DNA from: Lachnospiraceae bacterium | GTDB lineage: Bacteria; Bacillota; Clostridia; Lachnospirales; Lachnospiraceae | Reading direction: 5' to 3' | DNA length: 64,000 nt | Assembly: GCA_009779895.1 (NCBI GenBank) | Contig: WRBB01000016.1 | Coordinates: 2,363-66,362 of the forward strand | In this document: positions 1 through 64,000 of the stretch, in pieces | How positions within the stretch are numbered: position 1 is the first letter of the stretch | Layout of the letters: every line of letters starts with the position of its first letter | Made by a program: the position numbers and the translations under genes | Notes under the pieces: model-generated | Databases searched by the model: none | The model's input: the letters and a program-made list of their open reading frames with translations, nothing else | Told to the model about the DNA's origin: nothing

Positions 1-3000
1 CCAAACTCCTTTCTGTTTTCATAGCCACATAATCGCCGGGTACTACACCCATATCCCTTAGTCGCTTCGCAATTACATTAGCTTTACAGTTCAACACGCC
101 ATAAGTCATACTTGTACCTTCAAAGGTCATCGCTATGTTATCCGGTGCTTTGGCCACCTGCTCTTCAAACAACTGTACCACTGTCTGATGACTGGGATAC
201 TCCATTGCCGTATCATTAAATGCTCCAAAAATCAAGCCACGCTCTATTTCCGTAAGCATGTCAATTTCTTTTAGCTTCATTTCCGGCTTTTCAACCAAAT
301 CGCTCAATAATTCTATATAATGTGCAAGCATTAATTCTACTGTCTCTTGCTGAAACAGCATTGTACAGTATTCTAAAGCTATTTCAAAACTTTCATCCTG
401 CTCCTCCATAATAAAAGTTAAATCAAATTTCGCTTCTGCATTTTTTGCTTCCACAAACTCTATTGATAAACCCTCTATGGCATCCCTAAAATCCGGATCC
501 TCATTATTTTGCAAAATTAACATCACATCAAACAAAGGATTCCTAGACATATCACGTCTGACCGCAACATTTTCAATCAATTCCTCAATGGGATACTCTT
601 GATTTTCATAGGCTTTTAAGCTTGTCGTTTTTATCTCTTCCAACAAACGCACAAAAGACTTCTCTTTTTCCGGATATCCCCGCATGGCTAATGTTCCAAC
701 AAACATACCAAACATATTCTCTGTATCCCGGTGCGTTCTTCCAGAAATCGGACTCCCAATAACCACATCCTCTTGATTGGCATATGCCCCAAGTAATGTC
801 ATCGCGGAAGCCAGAAACACCATATACTCTGTTGTTCCTGTCTTTCTCGCCAATTCTTTAATCTTACTGCCCAATTCTTTACCCGTTTCTATCACAATCG
901 TCGCTCCGGCAAAACTTTGGATCGCCGGTCTTGCATAATCTATGGGTAATTCAAGCACCGGAATCTCATCACTAAATGCATCGATCCAGTAATCTTTTTG
1001 GCTGCTCAAATCTCTGCTTCGCATCCACTCACTATAATCTTTGTACTGTACACGTAACTCAGGCAAACATGCACCGGCAGCCAAAGCCAATAGCTCTTCT
1101 ATAAACAATGATATGGACATCCCATCAGAAATAATATGATGCATATCTATTAAAAGCATATGACTGTCTTCTTCTTTTTTCACAATATCTACTCGCATTA
1201 ATGGAGCTTGACTCAAATCAAAGGGACAAATAAAATCTCTTATCATTTGTTCCATACACAAGCCTTTATCCTGCTCCTTATAACCAATATTCATTTTTAC
1301 ATGAGAATGAATCTGTTGAACCGGCTCACCATCCACAAGATGGAAACTTGTTCGAAATGCTTCATGTCTCTGCACCAACTTTTGGAAAACGCTTTCTAGG
1401 TCTTCAACCTTTAGTTTTCCTTGCACTTTTAATGGAATGGGCAAGTTGTAGCTTACCCCTACATCACTAATTTGCTCTATTAAATACAAACGCTTTTGTG
1501 AAGATGACATCGGATAATATGTTTTTACTTCTGCTTGTGGAATTGGCTCATAGGTTCCCTCGACATCTTCTAATGCCAAACTGATCCCTTCCACGGTCAG
1601 ACCTTGAAAAATATCTTTGATCCCCAGCCGTACTCCCGTAACCTGCTCAATATGATTCACTAACAGAGTCGCTTTTAAAGAATTTCCGCCCAACTCAAAG
1701 AAGCTTTCTTTGATTCCAACTTGTTCAATCCCAAACATTTCCTCAAAGATAGCGGCAATCGCTTTTTCCGTTTCATTACTTGGTGCAACATATGCCTTTA
1801 TTGCTGTAATTGCAATCTTCGGAAGCGCACGCTTATTTTGTTTTCCACTGCTCGTTACCGGTATTTCATCAATCTGCATAAAATACGCCGGTACCATATA
1901 TTCCGGTAAATGGTTTCGTAATTGTGCCTTAATCTGTTCAAAGTCAAGAGAAATCTCACTTTGCACATAAGCACATAGTGTTTTATCACCTGTCTCATTT
2001 TCTTGCACTATCGCTACCGCATCTAAAACAGCTTCAATGTTTCTAAGTGCGCTTTCTATCTCTCCCAGCTCAATCCGAAAACCTCTGATTTTTACTTGCT
2101 CATCTATTCTACCAAGATATTCAATATTTCCATCCGCTTGCCATCTGGCCGCATCGCCGGTTCGATATAACTTTCCGTCTCCAAAAGGATTCTCAATAAA
2201 TTTTTCATTGGTTAAAGCTTCACTATTTAAATAACCCTTTGTTACCCCAACACCGGCAATACATAACTCACCAATCATACCGATGCCACATATCGCAATA
2301 CCATTTACAATATATGCTTGATCATTACCAACCGGAGTTCCAATTACTACTTTTTCATTCGCTCTAAGATGATGATGCGTGACCTCTATACTGGTTTCTG
2401 TTGGTCCATAAGTATTAATCAAGTCTACTTCCGAATTATAATCGGAAAACATCTCATAAAAATCATTCACACCATCAACCGTAATCGCTTCACCACCGGT
2501 AAACACATAGCGCAACGTTTTGAGCATGTGAGCATACTTTGCTTTATTGCTCTTAACCGCGATCATCATGGTTTTTAACATAGATGGTACTACTTGCATC
2601 TCTGTTATCTGATGCGCCCCAATCTCTTCGCACATTCTAAACGGATCCTTTTCATCCTCCGGGGACAATAAATAACCCTTGGCTCCTGTCAGGCTCCATC
2701 TGAAAATCTCAACGATTGACGCATCAAACGTATAAGCAGTCTTTTGTAAAACAGTACTACTTGCATCGATAAAATAATTCTCTTGCAAATACGTAATCAA
2801 GTTTACTGTGCCTTTATGTTGGCACATAACCCCTTTGGGTTCTCCTGTTGTTCCGGATGTATAGATTAAATAAAAATCATCTTCCGGCGTATTTATGATC
2901 GGTAAATTTGATTCATCGCCGCCATAAATTGATTCATCCGCTAAATGCATAATCGGGATATTAAAATCCTCCATGCTCACATCTGCTTGATATAACAATA

Positions 3001-6000
3001 TCGCCTTGGCATCACAGTCCTTTAACATGTATTGCAGTCGCTCTTTTGGACATGCAACATCAATAGGTACATATGCTGCACCTGATTTGATGATTCCATA
3101 AATACCAATCACAAGCTCAAAACTCCGCTCTGTTTTCATGGCCACATAATCACCCGGCTTGATTCCCATATCTCTTAATCGTCTTGCAATTACATTAGCT
3201 TTCGCATTTAATACACCATAAGTCATGCTTTGATTTTCGAACATCATCGCAACATGATCCGGTGCTTTTTGCACTTGATCTTCAAACAATTCTATCACTG
3301 TTTTATCTTTGGGATAAACCATTGCCGTTTTATTAAAGTCTGTTAAAATCTGATTTTTTTCGGCCTCTAAAACAATTTCTATTTCACCTATTTTCGCTTC
3401 CGAATACGCATCTATCTGTTCCAACAAATAAATAAATCTTTCAGCCATTCGACTGATTGTTTCTTCCCGGAATAAGTCCATACAATATTCAAAGGCAGCT
3501 TCATAACCACCATCCATTTCTCTTAATGAAAGTGACAAATCGAATTTTGAGATTGCATCCATGTGCTCACCTTCTATTGAGTCAAATTTAACTCCATGGA
3601 TTGTTTTGCTTTCTTGCTCATTGTTTTCATCTAAACTAAACATCACATCAAACAATGGATTGCGTGACATATCCCGTGGTAAATCCAAGACTTCTACCAA
3701 TTCTTCAAATGGATATTCCTGATTCTCATAAGCCCCTAAACTAAAGGCTTTTACCTCTTCCAGAAATTGAGACAAGGTCTTATCTTTATTCGGTTTCCCT
3801 CTCATCACCAAAGTATTCACAAATATACCAAGCATATTTTCCGTATCTCGGTGTGTCCTTCCGGAAATCGGTGTTCCTACTACCACATCCTCTTGATTGC
3901 CATATTTTCCTAGCATCATCATAAACAAGGACAATAATACCATATACTCTGTTGTGTTGGTTTTCGCACTTAAACGCAGCACGCAATCACGCAATCTTTT
4001 ATCTAATTTTCGAACAAGGGTTGCCCCTTTAAAACTTTGAAGCGTTGGTCTGGCATAATCAATCGGCAATGCGAGTACCGGAATTTCATCTTCAAATTGA
4101 CCCAACCAATAAGCCTTTTGAGCACTCAAATCCCGCGACAACATCCATTGGGTATAATCTTTATATTGTACACGTAATGCGGGCAGTTCTGCGCCTGCAT
4201 ACAAAGCTAAAAACTCAGACATCAAAACAACAGTGGAAATGCCATCTGAAATAATGTGATGCATATCTAAAAGCAACACATGTCCTTCTTCTTCCACTTT
4301 TACTATTTCAGCTCTAATTAACGGTGCCTGACTCAAATCAAATGGACGAATAAATTCTTCCATGACTTGTTTTTTATCTATTACTTCCCCTTGCTCTTTG
4401 TAAACAACATCTGACACAACATTTTTATGGATGATTTGAACCGCTTCTCCATCAATCAGTTCAAAACTTGTCCGAAACGCTTCATGTCTTTCAATTAATT
4501 GATGAAACATAGCTTCTGCCTTGTCAACATCTAACTTACCTTCCATTTTCAAAGCAATCGGCATATTATAAACAATACTTGCATCTTCTAATTGATCCAA
4601 CACAAACAATCTTTTTTGCGCAGATGACATTGGATAGTATTCTTTTTCTTCTGCCTGTGGAATCGGCTCATAAACGCCACTTACATCTTCAAGTGCCAAA
4701 CAAATACCCGCAACTGTAACCCCTTGAAAGATATCTTTAATCCCTAATCTCAATCCTGTCTCTTGCTCAATTCGATTTACAAGTAATGTGGCTTTTAATG
4801 AATTTCCGCCCAACTCAAAGAAACTATCATTGATTCCCACTTGCTCTATATCAAACATTTCCTGGAAAATATGCACCATCGTTTTTTCTGTTTCTGTGAT
4901 TGGTGCTACGTATGCCTGCGTACTTGATATCTCAATCTTTGGCAAAGCCTTTTTATTCAGCTTTCCACTACTCGTCACCGGAATTTCTTCCACACGCATG
5001 AAATACGCAGGTACCATATATTCCGGTAAATGATTACGCAATTCTAACTTTATCTGCTCAAAATCAAGCTCATTTTCACTTTGCACATAAGCACATAATG
5101 TTTTATCTCCACTTTCATTGGTCACAACTATCACCACTGCATCTAAAACAGTTGGAATACTTCTAAGCGCACTTTCTATCTCCCCTAACTCAATTCGAAA
5201 GCCCCTGATTTTGACTTGCTCATCCACTCTACCAAGATATTCCATATTGCCATCTACTAACCATCTGGCTCCATCACCGGTTCGATATAATTTCCCATCT
5301 CCAAAAGGATTCACAATAAACTTTTCATTGGTTAAAGCTTCGCTATTTAAATAACCCTTTGTTACCCCAACACCGGCAATACATAATTCACCAATCATAT
5401 CAATGCCGCATAGCGTAGTGCCATTTAAAATATAGGCTTGGTAATTACCAATCGGTTTCCCGATTAATACCTTTTCTTCATTTGCTTTCAAATGATAATG
5501 AGCTGCTTCAACACTGGTTTCTGTTGGACCATAAGTATTAATAAGGGCTATAGCTTTACTATACTGACCAAATACTTTATAAAAATCATTCACAACATCT
5601 ACTGTAATCGCTTCACCACCGGTAAACACATAACGCAATGTTTTGAGCATATGGCCATATTTCTTTTCATCGTTTTTAACAGCAATCATCATAACCTTTA
5701 ACATAGATGGTACTACCTGCATCTCTGTTACATGATGTACCCCAATCTCTTCACACATTCTAAACGGATCTTTTTCATCACCCGGAGATAACAAATGACC
5801 CCTAGCCCCTGTCAGACTCCATCTAAAAATCTCAACAATAGATGCATCAAACGTATAGGCAGTCTTTTGTAAAACAATACTGCTTTTATCAATGGGATAG
5901 TTCTTTTGCAAATACGCAATCAAGTTTACGGTGCCTTTATGCCGGCACATAACCCCTTTGGGTTCTCCTGTTGTTCCAGATGTATAAATTAAATAAAAAT

Positions 6001-6450
6001 CATCTTCCGGTGTATTCACTATAGGTAAATTTGACTCTTCACCCTCATATATTGACTGATCTGCCAGATTTATAACCGGAATACTAACGTCCTCTCTGCT
6101 CACATCTGCTTGATATAGCAATATTGCCTTAGCATCACAATCCTCCAACATGTATGCAAGTCGCTCTTTCGGGCATGTAACATCAATGGGAACATAGGCT
6201 GCTCCAGACTTGATTATTCCATAAATACCAATCACAAGCTCAAAACTACGCTCTGTTTTCATGGCTACATAATCACCCGGTTTTATCCCCATATCTCTTA
6301 ATCGCTTCGCCAAAACATTGGCTTTTGCATTTAATGCACCATAAGTCATGCTCGTATCTTCAAACGTCATCGCAATATCGTTCGTTGCCTTTGCGACTTG
6401 TTCTTCAAATAAATGAACCACCGTCTTTTCTTTTGGATAAACCATTTTGG
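1..6450 (-). repeat. In-register direct repeats of a 3,120-bp NRPS module unit (two full periods plus the start of a third)
   Basis: Equivalent codons lie exactly 3,120 nt apart: HHIISDG at 1121-1141 vs 4241-4261, and PCP Ser codons at 1679-1681 vs 4799-4801. The A-domain N-terminal string ctctgttttcatggc(c/t)acataatcacccgg recurs near 11, 3131 and 6251. By eye, A-T portions are roughly 80-90 percent identical at DNA level and C2 vs C3 somewhat less (estimate, not computed). The starter C1 (6450-7939) is divergent. Confidence 0.85.
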
Positions 6451-7939
6451 TTTTATTGAAGTCTATTTGTATTTTTTTACGTTCCGCTTTGGTAAGAACT
6501 TCAATCTCATTTATTTTTTGATCCAAAATTCCACTTGCTTCATGAATGATTTCATCTAAAAGCAAATAATAACGTTCCACGAATTGTTGAATAAATGTTT
6601 CATCAAAAACACCTTTGCGGTAATTGATTCCCCCCTCAATTTTGTCACCGGCTTTGATTAATTCAAAATCCATTGCTGCTCTGCTATAACCATTGTCAAT
6701 TTCTTGAAAATCAATTTCCAGACCATCAAAAACAAGCTTGCTTTCCGCATGTTCCTTATAATTAAAAAGCAATTGATAAATAGGGCTTTCTTCTTTTTTC
6801 AGATAAGCATCTTTCTTTTCATAACTTTCTAAAAAATTCTCATAGGAGGCTTTTATAAAATCTGAAAATGTCAAATTGTCATCTATCACCGACCTGATTG
6901 GGAGAATATCAGCAAAACAGCCAACCATTGGTTGTAACTCTGCCAAATCCCGCCCTAGGGTAATTACACCGGCGGTAATATCCTTTTGCATGGAATATTT
7001 ATAAATCAACAGTTTTAAAACCGCAAAGTAAATGCTAAAAACCGTTACCTGCTCTCGCTGCGCCACATCTTGAATTTTCTTGGCCACCTGAGCACTAATG
7101 TGAATTTCTTCTCGCAAAGCTAATGCATCAAAATGTGTTAAATCTTGCATCTCTTTTAAAATATCCAATGAAAAGTCAGCACCCTCTAATTGGTCTACCC
7201 AATATTTTTTAGCTAACTTCTCTTCATAGATATCTTTTTTGGCATTACGTTCCCACCAAGCAAAATCTTTAAATTGAATCGATAATTCCTGTTGCCTATT
7301 TTCAATATTTCCAACCTTAGCAAAACAATATTGAAGTGCTTCTCCCAAGGCAATGTTAATGCTCATACCATCGCCTACAAGATGATGCATCACAAGCATA
7401 ACAGTCCAATCATTTGGTGCTGTACAAATAAGGGATGCTCTCACAAGGGTATCTTTCTCTAAGTCAAAAGGTTTTCCTGCCACTTCATCCATCATTTCTG
7501 CAACAACAGCTTTTCTATCACGGTTCAGATGGGAATAGTCATGCATTTCCGGTTCAAACACCATGTCCTCATCCATTTCTGCATAAATCAGACCATTCTC
7601 TTCCTTGAAATGCATATGTAGAATTTCATGCCGATGAAACATCTCCTGAAGCCCCTCTACAAACCGTTGCATTTGAGCCGCTTCAAGGATTCGATGGATA
7701 CCTCTGATACGAGCAATCGAAATCATATTATACATGGTTGCATCCAAACTGATATGATTGGCAACCCATATTTTCTCTTGTGCAAAAGTCAATGGATAAC
7801 GATTATTATCAACTTGAGCAGGCTTGATTTCTACCGCCCCGCCTTGGGTTTGTCTCAGTCGTTTTTTTCTTAGTAATTTTTCCAACAACGCCTGCTTTTC
7901 CGGCGATAACTGACTGAGTTTATCGTTTATTGTGCTCAT
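1..7939 (-). CDS. Non-ribosomal peptide synthetase; N-terminus complete, C-terminus runs off the left window edge; visible domain order C-A-T-C-A-T-C-A(partial)
   Basis: Missing from the ORF track only because its stop lies beyond position 1. My translation from ATG (complement of 7937-7939, GAGG about 9 nt upstream) gives MSTINDKLSQLSPEKQALLEKLLRKKRLRQ... The N-terminal ~700 codons (7939 to ~5820) were read codon by codon without a stop. Downstream motifs all share one frame, and the track shows no stop-terminated in-frame minus-strand fragment in this span, so the frame looks open to position 1 (>2,646 codons). Motifs: C1 MHHLVGDG 7367-7390; A1 FDASIVEIF ~5827-5851 and YTSGTTGEPKG 5954-5986; T1 FFELGGNSLKA (Ser codon 4799-4801); C2 HHIISDG 4241-4261; A2 YTSGTTGEPKG ~2832-2866; T2 GGNSLKA (Ser codon 1679-1681); C3 HHIISDG 1121-1141; start of A3 (LFEEQVAKAPDNIAMTFEGTSMTYGVLN) ~1-200. 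Confidence 0.92.
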   Translation of the reverse strand, partial: MSTINDKLSQLSPEKQALLEKLLRKKRLRQTQGGAVEIKPAQVDNNRYPLTFAQEKIWVANHISLDATMYNMISIARIRGIHRILEAAQMQRFVEGLQEMFHRHEILHMHFKEENGLIYAEMDEDMVFEPEMHDYSHLNRDRKAVVAEMMDEVAGKPFDLEKDTLVRASLICTAPNDWTVMLVMHHLVGDGMSINIALGEALQYCFAKVGNIENRQQELSIQFKDFAWWERNAKKDIYEEKLAKKYWVDQLEGADFSLDILKEMQDLTHFDALALREEIHISAQVAKKIQDVAQREQVTVFSIYFAVLKLLIYKYSMQKDITAGVITLGRDLAELQPMVGCFADILPIRSVIDDNLTFSDFIKASYENFLESYEKKDAYLKKEESPIYQLLFNYKEHAESKLVFDGLEIDFQEIDNGYSRAAMDFELIKAGDKIEGGINYRKGVFDETFIQQFVERYYLLLDEIIHEASGILDQKINEIEVLTKAERKKIQIDFNKTKMVYPKEKTVVHLFEEQVAKATNDIAMTFEDTSMTYGALNAKANVLAKRLRDMGIKPGDYVAMKTERSFELVIGIYGIIKSGAAYVPIDVTCPKERLAYMLEDCDAKAILLYQADVSREDVSIPVINLADQSIYEGEESNLPIVNTPEDDFYLIYTSGTTGEPKGVMCRHKGTVNLIAYLQKNYPIDKSSIVLQKTAYTFDASIVEIFRWSLTGARGHLLSPGDEKDPFRMCEEIGVHHVTEMQVVPSMLKVMMIAVKNDEKKYGHMLKTLRYVFTGGEAITVDVVNDFYKVFGQYSKAIALINTYGPTETSVEAAHYHLKANEEKVLIGKPIGNYQAYILNGTTLCGIDMIGELCIAGVGVTKGYLNSEALTNEKFIVNPFGDGKLYRTGDGARWLVDGNMEYLGRVDEQVKIRGFRIELGEIESALRSIPTVLDAVVIVVTNESGDKTLCAYVQSENELDFEQIKLELRNHLPEYMVPAYFMRVEEIPVTSSGKLNKKALPKIEISSTQAYVAPITETEKTMVHIFQEMFDIEQVGINDSFFELGGNSLKATLLVNRIEQETGLRLGIKDIFQGVTVAGICLALEDVSGVYEPIPQAEEKEYYPMSSAQKRLFVLDQLEDASIVYNMPIALKMEGKLDVDKAEAMFHQLIERHEAFRTSFELIDGEAVQIIHKNVVSDVVYKEQGEVIDKKQVMEEFIRPFDLSQAPLIRAEIVKVEEEGHVLLLDMHHIISDGISTVVLMSEFLALYAGAELPALRVQYKDYTQWMLSRDLSAQKAYWLGQFEDEIPVLALPIDYARPTLQSFKGATLVRKLDKRLRDCVLRLSAKTNTTEYMVLLSLFMMMLGKYGNQEDVVVGTPISGRTHRDTENMLGIFVNTLVMRGKPNKDKTLSQFLEEVKAFSLGAYENQEYPFEELVEVLDLPRDMSRNPLFDVMFSLDENNEQESKTIHGVKFDSIEGEHMDAISKFDLSLSLREMDGGYEAAFEYCMDLFREETISRMAERFIYLLEQIDAYSEAKIGEIEIVLEAEKNQILTDFNKTAMVYPKDKTVIELFEDQVQKAPDHVAMMFENQSMTYGVLNAKANVIARRLRDMGIKPGDYVAMKTERSFELVIGIYGIIKSGAAYVPIDVACPKERLQYMLKDCDAKAILLYQADVSMEDFNIPIMHLADESIYGGDESNLPIINTPEDDFYLIYTSGTTGEPKGVMCQHKGTVNLITYLQENYFIDASSTVLQKTAYTFDASIVEIFRWSLTGAKGYLLSPEDEKDPFRMCEEIGAHQITEMQVVPSMLKTMMIAVKSNKAKYAHMLKTLRYVFTGGEAITVDGVNDFYEMFSDYNSEVDLINTYGPTETSIEVTHHHLRANEKVVIGTPVGNDQAYIVNGIAICGIGMIGELCIAGVGVTKGYLNSEALTNEKFIENPFGDGKLYRTGDAARWQADGNIEYLGRIDEQVKIRGFRIELGEIESALRNIEAVLDAVAIVQENETGDKTLCAYVQSEISLDFEQIKAQLRNHLPEYMVPAYFMQIDEIPVTSSGKQNKRALPKIAITAIKAYVAPSNETEKAIAAIFEEMFGIEQVGIKESFFELGGNSLKATLLVNHIEQVTGVRLGIKDIFQGLTVEGISLALEDVEGTYEPIPQAEVKTYYPMSSSQKRLYLIEQISDVGVSYNLPIPLKVQGKLKVEDLESVFQKLVQRHEAFRTSFHLVDGEPVQQIHSHVKMNIGYKEQDKGLCMEQMIRDFICPFDLSQAPLMRVDIVKKEEDSHMLLIDMHHIISDGMSISLFIEELLALAAGACLPELRVQYKDYSEWMRSRDLSSQKDYWIDAFSDEIPVLELPIDYARPAIQSFAGATIVIETGKELGSKIKELARKTGTTEYMVFLASAMTLLGAYANQEDVVIGSPISGRTHRDTENMFGMFVGTLAMRGYPEKEKSFVRLLEEIKTTSLKAYENQEYPIEELIENVAVRRDMSRNPLFDVMLILQNNEDPDFRDAIEGLSIEFVEAKNAEAKFDLTFIMEEQDESFEIALEYCTMLFQQETVELMLAHYIELLSDLVEKPEMKLKEIDMLTEIERGLIFGAFNDTAMEYPSHQTVVQLFEEQVAKAPDNIAMTFEGTSMTYGVLNCKANVIAKRLRDMGVVPGDYVAMKTERSL

Positions 7940-8003
7940 CTTTTTCTACCTCTTTCATTCTGATTTTTCTAAAACAAATGATGATAAGATTTATTCTGTT
8001 TCC

Positions 8004-11000
8004 CTATGAAGTCAGATTAGAATCTAGCATCTCTGCCATTTCCTCATCTGACATATCCTCCAATTGCGCTAACAATACATCCAATTCCTCCTCAGAGGTA
8101 TCTTTTATTAAATCTTCCATTGTATTTAATTCCAATAAGGTATCTAATTGATCTGCAATTTTTTCAACCTTTTCCTGTAATGGTTGATTATTTAAAAGAT
8201 CAATGACGTTAAGAGAAGCACCTAATTTTAATTCAATTTTATTTCTTAACTCCGTCGCAACCATAGAATCAAGCCCTAATTCCGTCAGCGAGTTTTCCAT
8301 TGTAATTTCTTCTTGCTTCATATGTAAAGCTCTGGCAACAATCTGAATCACTTGCTCTTCTAACATCTGCATTCTATCTTCTTTAGAAAGACTGCTATAA
8401 GCTGACTGAAATTCTTTTAATATTTCTTCATCAGACCTCAGCTCATCATCTCCATCTAAGCTATTTAACATCACTTCTTCCAAATAAGGAATTTTACTTT
8501 TTGCATTCGATTCTTTTAACGTGAGCCAGTCTGCTTCTAAAACCGCTGAATAAGGAATATTTTGATGAATGAGCCGCTCCAATGTTTGCATTCCCTTATC
8601 CGGCGTTATGGGTTCTAATCCTTTTTGCCGATAGACATTGATTAAATTTAACTCTTTAATCATCCCTACCGCCCAAGGTCCCCAAGCAATACTCAAAGCC
8701 GCAAGCCCTTTCTGTCTTCTATATGTAGCCAAACCATCTAAAAATGCATTGGCTGCCGTATAGTTCGCTTGTCCGGCTGTTGTAATTAAAGCAGCAATCG
8801 AAGAAAACATCACAAAAAAGTCCAACCGTTGCTTTTCAAAGCATTTATGCAAAACCCAATGTGAGAAAACCTTTGTTTGATACACTTCATCAAAGACCTC
8901 TTTTGACATTTGAGCAATTAACATATCTTTGACAACTCCGACTGCACTAATAACGCCTCTGACACTTTTTAGACTTTCGGCATGTTCAACAAAATACGCC
9001 TTAACAGCATGTTCATCTAAGAAATCAATAGCATCTACTATCACCGTCGCCCCTTTTTCTTCGAGACCTTGCACAAATTTGATTCGCGCTTGGATTTTAT
9101 GCGCAAGATCCTCATTTTGCCACGCTTCCCTTTCGGGCAAATTTTCCCGTCCCAGCAAAATCAACTTCTTTGCGCCTTTTTCCACCAACCAATTGGCAAC
9201 CAATTGACCCAATGCACCAAAAGCTCCCGTAACCATATAACTGGCATGTTCATCCATCTGAACAGGCAACGGTTTTGTTAAATTACTTGTATTTCGAACC
9301 CGCGCAACATAACGCAGACCATTACGAAAAGCAATTTGATCCTCATCATCACCTTTTAAAACCTGCGTAGCCAATTGATTCAAACTATCCGCTATGGCAT
9401 CCGGATCCAAATCAACAATGCCACCCCATGAGGCAATATATTCCTGATTGGCAAGCAGTCTTGCTGTTCCCCAAATCGCATTTTGCATCACTTCCCGTTC
9501 TTTTTGTGAATCAATGGCTTGCGCTCCTTTTGTTACAATCCAAAGTTTCGGTGCTTTTTCAACGGCCACAGCCGCCTTTACTGCGCTCAAAACCGTATAA
9601 ACACCGGCATCCCCCGATTGTAAAACATTTTGAGTTGTAATTTCATGGTTCTTTGGCAAATCAATATTCCAAAAATGCATAATACCTTTTATTGGCATTG
9701 TTTCTGTTACAGTCTGATACAATGTAACAAAATCTTCATCGTTGTTGAAACCAATCATCGCCTTTTTGGCTTCCATTTCAATGGATAATGCTTCACCTAA
9801 TTCAACACAAAAATAAGTCTCACCCTGCTGGGTTAAGATTTTTTCATATTGTGCACTAACACCACTTTTATCTCTAAGAATCAACCAACTACCCGGTTGT
9901 GATTCTTCTTTGATCTCTTCAACATTCTCCTTTTCAAGCCATTCTAAATCGTACAACCAACTGTCCATTATTTTCAATGGCACTTTTTGAGAAACACCCT
10001 CCAACACCTGTACACGCAAACGTTTAATTTCCGCAATCAAATGACCATTGTCATCATACAAATAAATATCACAATCTGTATAAATGTCAGTCTTTTTTGT
10101 TTGACAACAATAGGACCACATTTTTTCTTTCAAGTCCGCATAAAGTAAAAATTTATCCACACTAACAGGTAGCCGCATCTCAATTTCGGTATCATCGTTA
10201 TCATCCATACCAAATTCCAAGGCAACAATCCCTTGGAAACAAACATCCAAAATACCCGGATATATTTCATATTTTTCCGGCATCTCCACCTGCGGCATCT
10301 TTACTTTAGAGATTGCTTCCGTTTCGCCAACCCAGATTTTATCAATAGCCGCAAATGTATTGGTATATTGAAATCCAGAACCATGGAATTTTTTATAGAT
10401 CTTTTCTCCGGTGGATTCCCGCATATTATTTAATGTTTTTTCTTTAATCCCTCTTAAATCAATGCTTTTTACGGCAGCAAAATTCTGTATTTGTTTCAAT
10501 GCCCCTGTGGAGACCAATTCATAATGATCTACATTAGAAACATTATAGAGCGTAAAGGTAGCCCTTTCTTCATCTAACGTCATTTGCAGTTTTGTTGGTT
10601 TATTCGGTTGAATAAAAACCGCCTTTTTAAATGCAATATCTTCCAGAATATAAAATCCTTCGCCATAATATTCATTTGCCAATTGCAAAGCCATTTCCAT
10701 GTATCCGGCAGCCGGAAACAGTGGATTGCCACCAATACAGTGATCGTCTAAAAATGGAATCAGCTCCTTTTTAAGCTCAACCTCCCAAGTCGGACGTGCT
10801 GTTGCCAATCTTTTTCCTAATAAAATACGATCATATACACCCAACCGCCTAATTTTACTTGACGAAGATTCTGACCAATACACCTCTCTTTGCCATGCAT
10901 AATGGGGCAACTTCACAAAGTTGCCGATTTCCGGATAAATCCTTGTCCACTCTTTAAAAACACCCGTCGCATATAAACCGGCTAAAGCAAAATAAAACGT

Positions 11001-13538
11001 AGCCGACTCCGTTTGTTTACGATTCAGCGAACTGATAAAAGTCCCATTCACATTTTTTTCCGCACACATTTCTTTTAAGTAATAAGATAAGGTCGGATGG
11101 GGACCCACTTCTAAAAATTTTGTATAACCCGCATCTAAAATAGCCATTGCCGCATCTGCAAAATAAACCGCATGACGAACATTGTTCCACAAATAACTCG
11201 CGTCCATTTGCTCGGTAACACATTTTCCTATCGTCGTTGAATACAGTGTTGTTGCAGGCATATGAAATGTAACATCTGCAATTCCCGCCATAAATTCATC
11301 TTTTATTTCTTCCATGTAATGACTATGGAAAGGTACCGTTACATCCAAAAATTTACTAAAAACACCTTGCTCTGTTGCCGCTTCTCCCAATTTTACCAGC
11401 TCTTCCTCTTCACCGGCAAGGGTAACTCCCGTTGCACTATTAATGGCAACAATATTAATACCTTCATAATCAGCAATCAATTCCTCCACTGCTTCTTTTG
11501 ACATGCTAACGGCCATCATTTTCCCTTTGCCGGTCAACCTTTGTTGCAGACTACTTCTGTAATATATCACTCTTACCGCATCTTCAAAGCACAAAACACC
11601 CGCACAATAAAACGCAGCCACTTCACCTGCACTATGGCCGACAATGACGTCCGCCTGAATCCCTTTTGACTCCCATAACTGAATTAACCCGAACTGAATC
11701 GCAAAGTTCGCCGGTTGCGCCAGTTTGGTCTGACTCATTTCAGATGTTTCCTCTTCTGCAGACATGGCTTCTAGTAATGACCATCCGGCATATTTCAAAA
11801 ATTCTTTGTCGCATTTTTGAATCGCTTCCATGAAAACAGGCTCTGTTTTCATCAGTTCTTGCCCCATTCCCCACCATTGCGGTCCCATACCGGTGAAAAC
11901 AAAAACCAATTCCTGGTCCTCTTCTTTATTTTGACGTCCTTGTGCAACACCTAACGTTTGAATATCTTGAATATAATCATTTAAATTTTCTTTCAGCTCC
12001 TCTATATTTTTTGCTACAACCCCCAAACGAAATGGATGTTGATCGCGTCTAAATGCCATGCTATAACCTAAATCATATATATTTTCTATGCTTTTTTGCT
12101 CCAAAAAATCATAATATCTTTTAGCCATTGCCTTTAATCCCGTTTCTGATCTTGCAGAAATCGGGAATATACGCAATGATTCATCCGTCGTAGAGGATAG
12201 CAACGGAATTTCAGGTGCTTCCGCTAAAATCGCATGGGCATTTGTTCCACCAAAACCAAAGCTATTAACTGCTGCAACAGCCATACCTTTATGCTTTGGA
12301 TAGTCCATCAACTCTAATGGCACTTTTAAATTTAAAGCTTCTAAATCAATCTTGGGATTTATTGTTTTCAAATGAAGATGCGGCGGTATTTTCTTTTCTT
12401 TCAAAATCAAGGATGTTTTAATGACACCTGCTACACCCGCCACACTTTCCGTATGTCCAATATTCGTCTTAACAGAAGCAATGACACAGGGCTCTTTTTT
12501 ATTTCTACCCTTGCCATAAGATTCACCAAGTGCATTTGCTTCAATTGGATCTCCCACCGGGGTTCCCGTTCCATGCATCTCTATATACTGAACATCCGTT
12601 AATTTAATTCCCGCCTGTTTTACAGCTTTTTCAATTGCTACTTTTTGCGATTCTCCATTCGGAACCGTAATCCCATTTGTTTGTCCGTCTTGATTCACCG
12701 CACTTCCTAAAATAACCGAATAGATTTGATCTTTATCTGCAATTGCATCTTTTAAAGGTTTCAAAACAACAACAGCAGCACCCTCGCCCCTTACATATCC
12801 ATTTGCCGACTCATCCAATGTCTTGCATTTACCATCCGGTGACAAGAAACCACCACGAGATTCCGCGATTGTATATTGAGGCGCAAAATTCAACAAAATA
12901 CCTCCGGCAATTGCCATACTGCATTCTTTATTTCTAATGTTTTGACATGCCGTATGAATCGCAACCAACGATCCGGAACAAGCGGTATCAATCGCAAGAC
13001 TCGGCCCTACAAAGTCATACACATAAGACAATCTATTGGCAACCAAGGTCATCATACTACCTGTTGCTGAATGCAAGTCAATCTGATCTAAATGATCCAA
13101 ATCAAACTGAACATGTTGATAATCCAGTGTAAACGCACCAATAAATACCCCTGTATCTGACCCTACATATTTCTTTGTGATCATTCCGGCATCTTCCATC
13201 GCTTCCCAACTAACTTCCATTAAAATTCTTTGCTGCGGATCAATAAAGGTTGCTTCTCTTGGGGTAATACCAAAAAAACCTGGATCAAATTGATCCATGC
13301 CGTCTATAAATCCACCTTTTTGACTAACGGTTTTCCCGCTGAATGCGCGATCTGCGTGATAAAAAGTATGTCTGTCCCATCTGTTTTTTGGAACGTCTAC
13401 AATCGCATCCTTACCATTTTTTAACAGGTCCCAAAACTGATGCACATCATTAGAGTTTCCCGGAAAGCGACAACCAATCCCAACAATCGCAATCGAATCT
13501 TCTTTATACTTTTTACCATTCAATACAACTTTTTTCAT
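8004..13538 (-). CDS. Type I polyketide synthase, single module KS-AT-DH-KR-ACP (no ER, MT or TE recognised)
   Basis: 1,844-aa ORF. KS: IAIVGIGCRFPG, DTACSGS (Cys codon 12978-12980), EMHGTGT, NIGHTES. AT: GHSAGE (Ser codon 11631-11633) and VPFHSH (HAFH-like). DH: HCIGGNPLFP = HxxxGxxxxP (His codon 10740-10742). KR: VTGAFGALGQLV Rossmann (~9190-9236) and YTAANAFLD. ACP: LGLDSM (Ser codon 8265-8267). An acidic ~45-aa tail follows the ACP. The ATG overlaps the accA stop (ATGA, 13535-13538), with GGAGG about 9 nt upstream. Confidence 0.93.
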   Translation of the reverse strand: MKKVVLNGKKYKEDSIAIVGIGCRFPGNSNDVHQFWDLLKNGKDAIVDVPKNRWDRHTFYHADRAFSGKTVSQKGGFIDGMDQFDPGFFGITPREATFIDPQQRILMEVSWEAMEDAGMITKKYVGSDTGVFIGAFTLDYQHVQFDLDHLDQIDLHSATGSMMTLVANRLSYVYDFVGPSLAIDTACSGSLVAIHTACQNIRNKECSMAIAGGILLNFAPQYTIAESRGGFLSPDGKCKTLDESANGYVRGEGAAVVVLKPLKDAIADKDQIYSVILGSAVNQDGQTNGITVPNGESQKVAIEKAVKQAGIKLTDVQYIEMHGTGTPVGDPIEANALGESYGKGRNKKEPCVIASVKTNIGHTESVAGVAGVIKTSLILKEKKIPPHLHLKTINPKIDLEALNLKVPLELMDYPKHKGMAVAAVNSFGFGGTNAHAILAEAPEIPLLSSTTDESLRIFPISARSETGLKAMAKRYYDFLEQKSIENIYDLGYSMAFRRDQHPFRLGVVAKNIEELKENLNDYIQDIQTLGVAQGRQNKEEDQELVFVFTGMGPQWWGMGQELMKTEPVFMEAIQKCDKEFLKYAGWSLLEAMSAEEETSEMSQTKLAQPANFAIQFGLIQLWESKGIQADVIVGHSAGEVAAFYCAGVLCFEDAVRVIYYRSSLQQRLTGKGKMMAVSMSKEAVEELIADYEGINIVAINSATGVTLAGEEEELVKLGEAATEQGVFSKFLDVTVPFHSHYMEEIKDEFMAGIADVTFHMPATTLYSTTIGKCVTEQMDASYLWNNVRHAVYFADAAMAILDAGYTKFLEVGPHPTLSYYLKEMCAEKNVNGTFISSLNRKQTESATFYFALAGLYATGVFKEWTRIYPEIGNFVKLPHYAWQREVYWSESSSSKIRRLGVYDRILLGKRLATARPTWEVELKKELIPFLDDHCIGGNPLFPAAGYMEMALQLANEYYGEGFYILEDIAFKKAVFIQPNKPTKLQMTLDEERATFTLYNVSNVDHYELVSTGALKQIQNFAAVKSIDLRGIKEKTLNNMRESTGEKIYKKFHGSGFQYTNTFAAIDKIWVGETEAISKVKMPQVEMPEKYEIYPGILDVCFQGIVALEFGMDDNDDTEIEMRLPVSVDKFLLYADLKEKMWSYCCQTKKTDIYTDCDIYLYDDNGHLIAEIKRLRVQVLEGVSQKVPLKIMDSWLYDLEWLEKENVEEIKEESQPGSWLILRDKSGVSAQYEKILTQQGETYFCVELGEALSIEMEAKKAMIGFNNDEDFVTLYQTVTETMPIKGIMHFWNIDLPKNHEITTQNVLQSGDAGVYTVLSAVKAAVAVEKAPKLWIVTKGAQAIDSQKEREVMQNAIWGTARLLANQEYIASWGGIVDLDPDAIADSLNQLATQVLKGDDEDQIAFRNGLRYVARVRNTSNLTKPLPVQMDEHASYMVTGAFGALGQLVANWLVEKGAKKLILLGRENLPEREAWQNEDLAHKIQARIKFVQGLEEKGATVIVDAIDFLDEHAVKAYFVEHAESLKSVRGVISAVGVVKDMLIAQMSKEVFDEVYQTKVFSHWVLHKCFEKQRLDFFVMFSSIAALITTAGQANYTAANAFLDGLATYRRQKGLAALSIAWGPWAVGMIKELNLINVYRQKGLEPITPDKGMQTLERLIHQNIPYSAVLEADWLTLKESNAKSKIPYLEEVMLNSLDGDDELRSDEEILKEFQSAYSSLSKEDRMQMLEEQVIQIVARALHMKQEEITMENSLTELGLDSMVATELRNKIELKLGASLNVIDLLNNQPLQEKVEKIADQLDTLLELNTMEDLIKDTSEEELDVLLAQLEDMSDEEMAEMLDSNLTS

Positions 13539-14482
13539 TGCTCATAAACCTCCGGAATTGCCATCCGCCTAAATTTTTCATACCGCTGCTGCAACAAACT
13601 ATCTTTTTTTTCTTTTATCAATTTCGCAAGCTCTTCATACAATCTTTCTTTTAATTGTGCCATAACAAAATCCACCTGTGTATGGATGCCACCAACCGGT
13701 TCTTCAATTAAGATATCCACCACACCCAATTGATACAAATCTTGTGCCGTCAATTTCATTAGCTTTGCCGCTTCTTTCGCACGGCTAGCATCTTTCCATA
13801 AAATACTTGCAAACCCTTCCGGCGACAGCACCGAATATATACTATGCTCAAGCATCATGATTCTATCGGCTATACCAATTGCCAATGCGCCACCGCTTCC
13901 GCCCTCTCCAACAACCACCGCAATAATCGGAACCGTTAATTCCATAAACGTCTTTAAGCAATCTGCAATCGCTTCTGCTTGTCCGCGCTCTTCCGCACCA
14001 ATTCCGGGATAAGCTCCCGGCGTATCAATAAGTGTAATAATCGGTCTGCCAAATTTCTCCGCTTGCTTGGCCAAACGCAATGCCTTTCGATAACCCTCCG
14101 GATGTGGCATACCAAAGTTACGTTTCATATTCTCTTCCAATGTTTTACCTTTGACTTGCCCAATAATTGTTACGGGTATTCCTTTTAACAAACCAACACC
14201 ACCGATCATGGACTGGTCATCTCCATAGTACCTATCACCATGCATCTCCATAAAACCATCAAACAACATATCAATATAGCATTTTGCATTTGGGCGGAGA
14301 GGATGGCGCGCCAAATAGACCTTATCTTCCGGTTCTAACTTTTCAAAGGCCTCTTGTTCTGTATTTGCAATCAACTGCATCAATTCCTTTCTTAGGGATT
14401 CATTTTGAATTTCTGATTTATCCAGAGCCAATAATTGTTGTTTTAGCTGCTCAATTAATATCTCCATGCTCTTAAGGCTCAT
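13535..14482 (-). CDS. accA: Acetyl-CoA carboxylase carboxyltransferase alpha subunit
   Basis: 315 aa. ARHPLRPN, GRPIITLIDTPGAYPG and GEGGSGGALA are typical AccA signatures. 4-nt overlap with accD upstream and with the PKS downstream. Confidence 0.93.
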   Translation of the reverse strand: MSLKSMEILIEQLKQQLLALDKSEIQNESLRKELMQLIANTEQEAFEKLEPEDKVYLARHPLRPNAKCYIDMLFDGFMEMHGDRYYGDDQSMIGGVGLLKGIPVTIIGQVKGKTLEENMKRNFGMPHPEGYRKALRLAKQAEKFGRPIITLIDTPGAYPGIGAEERGQAEAIADCLKTFMELTVPIIAVVVGEGGSGGALAIGIADRIMMLEHSIYSVLSPEGFASILWKDASRAKEAAKLMKLTAQDLYQLGVVDILIEEPVGGIHTQVDFVMAQLKERLYEELAKLIKEKKDSLLQQRYEKFRRMAIPEVYEQ

Positions 14483-15360
14483 CGTTTCACCTCAATCTGA
14501 TGTAATTTTGACAATTTTGTTAACACCTCTTTTAAGTCCTCACGCTGCACAACCTGATCCACAAAACCTTTCTCCAACAAAAATTCAGAACGCTGAAATT
14601 CTTTTGGCAAATCTTGATTTATCGTCTGCTTAATAACACGAGGCCCCGCAAAACCAATCAAAGCACTAGGCTCTGCAATAATAATATCACCTAAACTAGC
14701 AAAACTAGCACTAACACCTCCTGTGGTAGGATGTGTCAGCACTGAAATATACAACAATCCTGCTTGGCTATGACGTCCAATTGCCGCACTTGTTTTTGCC
14801 ATTTGCATCAAGGATAAAATTCCTTCTTGCATTCTCGCACCACCTGAAGTGGAAAAAATCAATAACGGTAATTTCCTATGCGTCGCCATTTCAACCAATG
14901 CCGTGATTTTTTCACCCACAACAACACCCATACTTCCCATCAGAAAATAACTATCCATCACAGCAATTGCATATTCATAACCATTCACTTGACCAATGCC
15001 CGTTACAACCGCTTCATTCATTTTATTTCTTTGTCTGTTTTGCACCAGTTTCTCGGAATAACCGGGTATCTCCAATGGATTTTGACTTACTTCAGAAGCA
15101 AACATTTCTTCAAAGGTTCCGGCATCCACAATTTGCTCCAAACGTTCTGTTGCACGCAGCCTTACATGATTATCACAGTGATAACACACAAATAGATTCT
15201 GTTGCAAATCTTCCTTAAGCATACTTTCATGACAATTTGTACATTTTTCATACAATCCGTCCGGAATATTGGCAACGATACGCAATCGCCTTGTTTCTTG
15301 CGTATCAAAAAAACGATTTAATTTTTCTCTTTGTTGCTTAAAAGGATTTCTATTTTTCAC
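14479..15360 (-). CDS. accD: Acetyl-CoA carboxylase carboxyltransferase beta subunit
   Basis: 293 aa. N-terminal zinc ribbon CTNC...CYHC, then the carboxyltransferase core (SGGARMQEG). Overlaps the accC end by 11 nt. Confidence 0.93.
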   Translation of the reverse strand: MKNRNPFKQQREKLNRFFDTQETRRLRIVANIPDGLYEKCTNCHESMLKEDLQQNLFVCYHCDNHVRLRATERLEQIVDAGTFEEMFASEVSQNPLEIPGYSEKLVQNRQRNKMNEAVVTGIGQVNGYEYAIAVMDSYFLMGSMGVVVGEKITALVEMATHRKLPLLIFSTSGGARMQEGILSLMQMAKTSAAIGRHSQAGLLYISVLTHPTTGGVSASFASLGDIIIAEPSALIGFAGPRVIKQTINQDLPKEFQRSEFLLEKGFVDQVVQREDLKEVLTKLSKLHQIEVKR

Positions 15361-16711
15361 TCTTTTCCAACTCCCTTAACAAACGTTCCATGAACCCAAC
15401 ATCAAATATTCCTTTTACATACTCCGGGTTATTTAAAATATAATAATGGAAATCAATATTCGTTGTAATACCCACAATGATAAATTCTTCCAGTGCTTGG
15501 CGCATTTTATAGATACATTCCATTCGATTATTTCCATGAACAATCAATTTACCAACCATTGAGTCATAAAAAGGTGTCACTTTTGCGCCCGGATAAATGC
15601 ATGTATCTAGCCTCACACCAAAACCACCCGGAAATACCAATGTTTCAATTGTCCCGGCGGAGGGTTGAAAACCATGGAACGAATTTTCCGCATTGATGCG
15701 ACATTCTATCGCATAACCCCTCATCTGAATATCTTCTTGTCTAACAGACAATGGAAACCCCGATGCAATACGTATTTGCTCCTTAATCAAATCCACCCCT
15801 GTAATCATTTCCGTGATTGGATGCTCAACTTGAATTCTTGTATTCATTTCAATAAAATAATACTTCTGATCTTGATCCAAAATAAACTCAATCGTTCCTG
15901 CATTTGTGTAATTGATTGCAGCAGCAGCTTTCAGTGCATCCACTATCATACTTTGACGCACCTCTGCCCGCAATGTTGCACATGGTGCTTCCTCAATCAC
16001 TTTTTGATGATTGCGTTGCACAGAACAATCACGTTCGTATAAATGAAGATAATTATTATGATGATCTCCTATAATCTGAATTTCTATATGTTTTGGATTT
16101 TCAATATATTTTTCAATATAAACCGTATCATCCCCAAAACTCGCTTTTGCTTCCGCAGTTGCAAGTTTATAAGCACTTTCAAATTCATTCGCATCATATG
16201 CGACACGCATACCTTTTCCACCGCCACCACTCGCCGCTTTAATCAAGATTGGATACCCTATCTTCATTGCCCATGCAAGACCGTCCGATACGGAAGAAAT
16301 AATGGAATCACTACCCGGTACAACCGGTATTTGATGTTTCATCATCACAGCCCGTGCAGAGGATTTATTTCCCATCAAATCAATCATATCCGAACTTGGT
16401 CCAATAAAAGTGAGTTGACATTGATTCACCAATCGAGCAAACTTGCCGTTTTCTGAAAGAAAACCATATCCCGGATGAACCGCATCACAACCCGTATTAC
16501 AAGCAGCACTCAAAATATTTTGCATATTTAAATAACTATCAACGGCTCTTGGACCACCTACACATATCGCTTCATCTGCCAACTGAACATGCAAAGCGTC
16601 AGGCTCGGCTGTTGAATAAATCGCAACAGTCTCAATGCCCAACTCTTTACATGCCCGAATGATTCTAACCGCAATCTCTCCACGATTTGCAATTAATATT
16701 TTTTTCAACAT
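15350..16711 (-). CDS. accC: Biotin carboxylase subunit of acetyl-CoA carboxylase
   Basis: 453 aa. MLKKILIANRGEIAVRIIRA start, ATP-grasp GGGGKGMR, EMNTRIQVEHP. Confidence 0.95.
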   Translation of the reverse strand: MLKKILIANRGEIAVRIIRACKELGIETVAIYSTAEPDALHVQLADEAICVGGPRAVDSYLNMQNILSAACNTGCDAVHPGYGFLSENGKFARLVNQCQLTFIGPSSDMIDLMGNKSSARAVMMKHQIPVVPGSDSIISSVSDGLAWAMKIGYPILIKAASGGGGKGMRVAYDANEFESAYKLATAEAKASFGDDTVYIEKYIENPKHIEIQIIGDHHNNYLHLYERDCSVQRNHQKVIEEAPCATLRAEVRQSMIVDALKAAAAINYTNAGTIEFILDQDQKYYFIEMNTRIQVEHPITEMITGVDLIKEQIRIASGFPLSVRQEDIQMRGYAIECRINAENSFHGFQPSAGTIETLVFPGGFGVRLDTCIYPGAKVTPFYDSMVGKLIVHGNNRMECIYKMRQALEEFIIVGITTNIDFHYYILNNPEYVKGIFDVGFMERLLRELEKSEK

Positions 16712-16713
16712 AC

Positions 16714-17157
16714 TTAATCACCTATTTCGATCAAAGTTTGATTGTAAGATAAAATATCACCATTTTTAACATGAATCGCTTTTATTTCACCCGCAACAGG
16801 AGCTTTTATTTCATTTAACATTTTCATAGCTTCAATAATACAAAGCGTATCTCCCACCCGAACTTGGCTTCCTACTTTGACAAACGGTGGTTCCTCCGGC
16901 CCGCTCGCTTCATAATAAATCCCAACCAACGGTGCATTCACTGATGTAGTATCAGGTGCTTCTGAGACATTTTCAACCTTAACTTCTTCTCTCGACAAAG
17001 AAGAGACCGCCACCGTATGTTCCTTATTCAAAGGAGGTAATACAGAAACGCACTCTTTTTCTAAAACAAGCTCACCCTCTTCGTCTTTTAACTGTAATTT
17101 ACAAAGTGATGAATCCTCTAACACTTTAATTAACTTTTTCACTTTTTCTAAATCCAT
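16714..17157 (-). CDS. accB: Biotin carboxyl carrier protein
   Basis: 147 aa. C-terminal biotinyl domain with EAMKM biotinylation motif (CIIEAMKMLNEI). Stop lies 2 nt before the accC start. Confidence 0.92.
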   Translation of the reverse strand: MDLEKVKKLIKVLEDSSLCKLQLKDEEGELVLEKECVSVLPPLNKEHTVAVSSLSREEVKVENVSEAPDTTSVNAPLVGIYYEASGPEEPPFVKVGSQVRVGDTLCIIEAMKMLNEIKAPVAGEIKAIHVKNGDILSYNQTLIEIGD

Positions 17158-17343
17158 CTTTTACCCCCTACCCCAAAACAGAATTATCCTATTCGGTATT
17201 GTTTAAATATGTTTTTACTTTAATAGAAAATCAAAGCAATTTCTTAATAAAGTAAAAAAAAATTGCCTGTATAGTTCCATGGCAAATCTCTGAGAAAAAG
17301 TACGCCAAACCATTTTGTAATAACTTAAAATACACCCGTGCAA

Positions 17344-17373
17344 AGTATAACAAATTTCCATCTTATCTTGCAA
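17344..17373 (-). promoter_or_regulatory. Candidate sigma-A promoter for the accB-...-PKS-NRPS transcription unit
   Basis: Minus strand reads TTGCAA (17368-17373), an 18-nt spacer, then TATACT (17344-17349). It lies about 185 nt upstream of the accB ATG in a 394-nt gap after alr. Confidence 0.45.
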
Positions 17374-17551
17374 TATATATGTCGTGAACGGCCAATTAAA
17401 CGACGCGAACGACCCAAATGAAGAAATTCTTAATAAATTTTTAACGAAGACAAGGTTGTTGTAACACAAATGAAATAAAAAACAAGACACATTTTATATC
17501 TGCGCCCTGTTTGTGAATTGTCCGATTACTCATAAAGATTTCAAGGACATA

Positions 17552-18676
17552 TCAACATTTATATTTCCTGGGAATCCGATTACCCAAACAACATAAAAAT
17601 TCATAATTAAAACGATTGCTTAACTTACTCAATTCATCAACATGAATTTCTTCCTTACCCATTTTTCCTACCAAAACCACTAAATCCATACTCTGCACAT
17701 CGGGCAAATGACTCACATCAACCATAAACTGATCCATGCAAATACGTCCCAATATTCTACAACGTTTCCCGCCAATCAATACCTCTCCTATATTAGACAA
17801 AGAACGGGGATACCCATCCCCATAACCTACCGGTATGGTTGCAATTTGCATTTTCTTAGGCGTAACAAAAGTGCTGCCGTAACTAATGGGCGTACCTTTT
17901 GGTACTTCTTTTACAAAGGTAACGTGGCTTGTCAAACGCAAAGCAGGCTTTAATCTAACCTTACTGCGCTCCACTTCATCAGAAGAATAAAAGCCGTACA
18001 CAGACAAACCTGCTCTGACCAAATTGTTGCTAAATTGAGGAAACGCTAAAACCCCCGCACTATTGTTGCAATGATAAAAAGGAACCTCTTTGCCCAATGA
18101 TGCCAAAAACTTCTTATATATCTCATATTGTGTTTTGGTGAAATCCACAGTCGGTTCATCTGCCCTAGCAAAATGGGTGAAAATACCATCTACGTTTAGA
18201 TTCGGCAACGCAAAAATCTGCTTGACCGCTTGCAAGCTTTCTTCTGTCGGTAAAAACCCCAAGCGCCCCATCCCTGTATCCAACTTAATATGTATGCGCA
18301 GCATTTCCCCTGCTTCAACCGCAAGTTGACTCATCTCTTTTGCCATATCATAAGTATAAACTGTCGGGATAATATCATAAGCAATCATCTCTTTGTATTG
18401 CTCCAAAAAGACGCAACCAAGGACAATGATATTCGTTTGAATCCCACCCTTGCGCAATTCTACAGCCTCGCCTAGTGTTGCCACGCCAAATCCCCACAAA
18501 AAATCTAAAGCTTGCTTTGTCAAATGTTGTGCTACTTTCAATAAACCATGGCCGTATCCATTGGCCTTAACCACCACCATCAGTTGACTTTGACCAATAT
18601 TATTATGTAATTGTTTGACATTCTCAGTGATGGCATCTAAGTCTATCGTAGCACAGACACGTCTATGTATTTTCAT
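17552..18676 (-). CDS. alr: Alanine racemase
   Basis: 374 aa. PLP-lysine motif VVVKANGYGHG. Overlaps the nnr end by 14 nt, so it belongs to the nnr operon. Confidence 0.92.
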   Translation of the reverse strand: MKIHRRVCATIDLDAITENVKQLHNNIGQSQLMVVVKANGYGHGLLKVAQHLTKQALDFLWGFGVATLGEAVELRKGGIQTNIIVLGCVFLEQYKEMIAYDIIPTVYTYDMAKEMSQLAVEAGEMLRIHIKLDTGMGRLGFLPTEESLQAVKQIFALPNLNVDGIFTHFARADEPTVDFTKTQYEIYKKFLASLGKEVPFYHCNNSAGVLAFPQFSNNLVRAGLSVYGFYSSDEVERSKVRLKPALRLTSHVTFVKEVPKGTPISYGSTFVTPKKMQIATIPVGYGDGYPRSLSNIGEVLIGGKRCRILGRICMDQFMVDVSHLPDVQSMDLVVLVGKMGKEEIHVDELSKLSNRFNYEFLCCLGNRIPRKYKC

Positions 18677-20165
18677 TTATGATTTCTCCTAACATATCAA
18701 TCAAATCAGAGGCAAACACCCCATAACTACTTTTTATACTTTTTGCCTTGTCTCCACACAAACCATGGAGATAAACACCCAAACAAACCATTTCATAAAA
18801 ATCCTCCGAACTTTGCGCAAGCAAACCTGTAAGCATACCTGCCAGCACATCCCCCGAACCACCCTTTGCCATGGCATTGTTTCCGGAAGTATTGATAAAC
18901 AGCTTTTTACCCTTTTGTGCCACAACGGTTCGCGCATCCTTTAAAACACAAATCACACCATATTCCCTGACAAATTCTGTGATGATTGCAAAAATATTTT
19001 CCTGTAATTCAGCAAGGGAAATCTCTAAAAAATTGGCCATCTCTTTTATATGAGGCGTCAAAATACAAGGATGTTTCAAATTATGTAGAAGCTCTTTTTG
19101 GTTTTTCAATAAATGAACCGCATCGGCATCTATTATAATACTACCTTGAAAATTTTGCAAAACATGAGTTAAAATCGACTCACTCACTAAACTTTTTCCT
19201 AATCCGCAACCAATACAAAGCACATCTGCCCAATGCAACAACTCATTTAGTTTTGCTACTTCATAATTTTGATAAGTAGACACAATCGCTTCGGGCAGCA
19301 ACGTTTGTATCACCGGTTGACACTCCTGTGCAGTATAAACTTGCACCAAACCCGCACCCATGCCATAAGCAGCTTTTGCACTTAAAAAAGAGGCACCCGC
19401 CATACCAACACTACCACATATCATCAGCACTTTTCCATAACTGCCTTTGTGGGAATTCGGCACGCGTTTCGGCAAGACTTTAGAAATATCACACAATGCA
19501 TAAGTAAAATTAATCTCTACATCTTCTTTTGCTTTTTCAAGATCAATCCCAATATCAACTACCACCACTTCTCCCGCATAAACATTGGCAGGAAACAGCA
19601 ACAACCCACGCTTGGCACATTGAAATGTAACGGTGATGTCCGCTTGAAAAGCGATACCAAACAACCTACCTGAAGTAGAGCAAATACCGGATGGTACATC
19701 CATGGCAACTTTAACACCTTGCTTTTTGTTGACCGCAAAAAAAAGCTGAATATAACTTGCATCCAAATTTCGGCACAAACCAATACCAAACACGGCATCC
19801 ACAATAACCGTAAAATTTTTATCTGCAATTTCAGCAAAATCAACAATCTTAATTTTTAGATTTTCGCAAATATCCCTTTGGGTTTTGCAGTCAATACTAA
19901 ATTTCCCATGCCCATCCATTCGGCAAACGGTTGGCTTATAACCTTGTTGATGAAGCAATCTTGCCAACGCAAAACCATCACCGCCATTGTTACCTGTGCC
20001 GCAAAGAATCAAAGTTGCAGACAAATCAAGTTCTTTTCTTTGCATAACTTCCAAACAACGCAAAGCCGCACGCTCCATCAAAACCATAGAGGGAATGCCG
20101 ATTTCCTCTATGGTGTATCTGTCCATCTCTTGCATTTGACCGGCTGTCGGCAATAATCTCATCAT
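18663..20165 (-). CDS. nnr: Bifunctional NAD(P)H-hydrate repair enzyme (epimerase/dehydratase, YjeF family)
   Basis: 500 aa. N-terminal YjeF_N motif GTGNNGGDG. C-terminal carbohydrate-kinase-like GGSGDVLAG. Confidence 0.9.
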   Translation of the reverse strand: MMRLLPTAGQMQEMDRYTIEEIGIPSMVLMERAALRCLEVMQRKELDLSATLILCGTGNNGGDGFALARLLHQQGYKPTVCRMDGHGKFSIDCKTQRDICENLKIKIVDFAEIADKNFTVIVDAVFGIGLCRNLDASYIQLFFAVNKKQGVKVAMDVPSGICSTSGRLFGIAFQADITVTFQCAKRGLLLFPANVYAGEVVVVDIGIDLEKAKEDVEINFTYALCDISKVLPKRVPNSHKGSYGKVLMICGSVGMAGASFLSAKAAYGMGAGLVQVYTAQECQPVIQTLLPEAIVSTYQNYEVAKLNELLHWADVLCIGCGLGKSLVSESILTHVLQNFQGSIIIDADAVHLLKNQKELLHNLKHPCILTPHIKEMANFLEISLAELQENIFAIITEFVREYGVICVLKDARTVVAQKGKKLFINTSGNNAMAKGGSGDVLAGMLTGLLAQSSEDFYEMVCLGVYLHGLCGDKAKSIKSSYGVFASDLIDMLGEIINENT

Positions 20166-20177
20166 TTCACAACCTTT

Positions 20178-21704
20178 CTATAGTAATGGAGAAAATAAAT
20201 GCAAAATTGCATCCAGAAGTTCTCCCCAACCACTGCTTTTCCTTTCATCTTGTTGAACCTCTTGACTACCTGCAATTGTTTGCAGCGCATCTTCTTTGAT
20301 GTCTTTAATCACACTCGATTGATACAGTAAGGTACCGCATTCAAAATGCAAATACAAACTACGGTAATCCAAATTGATGGTACCTACAATGGCAATTTCG
20401 TCATCACAAACTAAACTTTTTGCATGTAAAAATCCCGGTGTATATTCATAAATTTTCACCCCTGCCTTGTACAAATAAGTATAATAAGAGCGCGTCAACT
20501 GAAAAATAATTTTTTTATCCGGAATACCGGGCAAAATAAGACGCACATCCACACCTCGTTTTGCCGTCATTTGCAAGGCGTGTATCATCTTTTCACTGAT
20601 GATCAAATAGGGAGTGAAAATATAAATATAATCCTTTGCCTGATGCAAAATATCTACATAAATATTTTCAGAAAGTTGTTCTTCGTCAAGTGGCGTATCA
20701 CCAAAAGGAAGCACAAAACCATCTGTCTTGCTATTTTCTACATGCAAAGACTTGGACTTATATAAGGTATAGTCATTGATGCGCTCTTTTGTCTCGCAAA
20801 AAGTATCCCACATCTCAATGAACATCAAAGTAAAGCTCCAAACACCTTCTCCTGTTAAGCGTAAACCCGTGTCTTTCCAAATACCAAAAGGACTGTTTTT
20901 ATTAATATATTCATCGGAAATATTTAAACCTCCGCAAAAAGCAGTATGCCCATCAATTACTAATATCTTTCGATGATCCCGATTATTCATAAACAACAAG
21001 AAAAAGGGAATCATAGGATTAAAGCGTAGCGTTTTAATTCCTTGTGCTTCTAACTTTTCTATATATACATTTGTAAAAAGTCTTTGGGAACCAAAATCAT
21101 CTATAATGAGCCGAACCTCTATGCCCTCATTGACTTTCCTTAGCAAAACCTCTAATAACCGCTCCCACATCTCACTTTTATAAATAATAAAATACTCTAA
21201 GAAAATATAATGTTTTGCCTGTTCCAACGCATAAATCATATCCTCAAATTTACTTTCACCCAATGTATAATACTTCGTTTGCGTATTGCGATATGCATGA
21301 TAGGATGAGGTTTTTCGAATATATCGCATCAGACTATACATCCTACCACAAGCAATTTGATTGATAAAAGGCAAATTGCCATCACCATCTAATAACTTCG
21401 CAATCAAAGCATGTTCATTGGCATGCACTCTAATTTTTTTTGTATGACGCATGTTACCAAACAAAAGATAGGCTACCCCTCCCAATGGCGGGAAAGCCAG
21501 CATCACAATAATCCATAAAATTTTATACGCAGATGCCTCGTCCTTTTTTAAAATAAAAAACAAGGCCAAAATAGTCGTTACAATCCCAACATAAGCAACG
21601 GGCGGAAAGCGATTTATGATAAAAACAGCAATGACTCCGGCAATCACAATTTGCAGAATTAAAGCAAGAAGCGTTAAGCGAAGTCGGGCAGATAATTTAC
21701 TCAT
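20178..21704 (-). CDS. cls: Cardiolipin synthase
   Basis: 508 aa. Two N-terminal TM helices and two HKD motifs (HRKILVIDG and LHAKSLVCDD). Confidence 0.92.
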   Translation of the reverse strand: MSKLSARLRLTLLALILQIVIAGVIAVFIINRFPPVAYVGIVTTILALFFILKKDEASAYKILWIIVMLAFPPLGGVAYLLFGNMRHTKKIRVHANEHALIAKLLDGDGNLPFINQIACGRMYSLMRYIRKTSSYHAYRNTQTKYYTLGESKFEDMIYALEQAKHYIFLEYFIIYKSEMWERLLEVLLRKVNEGIEVRLIIDDFGSQRLFTNVYIEKLEAQGIKTLRFNPMIPFFLLFMNNRDHRKILVIDGHTAFCGGLNISDEYINKNSPFGIWKDTGLRLTGEGVWSFTLMFIEMWDTFCETKERINDYTLYKSKSLHVENSKTDGFVLPFGDTPLDEEQLSENIYVDILHQAKDYIYIFTPYLIISEKMIHALQMTAKRGVDVRLILPGIPDKKIIFQLTRSYYTYLYKAGVKIYEYTPGFLHAKSLVCDDEIAIVGTINLDYRSLYLHFECGTLLYQSSVIKDIKEDALQTIAGSQEVQQDERKSSGWGELLDAILHLFSPLL

Positions 21705-21819
21705 TCCGGTAGATCCTCTCGTTCATCTATTTACATAAAATATTGTATATCATTTTGAGAGTAACAGCAAGAATCGACAAAACAAGCTGACGGAATCAGC
21801 AAACCCATCAGCTCATTTT

Positions 21820-22455
21820 TTAATTTTCTTTACGCTGTATCATATTGTAAGACAAACGCATCAAACTATCAGACATATGGACATTTTCCACAATCACATC
21901 CTTAGGCAATTCCAAATCAACCAAAGCAAAGTTTAAAAAGGCTTTTACACCATTTTTAACCAATCGCTCCACCACTTCTGACACTGCCTCCTTTGGAATG
22001 GTTAAAGCTGCAATGTCTATCTGATTGTTGCTTAAAAATCCTTCTAACTCATCCATCATCATGACAGGAATACCACGTACCGTTCGACCTTGATGTTTTG
22101 GGTCGTTGTCAAATATACCACGCACAAAAAAACTAGAACGCTCAAATGACGAATACTTCGCCAATGCCTGCCCTAAGTTTCCTGCCCCCATCACAATCAT
22201 ATTATGCTCTGTGTCCAAGCCCAGAATTTTACCAATTTCGCTACGCAAATACGCTACATTATACCCATATCCCTGTTGTCCAAAACCACCAAAATTATTC
22301 AAATCTTGTCGAATCTGAGATGCTGTTACATTCATCTTTTTGCTCAACGCACCGGATGAAATACGCTCAATGCCCGATTTTTGCAATTCGCCCAAATAGC
22401 GATAATAACGTGGTAATCTACCGATAACTGTTTGTGATATTTCTTTTATGTTCAC
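21820..22455 (-). CDS. rex: Redox-sensing transcriptional repressor Rex
   Basis: RLPRYYRYL winged-helix signature and GAGNLG Rossmann. The track ORF starts at ATG 22482, but that ATG sits 3 nt from a TATAAT -10 box with no RBS. GTG at 22455 has AGGAGG 6 nt upstream, so I prefer 22455 (211 aa). Confidence 0.88.
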   Translation of the reverse strand: MNIKEISQTVIGRLPRYYRYLGELQKSGIERISSGALSKKMNVTASQIRQDLNNFGGFGQQGYGYNVAYLRSEIGKILGLDTEHNMIVMGAGNLGQALAKYSSFERSSFFVRGIFDNDPKHQGRTVRGIPVMMMDELEGFLSNNQIDIAALTIPKEAVSEVVERLVKNGVKAFLNFALVDLELPKDVIVENVHMSDSLMRLSYNMIQRKEN

Positions 22456-22485
22456 AAGTGGCCTCCTTAATACATCTTCCATTAG

Positions 22486-22514
22486 ATTATAGCGTTTTGT
22501 TAATATGAAGTCAA
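22486..22514 (-). promoter_or_regulatory. rex promoter
   Basis: Minus strand reads TTGACT (22509-22514), a 17-nt spacer, then TATAAT (22486-22491). Confidence 0.6.
22497..22514. promoter_or_regulatory. Weak candidate Rex operator overlapping the rex -35
   Basis: TTGTTAAtatgAAGTCAA. The left half matches the Clostridial Rex half-site TTGTTAA 7/7; the right half matches TTAACAA only 3/7. Confidence 0.25.
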
Positions 22515-22542
22515 TTTTAAGTTAACTTTATTGTAAATTTTC

Positions 22543-22571
22543 TTGTGAACTTCTTTGGACTTAGATATAAT
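22543..22571 (+). promoter_or_regulatory. Promoter of the ABC-F gene
   Basis: TTGTGA (22543-22548), a 17-nt spacer, then TATAAT (22566-22571). Confidence 0.5.
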
Positions 22572-22614
22572 CGTATTTAGAGATAATCTAAATTTATATT
22601 GGAGATTCATAAAA

Positions 22615-24531
22615 ATGATACTTGCATGTCATAACATACAAAAAAGTTTTGGTGACCATGTGATTGTAAAAAATGGCGCATTCCACATAGAAGAACGCGA
22701 AAAATCCGCCTTAATTGGCATCAATGGCGCAGGAAAAACTACCATTTTAAAAATGATTATGGGAGAGGAATCTCTCGATGGCGGTGACGTTCTTTTAAGC
22801 AAAGGAAAAACCATTGGTTATTTGGCACAGCATCAAAAAACAATCCCGGGTCATACCATTTTACAGGAAATCAGTTTGGCAAAAGCTGATCTTATTGCAT
22901 TGGAGCAGCAAATCCGAGCAATTGAAATTGAATTAAAATCTCTTTCTACAGATGAACAAGAAGAACGCTTAAAACTTTATCATCGATTGGTAGAAGAATT
23001 TGAACAAGCCAATGGTTATGCCTACAAAAGCGAACTCACCGGCGTTCTAAAAGGTTTAGGCTTTGCGGAAGAAGATTTTGAAAAACAGACAAACACATTA
23101 TCCGGCGGACAAAAAACCCGTGTGGCTTTAGGCAAACTTTTATTGACCAAACCGGATATACTCTTACTGGATGAACCTACCAACCATTTAGATTTAAATT
23201 CTGTGGCATGGCTGGAAACTTACTTAATCCACTATCCGGGTGCTGTCCTCATTGTTTCTCATGATCGTTACTTTATCAATCGTGTTGTAAGCAAAATAAT
23301 CGAAATCGAAGCCGGGACAATCCAAATGTACGCTGGCAATTATAAGGATTATGCTAACAAAAAACAACAGTTACGAGATGCACGCTTAAAAGAGTATTTA
23401 AACCAACAAAGGGAAATCAAACACCAGGAGGCGGTGATTACAAAACTAAAACAATTTAATCGGGAAAAATCCATAAAACGAGCTGAAAGTCGTGAAAAAA
23501 TGCTGGCAAAAATCGACATCTTGGAAAAACCAAAAGAGATTGATACCGAAATGCATTTTGCTCTAGAACCGGCTATTACCAGTGGAAATGACGTACTCTC
23601 TGTAAAGAACCTTGCAAAGTCCTTTGACTCTTTGACCCTTTTTAAAAATATTGCATTTGAAATAAAACGTGGCGAACATATTGCTATCATCGGGGATAAT
23701 GGCACAGGAAAAACCACTCTATTAAAGATTTTAAATCAAGTCATACTTGCCGATGCGGGTTCCTTTACTTTGGGCACAAAAGTACAAATTGGCTATTATG
23801 ACCAAGAGCATCATGTTTTGCATAATGACAAAAATATATTTGATGAGATTTCCGATGCATATCCTGATTTAAACAATACCAAAATTCGTAGCACATTGGC
23901 TGCTTTTGGCTTTGCCGACGATGATGTGTTTAAAACCATAGGCGATTTAAGCGGCGGTGAAAAAGGGCGTGTTTCTTTGGCAAAACTCATGCTTTCCGAA
24001 GCAAACTTTTTGATACTGGATGAACCCACAAACCACTTAGACATTACTTCCAAAGAAATTTTGGAAAATGCACTCAATGAATATACCGGTACTTGCATTT
24101 ATGTTTCCCATGACCGCTACTTCATCAATCGAACCGCCAGTCGAATCCTAGAATTAACAGAACAGACATTTATTAATTACATCGGCAATTATGATTATTA
24201 CTTAGAAAAAAAAGAGCATTTGACGGCTATATTCACAGATGATAAGATAAAAGCAACAAGGGAAGCCGAAAAAAATATTTCTCAATCCAAATTAAACTGG
24301 CAAGAACAAAAAGAGCAGCAGGCAAAAGAACGAAAACGACAAAAAGAGATAGAACAAACAGAACTTCGTATTCACCGGTTGGAAGAACGTAATCAGGAAA
24401 TCGACGCACTATTGACACAAGAAGAAGTCTATTCCAACTCTATAAAATGTCAAGACTTAACCGTAGAAAAAACGAAACACGAAGAAGAATTGACGGAACT
24501 TTATGCGGTGTGGGAAAAATTGTCAGTATGA
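22615..24531 (+). CDS. ABC-F family ATPase (two ABC domains, no TM domain, C-terminal coiled coil)
   Basis: Preferred start is ATG 22615 (MILACHNIQ, GGAG about 9 nt upstream); the track ORF starts at TTG 22555. Two Walker A motifs (GINGAGKTT, GDNGTGKTT), two LSGG signatures, and a K/E-rich linker and tail. Confidence 0.9.
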   Translation: MILACHNIQKSFGDHVIVKNGAFHIEEREKSALIGINGAGKTTILKMIMGEESLDGGDVLLSKGKTIGYLAQHQKTIPGHTILQEISLAKADLIALEQQIRAIEIELKSLSTDEQEERLKLYHRLVEEFEQANGYAYKSELTGVLKGLGFAEEDFEKQTNTLSGGQKTRVALGKLLLTKPDILLLDEPTNHLDLNSVAWLETYLIHYPGAVLIVSHDRYFINRVVSKIIEIEAGTIQMYAGNYKDYANKKQQLRDARLKEYLNQQREIKHQEAVITKLKQFNREKSIKRAESREKMLAKIDILEKPKEIDTEMHFALEPAITSGNDVLSVKNLAKSFDSLTLFKNIAFEIKRGEHIAIIGDNGTGKTTLLKILNQVILADAGSFTLGTKVQIGYYDQEHHVLHNDKNIFDEISDAYPDLNNTKIRSTLAAFGFADDDVFKTIGDLSGGEKGRVSLAKLMLSEANFLILDEPTNHLDITSKEILENALNEYTGTCIYVSHDRYFINRTASRILELTEQTFINYIGNYDYYLEKKEHLTAIFTDDKIKATREAEKNISQSKLNWQEQKEQQAKERKRQKEIEQTELRIHRLEERNQEIDALLTQEEVYSNSIKCQDLTVEKTKHEEELTELYAVWEKLSV

Positions 24532-24558
24532 TTGTTTCGATTAAGGAAAGGTGAGAGC

Positions 24559-25035
24559 ATGGCTTTTAATTACAAACAGTACAAGCAAAATAAAAAAATC
24601 AAATCTTTAGAGGAAGAATTCGGCAAGGAGTGTTATCTGCGAGAGGTCACCATCTTATTGGGTGATAAACGTATGGCAACCAGAGATGAAAACATGCGTC
24701 GCCGTGCCATTCATCTTGCTGAGCTTGTAGACCGGCTTGATATTAAGGAAACAGAAATCAAAGGTATTGTCATTCGCGAAGCCGCTGATTTTGTCGTAGA
24801 CTCACACTATCTCCCATCTATCGTAAGACTAATCAAAATGTACGATTCTTTAGATAGCATCAAATCAAACGACCCTGACAAAAACAGGGTCAAAGAAGAA
24901 ATTTTGGTTTTAATTGATGATATCATCGTACAGTTAGAGCGTGCTGTCAAAAAACAAGACGATGCAAAATTGGCAGATATCGGGGAAACCGTAAAAGCCA
25001 TGAGTGAAGTAGCAAAAATGAATCAAAGGTTATAA
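24559..25035 (+). CDS. Hypothetical protein (158 aa, helical/charged)
   Basis: ATG 24559 (MAFNYKQYK) is preceded by AAGGAAAGGTGAG. No family recognised. Confidence 0.55.
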   Translation: MAFNYKQYKQNKKIKSLEEEFGKECYLREVTILLGDKRMATRDENMRRRAIHLAELVDRLDIKETEIKGIVIREAADFVVDSHYLPSIVRLIKMYDSLDSIKSNDPDKNRVKEEILVLIDDIIVQLERAVKKQDDAKLADIGETVKAMSEVAKMNQRL

Positions 25036-25046
25036 CCTTTGATTCA
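25019..25046. terminator. Palindromic hairpin between convergent genes
   Basis: TGAATCAAAGG-ttataa-CCTTTGATTCA, a perfect 11-bp stem spanning the stop codon at 25033-25035. A T-run follows on the minus strand (ATTTTTGC). Confidence 0.6.
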
Positions 25047-25053
25047 TCCTAAT

Positions 25054-25650
25054 TTAAAACTGAAGTCTATCCATCTCCATAGACCTATCCACTTCATCAC
25101 CACCTGCAGCCGGTATTTCCAATTCAGAACGATTGGTTCTTACCACATCATAACACTCTTGCAGTGAATTAATCAATCCGTCATATTTTGTGGTATAACT
25201 ATCCAAAGTATGTCCTATAATACTCTCCGCATTTGCCAACAAATCATCTGTATACTGAATGGCACTCACGCGAATATTATTGGCATCCAATGTCGCATTG
25301 TCTAAAATCTCCTGTGCTTGACCCGTTGCTTGTGTCACAATTTCATTGGCTTGACTATAAGCCTGTTGCATAATCTCATGCTCACTTACCAACTCATTTG
25401 TTTGCACTTGTGCGTCTGCAATCATCGCATCTGCTTTTGCTTGTGCATCCGCCAAAATAGCATCACGATTGGCGATGATTTTCTGATAACGCTTGATTTC
25501 ATCTGGTGTTTTTAAACGCAGTTCCCTGAGCAATTCTTCCAAATGCTCTTTATTTACAATAATTTTCGTAGTTGATAAGGGCTGATACTTACAATCCCTA
25601 TCAATATACTCTTCAATCTCTTCAATGATTTGTTCAATACGGCTACTCAT
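25054..25650 (-). CDS. Conserved coiled-coil protein of unknown function
   Basis: 198 aa, Q/A/E-rich helical repeats (ADAQAKADAMIADAQVQ). Its start abuts the coaD stop at 25650. Function not recognised. Confidence 0.6.
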   Translation of the reverse strand: MSSRIEQIIEEIEEYIDRDCKYQPLSTTKIIVNKEHLEELLRELRLKTPDEIKRYQKIIANRDAILADAQAKADAMIADAQVQTNELVSEHEIMQQAYSQANEIVTQATGQAQEILDNATLDANNIRVSAIQYTDDLLANAESIIGHTLDSYTTKYDGLINSLQECYDVVRTNRSELEIPAAGGDEVDRSMEMDRLQF

Positions 25651-26147
25651 TATTTACACTCTCCTTTTTGCTTCATTTTTTTCCTAAGCTCCATTGCAGA
25701 AATCTCAGGAACAAATTGTGATACATCTCCCCCAAATTTAGCCACTTCCTTTACTACCGAAGAACTCAAATAAGAGTACTCTACACTCGTTGTCAAAAAC
25801 ATGGTTTCAATCTCCGCATGCAACCGATGATTTGTTTGAGACATCTGCAACTCATATTCAAAATCAGTAATCGCCCGCAATCCACGAATAATCACATCTG
25901 CTTTCATATCTTTGGCAAAATCAATCAACAATCCCCGAAAGGGCACAACTTTGACATGCTCTAAGTCCTTCGTAACTTCTTCAATCATTCTAACACGTTC
26001 ATCTACAGAAAACAACGCATTTTTCGCATTATGACTGAATACTACTCCAACAATCAACTCATCTACCACTCGAACAGAACGTTTGATAATATCTAAATGT
26101 CCAAATGTAATGGGGTCAAAACTACCGGGATAAATTGCTGTTATCAT
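25650..26147 (-). CDS. coaD: Phosphopantetheine adenylyltransferase
   Basis: 165 aa. [16 protein letters not shown] nucleotidyltransferase motif. Confidence 0.95.
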
Positions 26148-26716
26148 ATGTTATCTCTCTCCTCCTGTTGCCTCTTCACAAAAACATGCTTGTTTGTCTT
26201 ATAAATCTTTTCTTTTATTAGCAAAAATCCCAAATTCTCTAAATAAGCAAACTCTTTTCTTTTTGCCGATTCAATCACAATCACAGAATCCACATCAATC
26301 AATGCCGAATCAGACAAATACTCCAATACCCTTTTTTCCAAATCACTTTCATAGGGTGGATCCATAAAGATATAATCAAACCGCTCTTCACCCTCCAGCA
26401 ATCGTAATGCTGTAATCGCATCTCTTGCCATCACCCGGGCGGCGACTGTTAATTTTGTATTGATTAAATTTTCCTGAATACATTTTAACGCTTTTCCATC
26501 CTGCTCCACAAACACACACTTTTTTGCGCCCCGGCTCAAAGCCTCTATACCAATTGCGCCACTACCACTAAACAAATCTAAACATGTACTACCAAAAAGA
26601 TTTGGTGCTATCATATTAAATAATGTTTCTTTTATTCTATCTGTAGTCGGACGAGTGTCTAATCCGGCTACCGTTTTTAATTGCAATCGCTTAGCACTAC
26701 CTGCAATAACTCTCAT
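26144..26716 (-). CDS. rsmD: 16S rRNA (guanine966-N2)-methyltransferase
   Basis: 190 aa. [10 protein letters not shown]...RPTTDRIKE start, SAM-binding DLFSGSG, DPPY motif. 4-nt overlap with coaD. Confidence 0.9.
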
Positions 26717-26733
26717 AAGTTCTCCCGCTATTT

Positions 26734-28800
26734 CTATAGTATCAACAAAGGCATTTGTTTTTCTTGATATTCTTTTAGTTTTTTCTTCAAAGGTTGATGC
26801 TCTTCCAATTGTAATGTAAAATCCTTATTTAAAATAGCATCTGCCGCTTTATTTACCTGCTGCAAAATACCGGCATCTTGATAAACATCTCCCAAAGTAA
26901 AGCCCATAATACCACTTTGCCGAATGCCAAAGATATCTCCGGGTCCACGCAAGCGCAAATCCTCACTTGCAATAAAAAATCCATCATTGGAACTGTTTAG
27001 AATCTTCAAACGCTCCCTGGTTTCTTTTTTCTTAACAGGGCTCATAAAAATACAGTACGATTGATACTTTCCCCGACCAACACGCCCACGTAATTGATGC
27101 AACTGCGCCAAGCCAAAACGTTCCGCATTTTCAATCAACATCACGGTAGCATTTGGTACATCAATCCCTACTTCAATCACTGTAGTTGACACCAACACTT
27201 GAAGCTGATTTTTCGCAAATCGCTCCATAATCTCATCTTTTTCAATTTGCTTCATCTTGCCGTGCAAGTAACCGATTTGAATGGATTTGTCCATCACTTT
27301 TTGTAACTTCTTTGTATAATCAATCACATTTTCTGCTTCTATATTTTCACTTTCCGCAACCATAGGACAAATAATGTAACATTGCCTGCCTGCCTCTACT
27401 TCTTTGGACATAAAAGTATAAGCCGTTTTTCGATAAGGAATATCTACAACACAATTCTTAATTGGCAAGCGATTTTTAGGCAATGCATCAATCACAGAAA
27501 TATCCAAATCCCCATATAAAATCACTGCCAAAGTCCTAGGAATAGGCGTGGCACTCATCACTAACACATGAGGTATTTTCCCCTTATTATAAAAACGCTC
27601 ACGTTGTTTTACACCAAAGCGGTGTTGCTCATCTGTAATCACCAAAGCCAGATTTTGATAATTGACCTTTTCCTGTATCAAAGCATGGGTGCCTACAATA
27701 ATCTGTGCTTCTCCTGACGCAATACGATCATAAGCCGCTCGTTTTTCGCCGGCAAGCATAGAACCAATTAAAAGTTCTACCCCAATGTTTATTTGAAACG
27801 CTTTCAATAATCTTTTGGTATTTTCAAAATGCTGTACCGCCAAGATTTCTGTCGGTGCCATAAAAGCCCCTTGGCAGCCATTTAAAGTCACAAACAACAA
27901 CGCCAATAAAGCAATAATGGTCTTACCGGATCCTACATCTCCTTGCACCAAACGATTCATCAAACTGATACCAAGCAAATCTCTTTTGATATCCTGCCAA
28001 ACTTTTTGCTGTGCCCCTGTCAAATCATAAGGTAGGTCTTCAATCAACCGATTGATTTCCGGCAAATCTTGAAAAGAAAATGTATTTTCTTCTTTTTGAC
28101 GATTTTCTTTTAAAGTACGAATAGACAAAACAAACAATAAAAATTCATCAAAAACCAAACGCTTCCGTCCTTGCATGTATTCATTTTCATGATTCGGAAA
28201 ATGCAAGGCACGAATACTATCAAAATAGGAACAAAGCTGATATTCCATCAGAATATCAGCAGGTAAATAATCCTCTAATTGTATACCACTTACAAAAGCT
28301 TGCTGCATACTTTTTTGAACAGTCTTATTGCTCAAACCACCGGTTAAAGCATAAGTAGGTTGCAACGTATTTCTTTTTTCTTCATATTTATCGGATGGGA
28401 CAAATAGCTCCGGATGCTCCATCACCAATTCATTTTTCTTACGGAGGATTTTACCCCGCAAAAGAATAGTTTCATCTGCCCGCAAAGTATTACGCAGAAA
28501 AGGCATACGATACCAAACCACTTTGATGTTTCCACTATCATCTTTCAAACTAAGACTCGTAATCGGTAGGTTGCGATTTGAACTCACTTGTATCCGTCCC
28601 ACAATCTTCCCGCAAATAGCAGCAACCTGCCCCTCCGCCAACTCCGCAATGGCCATCACCGCTTCATAACGCTGGTAACTACGCGGATAATAATGAATCA
28701 AATCAAAAATCGTCTCCAGACCAATTTTTTGGAATAACGCTTGGGTCTTGGCACCAACCCCTTTGAGAGCAGTAATCTTCATATTTGTTTTCATATGCAA
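26734..28800 (-). CDS. recG: ATP-dependent DNA helicase RecG
   Basis: 688 aa. Wedge domain plus helicase motifs GDVGSGKT, DEQHRFGV, SATPIPRT, QLRGRVGRG. Confidence 0.95.
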   Translation of the reverse strand: MHMKTNMKITALKGVGAKTQALFQKIGLETIFDLIHYYPRSYQRYEAVMAIAELAEGQVAAICGKIVGRIQVSSNRNLPITSLSLKDDSGNIKVVWYRMPFLRNTLRADETILLRGKILRKKNELVMEHPELFVPSDKYEEKRNTLQPTYALTGGLSNKTVQKSMQQAFVSGIQLEDYLPADILMEYQLCSYFDSIRALHFPNHENEYMQGRKRLVFDEFLLFVLSIRTLKENRQKEENTFSFQDLPEINRLIEDLPYDLTGAQQKVWQDIKRDLLGISLMNRLVQGDVGSGKTIIALLALLFVTLNGCQGAFMAPTEILAVQHFENTKRLLKAFQINIGVELLIGSMLAGEKRAAYDRIASGEAQIIVGTHALIQEKVNYQNLALVITDEQHRFGVKQRERFYNKGKIPHVLVMSATPIPRTLAVILYGDLDISVIDALPKNRLPIKNCVVDIPYRKTAYTFMSKEVEAGRQCYIICPMVAESENIEAENVIDYTKKLQKVMDKSIQIGYLHGKMKQIEKDEIMERFAKNQLQVLVSTTVIEVGIDVPNATVMLIENAERFGLAQLHQLRGRVGRGKYQSYCIFMSPVKKKETRERLKILNSSNDGFFIASEDLRLRGPGDIFGIRQSGIMGFTLGDVYQDAGILQQVNKAADAILNKDFTLQLEEHQPLKKKLKEYQEKQMPLLIL

Positions 28801-28803
28801 TCT

Positions 28804-30519
28804 TTATTCCACCGAAGTCAAATAATAATAAATAGGCTGACCACCAAAGTGTATATCAATATCAACATGTGGAAATAGTTTCTCCACTTCACTTTTTAAG
28901 GCATTGGCCTCCTCTTCTTTTACATCACTACCATAGAAAATACTAATCATTTCACTATCATCCGTCACTTGCTCTTTTAACATATCCAAAGTGGCTTCGG
29001 CAACGCTTTCATTCACAGCACAAATACCATTGTCACTAATACCCATAATATCGCCTTCTTTAATCACAAAACTATTGATTTGTGTATCACGAACAGCGTA
29101 AGTTACTTGGCCTGTTTTCACATTTTGAATAATTTCTTTCATATTCTCAATGTTAACATCTACCTCTTCCTCTTCCATGAAACTAATCAAAGCCGCAATT
29201 CCTTGCGGAACCGTAGTCGTCGGAACCACAATAATATCCTTATCCTTAGTTAATGTCTGGGCTTGATTTGCCGCTAAAATAATGTTTTTATTGTTTGGCA
29301 AAATAAAAATATGGTCTGCGTTAACCGCATCAATGCCCATCAGCATATCATCTGTACTCGGATTCATCGTCTGTCCACCCTCAATCAGATGATCCACACC
29401 TAAATCTCTAAAGATATCATTGATCCCTTCCCCGATAGACACCGCAATGAAACCAACCGCTTTGCGCACATCTTCTTTTTTTGCCTCTTCCTCTTTTGGC
29501 GCAATCTTACTTTCTGCTTTTGCCGCTTTTTTGGATGCATCACGCATCAGCTTTTCTTCATGCTCTTCTCGCATATTGTCAATTTTTATGTTGGAAAGTT
29601 GACCAAACGTCAATGCTTTTTGTAGAGCCAAACCGGGGTCATCCGTATGAACATGAACCTTGATTACTTCTTCATCAGCCACACAAACAACCGAATCACC
29701 GATAGAATCTAAAAATGCCTTGAATTTATCTTCTGTATCTTCGGTAATTTCTTTTTCTAATAAAATCAAAAACTCTGTACAATAACCAAAGGTAATTTCG
29801 ATGCTTTCATGATTGTCCGGTATCACAATGTCAGCCACTTTGGTTTTATTGCTTATACGAACCGTATCATAATCCACTTCTTTTCCTAAAAAGACATCAT
29901 ATGCTCCATTTAAAATTTCCAATAAACCTTGCCCACCTGAATCAACCACACCTGCTTCTTTTAACACAGGCAACATATCAGGGGTGCGATCTAAAACCTC
30001 TTTTCCATACTTTAACACAGCAGGAATCACAATCTCTAAATCATCTGTTGTTTCCGCCATTTCTGCCGTTTTTTTTGCAATACCTTTTGCCACTGTAAGA
30101 ATGGTGCCCTCTTTGGGTTTCATAACTGCCTTATAAGCAGTTGCCACACCACGCTCACAAGCTTTTACCAACACCTGAGCATCCATTATTTTTTCTTCCC
30201 GCACAACCTTCGTAAATCCTCTAAATAATTGGGATAAAATAACACCGGAATTGCCCCGCGCACCTCGCAAAGAACCTGAAGAAATCGCTTTTGCTACACT
30301 TTCCATATCAGGATTTTCCAAATCACAAATCGCTTTCACTGCTGCCATAACGGTCATAGACATATTTGTTCCCGTATCACCATCCGGTACAGGAAAAACA
30401 TTTAAGTCATTGATAATCTCTTTATGTGCCTCTAAATTAGCTGCTCCCGCCAAAAACATCTTAACGAGCAACTCCGAATCAATGGTTTTTATTGCCACGT
30501 CTTGCCCCTCCTTAATCAA
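28804..30519 (-). CDS. DAK2 domain-containing protein (YloV family)
   Basis: 571 aa. DGDTGTNM phosphate-binding motif. Sits in the classical Asp23-YloV-RecG arrangement. Confidence 0.88.
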   Translation of the reverse strand: MIKEGQDVAIKTIDSELLVKMFLAGAANLEAHKEIINDLNVFPVPDGDTGTNMSMTVMAAVKAICDLENPDMESVAKAISSGSLRGARGNSGVILSQLFRGFTKVVREEKIMDAQVLVKACERGVATAYKAVMKPKEGTILTVAKGIAKKTAEMAETTDDLEIVIPAVLKYGKEVLDRTPDMLPVLKEAGVVDSGGQGLLEILNGAYDVFLGKEVDYDTVRISNKTKVADIVIPDNHESIEITFGYCTEFLILLEKEITEDTEDKFKAFLDSIGDSVVCVADEEVIKVHVHTDDPGLALQKALTFGQLSNIKIDNMREEHEEKLMRDASKKAAKAESKIAPKEEEAKKEDVRKAVGFIAVSIGEGINDIFRDLGVDHLIEGGQTMNPSTDDMLMGIDAVNADHIFILPNNKNIILAANQAQTLTKDKDIIVVPTTTVPQGIAALISFMEEEEVDVNIENMKEIIQNVKTGQVTYAVRDTQINSFVIKEGDIMGISDNGICAVNESVAEATLDMLKEQVTDDSEMISIFYGSDVKEEEANALKSEVEKLFPHVDIDIHFGGQPIYYYLTSVE

Positions 30520-30871
30520 TCACTCTGACACCTTCGACGAAGATGTTGATTTGCTCCACGGTCAAACCGGTGAACTCTTCTACTTTATATTTAACATTAT
30601 CCATCAAGTTGTCAGAAACGGATAAAATATTGACGCCATAAGCAACAATAACATGGAAATTCAAAATAAGCTTGTTGTCAGCAGTCACGTCTATTTGGAT
30701 GCCTTGGGTTAGATTGTCCCGGCGCAGCAACTTAACCAATCCATCTTTTACACTGATGGTCGCCATACCAACAATACCAAAGCACTCTACAGCCATAGCA
30801 CCTGCATATTTGCCAATTACTTCTCGATTAATCGCAATTGTGCCAATATCCGTACTTTTACTTTCTATCAT
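30512..30871 (-). CDS. Asp23/Gls24 family envelope stress protein
   Basis: Preferred start is ATG 30871 (MIESKSTDIG, GGAGG about 8 nt upstream); the track ORF extends to 30889. Confidence 0.85.
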   Translation of the reverse strand: MIESKSTDIGTIAINREVIGKYAGAMAVECFGIVGMATISVKDGLVKLLRRDNLTQGIQIDVTADNKLILNFHVIVAYGVNILSVSDNLMDNVKYKVEEFTGLTVEQINIFVEGVRVID

Positions 30872-31021
30872 AACCAAAAACCTCCACATTCGCTTAATAT
30901 TTGGTCTTAAAATCTCTTTCGGAATCTAATCCTATATCATTATACTAGCTTTCTCTACCATTTACAACAAAAAATCTACTTTCGTTTCTTTACGGAATAC
31001 AAAATAAGATGAAAATACTCC

Positions 31022-31050
31022 TTGCAATAATCAAGGCTTTCTGTTAATAT
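31022..31050 (+). promoter_or_regulatory. rpmB promoter
   Basis: TTGCAA (31022-31027), a 17-nt spacer, then TAATAT (31045-31050). Confidence 0.55.
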
Positions 31051-31126
31051 ATTATTGTTGTCCGTCTATGAGGTTAGAGGACACAAATGCCTTGTAGATG
31101 AATAAGCTGTTAGAGGAGGTGCTATC

Positions 31127-31312
31127 ATGGCAAGATGCGCTATTTGTGAAAAAGGTACTCACTTTGGAAACAATGTAAGTCACTCACATAAAAAAACCAG
31201 AAGAACATGGAAAGTAAATGTGAAATCTGTTAAAGTAAAAGTGCTAGGTGGAGCAAAAAAAGTAAAAGTATGTACATCCTGTTTGAAATCAGGCAGAGTG
31301 GAAAGAGCTTAG
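31127..31312 (+). CDS. rpmB: 50S ribosomal protein L28
   Basis: 61 aa. [39 protein letters not shown]. Confidence 0.95.
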
Positions 31313-31333
31313 ATATATGGTGCATGAAAAGTA

Positions 31334-31372
31334 AAATCTCTCAGAAAAATCTGTTTTGAGGGATTTTTTTGC
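31334..31372 (+). terminator. Rho-independent terminator after rpmB
   Basis: AAATCTCTCA...TGAGGGATTT, a 10-bp stem with one G-U pair, followed by TTTTTT. Confidence 0.6.
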
Positions 31373-31393
31373 GACCTTTTTTGTGGGAATCTA

Positions 31394-33484
31394 TCAATTG
31401 AAAATCTTTCCCAGTATCTCTAACACCTTACCTTTATCCTCTGCCTCTATAACCTGCTTTATATGCGCCTGCTCATCTCCCAGCTTAATAATCTCCTTAA
31501 ATAACTCCAGATAATCCATATCACTTTCCTGCACAAAGAAGAAAAATAGATACACCACATCACCACCATCAAAATGCACCCCGTCTTTCGCTATCAAAAG
31601 GCTCAATCCGTCTTTTTTTGCCCCACTGTCTTTATGTGCATGAGCTAAAGCAACGCCCTGATTCACGATGATATAGTTGCCATATTTCTCTATATTTTTA
31701 ATTGCTGCCTGCCGATAGCTTTCTTCCATAAAACCATCTCGAAGCAAACTTTCCGAAGCATCTATCATGGCCTGCCGCCATTCCAAAGCAAATGTAACAA
31801 TGCTAATATATTCTAATTTTAACATATTTTGTAACATCGATCCTTTTGAAACCATCGGCACCACATTGACCAATTCTGCCAATACACCTTCCAATTTTTG
31901 CTCCAAATAAGTGATTTTTTCTTCATCTCCACTTTCAAAAATTTCTTGAATCTCATCCAATACAGGATATCTCTGCACTTTTTGAAATAAAACATCTTTT
32001 TCCTTAACATGCACTGCCAACGCTCTGATTGCCTTTACATCCTGTGCCGTTAGCAAAGGGCTAACAACCACAACAGGAATTCTTACATCAACCAATGGCA
32101 CTGTAGATATAATAAAATCTATACCATCAAAAACACCTGTTTTATGCTCTATTTCTCCCATACTCATAACTTCCACCCGGCTAAAACAAAAGTAATTTTT
32201 GATTTGAGCTTCCAAATACCGACTTGTTGCAATGCTACCGGGACAAGTCACAATTACATTACATGGCTGAATATTTTTACGACTCCGTAACATCGCTGCA
32301 CCAATATGAATTACAATACTTTCTTTCATACGCTGATTCAATGAGAAAGGAAGATATTTTTCCAACATATAAAACTTAGGTTCCGCCACCCGCCAAATCT
32401 CTTGAAAATCTCCATATAACTCATATTCATGATTTATATCCCATCGGGCATAATTGGTTTCATTCCAATTCTCCATATTTTTGATATGAGAAACCAAAGA
32501 ATCCATCAAAAGGCCGTCCGACTGCATATTTACATTTATACTATCACCAATACCAAAAAGAAAATGAGAAATCACGCCATACAATTCAAAATCATTCACA
32601 TTGTAAACTTGCGGATAAAGCCCACGCAAAATAATCGTTTTTTCAATGCTTTGCACTTCTTTTTTCCGCATACCGGACAAACCAATGCTTTTTGCAATAT
32701 AAGCAATCATTCCTCCAATGATATCCATCTTTTCTTGTTCGTCAGACATATCCTGCATTTTTTCTTTTTCATTGTCCTGAGATAAATAAAAGCGATTGAG
32801 CAACACAAACATACAAATCACAATTTCATAAAAAACTTCTTTTCCAAATATTATATTATGCAAAGACATATAATGATTCATCAAATTTATAATACTAGGC
32901 AAGGAATACATAAATTTTGCTTTTTCAATGATATATTGAACAAAAAAACTTTGCTCAAATTTCAATTTCGGTATTAGAATGTGAAACATATCAATAAGCA
33001 TATCATTTATCTTCTGTTTTTCGCCAAAAATTTTAATTCCTTTTTTACTCTGCGCTACAAAGGAAATATGGTAGGTCTTTAAAAATCCATCTACCTGCTT
33101 ACAATCATTGATAATTGTATTGCGCGTAACATATAACTCCTTGGCAAATTGCTGCATGGAATAGTAGCCTTTGGTATCCAACAATATAATAATGATGTAA
33201 AACATCCGCTCTTCCAAAGACATTTTATAATGATAAGAATCCATTCCATAAATAGCTTCTAAGAGTTGGCTCATGTATTCTGTTTGATTTAATGTAAGTT
33301 TTTGCCCATCAAAAGTTATAATTTTAGGCATAGAAATCTCCCGCAAAAAGCAATCAATCTCTTGAATGTCATTTCGCAGGGTCTTTTCACTAATTTGGAA
33401 CTCCTCTATTAAATTGATGGCCATAATATCTTTACTTGGCTCTTTTAATAAGCGTAAAAACAGTTCTGTACTACGTTTTTTCAT
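31394..33484 (-). CDS. PRD-containing transcriptional regulator of the MtlR/LicR (BglG) family with EIIB-like and EIIA-like domains
   Basis: 696 aa. N-terminal HTH region and central PRD-like helical repeats. Has a Gat-type EIIB-like segment (VIVTCPGSIATSRYL) and a C-terminal EIIA(Ntr/Mtl)-like domain (GVALAHAH). Confidence 0.8.
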   Translation of the reverse strand: MKKRSTELFLRLLKEPSKDIMAINLIEEFQISEKTLRNDIQEIDCFLREISMPKIITFDGQKLTLNQTEYMSQLLEAIYGMDSYHYKMSLEERMFYIIIILLDTKGYYSMQQFAKELYVTRNTIINDCKQVDGFLKTYHISFVAQSKKGIKIFGEKQKINDMLIDMFHILIPKLKFEQSFFVQYIIEKAKFMYSLPSIINLMNHYMSLHNIIFGKEVFYEIVICMFVLLNRFYLSQDNEKEKMQDMSDEQEKMDIIGGMIAYIAKSIGLSGMRKKEVQSIEKTIILRGLYPQVYNVNDFELYGVISHFLFGIGDSINVNMQSDGLLMDSLVSHIKNMENWNETNYARWDINHEYELYGDFQEIWRVAEPKFYMLEKYLPFSLNQRMKESIVIHIGAAMLRSRKNIQPCNVIVTCPGSIATSRYLEAQIKNYFCFSRVEVMSMGEIEHKTGVFDGIDFIISTVPLVDVRIPVVVVSPLLTAQDVKAIRALAVHVKEKDVLFQKVQRYPVLDEIQEIFESGDEEKITYLEQKLEGVLAELVNVVPMVSKGSMLQNMLKLEYISIVTFALEWRQAMIDASESLLRDGFMEESYRQAAIKNIEKYGNYIIVNQGVALAHAHKDSGAKKDGLSLLIAKDGVHFDGGDVVYLFFFFVQESDMDYLELFKEIIKLGDEQAHIKQVIEAEDKGKVLEILGKIFN

Positions 33485-33516
33485 AAGGTTTTAAGTCCAA
33501 TTCATTATTTATTTCC

Positions 33517-35130
33517 CTACTCCAATCCCCGAATCTTCTCTCGCAATGACAAAATAAACGGCGGTGAAACCGAAAGCTCATCCACTCCCATCTCCACAAA
33601 TTGTTCCGTCAATTCCAAATCTGCTGCCAACTCGCCGCAAATCCCAACCCAAGCACCACCTTTGTGCCCATTCTCTATGGTCATTTGGATCATCTTCAAT
33701 ATCGCAGGATGATGAGCATCATAAAAGTGGTCCAATTTCGGATTCTGCCTATCTATCGCCAATGTATATTGAGTCAAATCATTGGTTCCGATGCTAAAAA
33801 AATCTACTTCTTGGGCCAATTCCTCACTCACCATAACCGCTGCCGGCGTTTCAATCATAACCCCGATTTGAGGATCTCCATATGGAATGCCTTGCTCGGA
33901 CAAACCGATTTTTACAGACTCCAAAATTACTTTTATCTGTGCCAACTCTTCCACAGAAATAATCATCGGAAACATAATCGCAATCTCACCAAATGCACTG
34001 GCTCTATAAATGGCGCGCAATTGGGTTTTGAAAATCTCCGTTTGGGTCAAACAAATACGAATGGCACGGTAACCCAATGCAGGATTTTCTTCCTCGGCCA
34101 AATCCAGATAATCTACCTGTTTGTCCGCACCAATATCAAGGGTACGGATAATCACCGGCTTACCTTCCATCTTCTCTGCCACTTCTTTATAAGCAAGAAA
34201 TTGCTCTTCTTCCGTAGGCAATGCCTTAGATTCTAAATATAAAAATTCACTGCGGAATAATCCAATGCCCTCCCCATCCTGTTGCAAAACAAACGCCACA
34301 TCAGAAACCGTACCAATATTGGCATACACATTGATTTCTTTTCCGCTTTTGGTCATGCTTTTTTGACCAATTAAGGCTTTTTGCGCCTCCGCCTTTTGTT
34401 TGTCTCTTTCTTGAATCCCTCTCAATTCTTCTAAATAAACTGCATCCGGATCTATCACAATCGTCCCTTGATAACCGTCTACTACGGCCATCCTTCCATG
34501 CCAAGCCTTGTCAATCTTTACTTCAATCAAAGCAGGAATGTCCATGCTCCGTGCCAAAATAGCGGTATGAGAATTCACAGAACCGGCCCTGGTCACAAAA
34601 GCCAATATATTTGACTTATCCATTTGCACCGTTTCGCTGGGAGACAAGTCGTCCGCTATCAAAATAACAGGTTCCGTTAACGTAGGTCCATCCCTTTGCA
34701 CACCTGACAAAAGACACAGCAAACGCTCGGAAATATCCTTAATGTCCGCAGAGCGAGCTTTCATATATTCGTCATCCATAGAGGCAAACATCTCTGCAAA
34801 TTCATCTCCTGCTTTGGCCACCGCATACTCCGCATTAAGATTACCTGCATGAATATAATTAATAATGGTATCACAAAAATCATCATCGTCCAACATCATG
34901 CTATGCACTTGAAAAATATCTGCCTCTGCCTCGCCTACTTCCTCTTTTGCTTTTTCATATAACCCTTGCAATTGTTCCTGTGCTGTTTCTTTTGCCCTCT
35001 CAAAACGTATGATTTCTGCCACTGTATCTTCAATTTTTTGACGTCTTACTTCCGCAATCGTTTTTTCAAAATAAAACACTTTTCCAATTGCAATTTTTTT
35101 TAATATTGTTTTTCCTTGCAGCTGTTCCAT
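33517..35130 (-). CDS. ptsI: Phosphoenolpyruvate-protein phosphotransferase (PTS enzyme I)
   Basis: 537 aa. Active-site GSVNSHTAILARS. PEP-utilising C-terminal domain (FFSIGTNDLTQY). Confidence 0.93.
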   Translation of the reverse strand: MEQLQGKTILKKIAIGKVFYFEKTIAEVRRQKIEDTVAEIIRFERAKETAQEQLQGLYEKAKEEVGEAEADIFQVHSMMLDDDDFCDTIINYIHAGNLNAEYAVAKAGDEFAEMFASMDDEYMKARSADIKDISERLLCLLSGVQRDGPTLTEPVILIADDLSPSETVQMDKSNILAFVTRAGSVNSHTAILARSMDIPALIEVKIDKAWHGRMAVVDGYQGTIVIDPDAVYLEELRGIQERDKQKAEAQKALIGQKSMTKSGKEINVYANIGTVSDVAFVLQQDGEGIGLFRSEFLYLESKALPTEEEQFLAYKEVAEKMEGKPVIIRTLDIGADKQVDYLDLAEEENPALGYRAIRICLTQTEIFKTQLRAIYRASAFGEIAIMFPMIISVEELAQIKVILESVKIGLSEQGIPYGDPQIGVMIETPAAVMVSEELAQEVDFFSIGTNDLTQYTLAIDRQNPKLDHFYDAHHPAILKMIQMTIENGHKGGAWVGICGELAADLELTEQFVEMGVDELSVSPPFILSLREKIRGLE

Positions 35131-35162
35131 TTACGCCACCTCCCTTGCTAAAAAGGATTCTT

Positions 35163-35420
35163 TTATAAGTTTTCCTGAAAGAACTTTGTGAGTGCCTCAT
35201 ATGCCGCATCTTCATCCGCACCCTCTATGGTTATTCGTACCTCTTCTCCTTGTTTGACCGCCAGACCCATCAACATCAAAAGTTGTGTCGCCAGTATAGT
35301 TTTTTCCCCTTTGGTAATTTGAATTTTACTTTCAAATTCTTTTGCCCGTTTTGCCAACATACCTGCCGGTCTCGCATGAATACCCAAAACATCCTTGATT
35401 ACATAATTAAATTCTTTCAT
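35163..35420 (-). CDS. ptsH: HPr-like phosphocarrier protein (His15 present, Ser46 apparently absent)
   Basis: Preferred start is ATG 35420 (MKEFNYVIKD), which overlaps the EIIB stop as ATGA. GIHARPA His15 motif is present. The region aligned by eye to Bacillus KTVNLKS(46)IMG reads KTILATQLLM. Confidence 0.88.
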   Translation of the reverse strand: MKEFNYVIKDVLGIHARPAGMLAKRAKEFESKIQITKGEKTILATQLLMLMGLAVKQGEEVRITIEGADEDAAYEALTKFFQENL

Positions 35421-35755
35421 CTTCCATTCTCCTTTGCATCGCATTTTTTGTTACCTAAAATCTCTAAGCATGTTTGAATTAATTTCTCTTTGATTTCTTC
35501 CAAACCGAACTTCGATATCAACTTTGTAGCAGTCATACTGGGAATTGTAAGCACCTTGTTATAAGGCACCATTAAAATAACCAAATCCATACTTTCTGCT
35601 TTTTTCTCCAAATCACCCAAAGCACAATGAGAAACCACCGCTAAAATATTCTCTTCATCCAAAAGGGTCTGCACCTTATAAACGGCAATATTGGATGTAA
35701 CGGCACCACATACACAGGCAATGATAATATTAAGTGGTTGTTTCATAAACCCCAT
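35417..35755 (-). CDS. PTS EIIB component, galactitol/ascorbate (type 2) fold
   Basis: 112 aa. N-terminal IIIACVCGAVTSNIAV resembles the GatB Cys-loop. An alternative start at MKQPL (35746) has better RBS spacing. Confidence 0.75.
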   Translation of the reverse strand: MGFMKQPLNIIIACVCGAVTSNIAVYKVQTLLDEENILAVVSHCALGDLEKKAESMDLVILMVPYNKVLTIPSMTATKLISKFGLEEIKEKLIQTCLEILGNKKCDAKENGR

Positions 35756-35813
35756 TTTCCTTTCACAACATTTCTCTATATCCCTAATATAGCACTTACT
35801 TATAAAATAATAA

Positions 35814-35852
35814 AGTCCAATTCATTTCTCTTCTAAAGAAACAAATTGGACT
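35814..35852 (-). terminator. Rho-independent terminator after the PPIase gene
   Basis: AGTCCAATT...AAATTGGACT long hairpin with inner TTTCT/AGAAA pairing. A T/A-rich tract (TTATTATTTT) follows on the minus strand. Confidence 0.65.
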
Positions 35853-35871
35853 AATCTAAAATCCGCTGCTA

Positions 35872-36480
35872 TCAATCCGTAACGGTAACACGAATCATCA
35901 CAGGCTGGTCTTCCGGCAACACAGTACCATTGCCATCTTGCACCGGCGTATTTTCAGCCAAAGCATCTACAATCTCCATACCGGAAACCACCCGGCCAAA
36001 TGCAGCATACTCACCATCTAAAAATGTTGCATCCTGATGAACAATAAAAAACTGAGAACTGGCACTATCAAAATCCTGGGCACGCGCCATCGAAATCACA
36101 CCACGTACATGGCTGATGTCATTTTCCACACCATTGGCAGAAAATTCACCCTTGATATTTTCATCACTTCCACCTATACCGGTACCCTCCGGGTCACCGC
36201 CTTGAATCATAAAACCCTCGATAATACGATGAAATGTCAAACCATCATAAAAACCATCTTCGGCCAAACGCACAAAATTTTCTACCGTAATCGGTGCCAC
36301 ATCCGGTTCCAGTTCCAACACAATGATCCCATGATCTTCTATCTCAATGGCCACTGTTTGCGCGGATGCATCACCAGAACCACCATCGGAACCGCTGTCG
36401 GAACCACCGCCATTTCCACAAGCAACCAAAACCGCCATCACCAAAACACTACATAACAATACCACTACTTTTTTCATCAT
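35872..36480 (-). CDS. Cyclophilin-type peptidyl-prolyl isomerase, lipoprotein
   Basis: 202 aa. Signal peptide with lipobox LVAC. FHRIIEGFMIQGGDP cyclophilin motif. Confidence 0.9.
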   Translation of the reverse strand: MMKKVVVLLCSVLVMAVLVACGNGGGSDSGSDGGSGDASAQTVAIEIEDHGIIVLELEPDVAPITVENFVRLAEDGFYDGLTFHRIIEGFMIQGGDPEGTGIGGSDENIKGEFSANGVENDISHVRGVISMARAQDFDSASSQFFIVHQDATFLDGEYAAFGRVVSGMEIVDALAENTPVQDGNGTVLPEDQPVMIRVTVTD

Positions 36481-36540
36481 TATTTCTCCTACTATCTCAT
36501 TTTTTTGTATTTTTTATTTCTTTTTTATATGCAAAAGTCT

Positions 36541-39500
36541 TTATAAATCAAACAAAGACAATTGATTGCTCTTTGGTAAATCACCAAACAAACCCAGCTC
36601 TTCCATCAACTCTATGGTCGTTTTACTCACCTTGGTCCGTTGTCTAAAATCATCAATCGACAGATACTTGCCATCTTTTGCTGCCAGTTCTACCACATCA
36701 GCCGCTTTATCACCCAGACCCTCAATCTTAGACAAGGAGGGCATCAATTTGCCATCTATAATTAAAAACCGCTTGGCTTTGGCACGATAAATATCCACAG
36801 GTGTAAACTCCAATCCCCTTGCATACATTTCCTGCACAACTCTCATATCTTTTAGCGTTTCCTCTTCCACCTTTGTCAATTGTTTTAAACCATCTCTTTT
36901 TTTATAATCCTTATAAAAATAATCCAGCTTTTCTTTCCCTTGACACATAATTTTGTAAGAAAATGCTTTTGCCCGAATACCAAAATAAGCTGCATAATAA
37001 GCCAATGGATAATGAATTTTACAATAAGCAATACGATATGCCATCATCACATAAGCTGCCGCATGCGCCTTGGGAAACATATATTTTATCTGCTTACAAG
37101 ACCAAATATACCAATCCGGAACATCGTGGGTTTTCATAGCCACTTCCCATTCTAATTTTAGGCCTTTACCTTTTCGCACACTTTCCATAATGGTAAATGC
37201 CAAAGCACTATCCATACCCTGATGAATCAAATATACCATAATATCGTCTCGGGTACAAATACAGGTCGACAAGGTAGCTTGCCCGGATTGAATAATTTCT
37301 TGTGCATTGTTGAGCCAAACGTCGGTACCATGGGACAAACCCGATATCCGAATCAAATCTGACAAAGACTGAGGTTTGGCATCTTCCACCATCTTAATGA
37401 CAAAGCCCGTGCCAAATTCAGGCACTCCTAAACAACCCAACCTACAACCATCAATATCCACTGGCTTAATACCCAAAGCATCTGTACTATGAAACAAAGA
37501 CAGTACATCTTTATCGTCCAAAGGGATGGTGGTGGCATCAAAGGGATTCTTTTCATGAAATTCGTTATCCAAAGCATCTGAACTGATGTATTCTTCTAAC
37601 GTCCGAATAATGGTCGGATCATCATGCCCCAATATATCTAATTTCAACAAATTATGGTCAATGGAATGGTAATCAAAATGGGTGGTAATAATTTCGGATT
37701 CATTGTCATTGGCCGGGCGTTGAATCGGCGTAAATTCATTAATATCATAACCATGGGGTAGCACAATGATTCCCCCCGGATGCTGACCTGTACTGCGTCG
37801 AACCCCTGTACAATGGCTTACCAAACGATCGATTTCACAATTACGCTTGCGAATGCTCCTTTCATCATAATATTTTTTTACAAAACCATATGCTGTTTTA
37901 TCTGCCAAAGTACCAATGGTACCAGCCTTAAAAGTGTAACCTTTACCAAACAATCTTTCTGTATGCTGGTGTGCTTTGGCTTGATAATCTCCTGAAAAAT
38001 TCAAATCAATATCAGGTTCTTTATCGCCCTCAAAGCCCAAAAATGTCTCAAAGGGAATATCAAATCCTGCTTTTTGTAGTACCGCTTTACAATCCGGACA
38101 CACCTTATCAGGCATATCAAAACCACAGCCTCCGGCAAACCGACGAACTTCCGGCGATTCAAAATCACTATAATGGCATTTGACACAATAATAATGGGGA
38201 CTCAATGGATTAACTTCTGTAATCCCTGCCATCGTCGCTGCAAAAGAAGAACCCACTGAACCACGCGAACCCACCAAGTATCCCTTGTCGTTAGACTCCC
38301 AGACCAATTTTTGAGCGATGATATACATAACCGCATAACCATTGGAAATAATCGAATTCAACTCTCGTTCCAACCGCTCTTTTACGATTTGAGGCAAATT
38401 TATACCATAAATTTCATAAGCCCTTTTATAACAAATTTCACGCAATTCCGCATCCGAATTTTCAATGCTCGGCACACATTTTTCTTGGCTAATGGGAGAA
38501 ATCTTCTCTATGCAATCCGCAATTTTTTGCGGATTGTCAATCACCACCTCTTGCGCTTTTGCTGAACCTAAATAAAGAAACTCTTCTAACATTTCTTCTG
38601 TTGTCCGCAAATACAAAGGCGGCTGCCGATCCGCATCACTAAAGCCTTTTCCTGCCATAATAATACTGCGATAAATCGCATCTTCCGGCTCCAAAAAATG
38701 TACATCACACGTAGCCACCACAGGCTTTTTGAATTGTTCACCCAATGCAACAATCTTTTTATTCACGGCAATCAAATCATCCTGTGAATGAATCTCACTA
38801 TACCTATCTTCCTCAATCATAAATTGATTGTTGCCCAAAGGCTGAATTTCATAATAATCATAAAAATCCGCCAAACGTGCAATCTCCTCCACAGGACTTT
38901 CTTGCAAAATCGCCTGATACAATTCGCCATTTTCACAAGCACTTCCTACAATCAGCCCCTCACGATGTTTCACCAATTCACTTTTGGGAATACGTGGCAC
39001 ACGCCCGAAATAAGTCACGTGAGATTTAGAAATCAACTGATACAGATTCAATTTACCAATGTCATTTTTTGCCAATATAATAATATGATGTGAAGGCATC
39101 TTTCGAATCCCATGGGGATTCATAGCACCAAATTGATTCATACCTTTTAAAGTGCTAATCCCTCGGTCTTTTAACATTTCAACAAATTTTAAAAATATTT
39201 CTGCTGTTGCTTTGGCATCATCCACCGCTCTATGATGGTTCAGCAAAGGAATATGCAAAGCCTTGGCCACTGTATTTAACTTAAAACGTGATAAGGTAGG
39301 CAATAACACCCGTGCCAAAGCCACCGTATCCACCGAAATAAAATCCGGTACAATGTCTTGATAACGACAATTTTGCTCAATAAAACGAACATCAAAACCA
39401 GCGTTATGTGCCACCAAAACGCTCTCTTTTACAAATTCCAAAAACCGTGGCAAAACCGTTTCGATTCCATCCGCTTCTAGCACCATTTCATCCGAAATAC

Positions 39501-40980
39501 CTGTCAATTTGGTAATCTCATAAGGAATCGGCCGCTTGGGATTCACATAAGTACTAAAAGAATCCACGATTTCTCCATTCACAATTTTTAGAGCCCCAAT
39601 TTCTATAATTTTATCTTTGATTGGGCTGAAGCCCGTAGTCTCAATATCAAAGACCACGTACGTATCATCTAAGGTTTGGTCCGTGGCAGAGACGGCTATC
39701 TCCGTCAAGTCATCTACCACATATCCCTCCACGCCATAAATCACTTTAAAAGGGTCATCTTTCTTTAAGCTCCGTAAAAAATTATTGGCATCCGGAAAAG
39801 CCTGTACCACCCCATGGTCGGTAATGGCAATGGCAGGATGCCCCCATTCATGTGCCCGTTGAATCAAAGCCTTGACTTCCGCTACACCATCCATATCACT
39901 CATCTTTGAATGACAATGCAATTCTACCCGTTTCTTTGAGGCTAAATCCTGTCGCTTCTTACGAAAATCAGGTATTGTTTTTATCCCATGAATCGAAGCA
40001 AGTTGTAATTCACTATCATAATTGTCAATGATCGTAACCCCTTTTATTTTAACAAAAGCATCCTGCTTTAATTCCGCCAATACCTCCGGCAACTGTGCAT
40101 TGTAAATAAACATTTTTATCACAATAGAATCGGTAAAATCTGTAATACGAAAAATAATAATGGTTCTTTCATTGCGAATTTCTTTTGTTTCCAATTTCAA
40201 TATTTGACCGCGCACGGTAATGATACCCATTTCCGATACAACTTGCTCTAAAGGAATCGCCGCATCATCAAAATTTCGCCCATAAAAAAGATTGGGATCA
40301 CTGCCCTGTCTGGGCGATTTTGATTTAAAAGAACCTTTTGCAGAAGAATTTCTTTTCTTCACTTGAGGCTTTTGTATGATTACCTCATGGATTGCTTCAT
40401 GAGTTGTTTTATGGATTTGCTCCGGCTGCGCCGCATTTTCTTCATGTGCCTTTTTTTCTTTTCTTGTTACATAAACAAACTGCACCTGCACTGCCATCTG
40501 AAAGCGTTGCACAAAAATATCCTGCAACAGATTTTGAATATCCTTTTCTTTGCTGCGGGATATAATGGAATCTTCCAGCTCCAGTACAAGAACATCATTC
40601 TCCTCATAGCGCAATTTGGCTGCAGAAAATATATTGGAGGTTAACACACTCAAACAACGTAATTCAAACAGAATACTCTCTCGATATGCATAGACTAAAT
40701 GTTTTAAATCAAACTGCTTGGACAATTGATATTTTTCTTTGATTTTAATTTCAATGCCTTGATAGGCAAACAATTGCTCTTTGATTTTCTGTTCCATCTG
40801 ATGAACCGTCTGCTTATCAATCAAATGGGTGCTAAAAATATGAACGTGCAAAAAATCACGACTTTGATTCGTGGAAATTTGACTAATTTGAACTTCTTGA
40901 AACAATAGATTTATTTTTTCATTTACTTTTAAGGTGGGAAACACCTCAAAAAATCCTTTATAATTTTTTATTTGTTCCAA
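36541..40980 (-). CDS. polC: DNA polymerase III alpha subunit, PolC type
   Basis: 1,479 aa. PHP domain split by a 3'-5' exonuclease (VVFDIETTG). Polymerase core and C-terminal HhH. Confidence 0.97.
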   Translation of the reverse strand: MEQIKNYKGFFEVFPTLKVNEKINLLFQEVQISQISTNQSRDFLHVHIFSTHLIDKQTVHQMEQKIKEQLFAYQGIEIKIKEKYQLSKQFDLKHLVYAYRESILFELRCLSVLTSNIFSAAKLRYEENDVLVLELEDSIISRSKEKDIQNLLQDIFVQRFQMAVQVQFVYVTRKEKKAHEENAAQPEQIHKTTHEAIHEVIIQKPQVKKRNSSAKGSFKSKSPRQGSDPNLFYGRNFDDAAIPLEQVVSEMGIITVRGQILKLETKEIRNERTIIIFRITDFTDSIVIKMFIYNAQLPEVLAELKQDAFVKIKGVTIIDNYDSELQLASIHGIKTIPDFRKKRQDLASKKRVELHCHSKMSDMDGVAEVKALIQRAHEWGHPAIAITDHGVVQAFPDANNFLRSLKKDDPFKVIYGVEGYVVDDLTEIAVSATDQTLDDTYVVFDIETTGFSPIKDKIIEIGALKIVNGEIVDSFSTYVNPKRPIPYEITKLTGISDEMVLEADGIETVLPRFLEFVKESVLVAHNAGFDVRFIEQNCRYQDIVPDFISVDTVALARVLLPTLSRFKLNTVAKALHIPLLNHHRAVDDAKATAEIFLKFVEMLKDRGISTLKGMNQFGAMNPHGIRKMPSHHIIILAKNDIGKLNLYQLISKSHVTYFGRVPRIPKSELVKHREGLIVGSACENGELYQAILQESPVEEIARLADFYDYYEIQPLGNNQFMIEEDRYSEIHSQDDLIAVNKKIVALGEQFKKPVVATCDVHFLEPEDAIYRSIIMAGKGFSDADRQPPLYLRTTEEMLEEFLYLGSAKAQEVVIDNPQKIADCIEKISPISQEKCVPSIENSDAELREICYKRAYEIYGINLPQIVKERLERELNSIISNGYAVMYIIAQKLVWESNDKGYLVGSRGSVGSSFAATMAGITEVNPLSPHYYCVKCHYSDFESPEVRRFAGGCGFDMPDKVCPDCKAVLQKAGFDIPFETFLGFEGDKEPDIDLNFSGDYQAKAHQHTERLFGKGYTFKAGTIGTLADKTAYGFVKKYYDERSIRKRNCEIDRLVSHCTGVRRSTGQHPGGIIVLPHGYDINEFTPIQRPANDNESEIITTHFDYHSIDHNLLKLDILGHDDPTIIRTLEEYISSDALDNEFHEKNPFDATTIPLDDKDVLSLFHSTDALGIKPVDIDGCRLGCLGVPEFGTGFVIKMVEDAKPQSLSDLIRISGLSHGTDVWLNNAQEIIQSGQATLSTCICTRDDIMVYLIHQGMDSALAFTIMESVRKGKGLKLEWEVAMKTHDVPDWYIWSCKQIKYMFPKAHAAAYVMMAYRIAYCKIHYPLAYYAAYFGIRAKAFSYKIMCQGKEKLDYFYKDYKKRDGLKQLTKVEEETLKDMRVVQEMYARGLEFTPVDIYRAKAKRFLIIDGKLMPSLSKIEGLGDKAADVVELAAKDGKYLSIDDFRQRTKVSKTTIELMEELGLFGDLPKSNQLSLFDL

Positions 40981-42029
40981 TGACCCAACTCCTGTTTTAA
41001 TGCATTTAACAACTCTGCTTCAGGGACTTTTTTTATAATCTCTCCTTTTTTAAATAACAACCCTTCTCCAACGCCGCCTGCAATGCCGATATCCGCTTCT
41101 CTTGCTTCGCCCGGTCCATTGACCACACAACCCATCACTGCCACCTTAATATCATAAGGCATTTCAGCCACTAAGGTTTCTACTGCATTTGCAAGTTGAA
41201 TCAAGTCAATCTGCGTTCGACCACAAGTAGGACAAGAAACTACCTCCACACCACCTTTTCTAAGACCCAAGGTTTTTAGAATCAAAATCCCCGTCTTAAT
41301 CTCCGCTACAGGGTCGCCTGTCAAAGAAACCCGGATGGTATTACCAATGCCCTCATTTAAAATAATGCCCAACCCCACAGAGGACTTAATATTACCCCCA
41401 TACAATGTACCGGCCTCTGTAATGCCCACATGCAAAGGATAGGGACATCGCGTAGCAATCAGACGGTGTGCCGCCACACACGTCAGCACATCCGAAGATT
41501 TGATGCTCACCGCCATGTTGTCAAACCCAAGCTCTTCCATCAAATGCACTTTATTCATAGCACTTTCTACAATACCCTCTGCTGTCACAGAACCATATTT
41601 TTCTAAAATATGCTTTTCCAAAGAACCACCATTCACCCCAACACGAATGGGCACATCATATTTCTTGGCCGTTTCAATCACAGCTTTGATTTTATCCGCA
41701 GAACCGATATTACCCGGATTGATCCTAATTTTATCCACTCCGTGTTCCATGGCTGCTATAGCCAAACGATAATCAAAATGAATATCTGCCACCAAAGGAA
41801 TGTGGATTTGCTTTTTTACCTCTCGCAAAGCCCTGGCCGCCTCCAACGTAGGAACCGCACAACGAATCACCTGGCAACCCGCTTGCTCTAAAGCATGAAT
41901 CTGGGCAACCGTGGCTTTTACATCCTCCGTTTTGGTATTGGTCATGGATTGAACCACAATCGGATGCGCACCACCTATGTACACATCACCCACCCGAATC
42001 ACTCTTGTTTTATTTCTAGGATTGCCCAT
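40968..42029 (-). CDS. ispG: 4-hydroxy-3-methylbut-2-enyl diphosphate synthase (flavodoxin)
   Basis: Preferred start is ATG 42029 (MGNPRNKTRVIRVGDVYIGG); the track ORF's 34-aa extension overlaps hisC. C-terminal CPTCGR Fe-S motif. Confidence 0.9.
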   Translation of the reverse strand: MGNPRNKTRVIRVGDVYIGGAHPIVVQSMTNTKTEDVKATVAQIHALEQAGCQVIRCAVPTLEAARALREVKKQIHIPLVADIHFDYRLAIAAMEHGVDKIRINPGNIGSADKIKAVIETAKKYDVPIRVGVNGGSLEKHILEKYGSVTAEGIVESAMNKVHLMEELGFDNMAVSIKSSDVLTCVAAHRLIATRCPYPLHVGITEAGTLYGGNIKSSVGLGIILNEGIGNTIRVSLTGDPVAEIKTGILILKTLGLRKGGVEVVSCPTCGRTQIDLIQLANAVETLVAEMPYDIKVAVMGCVVNGPGEAREADIGIAGGVGEGLLFKKGEIIKKVPEAELLNALKQELGHWNK

Positions 42030-43083
42030 ACTGCGCCTCCAATGTTTGCAACAAAACTTCCATCTCTTCCCTTGTGCCAATACTAATCCGCAAATACGCA
42101 CAAATTCGGTCGGCAGACCAATGACGCACAAATATTTTTTCTTTTTTTAACGCCTGAAAAATAGACGCTGCCGAATCATGGGGGTGAGTCACAAATACAA
42201 AATTGGCTTTGCTCTCTGTCATCTCAAAGCCCAGTTTCTTTAATTCCTTTTGAAACCACTCTCTGGTTTCAACCACCTTATTTATTGTTTCACGGAAATA
42301 CAACTCATCTTGTACCGCCGCCACAGCACAAACCTGGGAAGTTACATTCATGGTATAAGAATTAAAGGAATGTTTCACATCATTTAAATAAGCAATCAAC
42401 GTAGCATTTGCCATAGCATAACCAATACGCATACCTGCCATAGAACGGGATTTGGAAAATGTTTGTACCACGATCAAATTGTCATATTGGCGGATAAGCT
42501 CAACCGCTGAAATACCTGCAAAATCTATATACGCTTCATCCACAATCACAATGACATCCGGATTTCTATCTAAAATATCCCTTACAAAATCTAAATCTTC
42601 ATAAATACCGGTGGGTGCATTGGGATTGGGGAAAATAATCCCCCCATTTGAGTGATAATAATCCTCCCGTTTGATTTTAAAATCATCATCCAAAGTCGGC
42701 GAAACATAAGCCACACCAAATAATTCTGCCCATACCTTATAAAAAGAATACGTAATATCAGGAAATAAAATTGGCTTTTTGGAATTAAAAAAAGTCATAA
42801 AACACATCGCTAATACATCATCCGAACCAACCCCTACAAAAACTTGTTCTTCCTCTATTCCATGATAATCTGCCAAAACTTTTGTCAACTGTACCGATTC
42901 CGGGTCCGGATACAAACAAAACCGCCCCGCATCCATCTCTTTTAGTACTTTTTGCACACCGGGCGCAGGCGGATAAGGATTTTCATTGGTATTTAATTTC
43001 ATCACCTTTTCTTGGGGTTGCTCACCCGCTACATAGGGAACGACTTGGCGAATATTTTTTAATAAATTGGGATTCAAAGCCAT
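42016..43083 (-). CDS. hisC: Histidinol-phosphate aminotransferase
   Basis: 355 aa. LNTNENPYPP motif and FSKSRSMAGMRIGY PLP-lysine region. Confidence 0.85.
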   Translation of the reverse strand: MALNPNLLKNIRQVVPYVAGEQPQEKVMKLNTNENPYPPAPGVQKVLKEMDAGRFCLYPDPESVQLTKVLADYHGIEEEQVFVGVGSDDVLAMCFMTFFNSKKPILFPDITYSFYKVWAELFGVAYVSPTLDDDFKIKREDYYHSNGGIIFPNPNAPTGIYEDLDFVRDILDRNPDVIVIVDEAYIDFAGISAVELIRQYDNLIVVQTFSKSRSMAGMRIGYAMANATLIAYLNDVKHSFNSYTMNVTSQVCAVAAVQDELYFRETINKVVETREWFQKELKKLGFEMTESKANFVFVTHPHDSAASIFQALKKEKIFVRHWSADRICAYLRISIGTREEMEVLLQTLEAQYGQS

Positions 43084-43084
43084 C

Positions 43085-44278
43085 TTATATTTTCTCCTCT
43101 ACATTTACCAGTTTTGCAAAAACAGGCAAAGCATTGACAATGGTTTCATATGCCACACAATAAGCCACCCGAAAATAACCCGGACAAGCAAAAGCACTCC
43201 CCGGCACAATTAAAATATGAAACCGCTTTGCCATCTTACAAAAGGCAACATCATCTTCTATGGGAGCCTTTACAAACAAATAAAACGCCCCTTGGGGCTT
43301 GATACAAACAAAACCTAAGTCTTTTAAACCATGATACAGTGTTTCACGGTTACGGTTGTAATACGCAACATCAATGCTTGCATGTAAGCATTTTTTGATG
43401 ATTTTCTGCTGCAACGACGGTGCATTGACAAAACCTAATATCCGTGTTGCCACCTCTGCGCCTGCAAAAATCGCTGCAGAATCCTTGCAGCCATTTGGAA
43501 TCACCAAATAACCAATCCGCTCTCCCGGCAAAGAAAGGGATTTACTATAAGAATAAACCACAAGGGTATTTTGATAATAATGAGGCAAAAAAGGAACCGT
43601 AACACCATCATAAACCAATTCCCGATAAGGTTCATCCGAAATCAAATAGATATCAGTATCAAATGCTTGCTCTTTTTCTACTAATATTTCTGCTATTTTC
43701 TTTATTGTTTCCCTAGAATATACCACGCCTGTTGGGTTATTTGGTGTATTGATAATCACAGCTTTGGTACGTTTGCTGATTCTTTTTGCAAACGCAAGTA
43801 AATCCGGCTGGAAATCTGAAATATGCGGCGAAACCTCTACCAATATCCCGTCATAATTTGCTACATAATTGCGATATTCTCCAAAAAAAGGAACAAAGAC
43901 AATCACTTCATCCCCCGGATCAAGCAATGTCTTTAAAATCACATTTAAACCACCGGCAGCACCGACGGTCATCACAATATTTTGTTCCGAAAAATCCGTT
44001 TTAAAACGTTCGTTCAAATTCTCCGCAATTGCCTGTCGCACATCAGCATGACCTGCATTACTTTTATTATAACCATGTAAAGCAAGACTATCTTCCGAAT
44101 CCAGGATTTCAACAATCGCCTCATTTACTTGGTTTGGTACAGCCACATTGGGATTGCCCAAACTAAAATCAAACACATTTTTTTTCCCGTACAACTCACG
44201 TAGCCGATTGCCCTCGGTGAACATCGCACGGATGGCAGAACTGCCCGCTACCAATTTTTGCATTTTTTGAGAAATCAT
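43085..44278 (-). CDS. Class I/II PLP-dependent aminotransferase (aspartate/alanine family)
   Basis: 397 aa. NPNNPTG-like INTPNNPTG and SYSKSLSLPGERIGY PLP-lysine motif. Confidence 0.85.
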   Translation of the reverse strand: MISQKMQKLVAGSSAIRAMFTEGNRLRELYGKKNVFDFSLGNPNVAVPNQVNEAIVEILDSEDSLALHGYNKSNAGHADVRQAIAENLNERFKTDFSEQNIVMTVGAAGGLNVILKTLLDPGDEVIVFVPFFGEYRNYVANYDGILVEVSPHISDFQPDLLAFAKRISKRTKAVIINTPNNPTGVVYSRETIKKIAEILVEKEQAFDTDIYLISDEPYRELVYDGVTVPFLPHYYQNTLVVYSYSKSLSLPGERIGYLVIPNGCKDSAAIFAGAEVATRILGFVNAPSLQQKIIKKCLHASIDVAYYNRNRETLYHGLKDLGFVCIKPQGAFYLFVKAPIEDDVAFCKMAKRFHILIVPGSAFACPGYFRVAYCVAYETIVNALPVFAKLVNVEEKI

Positions 44279-44289
44279 TTCATCACCTC

Positions 44290-45195
44290 TCAGGCATCTT
44301 TCTTGCGTAAAATACCCTTTTCTACCAAAAACACAGGACGATATGACAACTTCGCTTTTCGTAAGCCCTCGGAACCCAAATCCTCTTCCCGATTAATATA
44401 CCGGTAATCCATACATTCATTTAACACAAACTGCTGATTGATCATAGGATAAGCACCATCTACCGCAGTAAAAGCCTTTTCAATATGGACACAAAACATC
44501 TCTGCATTGACAGGTTCTCCCATTGTAATGGCTACAATTTCACCACCCACACGGAGCAAACCACCTTTTAAACCCAACTCATTGTGCAACCGCAAAGAAT
44601 TTAAGGTAACACACATCTCTGCATTTTTTTCTTCATTTTCATCACAACCATTCAAAGAACGCCACTTTAACGCCATCTGAAAACATTCTTCCAGGTTCCC
44701 ATCTGTAATGGTTTCATAAACCCAATCCCGGTTGATATTTTTGAATTTATTAATATGATTTCGTTTGCTATGTAATTTTTTGCCCGAAAGAGTGGCCAAT
44801 TTTTCTCTTTCATAAACATAATCCGCTTCATCCCGATCATAAGTAATCTCATATTGATTTGGATACCAACGGTCAATCATCGCAAATTCTTCTTCCAATA
44901 CATTAAAAAAATGAATCTCTCTTTTTTCTGCCTCAAAATATTGAATCATTTTGTCAAAGGCTTTCTTCACATTTTCTTCTTTTCCAATGGGAATGGAAAA
45001 ACGGGAACGCTCTTCTTTATCCGAACAAAAAACCAAAGCATCTTCTATCATTCCATACCTTACTTTATAATCTCTCGACCACAACAAAGCATTGGCAAAG
45101 GTTCGCTCACAAGCGTTCCTCTCCGGATTTGCAAAGTATGACTTAATAATCTGCCGGTCTTCTACCTCTGGTTTCTTAAATGCTGAATCAATCAT
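44290..45195 (-). CDS. DUF2156-like protein (related to the C-terminal domain of phosphatidylglycerol lysyltransferase)
   Basis: Preferred start is MIDSAFKKPEV (45195), which clears the prfA stop at 45218. Family assignment is from memory of the LHSKRNHINKF-type motif, so it is tentative. Confidence 0.5.
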   Translation of the reverse strand: MIDSAFKKPEVEDRQIIKSYFANPERNACERTFANALLWSRDYKVRYGMIEDALVFCSDKEERSRFSIPIGKEENVKKAFDKMIQYFEAEKREIHFFNVLEEEFAMIDRWYPNQYEITYDRDEADYVYEREKLATLSGKKLHSKRNHINKFKNINRDWVYETITDGNLEECFQMALKWRSLNGCDENEEKNAEMCVTLNSLRLHNELGLKGGLLRVGGEIVAITMGEPVNAEMFCVHIEKAFTAVDGAYPMINQQFVLNECMDYRYINREEDLGSEGLRKAKLSYRPVFLVEKGILRKKDA

Positions 45196-45217
45196 TATCC
45201 TTCTCTCTTCAATTTTT

Positions 45218-46288
45218 TTATTCCTCAATGGAGGCCAGTTTTGCACTTTGATCCGCTGCAATCAAACTATCAATGATTTCGTCCAAATCACCATTCATCA
45301 CGGTATCCAGTTTATGTAAAGTTAACTTGATACGATGGTCTGTTACCCGGCCTTGGGGAAAGTTATACGTCCTAATTTTCTCGGATCTATCTCCTGTACC
45401 AACCTGACTTCTTCTAGCCTCTGCTTCTTCGCCCTGCTGCTTTTCCATCTCCAATTCAAACAAACGGGCACGCAACACCTTTAGTGCTTTGTCTTTGTTT
45501 TTTAATTGAGATTTTTCATCCTGACATGAAATCACAATACCTGTAGGAATGTGCGTCAAACGTACCGCTGAATCCGTGGTATTTACACTTTGTCCACCAT
45601 TACCCGAAGAACGGAACACATCAAACCTACAATCATTCATATCCAAGGCAACATCCACATCTTCTGCCTCGGGCATAATGGCCACCGTGATGGTAGAAGT
45701 ATGTATACGACCGCCACTTTCCGTAGCGGGAACCCGTTGCACCCGATGAACACCACTCTCATATTTCAAACGGGAATAAGCACCCTGACCTGAAATCATA
45801 AAAATACATTCTTTAAAACCCCCAATGCCGTTTTCATTCAACGAAATAAACTCCGTCTTCCAACGCCGCTCTTCCGCATAATGAACAAACATACGATAGA
45901 CTTCCGCTGCAAACAAAGCAGCTTCATCGCCGCCTGCTCCGGCTCGAATCTCCACAATTACATTTTTGTCATCATTGGGGTCTTTGGGCAATAAAAGGCG
46001 TTTCATCTCCTCTTCCAATTCAGCCATGCGGCTCTTGGATTCACTTAACTCTTCTTTTGCCAATTCTTTCAATTCTTCATCTGACTCTTCTTCCAGCATC
46101 ACCAAACTATCTTCTATGTTTTGCTTACAATCTTTATATGCTTGATACGCCTCTACAATGGGAGATAAATCGCTTTGCTCTTTCATCAACTTGCGAAACC
46201 GCTCCGGGTCGTTTGCCACGTCAGGCTCTTGCAACTCCCCCATGATTTCCTCATAACGAATGATGATATCTTCTAAACGGTCAAACAT
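45218..46288 (-). CDS. prfA: Peptide chain release factor 1
   Basis: 356 aa. PAT tripeptide (RVPATES) and GGQ motif (SGNGGQSVN). Confidence 0.96.
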
Positions 46289-47157
46289 CTTTCACTGTCC
46301 TTTCTTCCTAAAACCACACGGTCTCGTCCTGCTAAATCTTTTATCACTTCTATCTTGCCAAAACCGGCCTCTTTCATAAACTGTTTTACCGCAATTCCCT
46401 GCTCGGAACCAATTTCAAAAATCAAATAACCACCCGGCTCCAAATACACAAAACTCTGCTTTACAATCTTACGATAGAAAAACAAACCATCTGCTTTTCC
46501 ATCCAATGCCAACATGGGATCATGTTCCCGTACTTCCACAGATAAACTTTCTATCTCAGCTGTTTTAATATATGGGGGATTGGAAACAATCATTTGATAT
46601 GTATCTTGCATCTGTTCAAACAAATCACTTTGTATCAAATCAACTTTTATTCCCAGAGATTCCTTATTTTGGCGGGCAACCTCCAAGGCTTTTTCTGAAA
46701 TATCCACACCCACACCTAAAACAAAATCCTTTTGCACATAATGCAAAATACTCAAAATCACACAAGCGGAACCCGTACACATATCCAAAATACGAAAAGG
46801 TTTGTTATTGTCATAAGAATGCAATGTCTCTTTCACAATCCCCAGAGCCGTTTCTACCAAAACTTCTGTATCCTGTCTTGGAATCAATACATGAGGGCTT
46901 ACCTGAAAAGTCAAACCCATAAATGCCTGCACACCCAACAAATGTTGCAAGGGAATGCCTTTTGCACGTTTACAAATCAAACCCTGATAGACTTTTTGTT
47001 TTTGATCCCCCAACTCTTGATTTTCATGTAAATAATACTGTGCTCTGCTTTTTCCGCTGACATGCTCTAATAAATAAAATGCATCCAAATGATACGCTTC
47101 ATTGCCAACTGCCTTTAATGCAGCTTGCCCATATTGATAAGCCTCCTTTAAGGTCAT
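46273..47157 (-). CDS. prmC: Release factor glutamine N5-methyltransferase
   Basis: NPPY motif (VSNPPYI) and SAM-binding DMCTGSA. Preferred start is ATG 47157 (MTLKEAYQ), overlapping the upstream stop by 1 nt (TGATG). Confidence 0.9.
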
Positions 47158-48080
47158 CAAGCCGCATCCTCTTCCTTGGCTTGAAACGCTTTCCAATCAA
47201 ATATTGCCTCAACAGCCTCAATAGCTACTTCAATCATATCATCTTCCGGTTCTTTGGTTGTCAAATGTTGCATCCATAATCCCGGCTTACTTAAAATGCC
47301 GATAATTATATTATTTGTTTTACCCGCCAGTCTGATAATCTCATAAGAAACCCCGGCAATCAATGGCAGCAATGCCAAACGAAATACCACACGCAATACC
47401 TGACTGTCTACCGTAATAAAAAAACTAAACACAATACTCACTACCATTACAAAAAACAAAAAACTGGTACCACAACGCTTGTGCTCCTTGGAGCAACCTT
47501 TTACATTTTCCACAGTCAAAGGCAAACCGTGTTCAATACAATTGATACACTTATGCTCCGCACCGTGATACATAAAGGTGCGCTGAATATCTTTCAAACG
47601 TGAAATCAGCAAGATATAAGCGAAAAAAATACCAATGCGAATCAGACCCTCTATCGTAACCAATAACATCCGAGAGGAAATTTGATCACGAAAAAAACCA
47701 CTGATGAAAAATGGCAATACAAAAAAAATACCAATCGCCAAAATCACACCCACTACCATAAAAGCCGCTTGAATCATCGACTCTCGCTTTTCGTTTTTCT
47801 CTGTTTTTTTCGCCTGATCCGCCTCCGTCTCTTCATCCTCATAAAAACTTGCTGAAAAAGACAAAATTTTCAAACCCAAAACCAAAGAATCTACAAAAGC
47901 AAACATACCACGGACAAATGGCACCTTGCTCAATCCCTTAAAAGGCATCACACTTTTAAACTCTTGTACATCAATTTCAATCTCTTGATTTGGTTTACGA
48001 ACCGCAACCGCATACTTGTCTTGGTTTCTCATCATAATGCCCTCAATCACTGCCTGGCCACCGATGTTTGATGATTTCAT
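47157..48080 (-). CDS. DUF1385 (YqhQ-like) membrane protein
   Basis: Preferred start is ATG 48080 (MKSSNIGGQAVIEGIMMRN, GAGGA about 9 nt upstream). HGAEHK motif and several TM helices. Confidence 0.8.
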   Translation of the reverse strand: MKSSNIGGQAVIEGIMMRNQDKYAVAVRKPNQEIEIDVQEFKSVMPFKGLSKVPFVRGMFAFVDSLVLGLKILSFSASFYEDEETEADQAKKTEKNEKRESMIQAAFMVVGVILAIGIFFVLPFFISGFFRDQISSRMLLVTIEGLIRIGIFFAYILLISRLKDIQRTFMYHGAEHKCINCIEHGLPLTVENVKGCSKEHKRCGTSFLFFVMVVSIVFSFFITVDSQVLRVVFRLALLPLIAGVSYEIIRLAGKTNNIIIGILSKPGLWMQHLTTKEPEDDMIEVAIEAVEAIFDWKAFQAKEEDAA

Positions 48081-48107
48081 ATATAATTTCCTCATTTCCG
48101 ACAAAGT

Positions 48108-48144
48108 AAAAAAATGCAGACTGAGATAGAAACCTCGGCCTGCA
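48108..48144 (-). terminator. Rho-independent terminator after rpmE
   Basis: Minus strand reads TGCAGGCCGAGG-tttctat-CTCAGTCTGCA followed by TTTTTTT. The stem is 11 bp with one mismatch and one G-U pair. Confidence 0.7.
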
Positions 48145-48157
48145 TGCACTATGATTC

Positions 48158-48355
48158 TTAGATACCGTATTTCTTGTTAAACTTGTCAACACGACCACGC
48201 GCCTGATTTGCTTTTTGCTGGCCTGTGTAGAACGGATGGCACTTGGAACAAATTTCTACGTGAATTTTTTCATTTGTTGAACCCGTAACAAAAGTATTCC
48301 CACAGTTACAGTTTACAGTTGCTTGTCTGTATTCAGGATGGATCCCTGCTTTCAT
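48158..48355 (-). CDS. rpmE: 50S ribosomal protein L31
   Basis: Preferred start is ATG 48355 ([22 protein letters not shown]..., 65 aa, GAGGTG RBS). CxC...[10 protein letters not shown] zinc motif. Confidence 0.93.
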
Positions 48356-48422
48356 GATATCACCTCTTTTTATTTTCATACTATCTCTTATTTTCATTTT
48401 ATGCTCTTTGAACAGCCCTATT

Positions 48423-48451
48423 ATTATAACATAGCAATAAAGCCTTTGCAA
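48423..48451 (-). promoter_or_regulatory. rpmE promoter
   Basis: Minus strand reads TTGCAA (48446-48451), a 17-nt spacer, then TATAAT (48423-48428). Confidence 0.6.
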
Positions 48452-48457
48452 TACTTG

Positions 48458-49807
48458 TTAAATATATTTTTGTTTCAAAACCTGATGTACCAACTCGGCA
48501 TTGCTTTTGCTTCTGGCAAACATATTAATCAAGTTGTCTACTGCCTCATCCGCTTTCATACCATTCATCGCTTTGCGAATGATGTAGTTTGCCTCCTGCT
48601 CCCCGCGCGTCAGTAATAAATCCTCACGCCTTGTGCCGGTCTTTGGTATATCAATGGCAGGAAAGATACGCTTTTCTTGTAGTTTGCGATCCAGAACCAG
48701 TTCCATGTTGCCTGTACCCTTAAACTCTTCATAAACCACATCATCCATCTTGCTTCCTGTTTCCACAAGTGCCGTAGCCAATATGGTCAAGCTGCCACCC
48801 TCACGCATGTTACGCGCTGCACCAAAGAAGCGCTTTGGCATATGCAATGCCGCCGGATCAAGACCGCCCGAAAGTGTCCTGCCTGACGGTGGAACAGTCA
48901 AGTTATATGCACGGGATAATCTGGTAATACTATCTAATAAAATCATCACGTCCTTACCATGCTCAACCAGTCTCTTACCTCTTTCAATCACCATCTCAGA
49001 AACACGCTTATGGTGCTCGGGCAATTCATCAAAGGTTGAATAAATAACCTCTACATTTGGCCCCTCAATGGCTTCTTTGATATCTGTCACTTCCTCAGGA
49101 CGCTCATCAATCAATAAAATCAAAAGATGAATCTTGGGATACTGTTTTTTAATCGAAAGTGCTGTTTCTTTTAAAAGGGTTGTTTTTCCTGCTTTTGGCG
49201 GAGAAACAATCATACCACGTTGCCCTTTTCCAATGGGTGATAATAAATCTACCACACGCATGGCAGTGGAACAACCCGGTGTTTCCAAAACCAAACGCTG
49301 ATTTGGGAAAATCGGTGTCAAATTTTCAAAATGAGGTCTTCCTACGGTATCAGAGGGACGCAATCCATTCACCGTGGACACAAATAGCAAAGCACTAAAC
49401 TTTTCTGATTGGGTTTTGATACGTGTATTGCCTGAAATAATATCTCCTGTTTTCAAGCCAAAGCGTCGTATCTGTGATGGTGATACATACACATCATTTT
49501 CTCCCGGCATATAATTGTCACTACGGATAAAGCCGTACCCATCCGGCATAACCTCTAAAATGCCATGAGCCAATTTACCACTATCCAATGACTCAATATC
49601 TGTACCTTCATGTTTTTCTTTGAAACCCTCTTTGACCTCTTCTCTCGCCTTGTCGCTGGCCGATTTTTCTTCATCTTTTTCATCCTGCGCCAACATCGCA
49701 TCAATCAGCTCACTTTTCTTTAATGTGGAAACGCCCCTTAATTTTCTGGCCTTGGCAAGGTCTTTGATTGTTGCCAAAGGAAGTGTTTCATATTGTTCTC
49801 TGGTCAT
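48458..49807 (-). CDS. rho: Transcription termination factor Rho
   Basis: 449 aa. N-terminal SAP-like and acidic insert, RNA-binding domain. Walker A PPKAGKTT and RecA-type core. Confidence 0.96.
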   Translation of the reverse strand: MTREQYETLPLATIKDLAKARKLRGVSTLKKSELIDAMLAQDEKDEEKSASDKAREEVKEGFKEKHEGTDIESLDSGKLAHGILEVMPDGYGFIRSDNYMPGENDVYVSPSQIRRFGLKTGDIISGNTRIKTQSEKFSALLFVSTVNGLRPSDTVGRPHFENLTPIFPNQRLVLETPGCSTAMRVVDLLSPIGKGQRGMIVSPPKAGKTTLLKETALSIKKQYPKIHLLILLIDERPEEVTDIKEAIEGPNVEVIYSTFDELPEHHKRVSEMVIERGKRLVEHGKDVMILLDSITRLSRAYNLTVPPSGRTLSGGLDPAALHMPKRFFGAARNMREGGSLTILATALVETGSKMDDVVYEEFKGTGNMELVLDRKLQEKRIFPAIDIPKTGTRREDLLLTRGEQEANYIIRKAMNGMKADEAVDNLINMFARSKSNAELVHQVLKQKYI

Positions 49808-50020
49808 TTTAACCCCTTTCTAATCGTATTTTTTACATTTTTTTGCATTAATTATTCACTTATTAAATCAAACCTATGATTTATGCTCATGGGAACTCGC
49901 GTCTGAAACGACTACAGAATTTGATTTACTCCTGTTGTCGATTATACAACAATGTAGCCAAAATGAAAAGCCTTTTTAGAATCTCTAGTAAAGTTTTTCA
50001 AATAATGCTATGATGATACC

Positions 50021-50947
50021 ATGAAAAAATGGAATGAAAAGCCCTATCATGGGCTAAACTACGAATTGCAGAAACAATTTGGAGAAAAACTTTATAAAAT
50101 CACCTTAAACCCAGGAATGACTTGCCCAAACCGGGACGGAACAGTGGGGACAGGCGGTTGTATTTTCTGTAGTGTGCAAGGCTCCGGCGACTTTGCGGGC
50201 AATCTGCAAAATACCATCAGCGAACAAATCAAACAAGGGAAAATCGCATTATCCCAAAAACGTTCTGCCCGCTCCTATATTGCTTATTTCCAAGCTTTTA
50301 CAAATACATACGGGCCTATTGATTTTTTGAAAAAAATATATTTTGAGGCCATCCATGACCCTGATGTCAAAATCCTCTCCATTGCCACCAGACCGGATTG
50401 TTTGGATGATGCCATCCTTGATTTGCTGAAACAAATCAACAAAATCAAGCCTGTTTGGATTGAACTGGGCCTACAAAGCATACATGAAACCACTGCCAGA
50501 TACATTCGCCGTGGTTACGCACTGGAAGTATTTGACCACGCCGTATGGAAGTTACAAAAAGCAGGGATTTGCGTCATCGTCCACATCATTCTTTGTTTAC
50601 CAAACGAAACACCCGAAATGATGCTTGAAACCATCGCACATTTAAACAAACTTAATATAAACGGAATCAAATTGCAATTGCTGCATATCTTAAAGGGTAC
50701 CGATTTGGCATCGGAATATCAAAAAAAACCTTTTTGGATACCCAATGAAGCAGAATATCTTGCATTACTTGCAAACTGTGTTGCACATTTAAAACCGAAC
50801 ATCACCATTCACCGTTTAACCGGCGATGGTCCAAAGGACTTATTGATCGCTCCCCTTTGGAGCAGTGCCAAACGCACGGTACTCAATCACTTTCATCAGT
50901 ATTTAAAAGAACATGATATCTGGCAAGGAAAGGAATATTATGAATGA
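50021..50947 (+). CDS. TIGR01212-family radical SAM protein
   Basis: 308 aa. MTCPNRDGTVGTGGCIFC cluster-binding region typical of this family. Confidence 0.85.
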   Translation: MKKWNEKPYHGLNYELQKQFGEKLYKITLNPGMTCPNRDGTVGTGGCIFCSVQGSGDFAGNLQNTISEQIKQGKIALSQKRSARSYIAYFQAFTNTYGPIDFLKKIYFEAIHDPDVKILSIATRPDCLDDAILDLLKQINKIKPVWIELGLQSIHETTARYIRRGYALEVFDHAVWKLQKAGICVIVHIILCLPNETPEMMLETIAHLNKLNINGIKLQLLHILKGTDLASEYQKKPFWIPNEAEYLALLANCVAHLKPNITIHRLTGDGPKDLLIAPLWSSAKRTVLNHFHQYLKEHDIWQGKEYYE

Positions 50948-51452
50948 TAAATTAGCACTTTATAAATTGATTATCCTGTATATGTTAAATGAAGTAAACT
51001 CTCCTATGACAACCGCTCAAATTTCAGAATTTGTATTATCAGAGGGCTACACCACTTTCTTTAAGATACAGGAATCACTCAATGATTTGGCTGATTCTGA
51101 CTTTTTAAAGATAGAAGCTACCCACACACGCACCCTTTATCACCTAACAGAAGAAGGGGCAAAGGCCGTCCATTATTTTAAGGATAGAATTTCACCTGCG
51201 ATTATTCAGGATATTCAAGCTTTTCTGAAAGAAAAACAGTACGACTTACAAGAGGAAGCAGGGGTAAAATCCAATTATTATGAAAATGACCAGGGTGAAT
51301 TTGTTGTACGTTGTCGGATTGTGGAAAATTATATCAACTTAATTGATCTAAAATTGGTAGTGCCCACAGAGGCAGAGGCAAAAGCAATTGCAGGGAATTG
51401 GACCCGGGTCAATCAAGCGGTTTATGCAAGGGTATTGGGAACATTACTTTAA
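50940..51452 (+). CDS. DUF4364-like protein
   Basis: Preferred start is ATG 50940 (MNDKLALYKLIILYML), overlapping the upstream gene end by 8 nt. Family assignment is from memory. Confidence 0.55.
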   Translation: MNDKLALYKLIILYMLNEVNSPMTTAQISEFVLSEGYTTFFKIQESLNDLADSDFLKIEATHTRTLYHLTEEGAKAVHYFKDRISPAIIQDIQAFLKEKQYDLQEEAGVKSNYYENDQGEFVVRCRIVENYINLIDLKLVVPTEAEAKAIAGNWTRVNQAVYARVLGTLL

Positions 51453-52748
51453 GATACGTTTTTGAATTTCCTTTTCATACCCGGAATCACTTGGCTCATA
51501 AATTTTCGCCTCCTGTATTTCATCCGGCAAGTATTGTTGCGCTACAAAATGCCCCGGAAAATCATGGGGATATAAATACCCAATCCCATTACCCAAAGCA
51601 CCCGCACCTTTGTAATGGGTATCACGCAAATGAGCAGGCACGGTGGTCTTTGTGCGATTTACCCATTGTTCCCCATTGCCCATTGCCACAACTACGCTAT
51701 TGCTTTTGGGTGCGCAAGCCACATACAGTGCTGCTTGGGTCAAAATAATCTGTGCCTCCGGCAAGCCGATTCGTTCTGCTGCCAAAGCTGCTGATACTGC
51801 CACTTGAATCGCCATAGGGTCTGCATTTCCCACATCTTCAGAAGCATGAATCATAATCCGACGAGCGATGAACTTGATATCTTCTCCTGCTGCAATCATT
51901 TTTGACAAATAATATACGGTTGCATCCGGGTCAGAACCCCGCATACTTTTGATAAAGGCAGAGATCGTATCGTAGTGATTGTCCCCATTTTTATCATAGG
52001 AAATCACTCGTTTTTGAATACACTCGGAGGCTACATCCAAAGTAATCCAAATAAAACCATCCTCACTACGCTCTGTGGTTAATATACCTAACTCTAAAGC
52101 ATTTAAAGCATTTCTGGCATCTCCCCCTGCCACATCCGCCAAAAAATCCAAAGCATCCTCTTTTATTTTTGCCCGAAACGCACCCATGCCCTTATCTTCC
52201 CTTTCAATGGCACGATTTAACAGCATCTTCACATCCTCTTTTTCCAAAGGTTTTAATTCAAATAAATTGGAGCGGGAAATCAAAGCTTGGTTTACTTCAA
52301 AAAAAGGATTTTCCGTAGTCGCACCAATCAAAGTAATAGTGCCGTCTTCTACAAAAGGCAACAAATAATCTTGTTGGCTTTTGTTAAAACGATGTATCTC
52401 ATCAATAAACAGAATTGTTTTCTTTTGATACATTGCCAAGGTATCTTTTGCCCCCTTTATCACCGCTTCCATATCTTTTTTCCCTGCTGTTGTTGCATTT
52501 ATCTGCTGAAATACAGCACTGGTAGAATTGGCAATGACCTTGGCAAGAGTGGTTTTACCCGTTCCCGGCGGCCCATAAAATAAAACAGAGCTTAATTTAT
52601 CTGCTGTAATAGCCCGATATAATAGCTTACCCTTACCGATAATATGTTGCTGCCCCACCACTTCATCCAAGGTTGTAGGGCGCATACGAGCCGCAAGGGG
52701 TGCCTCTTTTTCCTTGGTTTTTTCTCTGGCGTAGTCAAATAAATCCAT
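51444..52748 (-). CDS. rarA: Replication-associated recombination protein A (AAA+ ATPase)
   Basis: 434 aa. Walker A GPPGTGKTT, Walker B LFIDEIHRFNK, C-terminal MgsA domain. Confidence 0.93.
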   Translation of the reverse strand: MDLFDYAREKTKEKEAPLAARMRPTTLDEVVGQQHIIGKGKLLYRAITADKLSSVLFYGPPGTGKTTLAKVIANSTSAVFQQINATTAGKKDMEAVIKGAKDTLAMYQKKTILFIDEIHRFNKSQQDYLLPFVEDGTITLIGATTENPFFEVNQALISRSNLFELKPLEKEDVKMLLNRAIEREDKGMGAFRAKIKEDALDFLADVAGGDARNALNALELGILTTERSEDGFIWITLDVASECIQKRVISYDKNGDNHYDTISAFIKSMRGSDPDATVYYLSKMIAAGEDIKFIARRIMIHASEDVGNADPMAIQVAVSAALAAERIGLPEAQIILTQAALYVACAPKSNSVVVAMGNGEQWVNRTKTTVPAHLRDTHYKGAGALGNGIGYLYPHDFPGHFVAQQYLPDEIQEAKIYEPSDSGYEKEIQKRILK

Positions 52749-52815
52749 TTATATCCATCTCCTTATCGCTTCTCTTTTCATTTTATCACATCATACAACT
52801 TAATAGTTCAAAAGT

Positions 52816-52849
52816 AAGGGGGAAATCGAATTTGTCCGATTTCCCCCTT
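52816..52849 (-). terminator. Strong hairpin terminator after hydA
   Basis: AAGGGGGAAATCG-aatttgtc-CGATTTCCCCCTT, a 13-bp perfect stem flanked by T-rich sequence on both strands. Confidence 0.75.
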
Positions 52850-52868
52850 TTGTCTCAATTTTGATTTA

Positions 52869-54635
52869 CTAATCCAAAAACTCATTCACTTTACGTTTCT
52901 TATAAGAAGTATGTAAGATGTGATGTGCTTTATCTGCACCCGGTCCACCAACCAAATAGTCATCATACAACTTAATGATAGATGGATTTTTATGGGATTT
53001 ACGATATTCTCTCTTTACATCAATGTCATAAAGGACTTTTGCACGCAAACCTCTTACATCTGTGTGATTCCATGTTTCTGCATCACAATGTGGTTGCCCG
53101 CCGCCTGCAACGCAACCGCCCCAGCATCCCATCACTTCTATGAAGTCATAATCCGATGTACCGGCACGTACCTGATCCAAAATTTTCTTGGCATTGGTCA
53201 TACCGGAAGTAACAGCAATTTTCACGTCCTTGCCTGCCACATGAATGGTAGCCTCTTTGATGCCGTCCATACCACGTACTGCATGGAAATCTACATCTTT
53301 CAGTTCTTTATTTTCCAATCGTGCCACAAGGGTACGAAGTGCTGCTTCCGCAACACCGCCGGATGCACCAAAGATAACACCAGCTCCTGTAGAGTCTCCC
53401 ATGATATCATCGAATTTTTCATCCGGAAGATTACGGAAATCCAAACCAACTTTACGAATCATACGAGCCAATTCCCTTGTAGTAATAGAATAATCCACAT
53501 CAGGTATCCCCGGACCGGCCGCACTTTGGTCATCACGACCCGCTTCGTATTTTTTCGCTGTACAAGGCATAATACTGACGGATACAATATCTTTTGGATC
53601 AATCTTCTTTTCTGTAGCATAATAAGTCTTTGCAACTGCACCAAACATCTGCTGTGGCGATTTACAACTAGAAAGATTTTCTATCAATTCCGGATAATAA
53701 TGCTCACAGAATGATACCCAACCCGGCGAACAAGATGTAAACATCGGCATCTTGCCTACACCATCAATCAAACGCTTGCGGAACTCTTCCGACTCTTCCA
53801 TAATCGTCAAATCCGCACCAAAACAGGTGTCATACACACCATCAAACCCAATTCTTCTAAGAGCCGCTGCCATCTTGCCTTCCACGTCCGTCCCGATAGG
53901 ATAACCAAACTCTTCACCAAGAGCCGTACGCACAGAAGGAGCCGGTTGCACCACTACATACTTGGTCGGATCTGCAATGGCGGCCAACACTTCATCAATA
54001 TATGGTTTTTCTTGCAAAGCCGCTGTCGGGCAAACACTAACACATTGGCCGCAATGAATACAGCTGGTATCTCCCAGACCCATTTCAAAGGGCGAACCAA
54101 TCACCGTATCAAAACCACGATTGTTTGGTCCGATAACCGCTACATGCTGGCGTTGCTCACAGATAGAAGTACATCTGCGACATAAAATACATTTGTTGTT
54201 GTCACGAATTAAATGAGGCGCGGTTGTGTCAATTTCATGAATTGGTCTGTCTCCATCATAAAAACCGGAATCCTCTACGCCTAACTCTTGGCACATAGAC
54301 TGAAATTCACAGTTTCCACTACGCACACACTCCAAACAACGTCTGTCATGAGCAGAAAGCATCAACTCCAAGGTTTTCTTTCTAGACTTGATAAGCTGTG
54401 GGGTCGCTGTTAATACTTCCATGCCATCTGTTGCAGGATGTACACAAGCCGCCACTAGGTTTCTGGCACCTTTTACTTCCACCACACAAACACGACAGGC
54501 ACCGATTTCATTAATTTCTTTAAAATAACACAGGGTAGGAATCTTTACCCCAGCGAGATGGGCTGCATCCAAAATAGTAGAACCTTTGGGAGCAGATACC
54601 TCAATACCATTGATTTTTAACTTTATATTTTCCAT
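52869..54635 (-). CDS. hydA: [FeFe]-hydrogenase catalytic subunit (HydA/HndD type, multi Fe-S N-terminus) with an atypical P1 motif
   Basis: 588 aa. N-terminal 2Fe-2S (CYFKEINEIGACRVC), His-ligated cluster (HDRRCLECVRSGNC) and two 4Fe-4S motifs. H-cluster motifs: P1 TSCSPGW (canonical TSCCPxW), P2 MPCTAKKYE, P3 EVMGCWGGCVAGGGQP. Confidence 0.93.
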   Translation of the reverse strand: MENIKLKINGIEVSAPKGSTILDAAHLAGVKIPTLCYFKEINEIGACRVCVVEVKGARNLVAACVHPATDGMEVLTATPQLIKSRKKTLELMLSAHDRRCLECVRSGNCEFQSMCQELGVEDSGFYDGDRPIHEIDTTAPHLIRDNNKCILCRRCTSICEQRQHVAVIGPNNRGFDTVIGSPFEMGLGDTSCIHCGQCVSVCPTAALQEKPYIDEVLAAIADPTKYVVVQPAPSVRTALGEEFGYPIGTDVEGKMAAALRRIGFDGVYDTCFGADLTIMEESEEFRKRLIDGVGKMPMFTSCSPGWVSFCEHYYPELIENLSSCKSPQQMFGAVAKTYYATEKKIDPKDIVSVSIMPCTAKKYEAGRDDQSAAGPGIPDVDYSITTRELARMIRKVGLDFRNLPDEKFDDIMGDSTGAGVIFGASGGVAEAALRTLVARLENKELKDVDFHAVRGMDGIKEATIHVAGKDVKIAVTSGMTNAKKILDQVRAGTSDYDFIEVMGCWGGCVAGGGQPHCDAETWNHTDVRGLRAKVLYDIDVKREYRKSHKNPSIIKLYDDYLVGGPGADKAHHILHTSYKKRKVNEFLD

Positions 54636-54652
54636 TTAATCATCCTCCGCTC

Positions 54653-56461
54653 CTATTCTCTAACAATCGCCGCAATCTTCGGTGGGCATTTTTCCATACA
54701 AACACCGCACTTCACACAATCCTCTTGTCGAATCACATATACGCCTTTTTTCTTGCCTTCCATTTCTACATTGTCAATACAATTGGTCGGGCAATTCTTC
54801 GCACAAATACCACAGCCAATACACTTATCAGCAAGAACTTTGTATTGCAGCAACTCTTTACATTTTCCGGCAGGACACTTGTGATCTTTAATATGCGCAA
54901 GATACTCGTCTTTAAAGTAATCAAGAGTAGAAAGTACAGGGTTTGGAGCCGTTTGGCCCAAAGCACACAAAGAAGAAGTTTGAAGATGACGACACAGCTC
55001 TTCCAACTTATCCAAATCTTCCATAACCGCTTTGCCCTCTGTAATCTTGTCCAAAATCTCCAGCATGCGTTTGGTACCAACACGACAAGGTGTACATTTT
55101 CCACAAGACTCTTCTACAGTAAACTCTAAGAAAAACTTGGCAATATCAACCATACAATCATCTTCATCCATAACAATCAAGCCACCGGAACCCATCATGG
55201 AACCGATTTTTAATAGATTTCCAAAATCAATGGGCACATCATAATGAGCACGTGGAATACAACCACCGGATGGCCCACCTGTTTGCGCAGCCTTAAACTT
55301 CTTGCCGTTTGGTGTACCACCACCAATTTCTTCCACTACCTCACGCAAAGTCGTACCCATAGGAATCTCTACCAAACCAATATTTTTAACTTTCCCACCA
55401 AGGGCAAATACTTTGGTTCCCTTAGAATCTTCTGTACCCATACTCGCAAACCATTCCGGTCCGTTTAAGATAATTTGAGGCACATTTGCAAAGGTTTCTA
55501 CGTTATTTAAAATCGTCGGCTTAACAAATAAACCTTTTTCCGCAGGGAATGGAGGACGTGGTCTTGGTTCGCCACGATGCCCCTCAATGGAAGTCATCAA
55601 AGCTGTCTCTTCTCCACAAACAAAAGCACCCGCACCTAATCTAAGCTCTATATCAAAATCAAAACCACTGCCAAAAATATCTTTTCCTAATAAGCCATAT
55701 TCTCTCGCTTGATCAATGGCAATTTGCAAACGATCTACTGCAATGGGATACTCTGCACGAATATATACATAACCTTGATGTGCGCCGATGGTATAACCGG
55801 CTATAGCCATCGCTTCAATGACAGAATGGGGATCACCCTCCAAGATGGAACGATCCATAAAAGCACCCGGGTCACCCTCATCGGCATTGGCACAAACATA
55901 TTTGAAATCCGAATCATTGCCCAACGCAAATTTCCACTTCAAGCCCGTTGGAAAACCGGCTCCGCCACGACCTCTTAATCCACTATCTAACATAATCTGG
56001 ATAACTTCTTCTGGCGTTTTTTCTGTCAAAACCGTACCCAGTGCTTCATAACCTCTGTTCCCAATGTACTCTTCTATGCATTCCGGATCAATCACACCAC
56101 AGTTACGCAAAGCAACTCTGTGTTGTTTTTTGTAAAAATCAGTTTCATTCAAGGCGATAATTTCGCCCTCTTTCACTGTTTCATCATATAACAGTCTTTC
56201 GACCACTCTTCCCTTTAATAAATGCTCTGAAACAAGCTCTGCAATATCCTCTTCTTTTACCATAGAATAGAAAGAACCTTCCGGGTAAACAATCAAAATA
56301 GGACCTAAAGCACAAAGACCAAAACATCCTGTTTCAACAACGCTTACTTCTTCCGCAAGGCCTTGGATGCCGATTTCTTCTTCTAGTTTTTTTATAATGC
56401 CAACGCTACCGGAAGATTGACAGCCGGTACCACCGCAAACTAAGACATGTGAACGATACAT
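54653..56461 (-). CDS. hydB: NuoF-like NAD(P)H-binding flavoprotein subunit of the hydrogenase (HydB/HndC)
   Basis: 602 aa. N-terminal thioredoxin-like 2Fe-2S, GRGGAGFPTG FMN/NADH site, SLBB, and a 4Fe-4S plus two C-terminal ferredoxin-type clusters. Confidence 0.93.
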   Translation of the reverse strand: MYRSHVLVCGGTGCQSSGSVGIIKKLEEEIGIQGLAEEVSVVETGCFGLCALGPILIVYPEGSFYSMVKEEDIAELVSEHLLKGRVVERLLYDETVKEGEIIALNETDFYKKQHRVALRNCGVIDPECIEEYIGNRGYEALGTVLTEKTPEEVIQIMLDSGLRGRGGAGFPTGLKWKFALGNDSDFKYVCANADEGDPGAFMDRSILEGDPHSVIEAMAIAGYTIGAHQGYVYIRAEYPIAVDRLQIAIDQAREYGLLGKDIFGSGFDFDIELRLGAGAFVCGEETALMTSIEGHRGEPRPRPPFPAEKGLFVKPTILNNVETFANVPQIILNGPEWFASMGTEDSKGTKVFALGGKVKNIGLVEIPMGTTLREVVEEIGGGTPNGKKFKAAQTGGPSGGCIPRAHYDVPIDFGNLLKIGSMMGSGGLIVMDEDDCMVDIAKFFLEFTVEESCGKCTPCRVGTKRMLEILDKITEGKAVMEDLDKLEELCRHLQTSSLCALGQTAPNPVLSTLDYFKDEYLAHIKDHKCPAGKCKELLQYKVLADKCIGCGICAKNCPTNCIDNVEMEGKKKGVYVIRQEDCVKCGVCMEKCPPKIAAIVRE

Positions 56462-56487
56462 AAATTGCTAGCCTCCTTTACTTTTTG

Positions 56488-56859
56488 CTATTTTTGTGTT
56501 GTGCCTACTGTATATTTTCTAACAATCTGACCACCCTTGACGTGCATACGCATCACTTCCAATGCTTTCTCAGGGGTCATATTAACATAAGTCACCTTAT
56601 CTTTGCCCGGTTCCATCACTTCCAGAATTGGCTCATACTGACACAGTCCGATACAACCTGTTTGACTCACATTGACATTGGCTAAATGCTCTTCCTGCAC
56701 CATCTGTGCAACCGCTGCTAAAATCGGTCTTGCACCTGCGGCAATTCCACAAGTTGCCATGCCAATTACAACTCTTGTTTGCTCGGGACCTTCATAACGC
56801 ATACCAATGGTACCTTGTACCTTCTCCCGAATTGCTTTTAATTCATCCAGAGATTTCAT
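56488..56859 (-). CDS. Thioredoxin-like [2Fe-2S] ferredoxin (HndB-like)
   Basis: 123 aa. ATCGIAAG...CIGLCQYEP motif pattern. Confidence 0.8.
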   Translation of the reverse strand: MKSLDELKAIREKVQGTIGMRYEGPEQTRVVIGMATCGIAAGARPILAAVAQMVQEEHLANVNVSQTGCIGLCQYEPILEVMEPGKDKVTYVNMTPEKALEVMRMHVKGGQIVRKYTVGTTQK

Positions 56860-57422
56860 ATTTTTCCTCCATTTTCATCATCCACTTCCTTTTTATTCTC
56901 TACCAAATAATCTTTGATAAACAGGGAAACCTCCCTTTGAGAAAAAGAAACATCCTCTCCCACAATCTCCCGCATCTCTCTGGTATCCAAAGTAAACACT
57001 CTTTCATCATAGGAATAGGTGTATCTAAAGTGTGTGTGTTCATTAAATACAACCAATGTATATATTGTTTCGCTCATATCCCCAAGGGGCATTCGATCAA
57101 TATGTGACAATCGAAATACCGACTCGACCTTTGTTCCCTTACCTGCTTCAGAGGTAATCTCAAAACCTCCGCCTGTCATCTCTGCTGCCTGCTTTAAAAA
57201 AGGTACACCCAAACCGACTTTTCGCGTGGTTCGTGTAGTAAAGAAAGGGTCTTGCACCTGCTCTAACTGCTGCACACTCATACCACAACCATCATCTTTT
57301 ATCAAAACCGTAAGGGTATCCTCCTTTGTACAAATCGCCACCGTAATTTCAATCAGCTTTGCGTCGGCACGGACAGAGTTTTCCGCCACATCCAAAATAT
57401 TTAGGGATATTTCCGGCATCAT
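56856..57422 (-). CDS. Stand-alone GHKL (HATPase_c) ATP-binding protein embedded in the hydrogenase operon
   Basis: Preferred start is MMPEISLNILDVAENS (22 aa shorter than the track ORF). N box DVAENS, G1 DDGCGM, G2 GLGVP. No HisKA/DHp domain. Confidence 0.8.
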   Translation of the reverse strand: MMPEISLNILDVAENSVRADAKLIEITVAICTKEDTLTVLIKDDGCGMSVQQLEQVQDPFFTTRTTRKVGLGVPFLKQAAEMTGGGFEITSEAGKGTKVESVFRLSHIDRMPLGDMSETIYTLVVFNEHTHFRYTYSYDERVFTLDTREMREIVGEDVSFSQREVSLFIKDYLVENKKEVDDENGGKI

Positions 57423-57426
57423 AAGT

Positions 57427-57921
57427 TTATTCGTATTGTGCCAACATCGGATCGATATCATCCAATGTAAGACGCCCGTGTACATCACTGTTAATGGTTA
57501 AAACAGGAGCCAAACCACAAGCACCTATGCAACGACATCCATCCAATGAAAACTTACCATCCGGTGTACACTCACCACCTTTGATGCCTAGTTTTTTTTC
57601 GATAACCTCAAAGATGTCTCCGGCCCCAATCACATAACAAGCCGTTCCCAGACAGACAGAAATATGATATTTACCTTTTGGTGTTAGTGAGAATTGGGAA
57701 TAAAATGTAACGATTCCGTACACTTTTTCCAAAGAAATACCCGTCTCATCTGAAATCATTGTTTGCACTTCAATGGGCAAATATCCATAAATATCTTGCG
57801 CCTTTTGCAAAATGGGCATCAACGCGCCCCTTTCATCCTTGTGTGCAGCAATCATTGCCAATAGCTGCTTTTCCTGTTCCTTTGTCCCTTCAAAAGGAGG
57901 GACTTGTGTTCTTTCAAGCAT
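57427..57921 (-). CDS. hydC: NuoE-like [2Fe-2S] subunit of the hydrogenase (HydC/HndA)
   Basis: Preferred start is ATG 57921 (MLERTQVPPF, GGAGG about 8 nt upstream). CLGTACYV...CRCIGACGLAP cluster motif. Confidence 0.9.
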   Translation of the reverse strand: MLERTQVPPFEGTKEQEKQLLAMIAAHKDERGALMPILQKAQDIYGYLPIEVQTMISDETGISLEKVYGIVTFYSQFSLTPKGKYHISVCLGTACYVIGAGDIFEVIEKKLGIKGGECTPDGKFSLDGCRCIGACGLAPVLTINSDVHGRLTLDDIDPMLAQYE

Positions 57922-58119
57922 GAAATAACCTCCATTTCTTTCGTCAATGATGAATAACAATACAAATTCATCCTACCATAAACGTACAAAACTTTCTAGT
58001 AACGCACAATCATTTTGTGATATTTTTTTGGCATTCTTTTGCCTAATGTATTCAGATATCATTGCCTTTCATGAAATCAAGTGCTATACTTTTAGATATT
58101 ATTGTATAAAATGCACAAG

Positions 58120-58148
58120 AATATAGTAAATTGTCCAGAATTTAACAA
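58120..58148 (-). promoter_or_regulatory. Candidate promoter of the hydrogenase operon
   Basis: Minus strand reads TTGTTA (58143-58148), a 17-nt spacer, then TATATT (58120-58125). It lies about 195 nt upstream of the hydC ATG. Confidence 0.5.
58131..58148. promoter_or_regulatory. Candidate Rex operator
   Basis: The minus strand reads TTGTTAAattcTGGACAA against the remembered Clostridial Rex consensus TTGTTAAnnnnTTAACAA (7/7 and 5/7 half-sites). It overlaps the -35 of the hydrogenase promoter and lies 46-63 nt upstream of the divergent DRTGG gene. Confidence 0.45.
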
Positions 58149-58193
58149 TGCTTTATCGCTATATTGTATTGAAAAAAATGCAAAGGAGAAACC

Positions 58194-58538
58194 ATGAAAA
58201 TCAAAGAAATTCAAGATATTTTAGAGGCTAAAATTTTATGTGGTGCGCATCTACTTGATACAGACGTAACCCATGCTTGTGCGGCCGATTTGATGAGTGA
58301 CGTTTTGGCTTACGACCACAGCAGCTCCGTTTTGCTCACCGGTCTATGCAATCCACAAGTTGTACGCACTGCTGAAATGTTGGACATCCGCTGTTTGGTT
58401 TTTGTCCGCAACAAAGCACCCGATGAACAAACCTTAGAACTTGCCAAGAGCAAAGACATCGTTGTTATGACTACCTATCACATGATGTTTTCTTCTTGTG
58501 GGCTCTTATACCAAAATGGTATGCGAGGAGGTGCCTAG
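58194..58538 (+). CDS. DRTGG domain protein
   Basis: 114 aa. CAADLMSDVL...LLTGL pattern typical of small DRTGG proteins. AGGAGA RBS. Confidence 0.75.
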   Translation: MKIKEIQDILEAKILCGAHLLDTDVTHACAADLMSDVLAYDHSSSVLLTGLCNPQVVRTAEMLDIRCLVFVRNKAPDEQTLELAKSKDIVVMTTYHMMFSSCGLLYQNGMRGGA

Positions 58539-58540
58539 TC

Positions 58541-58963
58541 TTGGCTACACACCACATTTTAAATTATGTTGTACCCGGTGATGATTTTACACGAGCCGGT
58601 GAAGCCAGCAGTGCGGTAAAAAACACCTTAAAACAACTTGGCATCGACAACGCTGCCATTCGTAAGGTTTCCATTGCCATCTACGAGGGGGAAATCAATA
58701 TGGTTATTCATGCCGGCGGCGGAACCATCACGGTAGACATCAGCGATCAAGAGGTTGCCATGATTCTACAAGATAAAGGACCAGGTATTGCTGATATTAG
58801 CAAAGCTATGGAAGAAGGATTTTCTACGGCACCTGATGAAATTCGTTTATTAGGCTTTGGTGCCGGTATGGGCTTACCCAATATGCGTAAATTTACTGAT
58901 GAATTTAATCTACAATCTACCCTTGGCATTGGTACCACCGTTACTATGAAAGTTAAGTTCTAA
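58541..58963 (+). CDS. Anti-sigma-factor-like serine kinase / GHKL ATPase (RsbW/SpoIIAB-like)
   Basis: Preferred start is TTG 58541 (GGAGG about 9 nt upstream, 2 nt after the preceding stop); the track ORF starts at 58496 inside the upstream gene. G1 DKGPGI and G2 GAGMGLPNM. Confidence 0.7.
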   Translation: MATHHILNYVVPGDDFTRAGEASSAVKNTLKQLGIDNAAIRKVSIAIYEGEINMVIHAGGGTITVDISDQEVAMILQDKGPGIADISKAMEEGFSTAPDEIRLLGFGAGMGLPNMRKFTDEFNLQSTLGIGTTVTMKVKF

Positions 58964-58981
58964 ATTTATAAGGATTTTGAT

Positions 58982-60367
58982 ATGGAAAATAATATTGATA
59001 AATTTGTCTGTTCCGTTCGCTTAGAAGAGGAGCTATGTAAGGGCTGTATCAACTGTATCAAGCATTGCCCTACCCAAGCCATTCGCGTACACAAAGGCAA
59101 AGCACGCATCATTGACCGATTCTGCATTGACTGCGGACGTTGTGTGCGCTATTGTCCCCACCATGCAAAAGTGGCTGATTATGATCCGATTTCCATCATT
59201 AGCAAATATAAGTATGTGGTTGCTTTACCTGCACCGGCACTTTATGCCCAATTTCAAAATTTAAATAATGTAGACTACGTACTCAATGCCCTTTTGCGTT
59301 TGGGCTTTGATGATGTGTATGAAGTCAGTGCCGCAGCTGAATTGGTCTCACATGCCTCACGTGAATTTTTGAAAAAACACAAAAACCAAGGTACCTTTAT
59401 TAGCTCCGCCTGCCCCTCTGTCATTCGTCTGATTCGGGTAAAATTTCCTACGCTTCTACCACGCTTATTGCCCATCAAAGCACCTGTAGAAGTTGCCGCT
59501 GAAATTGCCAAAGAAAGAGCCATTACACAAACAGGACTCGCTCCCGAAGACATTGGCATTATCTTTATTTCGCCATGCCCCTCCAAAGTATCTTATGTAA
59601 AATATCCATTAGGTCTGGAAAAAAGTACGATTAACCATGCGGTAGCCATCAAAGATATTTATCCCTTACTGCTCCCCCACATGAATATGAAAGAAAGTCA
59701 ATTAAAGCCTCTTTCCCATTCCGGCCGCATTGGTTTAGGTTGGGGAAATGCAGGTGGTGAAGTCAGTGGTTTATTAACCGACAGTTACTTATCCGCTGAT
59801 GGCATTACCAATATCATTCGGGTTTTAGAAGATTTGGAAGACGAAAAAATATATAGTATGAAATTTGTTGAATTAAGTGCCTGTAGTGGTGGTTGCGTGG
59901 GTGGTATTTTAAATGTAGAAAATCCATATTTGGCCGCGCACAAAACCCAAAGACTCAAAAAATATCAACCTGTTTCAAAAAATCGTGCTGAACACAATCC
60001 GGAACTAAAAGACATTTTCTGGGAAGAAAAAATCGAATACGAACCTGTTTTTCGCTTGGGTAATAATTTTAGAGAAAGCTTAAATATGCTGCAAGAAGTA
60101 GAAAAGCTGGTGAAATTATTTCCAGGTTTTGATTGTGGTTCCTGCGGCGCACCTACTTGCCAAACCTTGGCTGAAGATATTGTGCGAGGAGATGCCCAGA
60201 TTAACAATTGCATTCATTTGCTTCGGACACATGTTTATGAACTGGCCAAGGACATACAAGTGCTGTCTATGTCACCGGAGTTAGATTCGGACCATGAAGA
60301 TACACAAAAGATTAAAAAACATATTGAAGAATTGATGGAGAAATTGGCAGAGTTTACAATATCCTGA
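58982..60367 (+). CDS. HydS-like (sensory-type) [FeFe]-hydrogenase homologue without a PAS domain
   Basis: 461 aa. Two N-terminal ferredoxin motifs (CKGCINCIKHCP, CIDCGRCVRYCP). Degenerate H-cluster motifs SSACPSV, SPCPSKVSY and LSACSGGCVGG. An extra C-terminal CGSCGAPTCQ...C cluster motif, then a helical tail. Confidence 0.8.
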   Translation: MENNIDKFVCSVRLEEELCKGCINCIKHCPTQAIRVHKGKARIIDRFCIDCGRCVRYCPHHAKVADYDPISIISKYKYVVALPAPALYAQFQNLNNVDYVLNALLRLGFDDVYEVSAAAELVSHASREFLKKHKNQGTFISSACPSVIRLIRVKFPTLLPRLLPIKAPVEVAAEIAKERAITQTGLAPEDIGIIFISPCPSKVSYVKYPLGLEKSTINHAVAIKDIYPLLLPHMNMKESQLKPLSHSGRIGLGWGNAGGEVSGLLTDSYLSADGITNIIRVLEDLEDEKIYSMKFVELSACSGGCVGGILNVENPYLAAHKTQRLKKYQPVSKNRAEHNPELKDIFWEEKIEYEPVFRLGNNFRESLNMLQEVEKLVKLFPGFDCGSCGAPTCQTLAEDIVRGDAQINNCIHLLRTHVYELAKDIQVLSMSPELDSDHEDTQKIKKHIEELMEKLAEFTIS

Positions 60368-60388
60368 TATTTTATGAGGTGTAAAGAA

Positions 60389-60715
60389 ATGAAACTAGAG
60401 CATATCATCCATTTAGAGCATTGCAAACTTGTTTGTGCTGGTGATAAAAACCGTACCATTTCCAAGGTTTTTTGCTGCGATTTGCTGAGCATCGCAATGG
60501 CAAAAGCACCCGCCAACGGGGCTTGGGTGACAGTGATGGGAAATCGCAACACTTTGGCTGTAGCTACCCTTGCTGATGTGGCTTGTATTGTGTTGGCAGA
60601 AGGTGCTGCTTTTGATGAAGATACCATAAAGCAAGCACAAAAAGAAGGCATTGCTGTTTTGGAAACAGAACTGCCTGTTTTTGATGTAGCTTTGAAAATC
60701 CATGAAATGATATAG
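60389..60715 (+). CDS. DRTGG domain protein (second copy)
   Basis: Preferred start is ATG 60389 (MKLEHIIHLEH, GAGGTG about 7 nt upstream). CCDLLSIAM...VMGN pattern. Confidence 0.75.
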   Translation: MKLEHIIHLEHCKLVCAGDKNRTISKVFCCDLLSIAMAKAPANGAWVTVMGNRNTLAVATLADVACIVLAEGAAFDEDTIKQAQKEGIAVLETELPVFDVALKIHEMI

Positions 60716-60800
60716 ATCAGTCTAGCAACTCACCTGCCAGATAAGAATGATAAATATAACTTGGGATATCATATTTACAGGAGCAAATATTTTTTAATAT

Positions 60801-60824
60801 AAAAAGGGCTATTCACCCTTTTTT
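60801..60824 (+). terminator. Weak hairpin terminator after the sensory cluster
   Basis: AAAAAGGG-ctattca-CCCTTTTT followed by T/A. Only three G-C pairs. Overlaps the stop of the small minus-strand ORF. Confidence 0.35.
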
Positions 60825-60973
60825 ATATCCTTTTCAATTTCTACCTCATATTCTTTTATCTCACTATATGCACCAATAATCGCTGACTTGACAGAATATC
60901 GAATCACCACAAATTGTACAATTGTTGTTATGACAAAACTAACTACAACCCACGAAAGCTCATCCATTGACAT
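60809..60973 (-). CDS. Small single-pass membrane protein (54 aa), below the ORF-track size cutoff
   Basis: Own translation: MSMDELSWVVVSFVITTIVQFVVIRYSVKSAIIGAYSEIKEYEVEIEKDIKKGE. AAGGAGA RBS 5 nt upstream. Starts 29 nt after the stop of the secreted-protein gene. Confidence 0.5.
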   Translation of the reverse strand: MSMDELSWVVVSFVITTIVQFVVIRYSVKSAIIGAYSEIKEYEVEIEKDIKKGE

Positions 60974-61002
60974 TTCTCCTTTTACGATATGTTTTTTAAT
61001 GT

Positions 61003-61797
61003 CTAATAATTCTTTACTACTGTCTGATTATCAAAAGCTGGGCCTGACAACGTAATAGAAGGGCCATTTTTACTAATCGAAACACCAAACGCCACTCTCG
61101 CATGCCCATAATTATAATACATGCTAGACCTAAGATTTGCTTTACTCGTAGCTCCATTTCTCGGAAGTAAATATATACTTGCGCCCCCAAAATTAGGCTT
61201 TATAGGACTCCATTCCAACGCTACATTTGTTTTTAAATACCATCCCAGACCACCATCCATTGCCAGTGCCGGTCCATCCACAAAATCCCGTTGCTTATAC
61301 CCATTTGTAGTCATAAAACCCGATTCTGCATACATACCACTAATCATAAACTTACTTCCATCAAAACTAAATGTGTGAGCATCTGTGAAATTATTCCACG
61401 GCTGTGTCAGCCACTGATATCCCAAGCTAATACTAAGACCGAATATTTTTCCATTTGCAGTATGTTCGAAAATTGCTATTGTTAACTTTAATTTATCTGT
61501 AGAAATTTGACCTCTGGAGTTTTCATTTGAACCCTGCACTTCCACTACTTTCGTTTCATATCCAGTAAAAGTTGCCTCACCTCTACTCCTGAGTTCAAAA
61601 TATAACTGTTCAAGCTTTTCATCATTCGTCATATCAAGAAAACTCTGCTCCGTTCCAATGCTTAAAAAGTATTCCTTTATTTCCTCTTTGTCTATCACAT
61701 TGCTTTTAGCAGAAACATTTAAAACAACCGAATTGCTTATAAAAACCATCACAAGTCCCAGCAATAGTACTCGCTTTACTTTTCTCTTTCTTACCAT
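61003..61797 (-). CDS. Secreted hypothetical protein (Sec signal peptide, beta-rich C-terminal part)
   Basis: Preferred start is ATG 61797 (MVRKRKVKRVLLLGLVMVFISNSVVLNVSA-KS, GGAGG 5 nt upstream). No family recognised. Confidence 0.65.
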   Translation of the reverse strand: MVRKRKVKRVLLLGLVMVFISNSVVLNVSAKSNVIDKEEIKEYFLSIGTEQSFLDMTNDEKLEQLYFELRSRGEATFTGYETKVVEVQGSNENSRGQISTDKLKLTIAIFEHTANGKIFGLSISLGYQWLTQPWNNFTDAHTFSFDGSKFMISGMYAESGFMTTNGYKQRDFVDGPALAMDGGLGWYLKTNVALEWSPIKPNFGGASIYLLPRNGATSKANLRSSMYYNYGHARVAFGVSISKNGPSITLSGPAFDNQTVVKNY

Positions 61798-61924
61798 AAT
61801 TGCCTCCTTAAATAACACTTTAGATTCAATTAAGTGATCACTCTAATTCTATTTCTAATTATACCCGCCCTATCACAACACGGTAAAGGGGAATGTTTCC
61901 CCACAAGTTATCTAACAAAATGAA

Positions 61925-62752
61925 TCACCCCATATTACCCAAGAAAACATAATGCAAATATTGTTTTGCAATTTCCTGTAAACGAAACATAGTTTCCCTT
62001 GGGGTCGGTTCATAATTTCCATAATAATGATACTGTGGGAAAAAACGTGACAGGTGCAAAGGTATTTCAGAACTCACACGCCCAATCCATTTGACCATCT
62101 GTTCCATTTCCTCTGCCGCATCATTTTCACCCGGAATAATCAAAGTCGTAATCTCCACATGACATTGTTTGTGAGCATGCTCAATTGTCTGTTTGACCGG
62201 CGCAAGACTACCGCCTAACTTTTCATAAAAACTCTCACGATATGCCTTTAAATCAATGTTCATCGCATCTATATAAGGCAACATATCCGCCAAAGGCTCC
62301 GGGTTAATATACCCATTACTTACCAATACATTTTTCAAACCAACCGCTTTTATTTTCTTAGCACAATCTAAAACAAATTCGTATCCAACCAAAGGTTCAT
62401 TGTAAGTATAAGCAATTCCAATATTGTTGCGTTCCTGCATTTGAATTGCAAGACCAACCAATTCATCCACAGAATAATCTTGCCCATTTAATCTTTGACA
62501 AACTAAGGAAATCTCATGATTTTGACAAAAAGGACAATGTAAGTTACAACCAAAACTACCGATCGAAAGGATGTTTTTTCCGCTTTCATACATCTTCAAA
62601 GGTTTCTTTTCAATCGGATCCAATCCCATCACAGAAACTTTGCCATAGGTATCGGATTTTATTTTTCCTGCCAGGTTTCGCCGTACCTTACATCTGCCCG
62701 CTTCACCTTCTTGCAGCGAACAGTTATGGGGGCATAATCTACAATCTGTCAT
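61925..62752 (-). CDS. Radical SAM enzyme of the PflA/AmrS-like activase family
   Basis: 275 aa. CRLCPHNC...GRC N-terminal pattern, DPIEKKPL, and radical SAM cluster CNLHCPFCQN. Confidence 0.75.
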   Translation of the reverse strand: MTDCRLCPHNCSLQEGEAGRCKVRRNLAGKIKSDTYGKVSVMGLDPIEKKPLKMYESGKNILSIGSFGCNLHCPFCQNHEISLVCQRLNGQDYSVDELVGLAIQMQERNNIGIAYTYNEPLVGYEFVLDCAKKIKAVGLKNVLVSNGYINPEPLADMLPYIDAMNIDLKAYRESFYEKLGGSLAPVKQTIEHAHKQCHVEITTLIIPGENDAAEEMEQMVKWIGRVSSEIPLHLSRFFPQYHYYGNYEPTPRETMFRLQEIAKQYLHYVFLGNMG

Positions 62753-62886
62753 AACATAACCTCACTCTTAAGACGCACAATCGCACCGCACGCCATAGTT
62801 TTTTTAGATTCATCTTTATCATAACACGATTTTAAGGTAAAATGATATCAAGTGTAGTGCCCCCATTATGAAACGAGGACTTTTCT

Positions 62887-63606
62887 ATGACACCACTTTA
62901 TTATGACTTACATCTTCACTCCTGCCTATCCCCCTGCGGGGATGATGATATGACCCCTGCCAATATCGTTGGTATGGCTAAACTCAAAGGATTAGACGTA
63001 ATTGCCATCACCGACCATAACAGTTGCCAAAACTGTGTTGCTGCCATGTTCCATGCCAAGCAGCATGATATTATCCTCCTGCCCGGCATGGAACTAACCA
63101 CTGCCGAAGAAGTTCATGTTATATGCTTATTTTCTGAGCTGGTACCGGCACTGGCTTTTGATGCTTATGTTTCCAAACAAATACTTCCCATTAAAAATAG
63201 GGAAGATATTTTTGGAAAACAACAAATTTTAGATAAACAAGATAATGTCGTTGGAACGATAGAACACTTACTCATTCATGCAACCAATATTTCTTTTGAT
63301 GACGTATTTCCCCTGGTCGAGTCCTATGGCGGCATTGCTTTTCCTGCCCATGTTGACAAACCTTCTAACAGTCTACTATCCAATCTGGGATTTATACCAC
63401 CAACCAGTACCTTTCAAAGTGCTGAGTTTCACGATTTGAAACATTTACATAAGCTACAAAAAAAGCATCCTTATTTTGAAACATGCAATATCATTTGCAA
63501 TTCAGATGCTCATTATTTAGAAGATATTCACGAACCCGAATATCGCCTATTTGCCGCATCCAAAAAGGAAACGGATATTTTAATGGCCCTTGAACGAAAA
63601 GGATAG
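62887..63606 (+). CDS. PHP domain phosphoesterase
   Basis: 239 aa. YYDLHLHS...ITDHNS metal-binding motifs and a later NSDAH. Confidence 0.8.
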   Translation: MTPLYYDLHLHSCLSPCGDDDMTPANIVGMAKLKGLDVIAITDHNSCQNCVAAMFHAKQHDIILLPGMELTTAEEVHVICLFSELVPALAFDAYVSKQILPIKNREDIFGKQQILDKQDNVVGTIEHLLIHATNISFDDVFPLVESYGGIAFPAHVDKPSNSLLSNLGFIPPTSTFQSAEFHDLKHLHKLQKKHPYFETCNIICNSDAHYLEDIHEPEYRLFAASKKETDILMALERKG

Positions 63607-63644
63607 ACCATCATAAATTATTATGCTACTATATACTTTGAGAT

Positions 63645-63830
63645 TTTGTAATGGTAATAGGAAGCAGGTGAAATTCCTGTGCGGGTACGCCGCCGTAAAT
63701 GTATGTGTTCTTTCAGCAAGAAATACCGCATCTTGAAAGCCATTGGCGAAAAGCTGAGAAGGCGAAAGAACAAAAACCATGAGCCGGAAGACTGACCAAC
63801 TACAAATAATTGCCGCGTATACCGGCATTA
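63645..63830 (+). promoter_or_regulatory. Cobalamin (B12) riboswitch
   Basis: AATAGGAAGCAGGTGAAATTCCTGTGCGGGTACGCCGCCGTAA matches the conserved core (compare E. coli btuB AATAGGGAATCCAGTGCGAATCTGGAGCTGACGCGCAGCGGTAA). The B12 box GAGCCGGAAGACTGACC lies at ~63781-63797. Boundaries are approximate. Confidence 0.85.
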
Positions 63831-63892
63831 CACTTTGTAAGTTATTTGTGACATTTTCTCAACAAAAACAAATTGAATAGGAGAAATGAAGA

Positions 63893-64000
63893 ATGAAAAA
63901 AAGAAGATTGTCTTTCATTTTGTCGTTTATCTTGATGACGTTGCTTGCGGTGGCTACGCTTTCTGGGTGTAATGACAATACCGGAACTACAAACAATACA
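63893..64000 (+). CDS. Lipoprotein, probably an ABC-transporter substrate-binding protein (truncated by the right window edge)
   Basis: Own translation: MKKRRLSFILSFILMTLLAVATLSGCNDNTGTTNNT... (lipobox LSGC). AGGAGA RBS 8 nt upstream. Directly downstream of the B12 riboswitch. Confidence 0.7.
   Translation, partial: MKKRRLSFILSFILMTLLAVATLSGCNDNTGTTNNT

Follow-up and report, generated by a model that had tools for sequence, protein, structure and literature searches.

Single-module type I PKSs with the domain order KS-AT-DH-KR-ACP, a malonyl-type AT and neither loading module nor ER are known from CA_C3355 of C. acetobutylicum (clostrienoic acid/clostrienose) and from the HSAF/PTM-type enzymes. 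CA_C3355 works iteratively on malonyl-CoA (PMC5686105); its host is an anaerobic Firmicute and it is an orphan gene without an NRPS partner. PTM enzymes combine the PKS with a single C-A-T-TE module in one polypeptide. Surfactin SrfAA begins with a condensation (C) domain, lacks a loading A-T, continues with C-A-T modules and accepts a CoA- or ACP-bound fatty acid (lipoinitiation). In rhabdopeptide/xenortide-type NRPSs the chain is released by a terminal condensation domain. Genes for acetyl-CoA carboxylase (ACC) are already known to be common near type I PKS clusters, and ACC within 10 kb of a KS is among the commonest such associations (bioRxiv 10.1101/2020.06.01.128595).

We analyzed a 64,000-nt stretch of Lachnospiraceae DNA (GCA_009779895.1, contig WRBB01000016.1; hereafter the window), at whose left edge a hybrid PKS/NRPS cluster had been predicted to be cut. 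ORF calls and Pfam domains bear this out. Six genes (accB, accC, accD, accA, a PKS and a C-first NRPS) lie on the minus strand (Table 1) and are as densely packed as had been proposed, with a 2-nt gap at accB/accC, an 11-nt overlap at accC/accD, 4-nt overlaps at accD/accA and between the accA stop and the PKS start (sequence ATGA), and one 64-nt gap before the NRPS. Judged from gene packing, they probably form an accBCDA-PKS-NRPS 'supra-operon'. The predicted sharp right border also stands: alr, nnr, cls and rex follow, then further core genes (coaD, recG, fakA, ptsI, polC, ispG, prfA, rho, hydABC), and the ORFs annotated in the region include no recombinase or transposase. The cluster DNA is real and reproducible. 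ENA contig k141_1733740 is identical to window positions 1-23000, contigs of a Lachnospiraceae MAG match the cluster sequence at 100% identity, and its genes are found again in two Logan assemblies and one NCBI MAG; the sequence is identical across four independent assemblies. L001 carries the same accD gene call, and the accD product has a CxxC-x15-CxxC zinc finger at residue 40.

Table 1. Features of the accBCDA-PKS-NRPS region (window coordinates).
Feature	Position	Strand	Details
Putative sigma-70-like promoter upstream of accB	17344..17373	-	TTGCAA-18-(TG)TATACT; 9/12 match; extended -10 TG
accB leader, ~185 nt	17158..17343	-	weak hairpin then U9, ~17262-17290
accB, biotin carboxyl carrier protein, 147 aa	16714..17157	-	Pfam Biotin_lipoyl; AMKM biotinylation motif, residue 110
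accC, biotin carboxylase, 453 aa	15350..16711	-	Pfam Biotin_carb_N, CPSase_L_D2, Biotin_carb_C; GGGGKG loop
accD, carboxyltransferase beta subunit, 293 aa	14479..15360	-	GTG start; Pfam Carboxyl_trans
accA, carboxyltransferase alpha subunit, 315 aa	13535..14482	-	Pfam ACCA, E = 2.6e-128
PKS, single-module type I, 1844 aa	8004..13538	-	KS-AT-DH-KR-ACP by Pfam
KS, aa 14-440	12219..13499	-	Pfam; Cys-His-His triad
AT, aa 545-856, malonyl-type	10971..11906	-	Pfam; GHSAGE, VPFHS
DH, aa 906-1181	9996..10823	-	Pfam; HxxxGxxxxP + DxxxQ
KR catalytic subdomain, aa 1432-1623	8670..9245	-	Pfam; VKD at LDD position
ACP, aa 1720-1800	8139..8381	-	Pfam; serine in LGLDSM
PKS acidic C-terminal tail, putative docking element	8007..8171	-	LDTLLELNTMEDLIKDTSEEELDVLLAQLEDMSDEEM; conserved among family members
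PKS-NRPS spacer, 64 nt	7940..8003	-	AAGAGG ribosome-binding site; no hairpin
NRPS, first 2646 aa of at least 3896	1..7939	-	C1-A1-T1-C2-A2-T2-C3-A3...; tandem ~3120-nt modules
NRPS basic N-terminal head, putative docking partner	7835..7939	-	MSTINDKLSQLSPEKQALLEKLLRKKRLRQ; nearly invariant in three aligned family members
C1, divergent first condensation domain	6470..7822	-	HHLVGDG; presumed acyl-ACP acceptor
A1	4940..6442	-	code DAVQFGTVEK
T1	4685..4882	-	GGNSL
C2, LCL-like	3335..4657	-	HHIISDG
A2	1820..3319	-	code DAVQFGTIEK
T2	1565..1762	-	domain call
C3, LCL-like	215..1537	-	C-domain comparison
A3 start	1..199	-	full domain in L001/P0001: code DAVQFGTVEK

A sigma-A-like promoter had been proposed ahead of accB, with no hairpin plus T-run from there to position 1. 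A candidate site exists and is the sole plausible one in the 394-nt alr-accB spacer. It is not distinct from chance matches, however: promoter-like matches occur across the region at chance frequency (58 found vs 57.6 expected), so that it is position that recommends the accB candidate. Another match lies inside the PKS-NRPS spacer (8010..7981), and internal promoters may exist. The fold of the accB leader is not significant (z = -1.6), and the leader matched no Rfam family. Between accB and position 1 the minus strand holds no intergenic terminator, in line with the proposal, but does contain eleven weak terminator-like matches, all within ORFs.

The PKS shares the domain order, malonyl-type AT and missing loading module and ER of CA_C3355 and the HSAF/PTM-type enzymes. 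A Pfam scan found no loading module, ER or TE in it, and its motifs are intact (DTACSGS, HGTGT, NIGHTE, GHSAGE, VPFHS, HCIGGNPLFP, DVCFQ, GAFGALG, YTAAN, LGLDSM). A Phe at the HAFH position of the AT presumably specifies malonyl-CoA, and the KR motif suggests a B-type-like stereochemical type. Over its full length the PKS shares 41-44% identity with single-module iterative PKS-NRPS proteins of the PTM type, which come from Clostridia and Heliobacterium, versus 32-34% with multimodular PKSs at similar coverage. A single round of this PKS would yield just a crotonyl-type cap. Is the enzyme then an ordinary module that acts once per product and makes a short C4 2-enoyl (crotonyl-type) cap instead of a polyene? 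KS-AT-DH-KR-ACP is also the domain set of a normal reducing module and sequence does not fix the cycle number, but we consider this reading unlikely. Outside its family the PKS is closest to stand-alone single-module PKSs and to iterative PKSs of the PTM type, CA_C3355 is iterative with the same architecture (PMC5686105), and a four-gene ACC, presumed to be co-expressed, suggests a high demand for malonyl-CoA. Iterative use is most likely by analogy to these enzymes. Unlike CA_C3355, the PKS is paired with an NRPS, and unlike in the PTM enzymes it is a separate protein, which would pass its chain in trans to an NRPS of several modules. Docking in trans fits, since both the acidic tail of the PKS and the basic head of the NRPS are conserved across the family.

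Pfam domains place a C domain at the start of the NRPS, right after the ACP-ended PKS, as the original prediction had it; no domain types besides C, A and T were found in the NRPS by the Pfam scan. The same prediction had recognized a lipo-initiation layout, in which a PKS-built chain acylates residue 1 and at least two more residues follow. As in SrfAA, the NRPS is C-first, has no loading A-T and proceeds in C-A-T modules, and in the best local alignment it shares 36% identity with SrfAA over 99% of the query. This part of the layout holds, but C1 could not be assigned to the classical starter-C clade. It did not group with SrfAA C1 and is only 22-27% identical to every other C domain examined. 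C2 is 41-49% identical to internal C domains, among them SrfAA C2/C3, and C2 and C3 are 41-42% identical to the internal C domains of SrfAA. E domains would also score as Condensation, but the resemblance of C2-C4 to LCL domains excludes them. Two further points set the NRPS apart from SrfAA: the acyl group presumably arrives as a polyketide on an ACP and not as a fatty acid carried by CoA or an ACP, and the modules are near-identical repeats with one code.

These repeats share 70-86% nucleotide identity, and identity among their A-T units is 76-81%. Our extraction of A-domain codes returned the known codes for GrsA and SrfAA as controls. Since the three A domains carry one code, the product should contain a homo-oligomeric stretch of 3-4 residues or more. 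DAVQFGTVEK is an orphan code from which the substrate is not predictable; code positions 235, 236, 239 and 278 are D, A, V and Q in the family members L011 and L016, too. The predicted number of residues was confirmed, with at least three encoded in the window. Leftward extension was possible on a longer ENA contig, where the reading frame runs on to at least 3896 aa and at least four modules and has not yet closed. NCBI MCL2865267.1 is a partial copy of the NRPS.

The cluster is not unique, as there are about ten related loci in termite-gut metagenomes. This family is defined by the PKS (68-78% identical) and C1 (61-70%). PKS and C1-first NRPS are kept as a unit in ~11 loci with differing upstream flanks, and all source-named members are higher-termite gut MAGs. 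Neither an isolate nor a characterised product was found in the PKS/C1 family. The gene order had been described as unlike any characterised pathway; we found no characterised relative. Amino-acid identities of 61-78% kept across three bacterial families argue for purifying selection. A decaying or silent remnant is highly improbable, as is an artefact of assembling repeated NRPS modules. All assemblies break inside the NRPS repeats and the 3' part of the NRPS was never seen for this organism, as such a reading would have it. Yet independent assemblies recover the same sequence, 17 kb of ORFs are uninterrupted with all catalytic motifs of the PKS, NRPS and Acc proteins intact, and the family is conserved. 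The three modules differ by 14-30% in nucleotide sequence and are thus not collapsed duplicates.

The acc genes are less constant. They lie upstream of the PKS in three of the ~11 loci and are missing beside it in the other eight, so the pathway can dispense with them. In clostridial FASII clusters acc genes usually occur together with fab genes. None were found near the three acc-PKS loci, which sit in different contexts (alr; S1/cmk; aconitase/IDH), and the two acc sets involved are only 52% identical, one having a fused accD-accA. Together, this suggests independent recruitment of acc. Beside this PKS, acc may be either an accessory or a neighbour with a housekeeping function. A housekeeping ACC with a PKS-NRPS inserted downstream and expressed by read-through would have no dedicated role. 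The scarcity of acc in the family is compatible with this, as are the location within a core-gene block and the GC and GC3 of acc, PKS and NRPS, which equal those of the neighbouring core genes. We nevertheless regard it as rather unlikely, given the ATGA overlap that joins accA to the PKS, the recurrence of the adjacency in three neighbourhoods without flanking fab genes and the two unrelated acc sets (fused vs split accDA), which are hard to explain by chance insertion.

A third role would be self-resistance, with a product-insensitive ACC protecting against a product that inhibits ACC/fatty-acid synthesis like the polyenoyl-peptide andrimid. The andrimid cluster contains a single, resistant carboxyltransferase subunit, and the andrimid synthase type differs from the PKS-NRPS described here, where a complete heteromeric accBCDA is translationally coupled to the PKS. 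The predicted enoyl/polyenoyl peptide loosely resembles andrimid, an ACC-inhibiting antibiotic (PMC5216899), and acc recurs independently beside the family PKS. Genes for ACC subunits belong to the putative resistance genes met most often beside type I PKS clusters, and the clusters listed as having a validated self-resistance gene include that for andrimid; the same study notes precursor supply as the simpler explanation (bioRxiv 10.1101/2020.06.01.128595). Moreover, the targeted subunit alone, instead of all four, is normally enough, and most family members do without acc. Self-resistance is therefore very unlikely, and acc is most likely a family accessory for malonyl-CoA supply.

Release domain, PPTase, exporter and regulator had been expected left of the window. 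L028, from another organism, is probably the tail of a family cluster (A-domain code DVAQFAAVFK) and provides the first three and no visible regulator. Its order is A-T-C, stop, ABC ATPase, ABC2 permease and Sfp-type PPTase, and the permease is 66% identical to one located between accA and PKS in L006. The HHIISDG motif of the terminal C domain is intact, and neither a TE nor an R domain was found at the NRPS end. This tail, seen in the relative only, resembles the rhabdopeptide/xenortide type and differs from SrfAA in ending in C and not TE.

We consider it likely that the window holds at most the 5' two-thirds of a hybrid PKS-NRPS cluster that is functional and makes an acylated homo-oligopeptide. 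A single promoter upstream of accB would probably drive the translationally coupled accBCDA, PKS and NRPS genes. The four-subunit ACC would provide malonyl-CoA, which the PKS, most likely iteratively, would convert to an ACP-bound, alpha,beta-unsaturated (polyenoyl) acyl chain. After docking of the acidic PKS tail on the basic NRPS head, C1 would move the chain to the amino group of residue 1, and at least four near-identical modules would add one same polar L-amino acid to give an N-acyl homo-oligopeptide stretch. By analogy with L028, a terminal C domain would release the chain, and genes for an ABC exporter and an Sfp-type PPTase would follow. The sequences themselves show the order of the genes, the intact motifs, the repeated modules with their common code, the conservation of the family and, in a relative, the architecture of the tail; co-transcription, iteration, the length of the chain, the identity of the substrate, the chemistry of release and the role of acc in precursor supply are what we infer here. 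The chemistry is that of a standard thiotemplate, and the cluster belongs to a well-known pathway class. Judged by its genes and motifs, the region is an intact, uncharacterised cluster for a predicted acylated peptide from a termite-gut Lachnospiraceae genome that is joined to what are probably its own malonyl-CoA supply genes.

An ORF listing with translation bore out the predicted run of six co-directional minus-strand genes from accB to the NRPS. Successive junctions consist of a 2-nt gap, overlaps of 11, 4 and 4 nt and, between PKS and NRPS, one 64-nt spacer that has a good ribosome-binding site and no hairpin. Together the genes provide the PKS (KS, AT, carrier) and NRPS (C, A, T) motifs of a hybrid type I PKS-NRPS assembly line. 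The sequence is consistent with a single operon from accB to the NRPS. The supra-operon claimed in the original prediction is compatible with it but not demonstrated, since promoter-like matches in the AT-rich region show no excess over shuffles (58 versus 57.6) and terminator-like matches on the coding strand are all weak and all within ORFs.

Features of the biosynthetic cluster at the left edge of the window
Feature	Position	Strand	Remarks
NRPS	<1..7939	-	ATG at 7939; 2646 aa inside the window; Pfam C-A-T-C-A-T-C
PKS	8004..13538	-	1844 aa; Pfam KS-AT-DH-KR-ACP
accA	13535..14482	-	
accD	14479..15360	-	
accC	15350..16711	-	
accB	16714..17157	-	
Predicted promoter	17373..17344	-	TTGCAA-18-TG-n-TATACT; inside the 394-nt spacer after alr

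Between the predicted promoter and the accB start codon, the leader holds a weak hairpin (TTGCC...GGCAA) followed by U9 (17262-17290, minus strand), which could be an attenuator. As a candidate, a riboswitch or attenuator in this leader was rejected: Rfam gave no match and the predicted fold lacks significance. The spacer between alr and accB also has a 91-aa ORF (17215..17490, minus strand), which is probably spurious because it has no Pfam domain, overlaps the predicted promoter and is uncalled in public annotations; no homologue was found in related loci.

The PKS resembles the iterative type represented by CA_C3355 of C. acetobutylicum and by the enzymes of polycyclic tetramate macrolactam (PTM) pathways. 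It consists of one KS-AT-DH-KR-ACP module and lacks a loading module, ER, MT and TE; a second PKS gene is present neither in the 64-kb window nor in the flanks of related loci. All catalytic motifs are intact, namely the complete Cys-His-His triad of the KS (DTACSGS, HGTGT, NIGHTE), GHSAGE with VPFHS in the AT, HxxxGxxxxP and DxxxQ in the DH, the Rossmann motif and catalytic Tyr of the KR with an Asp at the LDD position (B-type-like), and the phosphopantetheine serine of the ACP in LGLDSM. By the HAFH/YASH rule, VPFHS marks the AT as malonyl-type. The closest relatives form a tight family of 1825-1870 aa with 68-78% identity, followed by stand-alone single-module PKSs (~1.8 kaa) with 40-51%. 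PTM-type fused PKS-NRPS proteins (P0163, P0228 and P0195) reach 41-44% identity at 97-98% coverage, and multimodular PKSs only 32-34%; its sequence thus has more in common with iterative single-module PKSs than with multimodular ones. As the C. acetobutylicum PKS of the same domain order acts iteratively on malonyl-CoA in vitro (PMC5686105), we favor iterative synthesis, by which the PKS would build an enoyl or polyenoyl chain. A PTM cluster, in which the PKS is fused to C-A-T-TE in one protein of ~3100 aa, was considered and rejected, because the present PKS has nothing but a tail behind its ACP, the NRPS is separate with at least four modules and there is no fused C-A-T-TE.

How might such a chain enter the peptide line? 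The first condensation domain of the NRPS (C1, residues ~40-490) follows a 35-aa head and is itself followed by A1, with no A-T ahead of it. To this extent the lipo-initiation layout proposed earlier holds, but C1 could not be affiliated with known starter C domains. Its HHLVGDG motif is intact, yet it is only 22-27% identical to any N-terminal starter or internal C domain compared, its best matches are drawn equally from both kinds, and SrfAA C1 is missing from the top 25. Judged by its sequence, C1 forms a subtype of its own that is conserved in this family alone; it is a functional analogue of lipoinitiation, but membership of the Cs clade could not be shown. The acidic tail of the PKS is conserved among family sequences and the basic NRPS head is nearly invariant across three aligned members, which fits a putative docking pair. 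Overall, the cluster is akin to a lipoinitiated lipopeptide line, but with a PKS-bound chain as the acyl donor. This donor, the other subtype of C1 and the lack of a TE in the probable family tail set it apart from surfactin-type systems.

Motif mapping of a 3434-aa NCBI fragment of the NRPS gave the order C1-A1-T1-C2-A2-T2-C3-A3-T3-C4, with four HHxxxDG motifs, three full A3-A10 sets of A-domain motifs and three GGNSL motifs. The modules repeat in tandem every 3117-3123 nt and share 70-86% nucleotide identity; the A-T units are mutually 76-81% identical and C2, C3 and C4 55-70%. Pfam recognizes C, A and T as the only domain types. C2 and C3 resemble internal LCL domains (41-42% identity to SrfAA C2/C3), and C2-C4 are LCL-like rather than E. 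Stachelhaus codes were read by alignment to GrsA. The positions were validated by controls, as GrsA, SrfAA-A1 and SrfAA-A3 returned their known codes and SrfAA-A2 deviated by one residue. A1 and A3 share the code DAVQFGTVEK and A2 has DAVQFGTIEK. The 120 best NRPS homologues supplied 428 A domains for comparison, and the best code match among them covers 7 of 10 positions. The closest recognizable code is DAWQFGLIDK, presumably that of Gln, with 6 of 10 positions shared. By whole-domain identity, the nearest A domains (45-50%) mostly have Ser-type codes, which differ from DAVQFGTVEK. No mention of DAVQFGTVEK itself was found in the searchable literature. Its D235 and K517 point to an alpha-amino acid as substrate, whose side chain, to judge from Q278, T322 and E331, may be polar. 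The closest NRPS homologues (P0002 and P0004, 40-42%) were rejected as orthologues because they belong to unrelated large lipopeptide clusters that have neither PKS nor acc genes.

The first 23,000 nt of the window are 100% identical to the ENA contig ERZ27257297:k141_1733740, the same cluster genes are present in two Logan assemblies, and NCBI holds PKS and NRPS as MCL2865268.1 and MCL2865267.1 ('MAG: Lachnospiraceae bacterium'). As for the leftward extension proposed in the original prediction, the ENA gene call lengthens the NRPS to 3896 aa, still open at the contig end and so with at least four modules, but every public copy ends inside the NRPS and the organism's own tail was not recovered. 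A scan of GTDB genomes with the NRPS tail found nothing, and no fragment matched an A3-T3 query at more than 63% identity.

Neither a chain-release domain nor a PPTase lies inside the window, and both had been predicted to its left together with an exporter and a regulator. The 63% match to A3-T3 is P0241, from an Oscillospiraceae MAG of the same termite metagenome, and its contig (L028) encodes A-T-C, a stop, an ABC ATPase, an ABC2 permease and an Sfp-type PPTase. The permease is 66% identical to one located between accA and the PKS in L006, an acc-bearing family locus, which connects this contig with the family. If the present cluster is built likewise, a terminal C domain that releases the chain by condensation or hydrolysis should lie left of the window, together with an exporter and a PPTase. 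No regulator was seen at this probable tail, which comes from another organism. The last A domain of L028 has a different code, DVAQFAAVFK, and the peptide may therefore contain more than one kind of residue. Directly after the PPTase, this contig has a lone carA-like gene (CPSase small chain/GATase; 5269-6315) with no adjoining carB and with nrdD/nrdG next; it could be a tailoring amidotransferase or unrelated.

Related clusters were found in ENA, Logan and JGI metagenomes, where about 11 distinct loci carry the PKS followed by an NRPS with the same C1 (61-70% identity). Among GTDB species representatives, only four genomes have the family, two of Oscillospiraceae and two of Defluviitaleaceae, all of them Emb289P1 MAGs. 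Emb289 denotes Embiratermes neotenicus, a humus-feeding higher termite (PMC7024585). This source paper does not mention polyketides or secondary metabolites, and a literature search for surveys of termite-gut gene clusters found no description of the family. All family assemblies break within the first A domain or shortly behind it, a pattern that module repeats in every member would be expected to produce. The partial first A domains of two of them (L011 and L016) share the FDASIVEIFRWS motif and Q278 with the window NRPS.

Upstream flanks are unrelated among the family loci and include a peptidoglycan-binding protein, a MATE pump, M16 peptidases, a nitrilase and GTPases. In two loci (L012 2828-4357 and L013 1174-2565), the PKS is immediately preceded by a large serine recombinase with Resolvase, Recombinase and Zn_ribbon_recom domains. 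Some copies thus seem to be on or beside mobile elements, and such mobility would fit ~70% identity across three bacterial families. A distant relative was seen in a 202-kb Oscillospiraceae contig (L029 10001-25472), beside spo0A and alr. Its order is a PKS (49% identical), an NRPS (C-A-T-C), an asparagine-synthase-like amidotransferase and an NRPS starting with an A domain.

The right border of the cluster is sharp, as had been noted from the sequence. Beyond accB lie only core genes (alr, nnr, cls, rex, an ABC-F protein, coaD, rsmD and recG, continuing with fakA, ptsI, polC, ispG, prfA, prmC, rho and a HydABC-type hydrogenase), and the annotated window ORFs to the right of accB include no recombinase or transposase. 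Cluster genes match core genes in GC and GC3. GC skew on the plus strand is strongly negative and near-uniform over 1-64000 (~-0.2 to -0.34 in most 2-kb bins), weaker only at the plus-strand genes of 22-26, 50-52 and 58-64 kb, and the minus strand carries nearly all genes, which agrees with a leading-strand block of a Firmicute with polC (36541-40980). Between ispG and prfA (42016-45261, minus strand) are two class I/II aminotransferases and then an LPG_synthase_C protein, i.e. the C-terminal domain of phosphatidylglycerol lysyltransferase without the membrane flippase part. The hydrogenase genes (52869-57960, minus strand) are of the electron-bifurcating-like [FeFe] type and encode Fe_hyd_lg_C, a Nuo51-like subunit and a thioredoxin-like 2Fe-2S subunit, among which a HATPase_c protein is embedded; a second Fe-hydrogenase-like protein is encoded on the opposite strand (58982-60367, plus strand). 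A cobalamin riboswitch aptamer (RF00174; 63635-63814, plus strand; 57.4 bits, E = 1.3e-11) sits downstream of a PHP-domain ORF at the right end, with its regulated gene beyond the window.

What does the acc operon contribute? Pfam recognizes all four heteromeric ACC subunits (ACCA, Carboxyl_trans, Biotin_carb_N/CPSase_L_D2/Biotin_carb_C and Biotin_lipoyl), and with AMKM, the AccD zinc finger and the GGGGKG loop of ATP-grasp in place, all four proteins look functional. Genes for ACC precede the family PKS in three of the ~11 loci. The set in the window lies downstream of alr. That of L006 is 62-85% identical to it (81-85% for accC, accD and accA), is flanked by S1/cmk and has an ABC2 gene between accA and the PKS. 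The third (L011/L031) is only ~52% identical (accB 35%), has accD fused to accA and neighbors genes for aconitase, IDH and a citrate carrier. All three loci lack flanking fab genes. That the same PKS family is joined to two unrelated acc sets, in three neighborhoods, argues for selected co-expression, which would most simply serve malonyl-CoA supply. Given this recurrence, we consider it rather unlikely that the operon, which borders on core genes, is just a housekeeping neighbor of the PKS-NRPS genes; its absence from most family loci marks it as accessory. ACC genes beside PKS clusters are an already known pattern. One study counts the proximity of ACC beta subunits to type I PKS clusters among the most frequent associations of this sort and names supply as one explanation, alongside self-resistance (bioRxiv 10.1101/2020.06.01.128595). 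For the present operon, a role as self-resistance determinant seems highly improbable, and we prefer malonyl-CoA supply. It would be a long shot to propose that the product is a polyenoyl homo-oligopeptide of an amino acid with an unprecedented code, acting as an andrimid-like inhibitor of ACC or fatty-acid synthesis in competition among termite-gut Firmicutes, that acc, recruited independently in two lineages, encodes a product-insensitive ACC, and that mobile elements spread the whole between bacterial families.

No characterized relative was found among proteins, PDB entries (sequence searches of which gave generic PKS and NRPS matches only) or the literature, in line with the earlier impression that the gene order matches no characterized pathway. 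In effect, the cluster represents a new gene-cluster family within a known class of pathways. Specialists may be interested in its restriction to termite guts with cross-family spread, in the orphan code in tandem modules and in the translationally coupled full ACC operon; none of the three is mechanistically surprising, and the accepted view of thiotemplate biosynthesis is unchallenged. Strictly anaerobic gut Firmicutes rarely have large PKS-NRPS pathways, and few polyketides of anaerobes have been characterized (PMC5686105). The family is shared by MAGs of Lachnospiraceae, Oscillospiraceae and Defluviitaleaceae from higher-termite guts, the A-domain code of the cluster is an orphan and its NRPS repeats defeat short-read assembly, which together make the cluster a sensible candidate for closure with long reads and for heterologous expression. 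Its product may be a mediator of competition or signaling in the termite hindgut.

What the first reader, a model, noticed from the sequence alone, without database searches (positions are those of the whole stretch)
13535..17157. A complete acetyl-CoA carboxylase is translationally coupled to the PKS
Seen: the accB stop is 2 nt from the accC start. accC/accD overlap by 11 nt. accD/accA and accA/PKS each overlap as ATGA. No fab genes flank the acc genes here, and there is no fabZ between accB and accC. From memory, Clostridia usually embed the acc genes in the fab cluster. The PKS AT domain carries malonyl-type signatures (GHSAGE, xxFH). Inference: either this is a second, dedicated malonyl-CoA supply for the PKS, or the biosynthetic genes have been grafted onto the housekeeping acc operon. 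The second case would tie secondary metabolism to fatty-acid precursor expression.
Basis: partly seen in the sequence, partly recalled or inferred. Interest (0 to 1): 0.6.

Follow-up and report, generated by a model that had tools for sequence, protein, structure and literature searches.

The report
Acetyl-CoA carboxylase cassette fused to polyketide cluster
A termite-gut Lachnospiraceae bacterium carries a complete four-gene acetyl-CoA carboxylase set that came in together with a polyketide/peptide antibiotic-type gene cluster, most likely as the cluster's own malonyl-CoA supply; this is a known strategy in an unusually complete, tightly fused form.

Summary
accB, accC, accD and accA (window 17157-13535, minus strand) are complete. 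Each passes NCBI's equivalog cut-off. They are packed exactly as described, and accA overlaps a KS-AT-DH-KR-ACP polyketide synthase by ATGA. An NRPS follows. The junction appears in four independent termite-gut runs.

- The host is Lachnospiraceae (RF1 86-88% identical).
- Its four nearest alanine-racemase relatives have no acc after alr; three have alr-yebC.
- The acc proteins group with a clade of acc sets that sit beside PKS/NRPS genes in at least three different layouts in termite-gut contigs.
- That clade lies next to, or within, the acpP-accBCDA-fabH housekeeping sets of other termite-gut Bacillota, and away from two Lachnospiraceae references.

The ATGA fusion itself is specific to this lineage. 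In relatives an ABC-transporter pair lies between accA and the PKS, and the last codons of the window's accA match the non-coding PKS leader of those relatives.

Whether a second, fab-linked acc set exists in this genome could not be tested, because only a 72-kb metagenome contig is available. No resistance-type substitutions were found. This is a new member of a known kind, of moderate interest.

The parts
17552..18676 (-). alr (alanine racemase), the last resident chromosomal gene before the inserted block
   Evidence: Pfam Ala_racemase_N/C. In relatives alr is followed by yebC or a hydrogenase and never by acc.
17470..17512 (-). terminator-like hairpin (12-bp stem) plus a U6AU3 run, about 40 nt after the alr stop codon
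   Evidence: Fold: -13.7 kcal/mol, z = -3.65, 0 of 200 shuffles as stable. The simple pattern scan missed it.
17344..17373 (-). best promoter-like site in the 394-nt alr-accB spacer (TTGCAA, 18 nt, TG-TATACT); candidate operon promoter
   Evidence: Consensus scan. Weak evidence only, because promoter-like hits in the region do not exceed the shuffled expectation.
16714..17157 (-). accB, biotin carboxyl carrier protein
   Evidence: TIGR00531 127.5 bits against a 115.2 cut-off. EAMKM motif present.
15350..16711 (-). accC, biotin carboxylase
   Evidence: TIGR00514 672 bits against a 626.5 cut-off. Three Pfam biotin-carboxylase domains.
14479..15360 (-). accD, carboxyltransferase beta, GTG start, 11-nt overlap with accC
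   Evidence: TIGR00515 359.6 bits against a 317.45 cut-off. E = 2e-94 to S. aureus CT beta 2f9i_B. The start aligns with the ATG of L085.
13535..14482 (-). accA, carboxyltransferase alpha
   Evidence: TIGR00513 387.9 bits against a 319.3 cut-off. E = 2e-94 to 2f9i_A.
13535..13560 (-). accA/PKS fusion point. The last accA codons (..CCGGAGGTTTATGAGCAATGA) match the non-coding PKS leader and Shine-Dalgarno sequence of relatives.
   Evidence: Alignments A1 and A2 and junction sequences. No stable RNA structure.
8004..13538 (-). single-module type I PKS, KS-AT-DH-KR-ACP, with malonyl-type AT motifs
   Evidence: Pfam and motifs. 79-84% identical to the PKS of L082, L083 and L103.
2..7939 (-). NRPS with a starter condensation domain (runs off the window; at least 3896 aa in the source contig, cut at the contig end)
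   Evidence: Pfam finds three C, three A and two T stretches. Gene call in the source contig. 61% identical over 1613 aa to the NRPS next to the acc set of L002.

Best explanation
The four genes encode a complete heteromeric acetyl-CoA carboxylase with no sign of altered catalysis. It belongs to a distinct lineage of acc cassettes that travel with polyketide/non-ribosomal-peptide clusters in termite-gut Bacillota.

In this Lachnospiraceae chromosome the cassette, the PKS and the NRPS form one block that lies after alr, where relatives have other genes. The block probably has its own promoter in the alr-accB spacer and is probably read as one operon.

Its most likely role is a cluster-owned malonyl-CoA supply, switched on together with a malonyl-specific and possibly iterative KS-AT-DH-KR-ACP synthase. 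That synthase would hand an acyl chain to the starter condensation domain of the NRPS.

The ATGA overlap of accA and the PKS is a recent local event. Most simply it is a deletion of about 2 kb, between short similar sequences (CCAGAAG at the accA end, CCAGGAGG in the leader), that removed an ABC-exporter pair and placed the PKS ribosome-binding site inside the end of accA.

Shown here: gene identities, junctions, synteny, linkage in relatives and phylogenetic placement. Inferred: co-transcription, supply function, iterative use of malonyl-CoA, and the existence of a separate housekeeping acc set.
For: - The ACC is complete and the junctions are as described.
- The junction is real in four runs, with equal depth on both sides.
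- The host is Lachnospiraceae: RF1 is 86-88% identical to Mediterraneibacter and Schaedlerella.
- The four nearest Alr relatives lack acc after alr. L168 also shares the ABC-F/rex/nnr/alr order.
- Relatives with AccA at 74-84% identity all lie beside secondary-metabolite genes. L082, L083, L085 and L103 have accDA, an ABC ATPase and an ABC permease; L082, L083 and L103 continue into a PKS 79-84% identical to the window's, while the L085 contig ends after the ABC ATPase. L002 has accBCDA facing a convergent NRPS-ABC-ABC-PPTase-carA array. L089 and L092 have accDA-birA-accBC-PPTase; L092 continues into discrete ACP/KS/KR/DH/KS genes, while the L089 contig ends in the PPTase.
- None of these relatives has fab genes after accA.
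- The cluster-linked sets form a clade: 95% bootstrap on AccD+AccA, and 100% in the first AccA tree.
- That clade is sister to a 100%-supported termite clade of acpP-accBCDA-fabH sets in the AccD+AccA tree (64%) and nested among those sets in the larger AccA tree.
- Both Lachnospiraceae references fall in another clade with 90% support.
- All five termite fab clusters examined carry their own acc set.
- No terminator, no notable promoter and no stable RNA structure lie at the accA/PKS junction. A terminator-like hairpin follows alr.
- The AT domain carries GHSAGE and VPFH.
- A PKS with the same domain order in C. acetobutylicum works iteratively on malonyl-CoA (PMC5686105).
- ACC subunits are already the commonest 'target-like' genes next to type I PKS clusters, and extender supply has been proposed as the reason (bioRxiv 10.1101/2020.06.01.128595).
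- Evidence that the junction arose by deletion comes from the alignments.
Against: - No whole genome is available, so a second fab-linked acc set in this organism is assumed and not shown.
- The far side of the block lies beyond the contig end, so the insertion is defined on one side only.
- GC content and tetranucleotide usage of the block match the rest of the window. Any transfer is therefore old, or came from a donor of similar composition.
- The trees are neighbour-joining only and include just two Lachnospiraceae references. The support for the sister relationship is modest (64%).
- L086 and L087, with AccA at 79-80% identity, have acc followed by a radical-SAM gene and no PKS within 5 kb.
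- No RNA data exist.
- The direction of the deletion-versus-insertion event at the junction is not proven.
Confidence: 0.62

Rival explanations
1. This is the cell's only acetyl-CoA carboxylase. A xenologous accBCDA set replaced the native one, or the lineage has lost FASII. It simply lies beside the cluster, so membrane-lipid precursor supply and secondary metabolism share one operon.
For: - No second set can be shown.
- No relative with AccA at 74% identity or more has fab genes nearby. The whole clade could therefore be the housekeeping set of a lineage whose fab genes lie elsewhere.
- L002 keeps bioY and birA upstream of accB, as the fab-linked L003 does.
- The proteins keep every universally conserved residue.
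- fakA lies in the window, so uptake of external fatty acids is possible.
Against: - The syntenic relatives lack acc at this site.
- The acc type is not that of the two Lachnospiraceae references.
- No acc-less fab cluster was found: five of five termite fab clusters carry their own acc.
- In L092 the cassette is embedded between LytTR/kinase regulators and PPTase/ACP/KS genes. That is an unlikely home for an essential gene set.
- Placing an essential enzyme in one transcript with a PKS-NRPS of more than 17 kb is unusual.
Confidence: 0.2
2. This is a self-resistance copy. The PKS-NRPS makes an ACC inhibitor in the manner of andrimid, moiramide or thailandamide, and the cluster carries an insensitive ACC.
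For: - Hybrid PKS-NRPS products are the classic carboxyltransferase inhibitors, and the andrimid cluster carries a duplicated accD, admT (PMC13151354).
- ACC beta is the most frequent putative resistance gene near type I PKS clusters.
- An ABC exporter pair belongs to the related clusters.
Against: - No position that is at least 90% conserved in 19-28 other AccA, AccD and AccC sequences is replaced in the cluster-linked clade.
- The AccD residue matching E. coli M203 is T, as in moiramide-sensitive S. aureus. That M203 is the andrimid-resistance site is from memory.
- Known resistance copies are single subunits; here all four are present.
- The same cassette lineage accompanies two different cluster types, a PKS-NRPS and a discrete KS/KR/DH system. 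That fits a common precursor need better than a common target.
Confidence: 0.1
3. This is an assembly chimera that joins a Lachnospiraceae chromosome to a cluster from another organism.
For: The taxonomic signals of RF1 and of the acc genes differ.
Against: - A single X2 contig of 24 kb spans alr, acc and the PKS with no differences.
- An X1 contig crosses the alr-accB spacer, and depth is equal on both sides (23.5-23.8 in X1, 11 in X2).
- The ENA assembly was made independently and agrees.
- GC content, GC skew and tetranucleotide usage are uniform across the junction.
Confidence: 0.02

Closest known systems
Acyl-CoA carboxylase genes inside polyketide clusters as extender-unit supply (for example jadJ of the jadomycin cluster, from memory; survey in bioRxiv 10.1101/2020.06.01.128595)
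   Same: Carboxylase genes lie beside, and in the same orientation as, a malonyl-using PKS. The presumed role is to raise malonyl-CoA when the cluster is expressed.
   Different: Here all four subunits of the heteromeric bacterial enzyme are present, with birA or bioY in sister cassettes. The host is an anaerobic gut Lachnospiraceae. The last acc gene is fused by an ATGA overlap to the PKS.
Housekeeping acpP-accBCDA-fabH-fabK-fabD-fabG-fabF-fabZ operons of Longicatena and termite-gut Bacillota (L004, L090, L162, L164, L166, L167, L170)
   Same: Same accB-C-D-A gene order with overlapping junctions, 60-69% protein identity, and the nearest phylogenetic neighbours.
   Different: The window has no acpP upstream and no fab genes downstream, its chromosomal site is different, and a PKS-NRPS occupies the place of the fab genes.
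Classic clostridial/Lachnospiraceae fab cluster (fabH-K-D-G-F-accB-fabZ-accC-D-A; L007 Anaerotaenia torta)
   Same: The host belongs to the same family by RF1, and the enzyme is the same.
   Different: The gene order differs: no fabZ between accB and accC, and no fab genes. AccA, AccC and AccD are only 61, 58 and 51% identical, and AccA falls in a separate clade (90% bootstrap).
Target-duplication self-resistance (AdmT = AccD in the andrimid cluster; PMC13151354)
   Same: A copy of a carboxyltransferase gene lies inside a hybrid PKS-NRPS cluster.
   Different: The full four-gene set is present rather than one subunit, and no substitution at conserved sites was detected.
C. acetobutylicum ca_c3355 iterative KS-AT-DH-KR-ACP synthase (PMC5686105)
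   Same: Identical domain order, a malonyl-type AT, and an anaerobic Bacillota host.
   Different: That gene is an orphan without acc or NRPS neighbours. Sequence similarity to the window's PKS was not measured.

Membership tests
Heteromeric bacterial acetyl-CoA carboxylase (AccA/B/C/D) | BCCP with a biotinyl-lysine motif (E-A-M-K-M) | tested here: met
   IIEAMKMLNE read. TIGR00531 is above its cut-off.
Heteromeric bacterial acetyl-CoA carboxylase (AccA/B/C/D) | Biotin carboxylase with N-terminal, ATP-grasp and C-terminal domains | tested here: met
   Pfam PF00289, PF02786 and PF02785. TIGR00514 672 bits against a 626.5 cut-off.
Heteromeric bacterial acetyl-CoA carboxylase (AccA/B/C/D) | Separate carboxyltransferase alpha and beta subunits, the beta with an N-terminal Cys4 zinc ribbon | tested here: met
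   TIGR00513 and TIGR00515 are above their cut-offs. CTNC...CYHC is present (alignment). The Pfam zinc-ribbon score, 23.1, is just under the 24.5 cut-off. Best PDB hits are S. aureus CT 2f9i chains A and B.
Heteromeric bacterial acetyl-CoA carboxylase (AccA/B/C/D) | Carboxylates acetyl-CoA to malonyl-CoA | not testable with these tools
   Needs an enzyme assay.
Cluster-embedded precursor-supply carboxylase | Linked to and co-oriented with a synthase that uses the product | tested here: met
   ATGA overlap with a PKS whose AT carries GHSAGE and VPFH.
Cluster-embedded precursor-supply carboxylase | Linkage to biosynthetic genes conserved in relatives | tested here: met
   L082, L083, L085, L103, L002, L089 and L092. 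Exception: L086 and L087.
Cluster-embedded precursor-supply carboxylase | A separate housekeeping copy exists in the same genome | not testable with these tools
   Only a 72-kb metagenome contig is available. The collection scans also miss 62-69% paralogues, because the L162-type sets were absent.
Cluster-embedded precursor-supply carboxylase | Co-expressed with the cluster | not testable with these tools
   No RNA run holds the stretch. There is only indirect support: no terminator at the junction.
Housekeeping FASII-linked acc operon | Adjacent to acpP and fab genes | tested here: not met
   No fab or acpP gene in 64 kb.
Housekeeping FASII-linked acc operon | Same locus in syntenic relatives that lack the cluster | tested here: not met
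   alr is followed by yebC or a hydrogenase in the four nearest relatives.
Self-resistance target copy (AdmT type) | Substitutions at inhibitor-contacting, otherwise conserved positions | tested here: not met
   No clade-specific replacement at positions at least 90% conserved elsewhere. Less conserved positions were not examined.
Self-resistance target copy (AdmT type) | The cluster product inhibits ACC | not testable with these tools
   The product is unknown.
Translationally coupled gene pair | Stop/start overlap with a Shine-Dalgarno sequence inside the upstream gene and no intervening terminator | tested here: met
   GGAGG lies 9 nt before the PKS ATG, with an ATGA overlap. No terminator or stable structure.
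Translationally coupled gene pair | Arrangement conserved in relatives | tested here: not met
   In relatives the accA stop and the PKS start are 1.8-2.0 kb apart, with two ABC genes between them.

The most novel reading that the evidence does not exclude
The cassette is a complete insensitive ACC, and the PKS-NRPS of this termite-gut Lachnospiraceae makes an ACC-targeting antibiotic. This would be an anaerobe counterpart of andrimid or thailandamide, with whole-enzyme self-resistance. The sister cassettes would then mark further such clusters.
Probability: 0.1. Interest if true: 0.7.

Novelty: new member of a known kind. Interest (0 to 1): 0.4.

Why it matters
Polyketides from strict anaerobes are few, and malonyl-CoA is usually the limiting precursor. 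Here accBCDA, sometimes with birA or bioY, accompanies different polyketide clusters across termite-gut Bacillota. That suggests a portable supply cassette. It gives a simple genomic marker for finding malonyl-hungry clusters in gut anaerobes. It also provides a ready-made part for expressing such clusters in other hosts.

If this were instead the cell's only ACC, lipid synthesis would be wired to a secondary-metabolite operon. If it were a resistant copy, it would point to a new ACC inhibitor. Both alternatives can be settled with a closed genome and simple assays.

Tried and rejected
- **Paralogue count by collection scans.** The genome and metagenome scans with AccA rely on six exact 8-mers. 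They missed fab-linked sets at 62-69% identity in the very same metagenome (L162, found later). Their silence about a second set in the L002 MAG therefore means nothing.
- **Co-abundance.** I laid runs X1 and X2 on the L090 acc-fab cluster at 80% likeness. Only short patches matched. fab-like contigs with depths near the window's (21.1/9.82 and 19.6/9.55, against 23.6/11) exist. Many contigs share that depth ratio, so this was not used as evidence.
- **Sample identification.** The listing of cluster members returned no accessions.
- **Composition.** GC content and tetranucleotide usage neither separate the block from the rest of the window nor link it to any fab contig.
- **Spacer comparison.** The alr-accB spacer shows no detectable similarity to L002, L168 or L169, so the left edge of the block is not mapped to the base.
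- **Rfam.** Nothing was found near the operon.
- **RNA runs.** None holds the stretch.
- **Rejected, Erysipelotrichales host.** This was my first guess from the AccA hits. RF1 and Alr place the host in Lachnospiraceae.
- **Rejected, L092 genes as housekeeping FASII.** Its KS, KR and DH genes are only 22-38% identical to Fab proteins, there is no FabH, FabD or FabK, and PPTases and regulators lie among them.


Full report
**What is there**

On the minus strand the window reads alr (17552-18676), then a 394-nt spacer. Next come accB (16714-17157), accC (15350-16711), accD (14479-15360, GTG start) and accA (13535-14482). A 1844-aa polyketide synthase follows (8004-13538), then an NRPS that runs off the window.
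There are 2 nt between accB and accC. accC and accD overlap by 11 nt. accD/accA and accA/PKS each overlap as ATGA.
- Each start is preceded by a GGAG-type ribosome-binding site inside the upstream gene.
- The GTG start of accD aligns with the ATG start of a relative, L085.
- All four proteins pass NCBI's equivalog cut-offs for the ACC subunits.
- BCCP has the EAMKM biotinylation motif, and AccD has the four zinc-ribbon cysteines.
- The PKS has the domain order KS-AT-DH-KR-ACP. It carries GHSAGE and VPFH in the AT domain, an active-site Cys in the KS, HxxxGxxxxP in the DH and GLDS in the ACP.
- The NRPS starts with a condensation domain. In the source contig it is at least 3896 aa long and is cut by the contig end.
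- Nothing else in the 64 kb is a fab, acpP, birA, bioY or PPTase gene. The rest is chromosomal housekeeping: polC, ispG, prfA, prmC, rho, recG, fakA, rsmD, coaD and rex.

**Is it real**

The window comes from a 72-kb contig of a termite-gut metagenome assembly.
- A single independent Logan contig of run X2 covers 7000-19000 without a difference.
- An X1 contig covers 7000-14973 and another covers 16089-19000.
- Small contigs of X3 and X4 cross position 13535.
- Depth is the same on both sides of every junction.
- GC content, GC skew and tetranucleotide usage are uniform.

An assembly chimera is therefore very unlikely.

**Transcription signals**

- A 12-bp hairpin followed by U6AU3 lies about 40 nt after the alr stop codon (17470-17512; -13.7 kcal/mol, z = -3.65).
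- The best promoter-like site in the spacer is at 17344-17373.
- At the accA/PKS junction there is no terminator-like site and no notable promoter, and the RNA is no more structured than shuffled sequence.
- Rfam finds nothing near the operon.
- No public RNA run holds the region.

A single transcript running from the spacer through acc into the PKS is therefore inferred and not shown.

**Who the host is**

Release factor 1 is 86-88% identical to that of Mediterraneibacter, Schaedlerella and related Lachnospiraceae. The named Alr hits are also Lachnospiraceae. My first guess was Erysipelotrichales, because the AccA hits point that way. That guess was wrong for the host but informative about the acc genes.

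**What relatives have at this site**

The best Alr relatives are only 59-61% identical.
- L168 keeps the window's neighbourhood of ABC-F (opposite strand), rex, nnr and alr, at 73, 69, 53 and 59% identity. After alr it continues with yebC.
- L169 and L172 also have alr-yebC-249 aa(-ftsK).
- L173 has alr followed by an Fe-hydrogenase.

None has acc after alr.

**Where the acc set is found elsewhere**

Scans with AccA, followed by BLAST and Pfam annotation of the loci, sort the relatives into two kinds.

*Fab-linked sets:*
- Longicatena caecimuris and related gut contigs have accBCDA-fabH-fabK-fabK2-fabD-fabG-fabF-fabZ (AccA about 54-62% identical).
- The termite-gut contigs L003/L090 and L091 have the same order (68%).
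- The Lachnospiraceae Anaerotaenia torta (L007) has the classic fabHKDGF-accB-fabZ-accCDA order (61%).

*Sets without fab genes, all from termite guts and all closer to the window:*
- L082, L083, L085 and L103 (82-84%) have accD-accA followed by an ABC ATPase. In L082, L083 and L103 an ABC permease and a PKS 79-84% identical to the window's follow. The L085 contig ends after the ATPase.
- L002 (81%) has bioY and birA, then accBCDA, facing a convergent array NRPS-ABC-ABC-PPTase-carA. Its NRPS is 61% identical to the window's over 1613 aa.
- L089 and L092 (74-77%) have accD-accA-birA-accB-accC-PPTase. In L092 this lies between LytTR/kinase regulators and discrete ACP, KS-like, KR, DH and KS genes. 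L088 (75%) has accD-accA-birA before its contig ends.
- L086 and L087 (79-80%) have accD-accA followed by a radical-SAM gene and no PKS in view.

**Are there acc-less fab clusters that would complement an 'orphan' acc?**

A search with the FabH of L090 and five context look-ups gave acpP-accBCDA-fabH... every time: L162/L163, L164, L166, L167 and L170. One of these, L162, is on a 213-kb contig of the same metagenome that holds six cluster-linked sets. These fab-linked AccA proteins are 60-69% identical to the window's. No fab cluster lacking acc was seen.

These sets were missed by the pattern-based scans. Those scans therefore cannot be used to argue that a genome has only one acc set.

**Phylogeny**

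All trees are neighbour-joining with 60-100 bootstraps.
- In the AccD+AccA tree the cluster-linked sets form a clade (95%). Its sister (64%) is a 100%-supported clade of termite fab-linked sets. Both sit inside a group with the Longicatena type (91%).
- In the larger AccA tree the cluster-linked sets are nested among the termite fab-linked sets, with weak internal support. The two Lachnospiraceae references (L007, L052) fall in a different clade with 90% support.
- The first AccA tree gave 100% support for the core cluster-linked clade.

A genome that is Lachnospiraceae by RF1 thus carries an acc set of another type. The set was most likely acquired together with the cluster.

The bioY-birA genes next to accB in both L002 and the fab-linked L003 suggest an origin: the front part of an acc-fab locus. 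Caveats are the simple tree method, the small number of Lachnospiraceae references, and uncertain NCBI labels on the termite MAGs ('Turicibacter', 'Defluviitaleaceae', 'Oscillospiraceae').

**Origin of the ATGA fusion**

In L082, L083 and L103 the PKS start is preceded by a non-coding leader, ..TTTCCAGGAGGTTTATTGATAATGAAAGAA. The window reads ..ATGGCAATTCCGGAGGTTTATGAGCAATGAAAAAA.
- The left part of the window sequence aligns with the accA ends of relatives (ATGGCAAT[A/G]CCAAGT.., and ..ACTCCAGAAGCTGTATAG in L002).
- The right part aligns with that leader.
- The last five codons and the stop of the window's accA are therefore the former PKS leader, and the PKS ribosome-binding site now lies within accA.
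- The simplest account is a deletion of about 2 kb between the similar short sequences CCAGAAG and CCAGGAGG, which removed the two ABC genes.
- The reverse event, an insertion of the ABC pair in the relatives, cannot be excluded.

Either way the acc-PKS linkage is conserved, while the direct translational coupling is specific to this lineage.

**Function**

The enzyme shows no sign of altered catalysis. No position that is at least 90% conserved across 19-28 other AccA, AccD and AccC sequences is changed in the cluster-linked clade. The best structural relatives by sequence are the S. aureus and E. coli carboxyltransferases.

This fits precursor supply better than target-based self-resistance. 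Self-resistance is known for single subunits, such as AdmT in the andrimid cluster (PMC13151354).

A survey of type I PKS clusters already found ACC beta to be the most frequent co-located 'target-like' gene and suggested extender supply as the reason (bioRxiv 10.1101/2020.06.01.128595).

The PKS has the same domain order as the C. acetobutylicum synthase ca_c3355, which was shown to act iteratively on malonyl-CoA (PMC5686105). If this PKS is also iterative, each product molecule costs several malonyl-CoA, which would make a private supply worthwhile. That step is inference.

**Verdict**

- The cluster-owned, dedicated-supply reading is favoured (about 0.6).
- The grafted-onto-housekeeping-operon reading is contradicted by synteny.
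- It remains open whether this is nevertheless the only ACC in the cell (about 0.2) or a resistant copy (about 0.1). A whole genome is needed to decide.

Carboxylase genes inside polyketide clusters are a known device. The points of interest here are:
- the complete four-gene cassette, in sister loci with birA or bioY;
- its recurrence beside different clusters in termite-gut anaerobes;
- the deletion that fused it to the PKS.

Noticed in passing
window 63635-63814 (+): Cobalamin riboswitch (RF00174, 57.4 bits, full length) at the far end of the window. Unrelated to the finding.
   Followed up: no
L092:7097-20523 (Ga0123355_10001883); also L089: A rearranged cassette, accD-accA-birA-accB-accC, lies between LytTR/GHKL regulators and two PPTases. 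Discrete ACP, KS-like (341 aa), KR, DH and KS (394 aa) genes follow. This is a discrete, type II-like highly reducing polyketide or fatty-acid-like cluster with its own ACC and biotin ligase.
   Followed up: partly
L086:750-4406, L087:318-2782: Close acc relatives (AccA 79-80%) in which accA is followed by a radical-SAM protein of about 500 aa (L086 and L087) and, in L086, by DprA-like and HicAB genes. No PKS or fab genes lie within 5 kb.
   Followed up: no
L162, L164, L166, L167, L170 (termite-gut contigs): All the termite-gut FASII clusters retrieved with the FabH query place acpP-accBCDA directly in front of fabH, in five different chromosomal contexts. This differs from the classic clostridial order with fabZ between accB and accC (L007).
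   Followed up: partly
window 20178-21704 (-): A cardiolipin synthase gene sits between rex and nnr in the window but is absent from that position in the syntenic relative L168.
   Followed up: no
window 42016-45261 (-): Two tandem class I/II aminotransferase genes are followed by a DUF2156 (LPG_synthase_C domain) protein, between ispG and prfA.
   Followed up: no
L002:11264-12346 (-): A lone carA-like gene (carbamoyl-phosphate synthase small chain, a glutamine amidotransferase) ends the NRPS-ABC-PPTase array that faces the acc set. No carB was seen beside it.
   Followed up: no
(method): The pattern-based locus scans missed accA homologues of 62-69% identity that are present in the same metagenome. 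Negative results from them should not be read as absence.
   Followed up: yes

What the first reader, a model, noticed from the sequence alone, without database searches (positions are those of the whole stretch)
53715..53745. Catalytic [FeFe]-hydrogenase carries TSCSPGW instead of the canonical TSCCPxW H-cluster motif
Seen: codons ACA TCT TGT TCG CCG GGT TGG (Cys 53730-53732, Ser 53727-53729) give MFTSCSPGW. P2 (MPCTAKKYE) and P3 (EVMGCWGGCVAGGGQP) are canonical. Established knowledge: in Clostridium pasteurianum CpI the motif is TSC299C300P. C299 is the proton-relay residue, and C300, the residue just before Pro, ligates the [4Fe-4S] part of the H-cluster. Here the ligand position is Ser. 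Extra cysteines absent from CpI occur just downstream (WVSFCEH and NLSSCKSPQQ), and one of them could conceivably substitute. The HydS-like paralogue in the same window shows the opposite pattern (SSACPSV: relay Cys lost, ligand Cys kept). Inference: this may be a naturally Ser-ligated or re-wired H-cluster, a lineage-specific variant, or a sequencing error.
Basis: partly seen in the sequence, partly recalled or inferred. Interest (0 to 1): 0.6.

Follow-up and report, generated by a model that had tools for sequence, protein, structure and literature searches.

The report
Known serine-ligand [FeFe]-hydrogenase variant
This hydrogenase gene does encode serine where textbook [FeFe]-hydrogenases have an iron-sulfur-binding cysteine, but the change is a widespread natural variant already published for the active, structurally solved Acetobacterium woodii enzyme, so it is ordinary.

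Summary
hydA (52869-54635, minus strand, 588 aa) reads MFTSCSPGW, with Cys302 encoded by TGT (53730-53732) and Ser303 by TCG (53727-53729). Gap-free alignments to C. pasteurianum CpI and T. kivui HydA put Ser303 on the cubane ligand (CpI Cys300) and Cys302 on the proton-relay Cys299.

It is not a sequencing error. All 120 nearest database homologues (69-79% identity) read TSCSPGW. The Ser form occurs in 32 of 401 sampled genomes of the phylum, against 124 with TSCCP, and all four TCN codons are used.

The best solved relative is A. woodii HydA1 (PDB 7Q4V, 55% identity), which has the same motif. Katsyv et al. 2023 (PMC10021017) state that Ser301 replaces the cysteine ligand of the H-cluster cubane. 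They report no effect on the FTIR signature and similar catalytic activity.

The "rewired" idea is not supported. Cys310 is Ile in A. woodii and variable in other Ser-type enzymes, and Cys324 is equally common in canonical enzymes.

The gene sits in an A. woodii-like hydC-GHKL-hydD-hydB-hydA operon. The genome has hydE, hydF and hydG, and no other catalytic-type hydrogenase.

Verdict: an ordinary member of NCBIfam "NADH-dependent [FeFe] hydrogenase, group A6". Already known, low interest.

The parts
52869..54635 (-). hydA: catalytic subunit of a HydABC-type [FeFe]-hydrogenase, 588 aa. It has an N-terminal 2Fe-2S domain, a NuoG-type 4Fe-4S domain, a 2x[4Fe-4S] domain, the H-domain and a small-subunit-like C-terminus.
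   Evidence: Pfam PF13510, PF10588, PF12838, PF02906 (E 2.5e-97) and PF02256. NCBIfam NF040763 FeFe_hydrog_A6 scores 849.8 bits against a cut-off of 765. Best PDB hit is 7q4v_A, A. woodii HydA1, E 5.8e-204, 54.8% identity.
53718..53738 (-). P1/L1 motif T300-S-C302-S303-P-G-W306. Cys302 is the proton-relay residue (CpI C299). Ser303 sits at the [4Fe-4S]H ligand position (CpI C300, A. woodii Ser301).
   Evidence: Sequence; alignments; published statement on Ser301Aw.
53706..53708 (-). Cys310 (WVSFCEH). It is clade-specific and not a general feature of Ser-type enzymes.
   Evidence: Cys in 120/120 nearest homologues. It is Ile in A. woodii and I/V/L/M/G in 25 of 32 Ser-type representatives. A, I, L, V and M are also seen among genome hits.
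53664..53666 (-). Cys324 (LSSCKSPQQ). This Cys is common in canonical enzymes too, so it is not compensatory.
   Evidence: Present in 56 of 114 Cys-type and 22 of 32 Ser-type representatives.
53562..53564 (-). P2 ligand Cys358 (MPCTAKKYE)
   Evidence: column conserved.
53112..53126 (-). P3 ligands Cys504 and Cys508 (EVMGCWGGCVAGGGQP)
   Evidence: columns conserved.
54653..56461 (-). hydB: NuoF-like FMN/NAD(H) subunit with an N-terminal 2Fe-2S domain and a C-terminal 2x[4Fe-4S] domain.
   Evidence: Pfam PF01512 and PF10589. Best PDB hit is 7q4v_B, A. woodii HydB, E 4.8e-274.
56488..56859 (-). Small thioredoxin-like [2Fe-2S] protein, 123 aa, in the position of hydD.
   Evidence: Weak PF01257 match. 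PDB matches are to the N-terminal 2Fe-2S domains of HoxF- and NfnB-type subunits.
56856..57488 (-). GHKL-type ATPase gene inside the operon; the start codon is uncertain.
   Evidence: PF02518, E 1.1e-14.
57427..57960 (-). hydC: NuoE-like [2Fe-2S] subunit.
   Evidence: PF01257, E 4.7e-50. Best PDB hit is 7q4v_C, A. woodii HydC, E 5.1e-50.
58982..60367 (+). Divergently transcribed HydS-like (sensory-type) hydrogenase paralogue, 461 aa. P1 reads SSACPSV: relay Cys lost, ligand Cys kept.
   Evidence: PF02906 at 1.5e-30 plus PF04060; sequence.

Best explanation
The gene encodes the catalytic HydA subunit of an Acetobacterium woodii-type, NAD(H)- and ferredoxin-linked (electron-bifurcating/confurcating) HydABC [FeFe]-hydrogenase. 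In this subunit one of the four protein ligands of the [4Fe-4S] part of the H-cluster is naturally a serine (Ser303) instead of a cysteine. The other three ligands (Cys358, Cys504 and the bridging Cys508) are intact, as is the proton-relay Cys302. Shown here: the sequence, its alignment to the ligand position, its conservation, the operon and the presence of maturases. Inferred from the published homologue: Ser303 takes the ligand role itself, the enzyme assembles a normal H-cluster with HydE/F/G, and it is catalytically active. This is a long-standing and recurrent variant. It is present in about a fifth of group-A-like sequences, not only in this genome.
For: The motif and its register were verified. 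120 of 120 nearest homologues read TSCSPGW. The NCBIfam group A6 model is matched above its cut-off. The best solved relative, A. woodii HydA1 (7q4v, 54.8% identity), has the same TSCSPGW. Katsyv et al. 2023 (PMC10021017) state that a cysteine ligand of the A1 cluster is replaced by Ser301 in HydABC-Aw. [quoted passage not shown] HydB and HydC also have A. woodii 7q4v chains as best solved relatives. The genome holds hydG, hydF and hydE above cut-off in one cluster. It has no TSCCP-type gene. Its other three H-domain proteins are sensory-type. In a 401-genome phylum sample the Ser (TCN) form is in 32 genomes of 21 genera, with zero control hits and all four TCN codons used, against 124 genomes with the Cys form. 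Among 150 representatives of 50%-identity clusters the ligand column is Cys in 114 and Ser in 32.
Against: No experiment or structure exists for this particular protein. At the resolution of the cited cryo-EM work, a direct Fe-O(Ser) bond is a modelled assignment, not a spectroscopically proven one. I could read only the main text, because the supplement with Figure S4i is not held. This clade has an invariant extra Cys310 that A. woodii lacks, so a different ligation in this clade is not strictly excluded. Reads could not be inspected.
Confidence: 0.9

Rival explanations
1. Re-wired cluster: Ser303 is a bystander, and a nearby extra cysteine (Cys310 in WVSFCEH or Cys324 in LSSCKSPQ) supplies the fourth thiolate to [4Fe-4S]H.
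For: Cys310 is invariant in the 120 nearest homologues. It is somewhat commoner in Ser-type representatives (7 of 32) than in Cys-type ones (13 of 114).
Against: A. woodii HydA1 has Ile at the 310 position and is active with Ser301 described as the ligand. 25 of 32 Ser-type representatives have I, V, L, M or G there. Several Ser-type sequences lack both extra cysteines, for example P0126, P0176, P0227, P0257 and P0261. Cys324 is present in half of the canonical Cys-type enzymes. Position 310 lies seven residues along the helix that starts at the motif. By inference that places it roughly 10 A from the ligand site; this was not measured.
Confidence: 0.04
2. Sequencing or assembly error, or a decaying gene. 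The true codon would be TGY (Cys), or the enzyme would be inactive.
For: None beyond the departure from the textbook motif. Reads could not be checked.
Against: The ORF is intact and full length and scores above the family cut-off. TCG is two base changes from TGT or TGC. 120 of 120 homologues from independent assemblies share Ser. Synonymous TCT, TCG, TCA and TCC codons occur across genomes. It is the only catalytic-type hydrogenase in a genome that keeps hydEFG.
Confidence: 0.01
3. The Ser variant marks a functionally shifted enzyme rather than a neutral equivalent of the canonical one. The shift could be in [4Fe-4S]H potential, catalytic bias or O2 behaviour.
For: The Cys/Ser state changes at least 6 times on supported branches of a tree of representatives. 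It is fixed within large clades. Gly in P-G-W is commoner with Ser (85%) than with Cys (38%).
Against: The published FTIR signature and activities of the Ser-type A. woodii enzyme resemble those of the Cys-type T. kivui enzyme. The tree is poorly resolved, and the label is no more clustered than in shuffles. The column associations are not corrected for phylogeny.
Confidence: 0.15

Closest known systems
Acetobacterium woodii HydA1 of the electron-bifurcating HydABC(D) hydrogenase (PDB 7Q4V, 7Q4W, 8A5E; Katsyv et al. 2023, PMC10021017)
   Same: Same domain architecture and length (588 vs 583 aa), 54.8% identity, and an identical TSCSPGW motif with Ser at the cubane-ligand position. P2 and P3 are of the same type and LSSCKSPQ is the same. 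HydB and HydC are also the closest solved relatives of the neighbouring genes. The operon content is the same: hydC, a GHKL gene, a small 2Fe-2S gene, hydB and hydA.
   Different: A. woodii has Ile (FIET) where this protein and its clade have Cys310 (FCEH). P3 reads MACPGGC in A. woodii and MGCWGGC here. The organism here appears to be a Lachnospiraceae-like fermenter rather than an acetogen, so the physiological direction is probably H2 production (inference).
Thermoanaerobacter kivui HydA (PDB 8A6T) and Thermotoga maritima HydA (PDB 7P5H), canonical-motif bifurcating HydABC enzymes
   Same: Same complex type and H-domain. The relay Cys and the P2 and P3 ligands are the same.
   Different: T. 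kivui HydA (8A6T) shows the canonical TSCCPSW in the alignment, with Cys299Tk as the ligand. T. maritima HydA (7P5H) is only a listed PDB hit here; its canonical motif is from memory.
Clostridium pasteurianum CpI (PDB 4XDC and others)
   Same: M3-type F-domain plus H-domain, aligned over residues 7-581 (E 3e-151). The proton-relay Cys299 equivalent is kept.
   Different: CpI is monomeric and ferredoxin-dependent. Its Cys300 ligand is Ser here.
Melainabacteria ACD20 trimeric hydrogenases noted by Di Rienzi et al. 2013 (PMC3787301)
   Same: The same TSCSPGW departure from TSCCPAW was noted in confurcating-type hydrogenases.
   Different: Those sequences also lose a P3 cysteine (replaced by Ile). 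The window's protein keeps both P3 cysteines.

Membership tests
[FeFe]-hydrogenase group A, NAD(H)-linked multimeric type (NCBIfam NF040763 'NADH-dependent [FeFe] hydrogenase, group A6'; HydABC/A3-type) | Full-length match to the family model above its curated cut-off | tested here: met
   849.8 bits against a cut-off of 765, covering model positions 1-571 of 571
[FeFe]-hydrogenase group A, NAD(H)-linked multimeric type | H-domain (PF02906) plus small-subunit-like C-terminus (PF02256) and an N-terminal 2Fe-2S / NuoG-type / 2x[4Fe-4S] F-domain | tested here: met
[FeFe]-hydrogenase group A, NAD(H)-linked multimeric type | P1 motif TSCCPxW, with a relay Cys followed by a ligand Cys | tested here: not met
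   The motif reads TSCSPGW: relay Cys302 is present and the ligand is Ser303. The same departure is present in the characterised family member A. woodii HydA1. The strict textbook motif is therefore not defining for this subfamily.
[FeFe]-hydrogenase group A, NAD(H)-linked multimeric type | P2 MPCxxKxxE and P3 ExMxCxxGCxxGGGxP | tested here: met
   MPCTAKKYE and EVMGCWGGCVAGGGQP
[FeFe]-hydrogenase group A, NAD(H)-linked multimeric type | Adjacent NuoF-like HydB and NuoE-like HydC genes | tested here: met
[FeFe]-hydrogenase group A, NAD(H)-linked multimeric type | H-cluster maturases HydE, HydF and HydG in the genome | tested here: met
   TIGR03956 566.8 bits, TIGR03918 547.8 bits and TIGR03955 819.5 bits. 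All are above cut-off and clustered at G000:C1:88344-91987.
[FeFe]-hydrogenase group A, NAD(H)-linked multimeric type | H2 turnover coupled to NAD(H) and ferredoxin (bifurcation/confurcation) | not testable with these tools
   Inferred from homology to A. woodii HydABC
Ser-ligated [4Fe-4S]H subclass (A. woodii HydA1 type) | Ser at the CpI-Cys300 position, with the other three Cys ligands and the relay Cys intact | tested here: met
Ser-ligated [4Fe-4S]H subclass (A. woodii HydA1 type) | Direct Fe-O(Ser) coordination in the folded enzyme | not testable with these tools
   Only the published description of the A. woodii structure is available. The tools give no coordinates.

The most novel reading that the evidence does not exclude
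In this Lachnospiraceae-like clade the Ser ligand comes with an invariant extra Cys310 two helical turns away. Most sister sequences also carry a second extra Cys directly before the first P3 ligand (EIMCCPGGC). The Ser/Cys state has switched repeatedly in group-A hydrogenases. The boldest reading not excluded is that Ser ligation is a selected tuning device for the [4Fe-4S]H potential or catalytic bias in NADH-linked enzymes. In this clade the spare cysteines could then allow a redox- or O2-dependent ligand swap, that is, a protective or regulatory alternative ligation.
Probability: 0.07. Interest if true: 0.55.

Novelty: already known. Interest (0 to 1): 0.1.

Why it matters
It matters mainly for annotation. 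TSCSPGW should not be flagged as an error, a pseudogene or a dead enzyme. The textbook rule that 'TSCCPxW is required' is too strict for roughly a fifth of group-A-like [FeFe]-hydrogenases. The remaining open question is small and is not specific to this window: whether O-ligation of the H-cluster cubane is neutral or tunes potential and bias. That can be tested with Ser-to-Cys swaps in any of these enzymes.

Tried and rejected
Conservation was used instead.

2. Literature: a full-text search for 'TSCSP' and 'TSCSPGW' found only Di Rienzi 2013. The key statement came from a search on HydABC, A. woodii and cryo-EM. The supplement of PMC10021017, which has Figure S4i showing the Ser ligand, is not held. 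Two 'find' calls failed on terms that were too short.

3. Compensating cysteine: I tested whether Cys310 or Cys324 co-vary with Ser. They do not in any way that would make them necessary.

4. Single-origin clade: a FastTree of 128 H-domains from 50%-identity representatives is poorly resolved. It needs 17 changes, and at least 6 are forced by supported branches. The label is no more clustered than in shuffles. I therefore claim only 'recurrent', not a dated origin.

5. Second-sphere package: a scan for columns associated with Ser gave only modest frequency shifts uncorrected for phylogeny, for example Gly305 at 85% vs 38%.

6. Structure prediction was not run. The tool returns no coordinates, so Cys310-to-cluster distances could not be measured, and a solved homologue already exists.

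7. The AGY-serine form of the motif was not counted, so the Ser tally of 32 in 401 genomes is a lower bound.

Full report
**Observation.** The plus strand at 53718-53738 reads cca acc cgg cga aca aga tgt. On the minus strand this is ACA TCT TGT TCG CCG GGT TGG, which is T300-S-C302-S303-P-G-W306 of a 588-aa ORF at 52869..54635. P2 (MPCTAKKYE) and P3 (EVMGCWGGCVAGGGQP) are present. The paralogue at 58982..60367 (+) reads FISSACPSVI.

**Register.** HMMER alignments of the protein to C. pasteurianum CpI (4xdd), T. kivui HydA (8a6t) and A. woodii HydA1 (7q4v) have no gaps through the motif.
- Counting back in the CpI chain places CpI Cys299 on Cys302 and CpI Cys300 on Ser303.
- It is established knowledge that Cys299 is the proton relay and Cys300 a cubane ligand. 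One search agrees: Katsyv et al. name Cys299 of T. kivui, the residue before Pro, as a ligand of the A1 cluster.

**Not an error.**
- A word-indexed search of about 5.8 billion proteins returned 120 listed homologues at 69-79% identity. Many are named 'NADH-dependent [FeFe] hydrogenase, group A6'. All 120 read TSCSPGW, all have Cys at position 310, and all have LSSCKSP.
- A back-translated pattern (T-S-C-S[TCN]-P-x-W, then 18 codons, then K-S-P) was run over 401 genomes sampled from the window's phylum. It hit 32 genomes in 21 genera, with zero hits for the reversed control. TCT, TCG, TCA and TCC all occur at the Ser codon.
- The same pattern with Cys hit 124 genomes in 87 genera. The Ser form is thus about a fifth of such genes, old enough to have drifted through all four synonymous codons.
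- The window's own genome has no TSCCP-type gene.

**What the gene is.**
- Pfam finds a 2Fe-2S domain, a NuoG-type 4Fe-4S domain, a 2x[4Fe-4S] domain, the H-domain and the small-subunit-like C-terminus.
- NCBIfam NF040763 (FeFe_hydrog_A6) is matched end to end at 849.8 bits, against a cut-off of 765.
- Upstream on the same strand lie a NuoF-like HydB (54653..56461), a 123-aa thioredoxin-like 2Fe-2S protein (56488..56859), a GHKL ATPase (56856..57488) and a NuoE-like HydC (57427..57960).
- The best solved relatives of HydA, HydB and HydC are all chains of the A. woodii HydABC structure 7q4v, with E 5.8e-204, 4.8e-274 and 5.1e-50. HydA identity is 54.8% over 575 aligned residues.

**What is already known.**
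- A. woodii HydA1 carries the same TSCSPGW.
- Katsyv et al. [quoted passage not shown] - Di Rienzi et al. 2013 (PMC3787301) had already noted TSCSPGW in Melainabacteria hydrogenases.
- The variant is therefore documented structurally, spectroscopically and enzymatically in a close relative.

**The compensating-cysteine idea.**
- A. woodii reads WIKFIETYY, so it has Ile at position 310, yet it is active.
- I took the best 150 hits of an exhaustive HMMER search of 1.84 billion cluster representatives and aligned them, leaving out the 4122-aa P0122 and adding P0001. The ligand column is Cys in 114, Ser in 32, Ala in 2 and Thr in 1.
- Position 310 is Cys in 7 of 32 Ser-type and 13 of 114 Cys-type sequences. 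Position 324 is Cys in 22 of 32 Ser-type and 56 of 114 Cys-type sequences.
- Several Ser-type sequences have neither extra cysteine. Neither cysteine is needed for, or specific to, the Ser state.
- Cys310 is a trait of this clade only. A role there cannot be strictly excluded, but nothing requires one.

**Evolution.** I built a FastTree of 128 complete H-domains with the motif columns removed. It needs 17 Cys/Ser changes, and at least 6 are forced by well-supported branches. The label is no more clustered than in shuffles. The tree is poorly resolved, so I conclude only that the switch is recurrent.

**Is the enzyme likely functional here?**
- The genome is 2.53 Mb, 96.8% complete. It encodes HydG, HydF and HydE above their curated cut-offs in one cluster on contig 1.
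- It has four H-domain proteins. These are this HydA, the HydS-like paralogue in the window, and two H-domain/histidine-kinase fusions with QPCP-type P1 motifs.
- The Ser-type HydA is thus the only catalytic-type hydrogenase that the maturases could serve. This argues strongly for function (inference).

**Earlier notes of this scan.** The index holds 80 notes on the same motif in at least 78 genomes. The eight shown all carry follow-ups that reach the same conclusion. I reached it independently before opening them, and I re-tested the 'about a fifth' figure.

**Verdict.** Natural Ser ligation is right. Re-wiring and sequencing error are rejected. The variant is already known, so this is an ordinary member of a characterised family and of low interest. 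The only residual question is whether O-ligation is neutral or tunes the cubane. That question is generic to the family and needs bench work.

Noticed in passing
window 53124-53129 (Gly503-Cys504), compared with homologues P0002-P0120: 104 of the 120 nearest homologues read EIMCCPGGCVNGGGQP, with an extra Cys directly before the first P3 ligand. The window has EVMGCWGGC (Gly, and an unusual Trp after the ligand), and A. woodii has MACPGGC. Many Ser-type enzymes of this clade therefore carry a CC pair in P3. Its significance is unknown.
   Followed up: partly
G000:C12:23957-24634 (L003) and G000:C9:46507-47166 (L004): Two large proteins (open frames of 1161 and 982 aa) fuse an N-terminal 2x[4Fe-4S] domain plus an H-domain to a histidine-kinase module. 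Their P1 reads IAQPCPSIV or ITQPCPAIV, with no relay Cys. They are putative H2- or redox-sensing kinases.
   Followed up: partly
window 58496-60367 (+): An RsbW/SpoIIAB-like GHKL kinase (155 aa) sits directly upstream of the HydS-like paralogue (461 aa; SSACPSV, ISPCPSKV, LSACSGGCVGG, and a C-terminal PF04060 Fe-S domain). The pair is divergent from the hydC-hydA operon, which suggests a sensory or regulatory unit for the hydrogenase.
   Followed up: no
window 56856-57488 (-): A stand-alone GHKL ATPase gene lies between hydC and the small 2Fe-2S gene, with overlapping start and stop codons. It has no HisKA or receiver domain.
   Followed up: no
protein P0122 (representative library): A 4122-aa predicted protein has seven separate stretches matching the hydrogenase (1727 bits). 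It is either a giant multi-H-domain fusion or a mis-called or mis-assembled ORF.
   Followed up: no
proteins P0171 and P0196: Some representatives have lost both the relay Cys and the ligand Cys (SSASPAW, SSSSPAW) while keeping STCKSP or SSCKSP. They may be non-catalytic or sensory derivatives of group-A enzymes.
   Followed up: no
genomes G154, G222, G330 (same family as the window): None of the three sampled genomes of the window's own family has the Ser (TCN) pattern, and G154 has a TSCCP-type gene instead. The Ser-type operon is therefore patchy within the family. This could reflect loss, transfer, or the strictness of the pattern.
   Followed up: no
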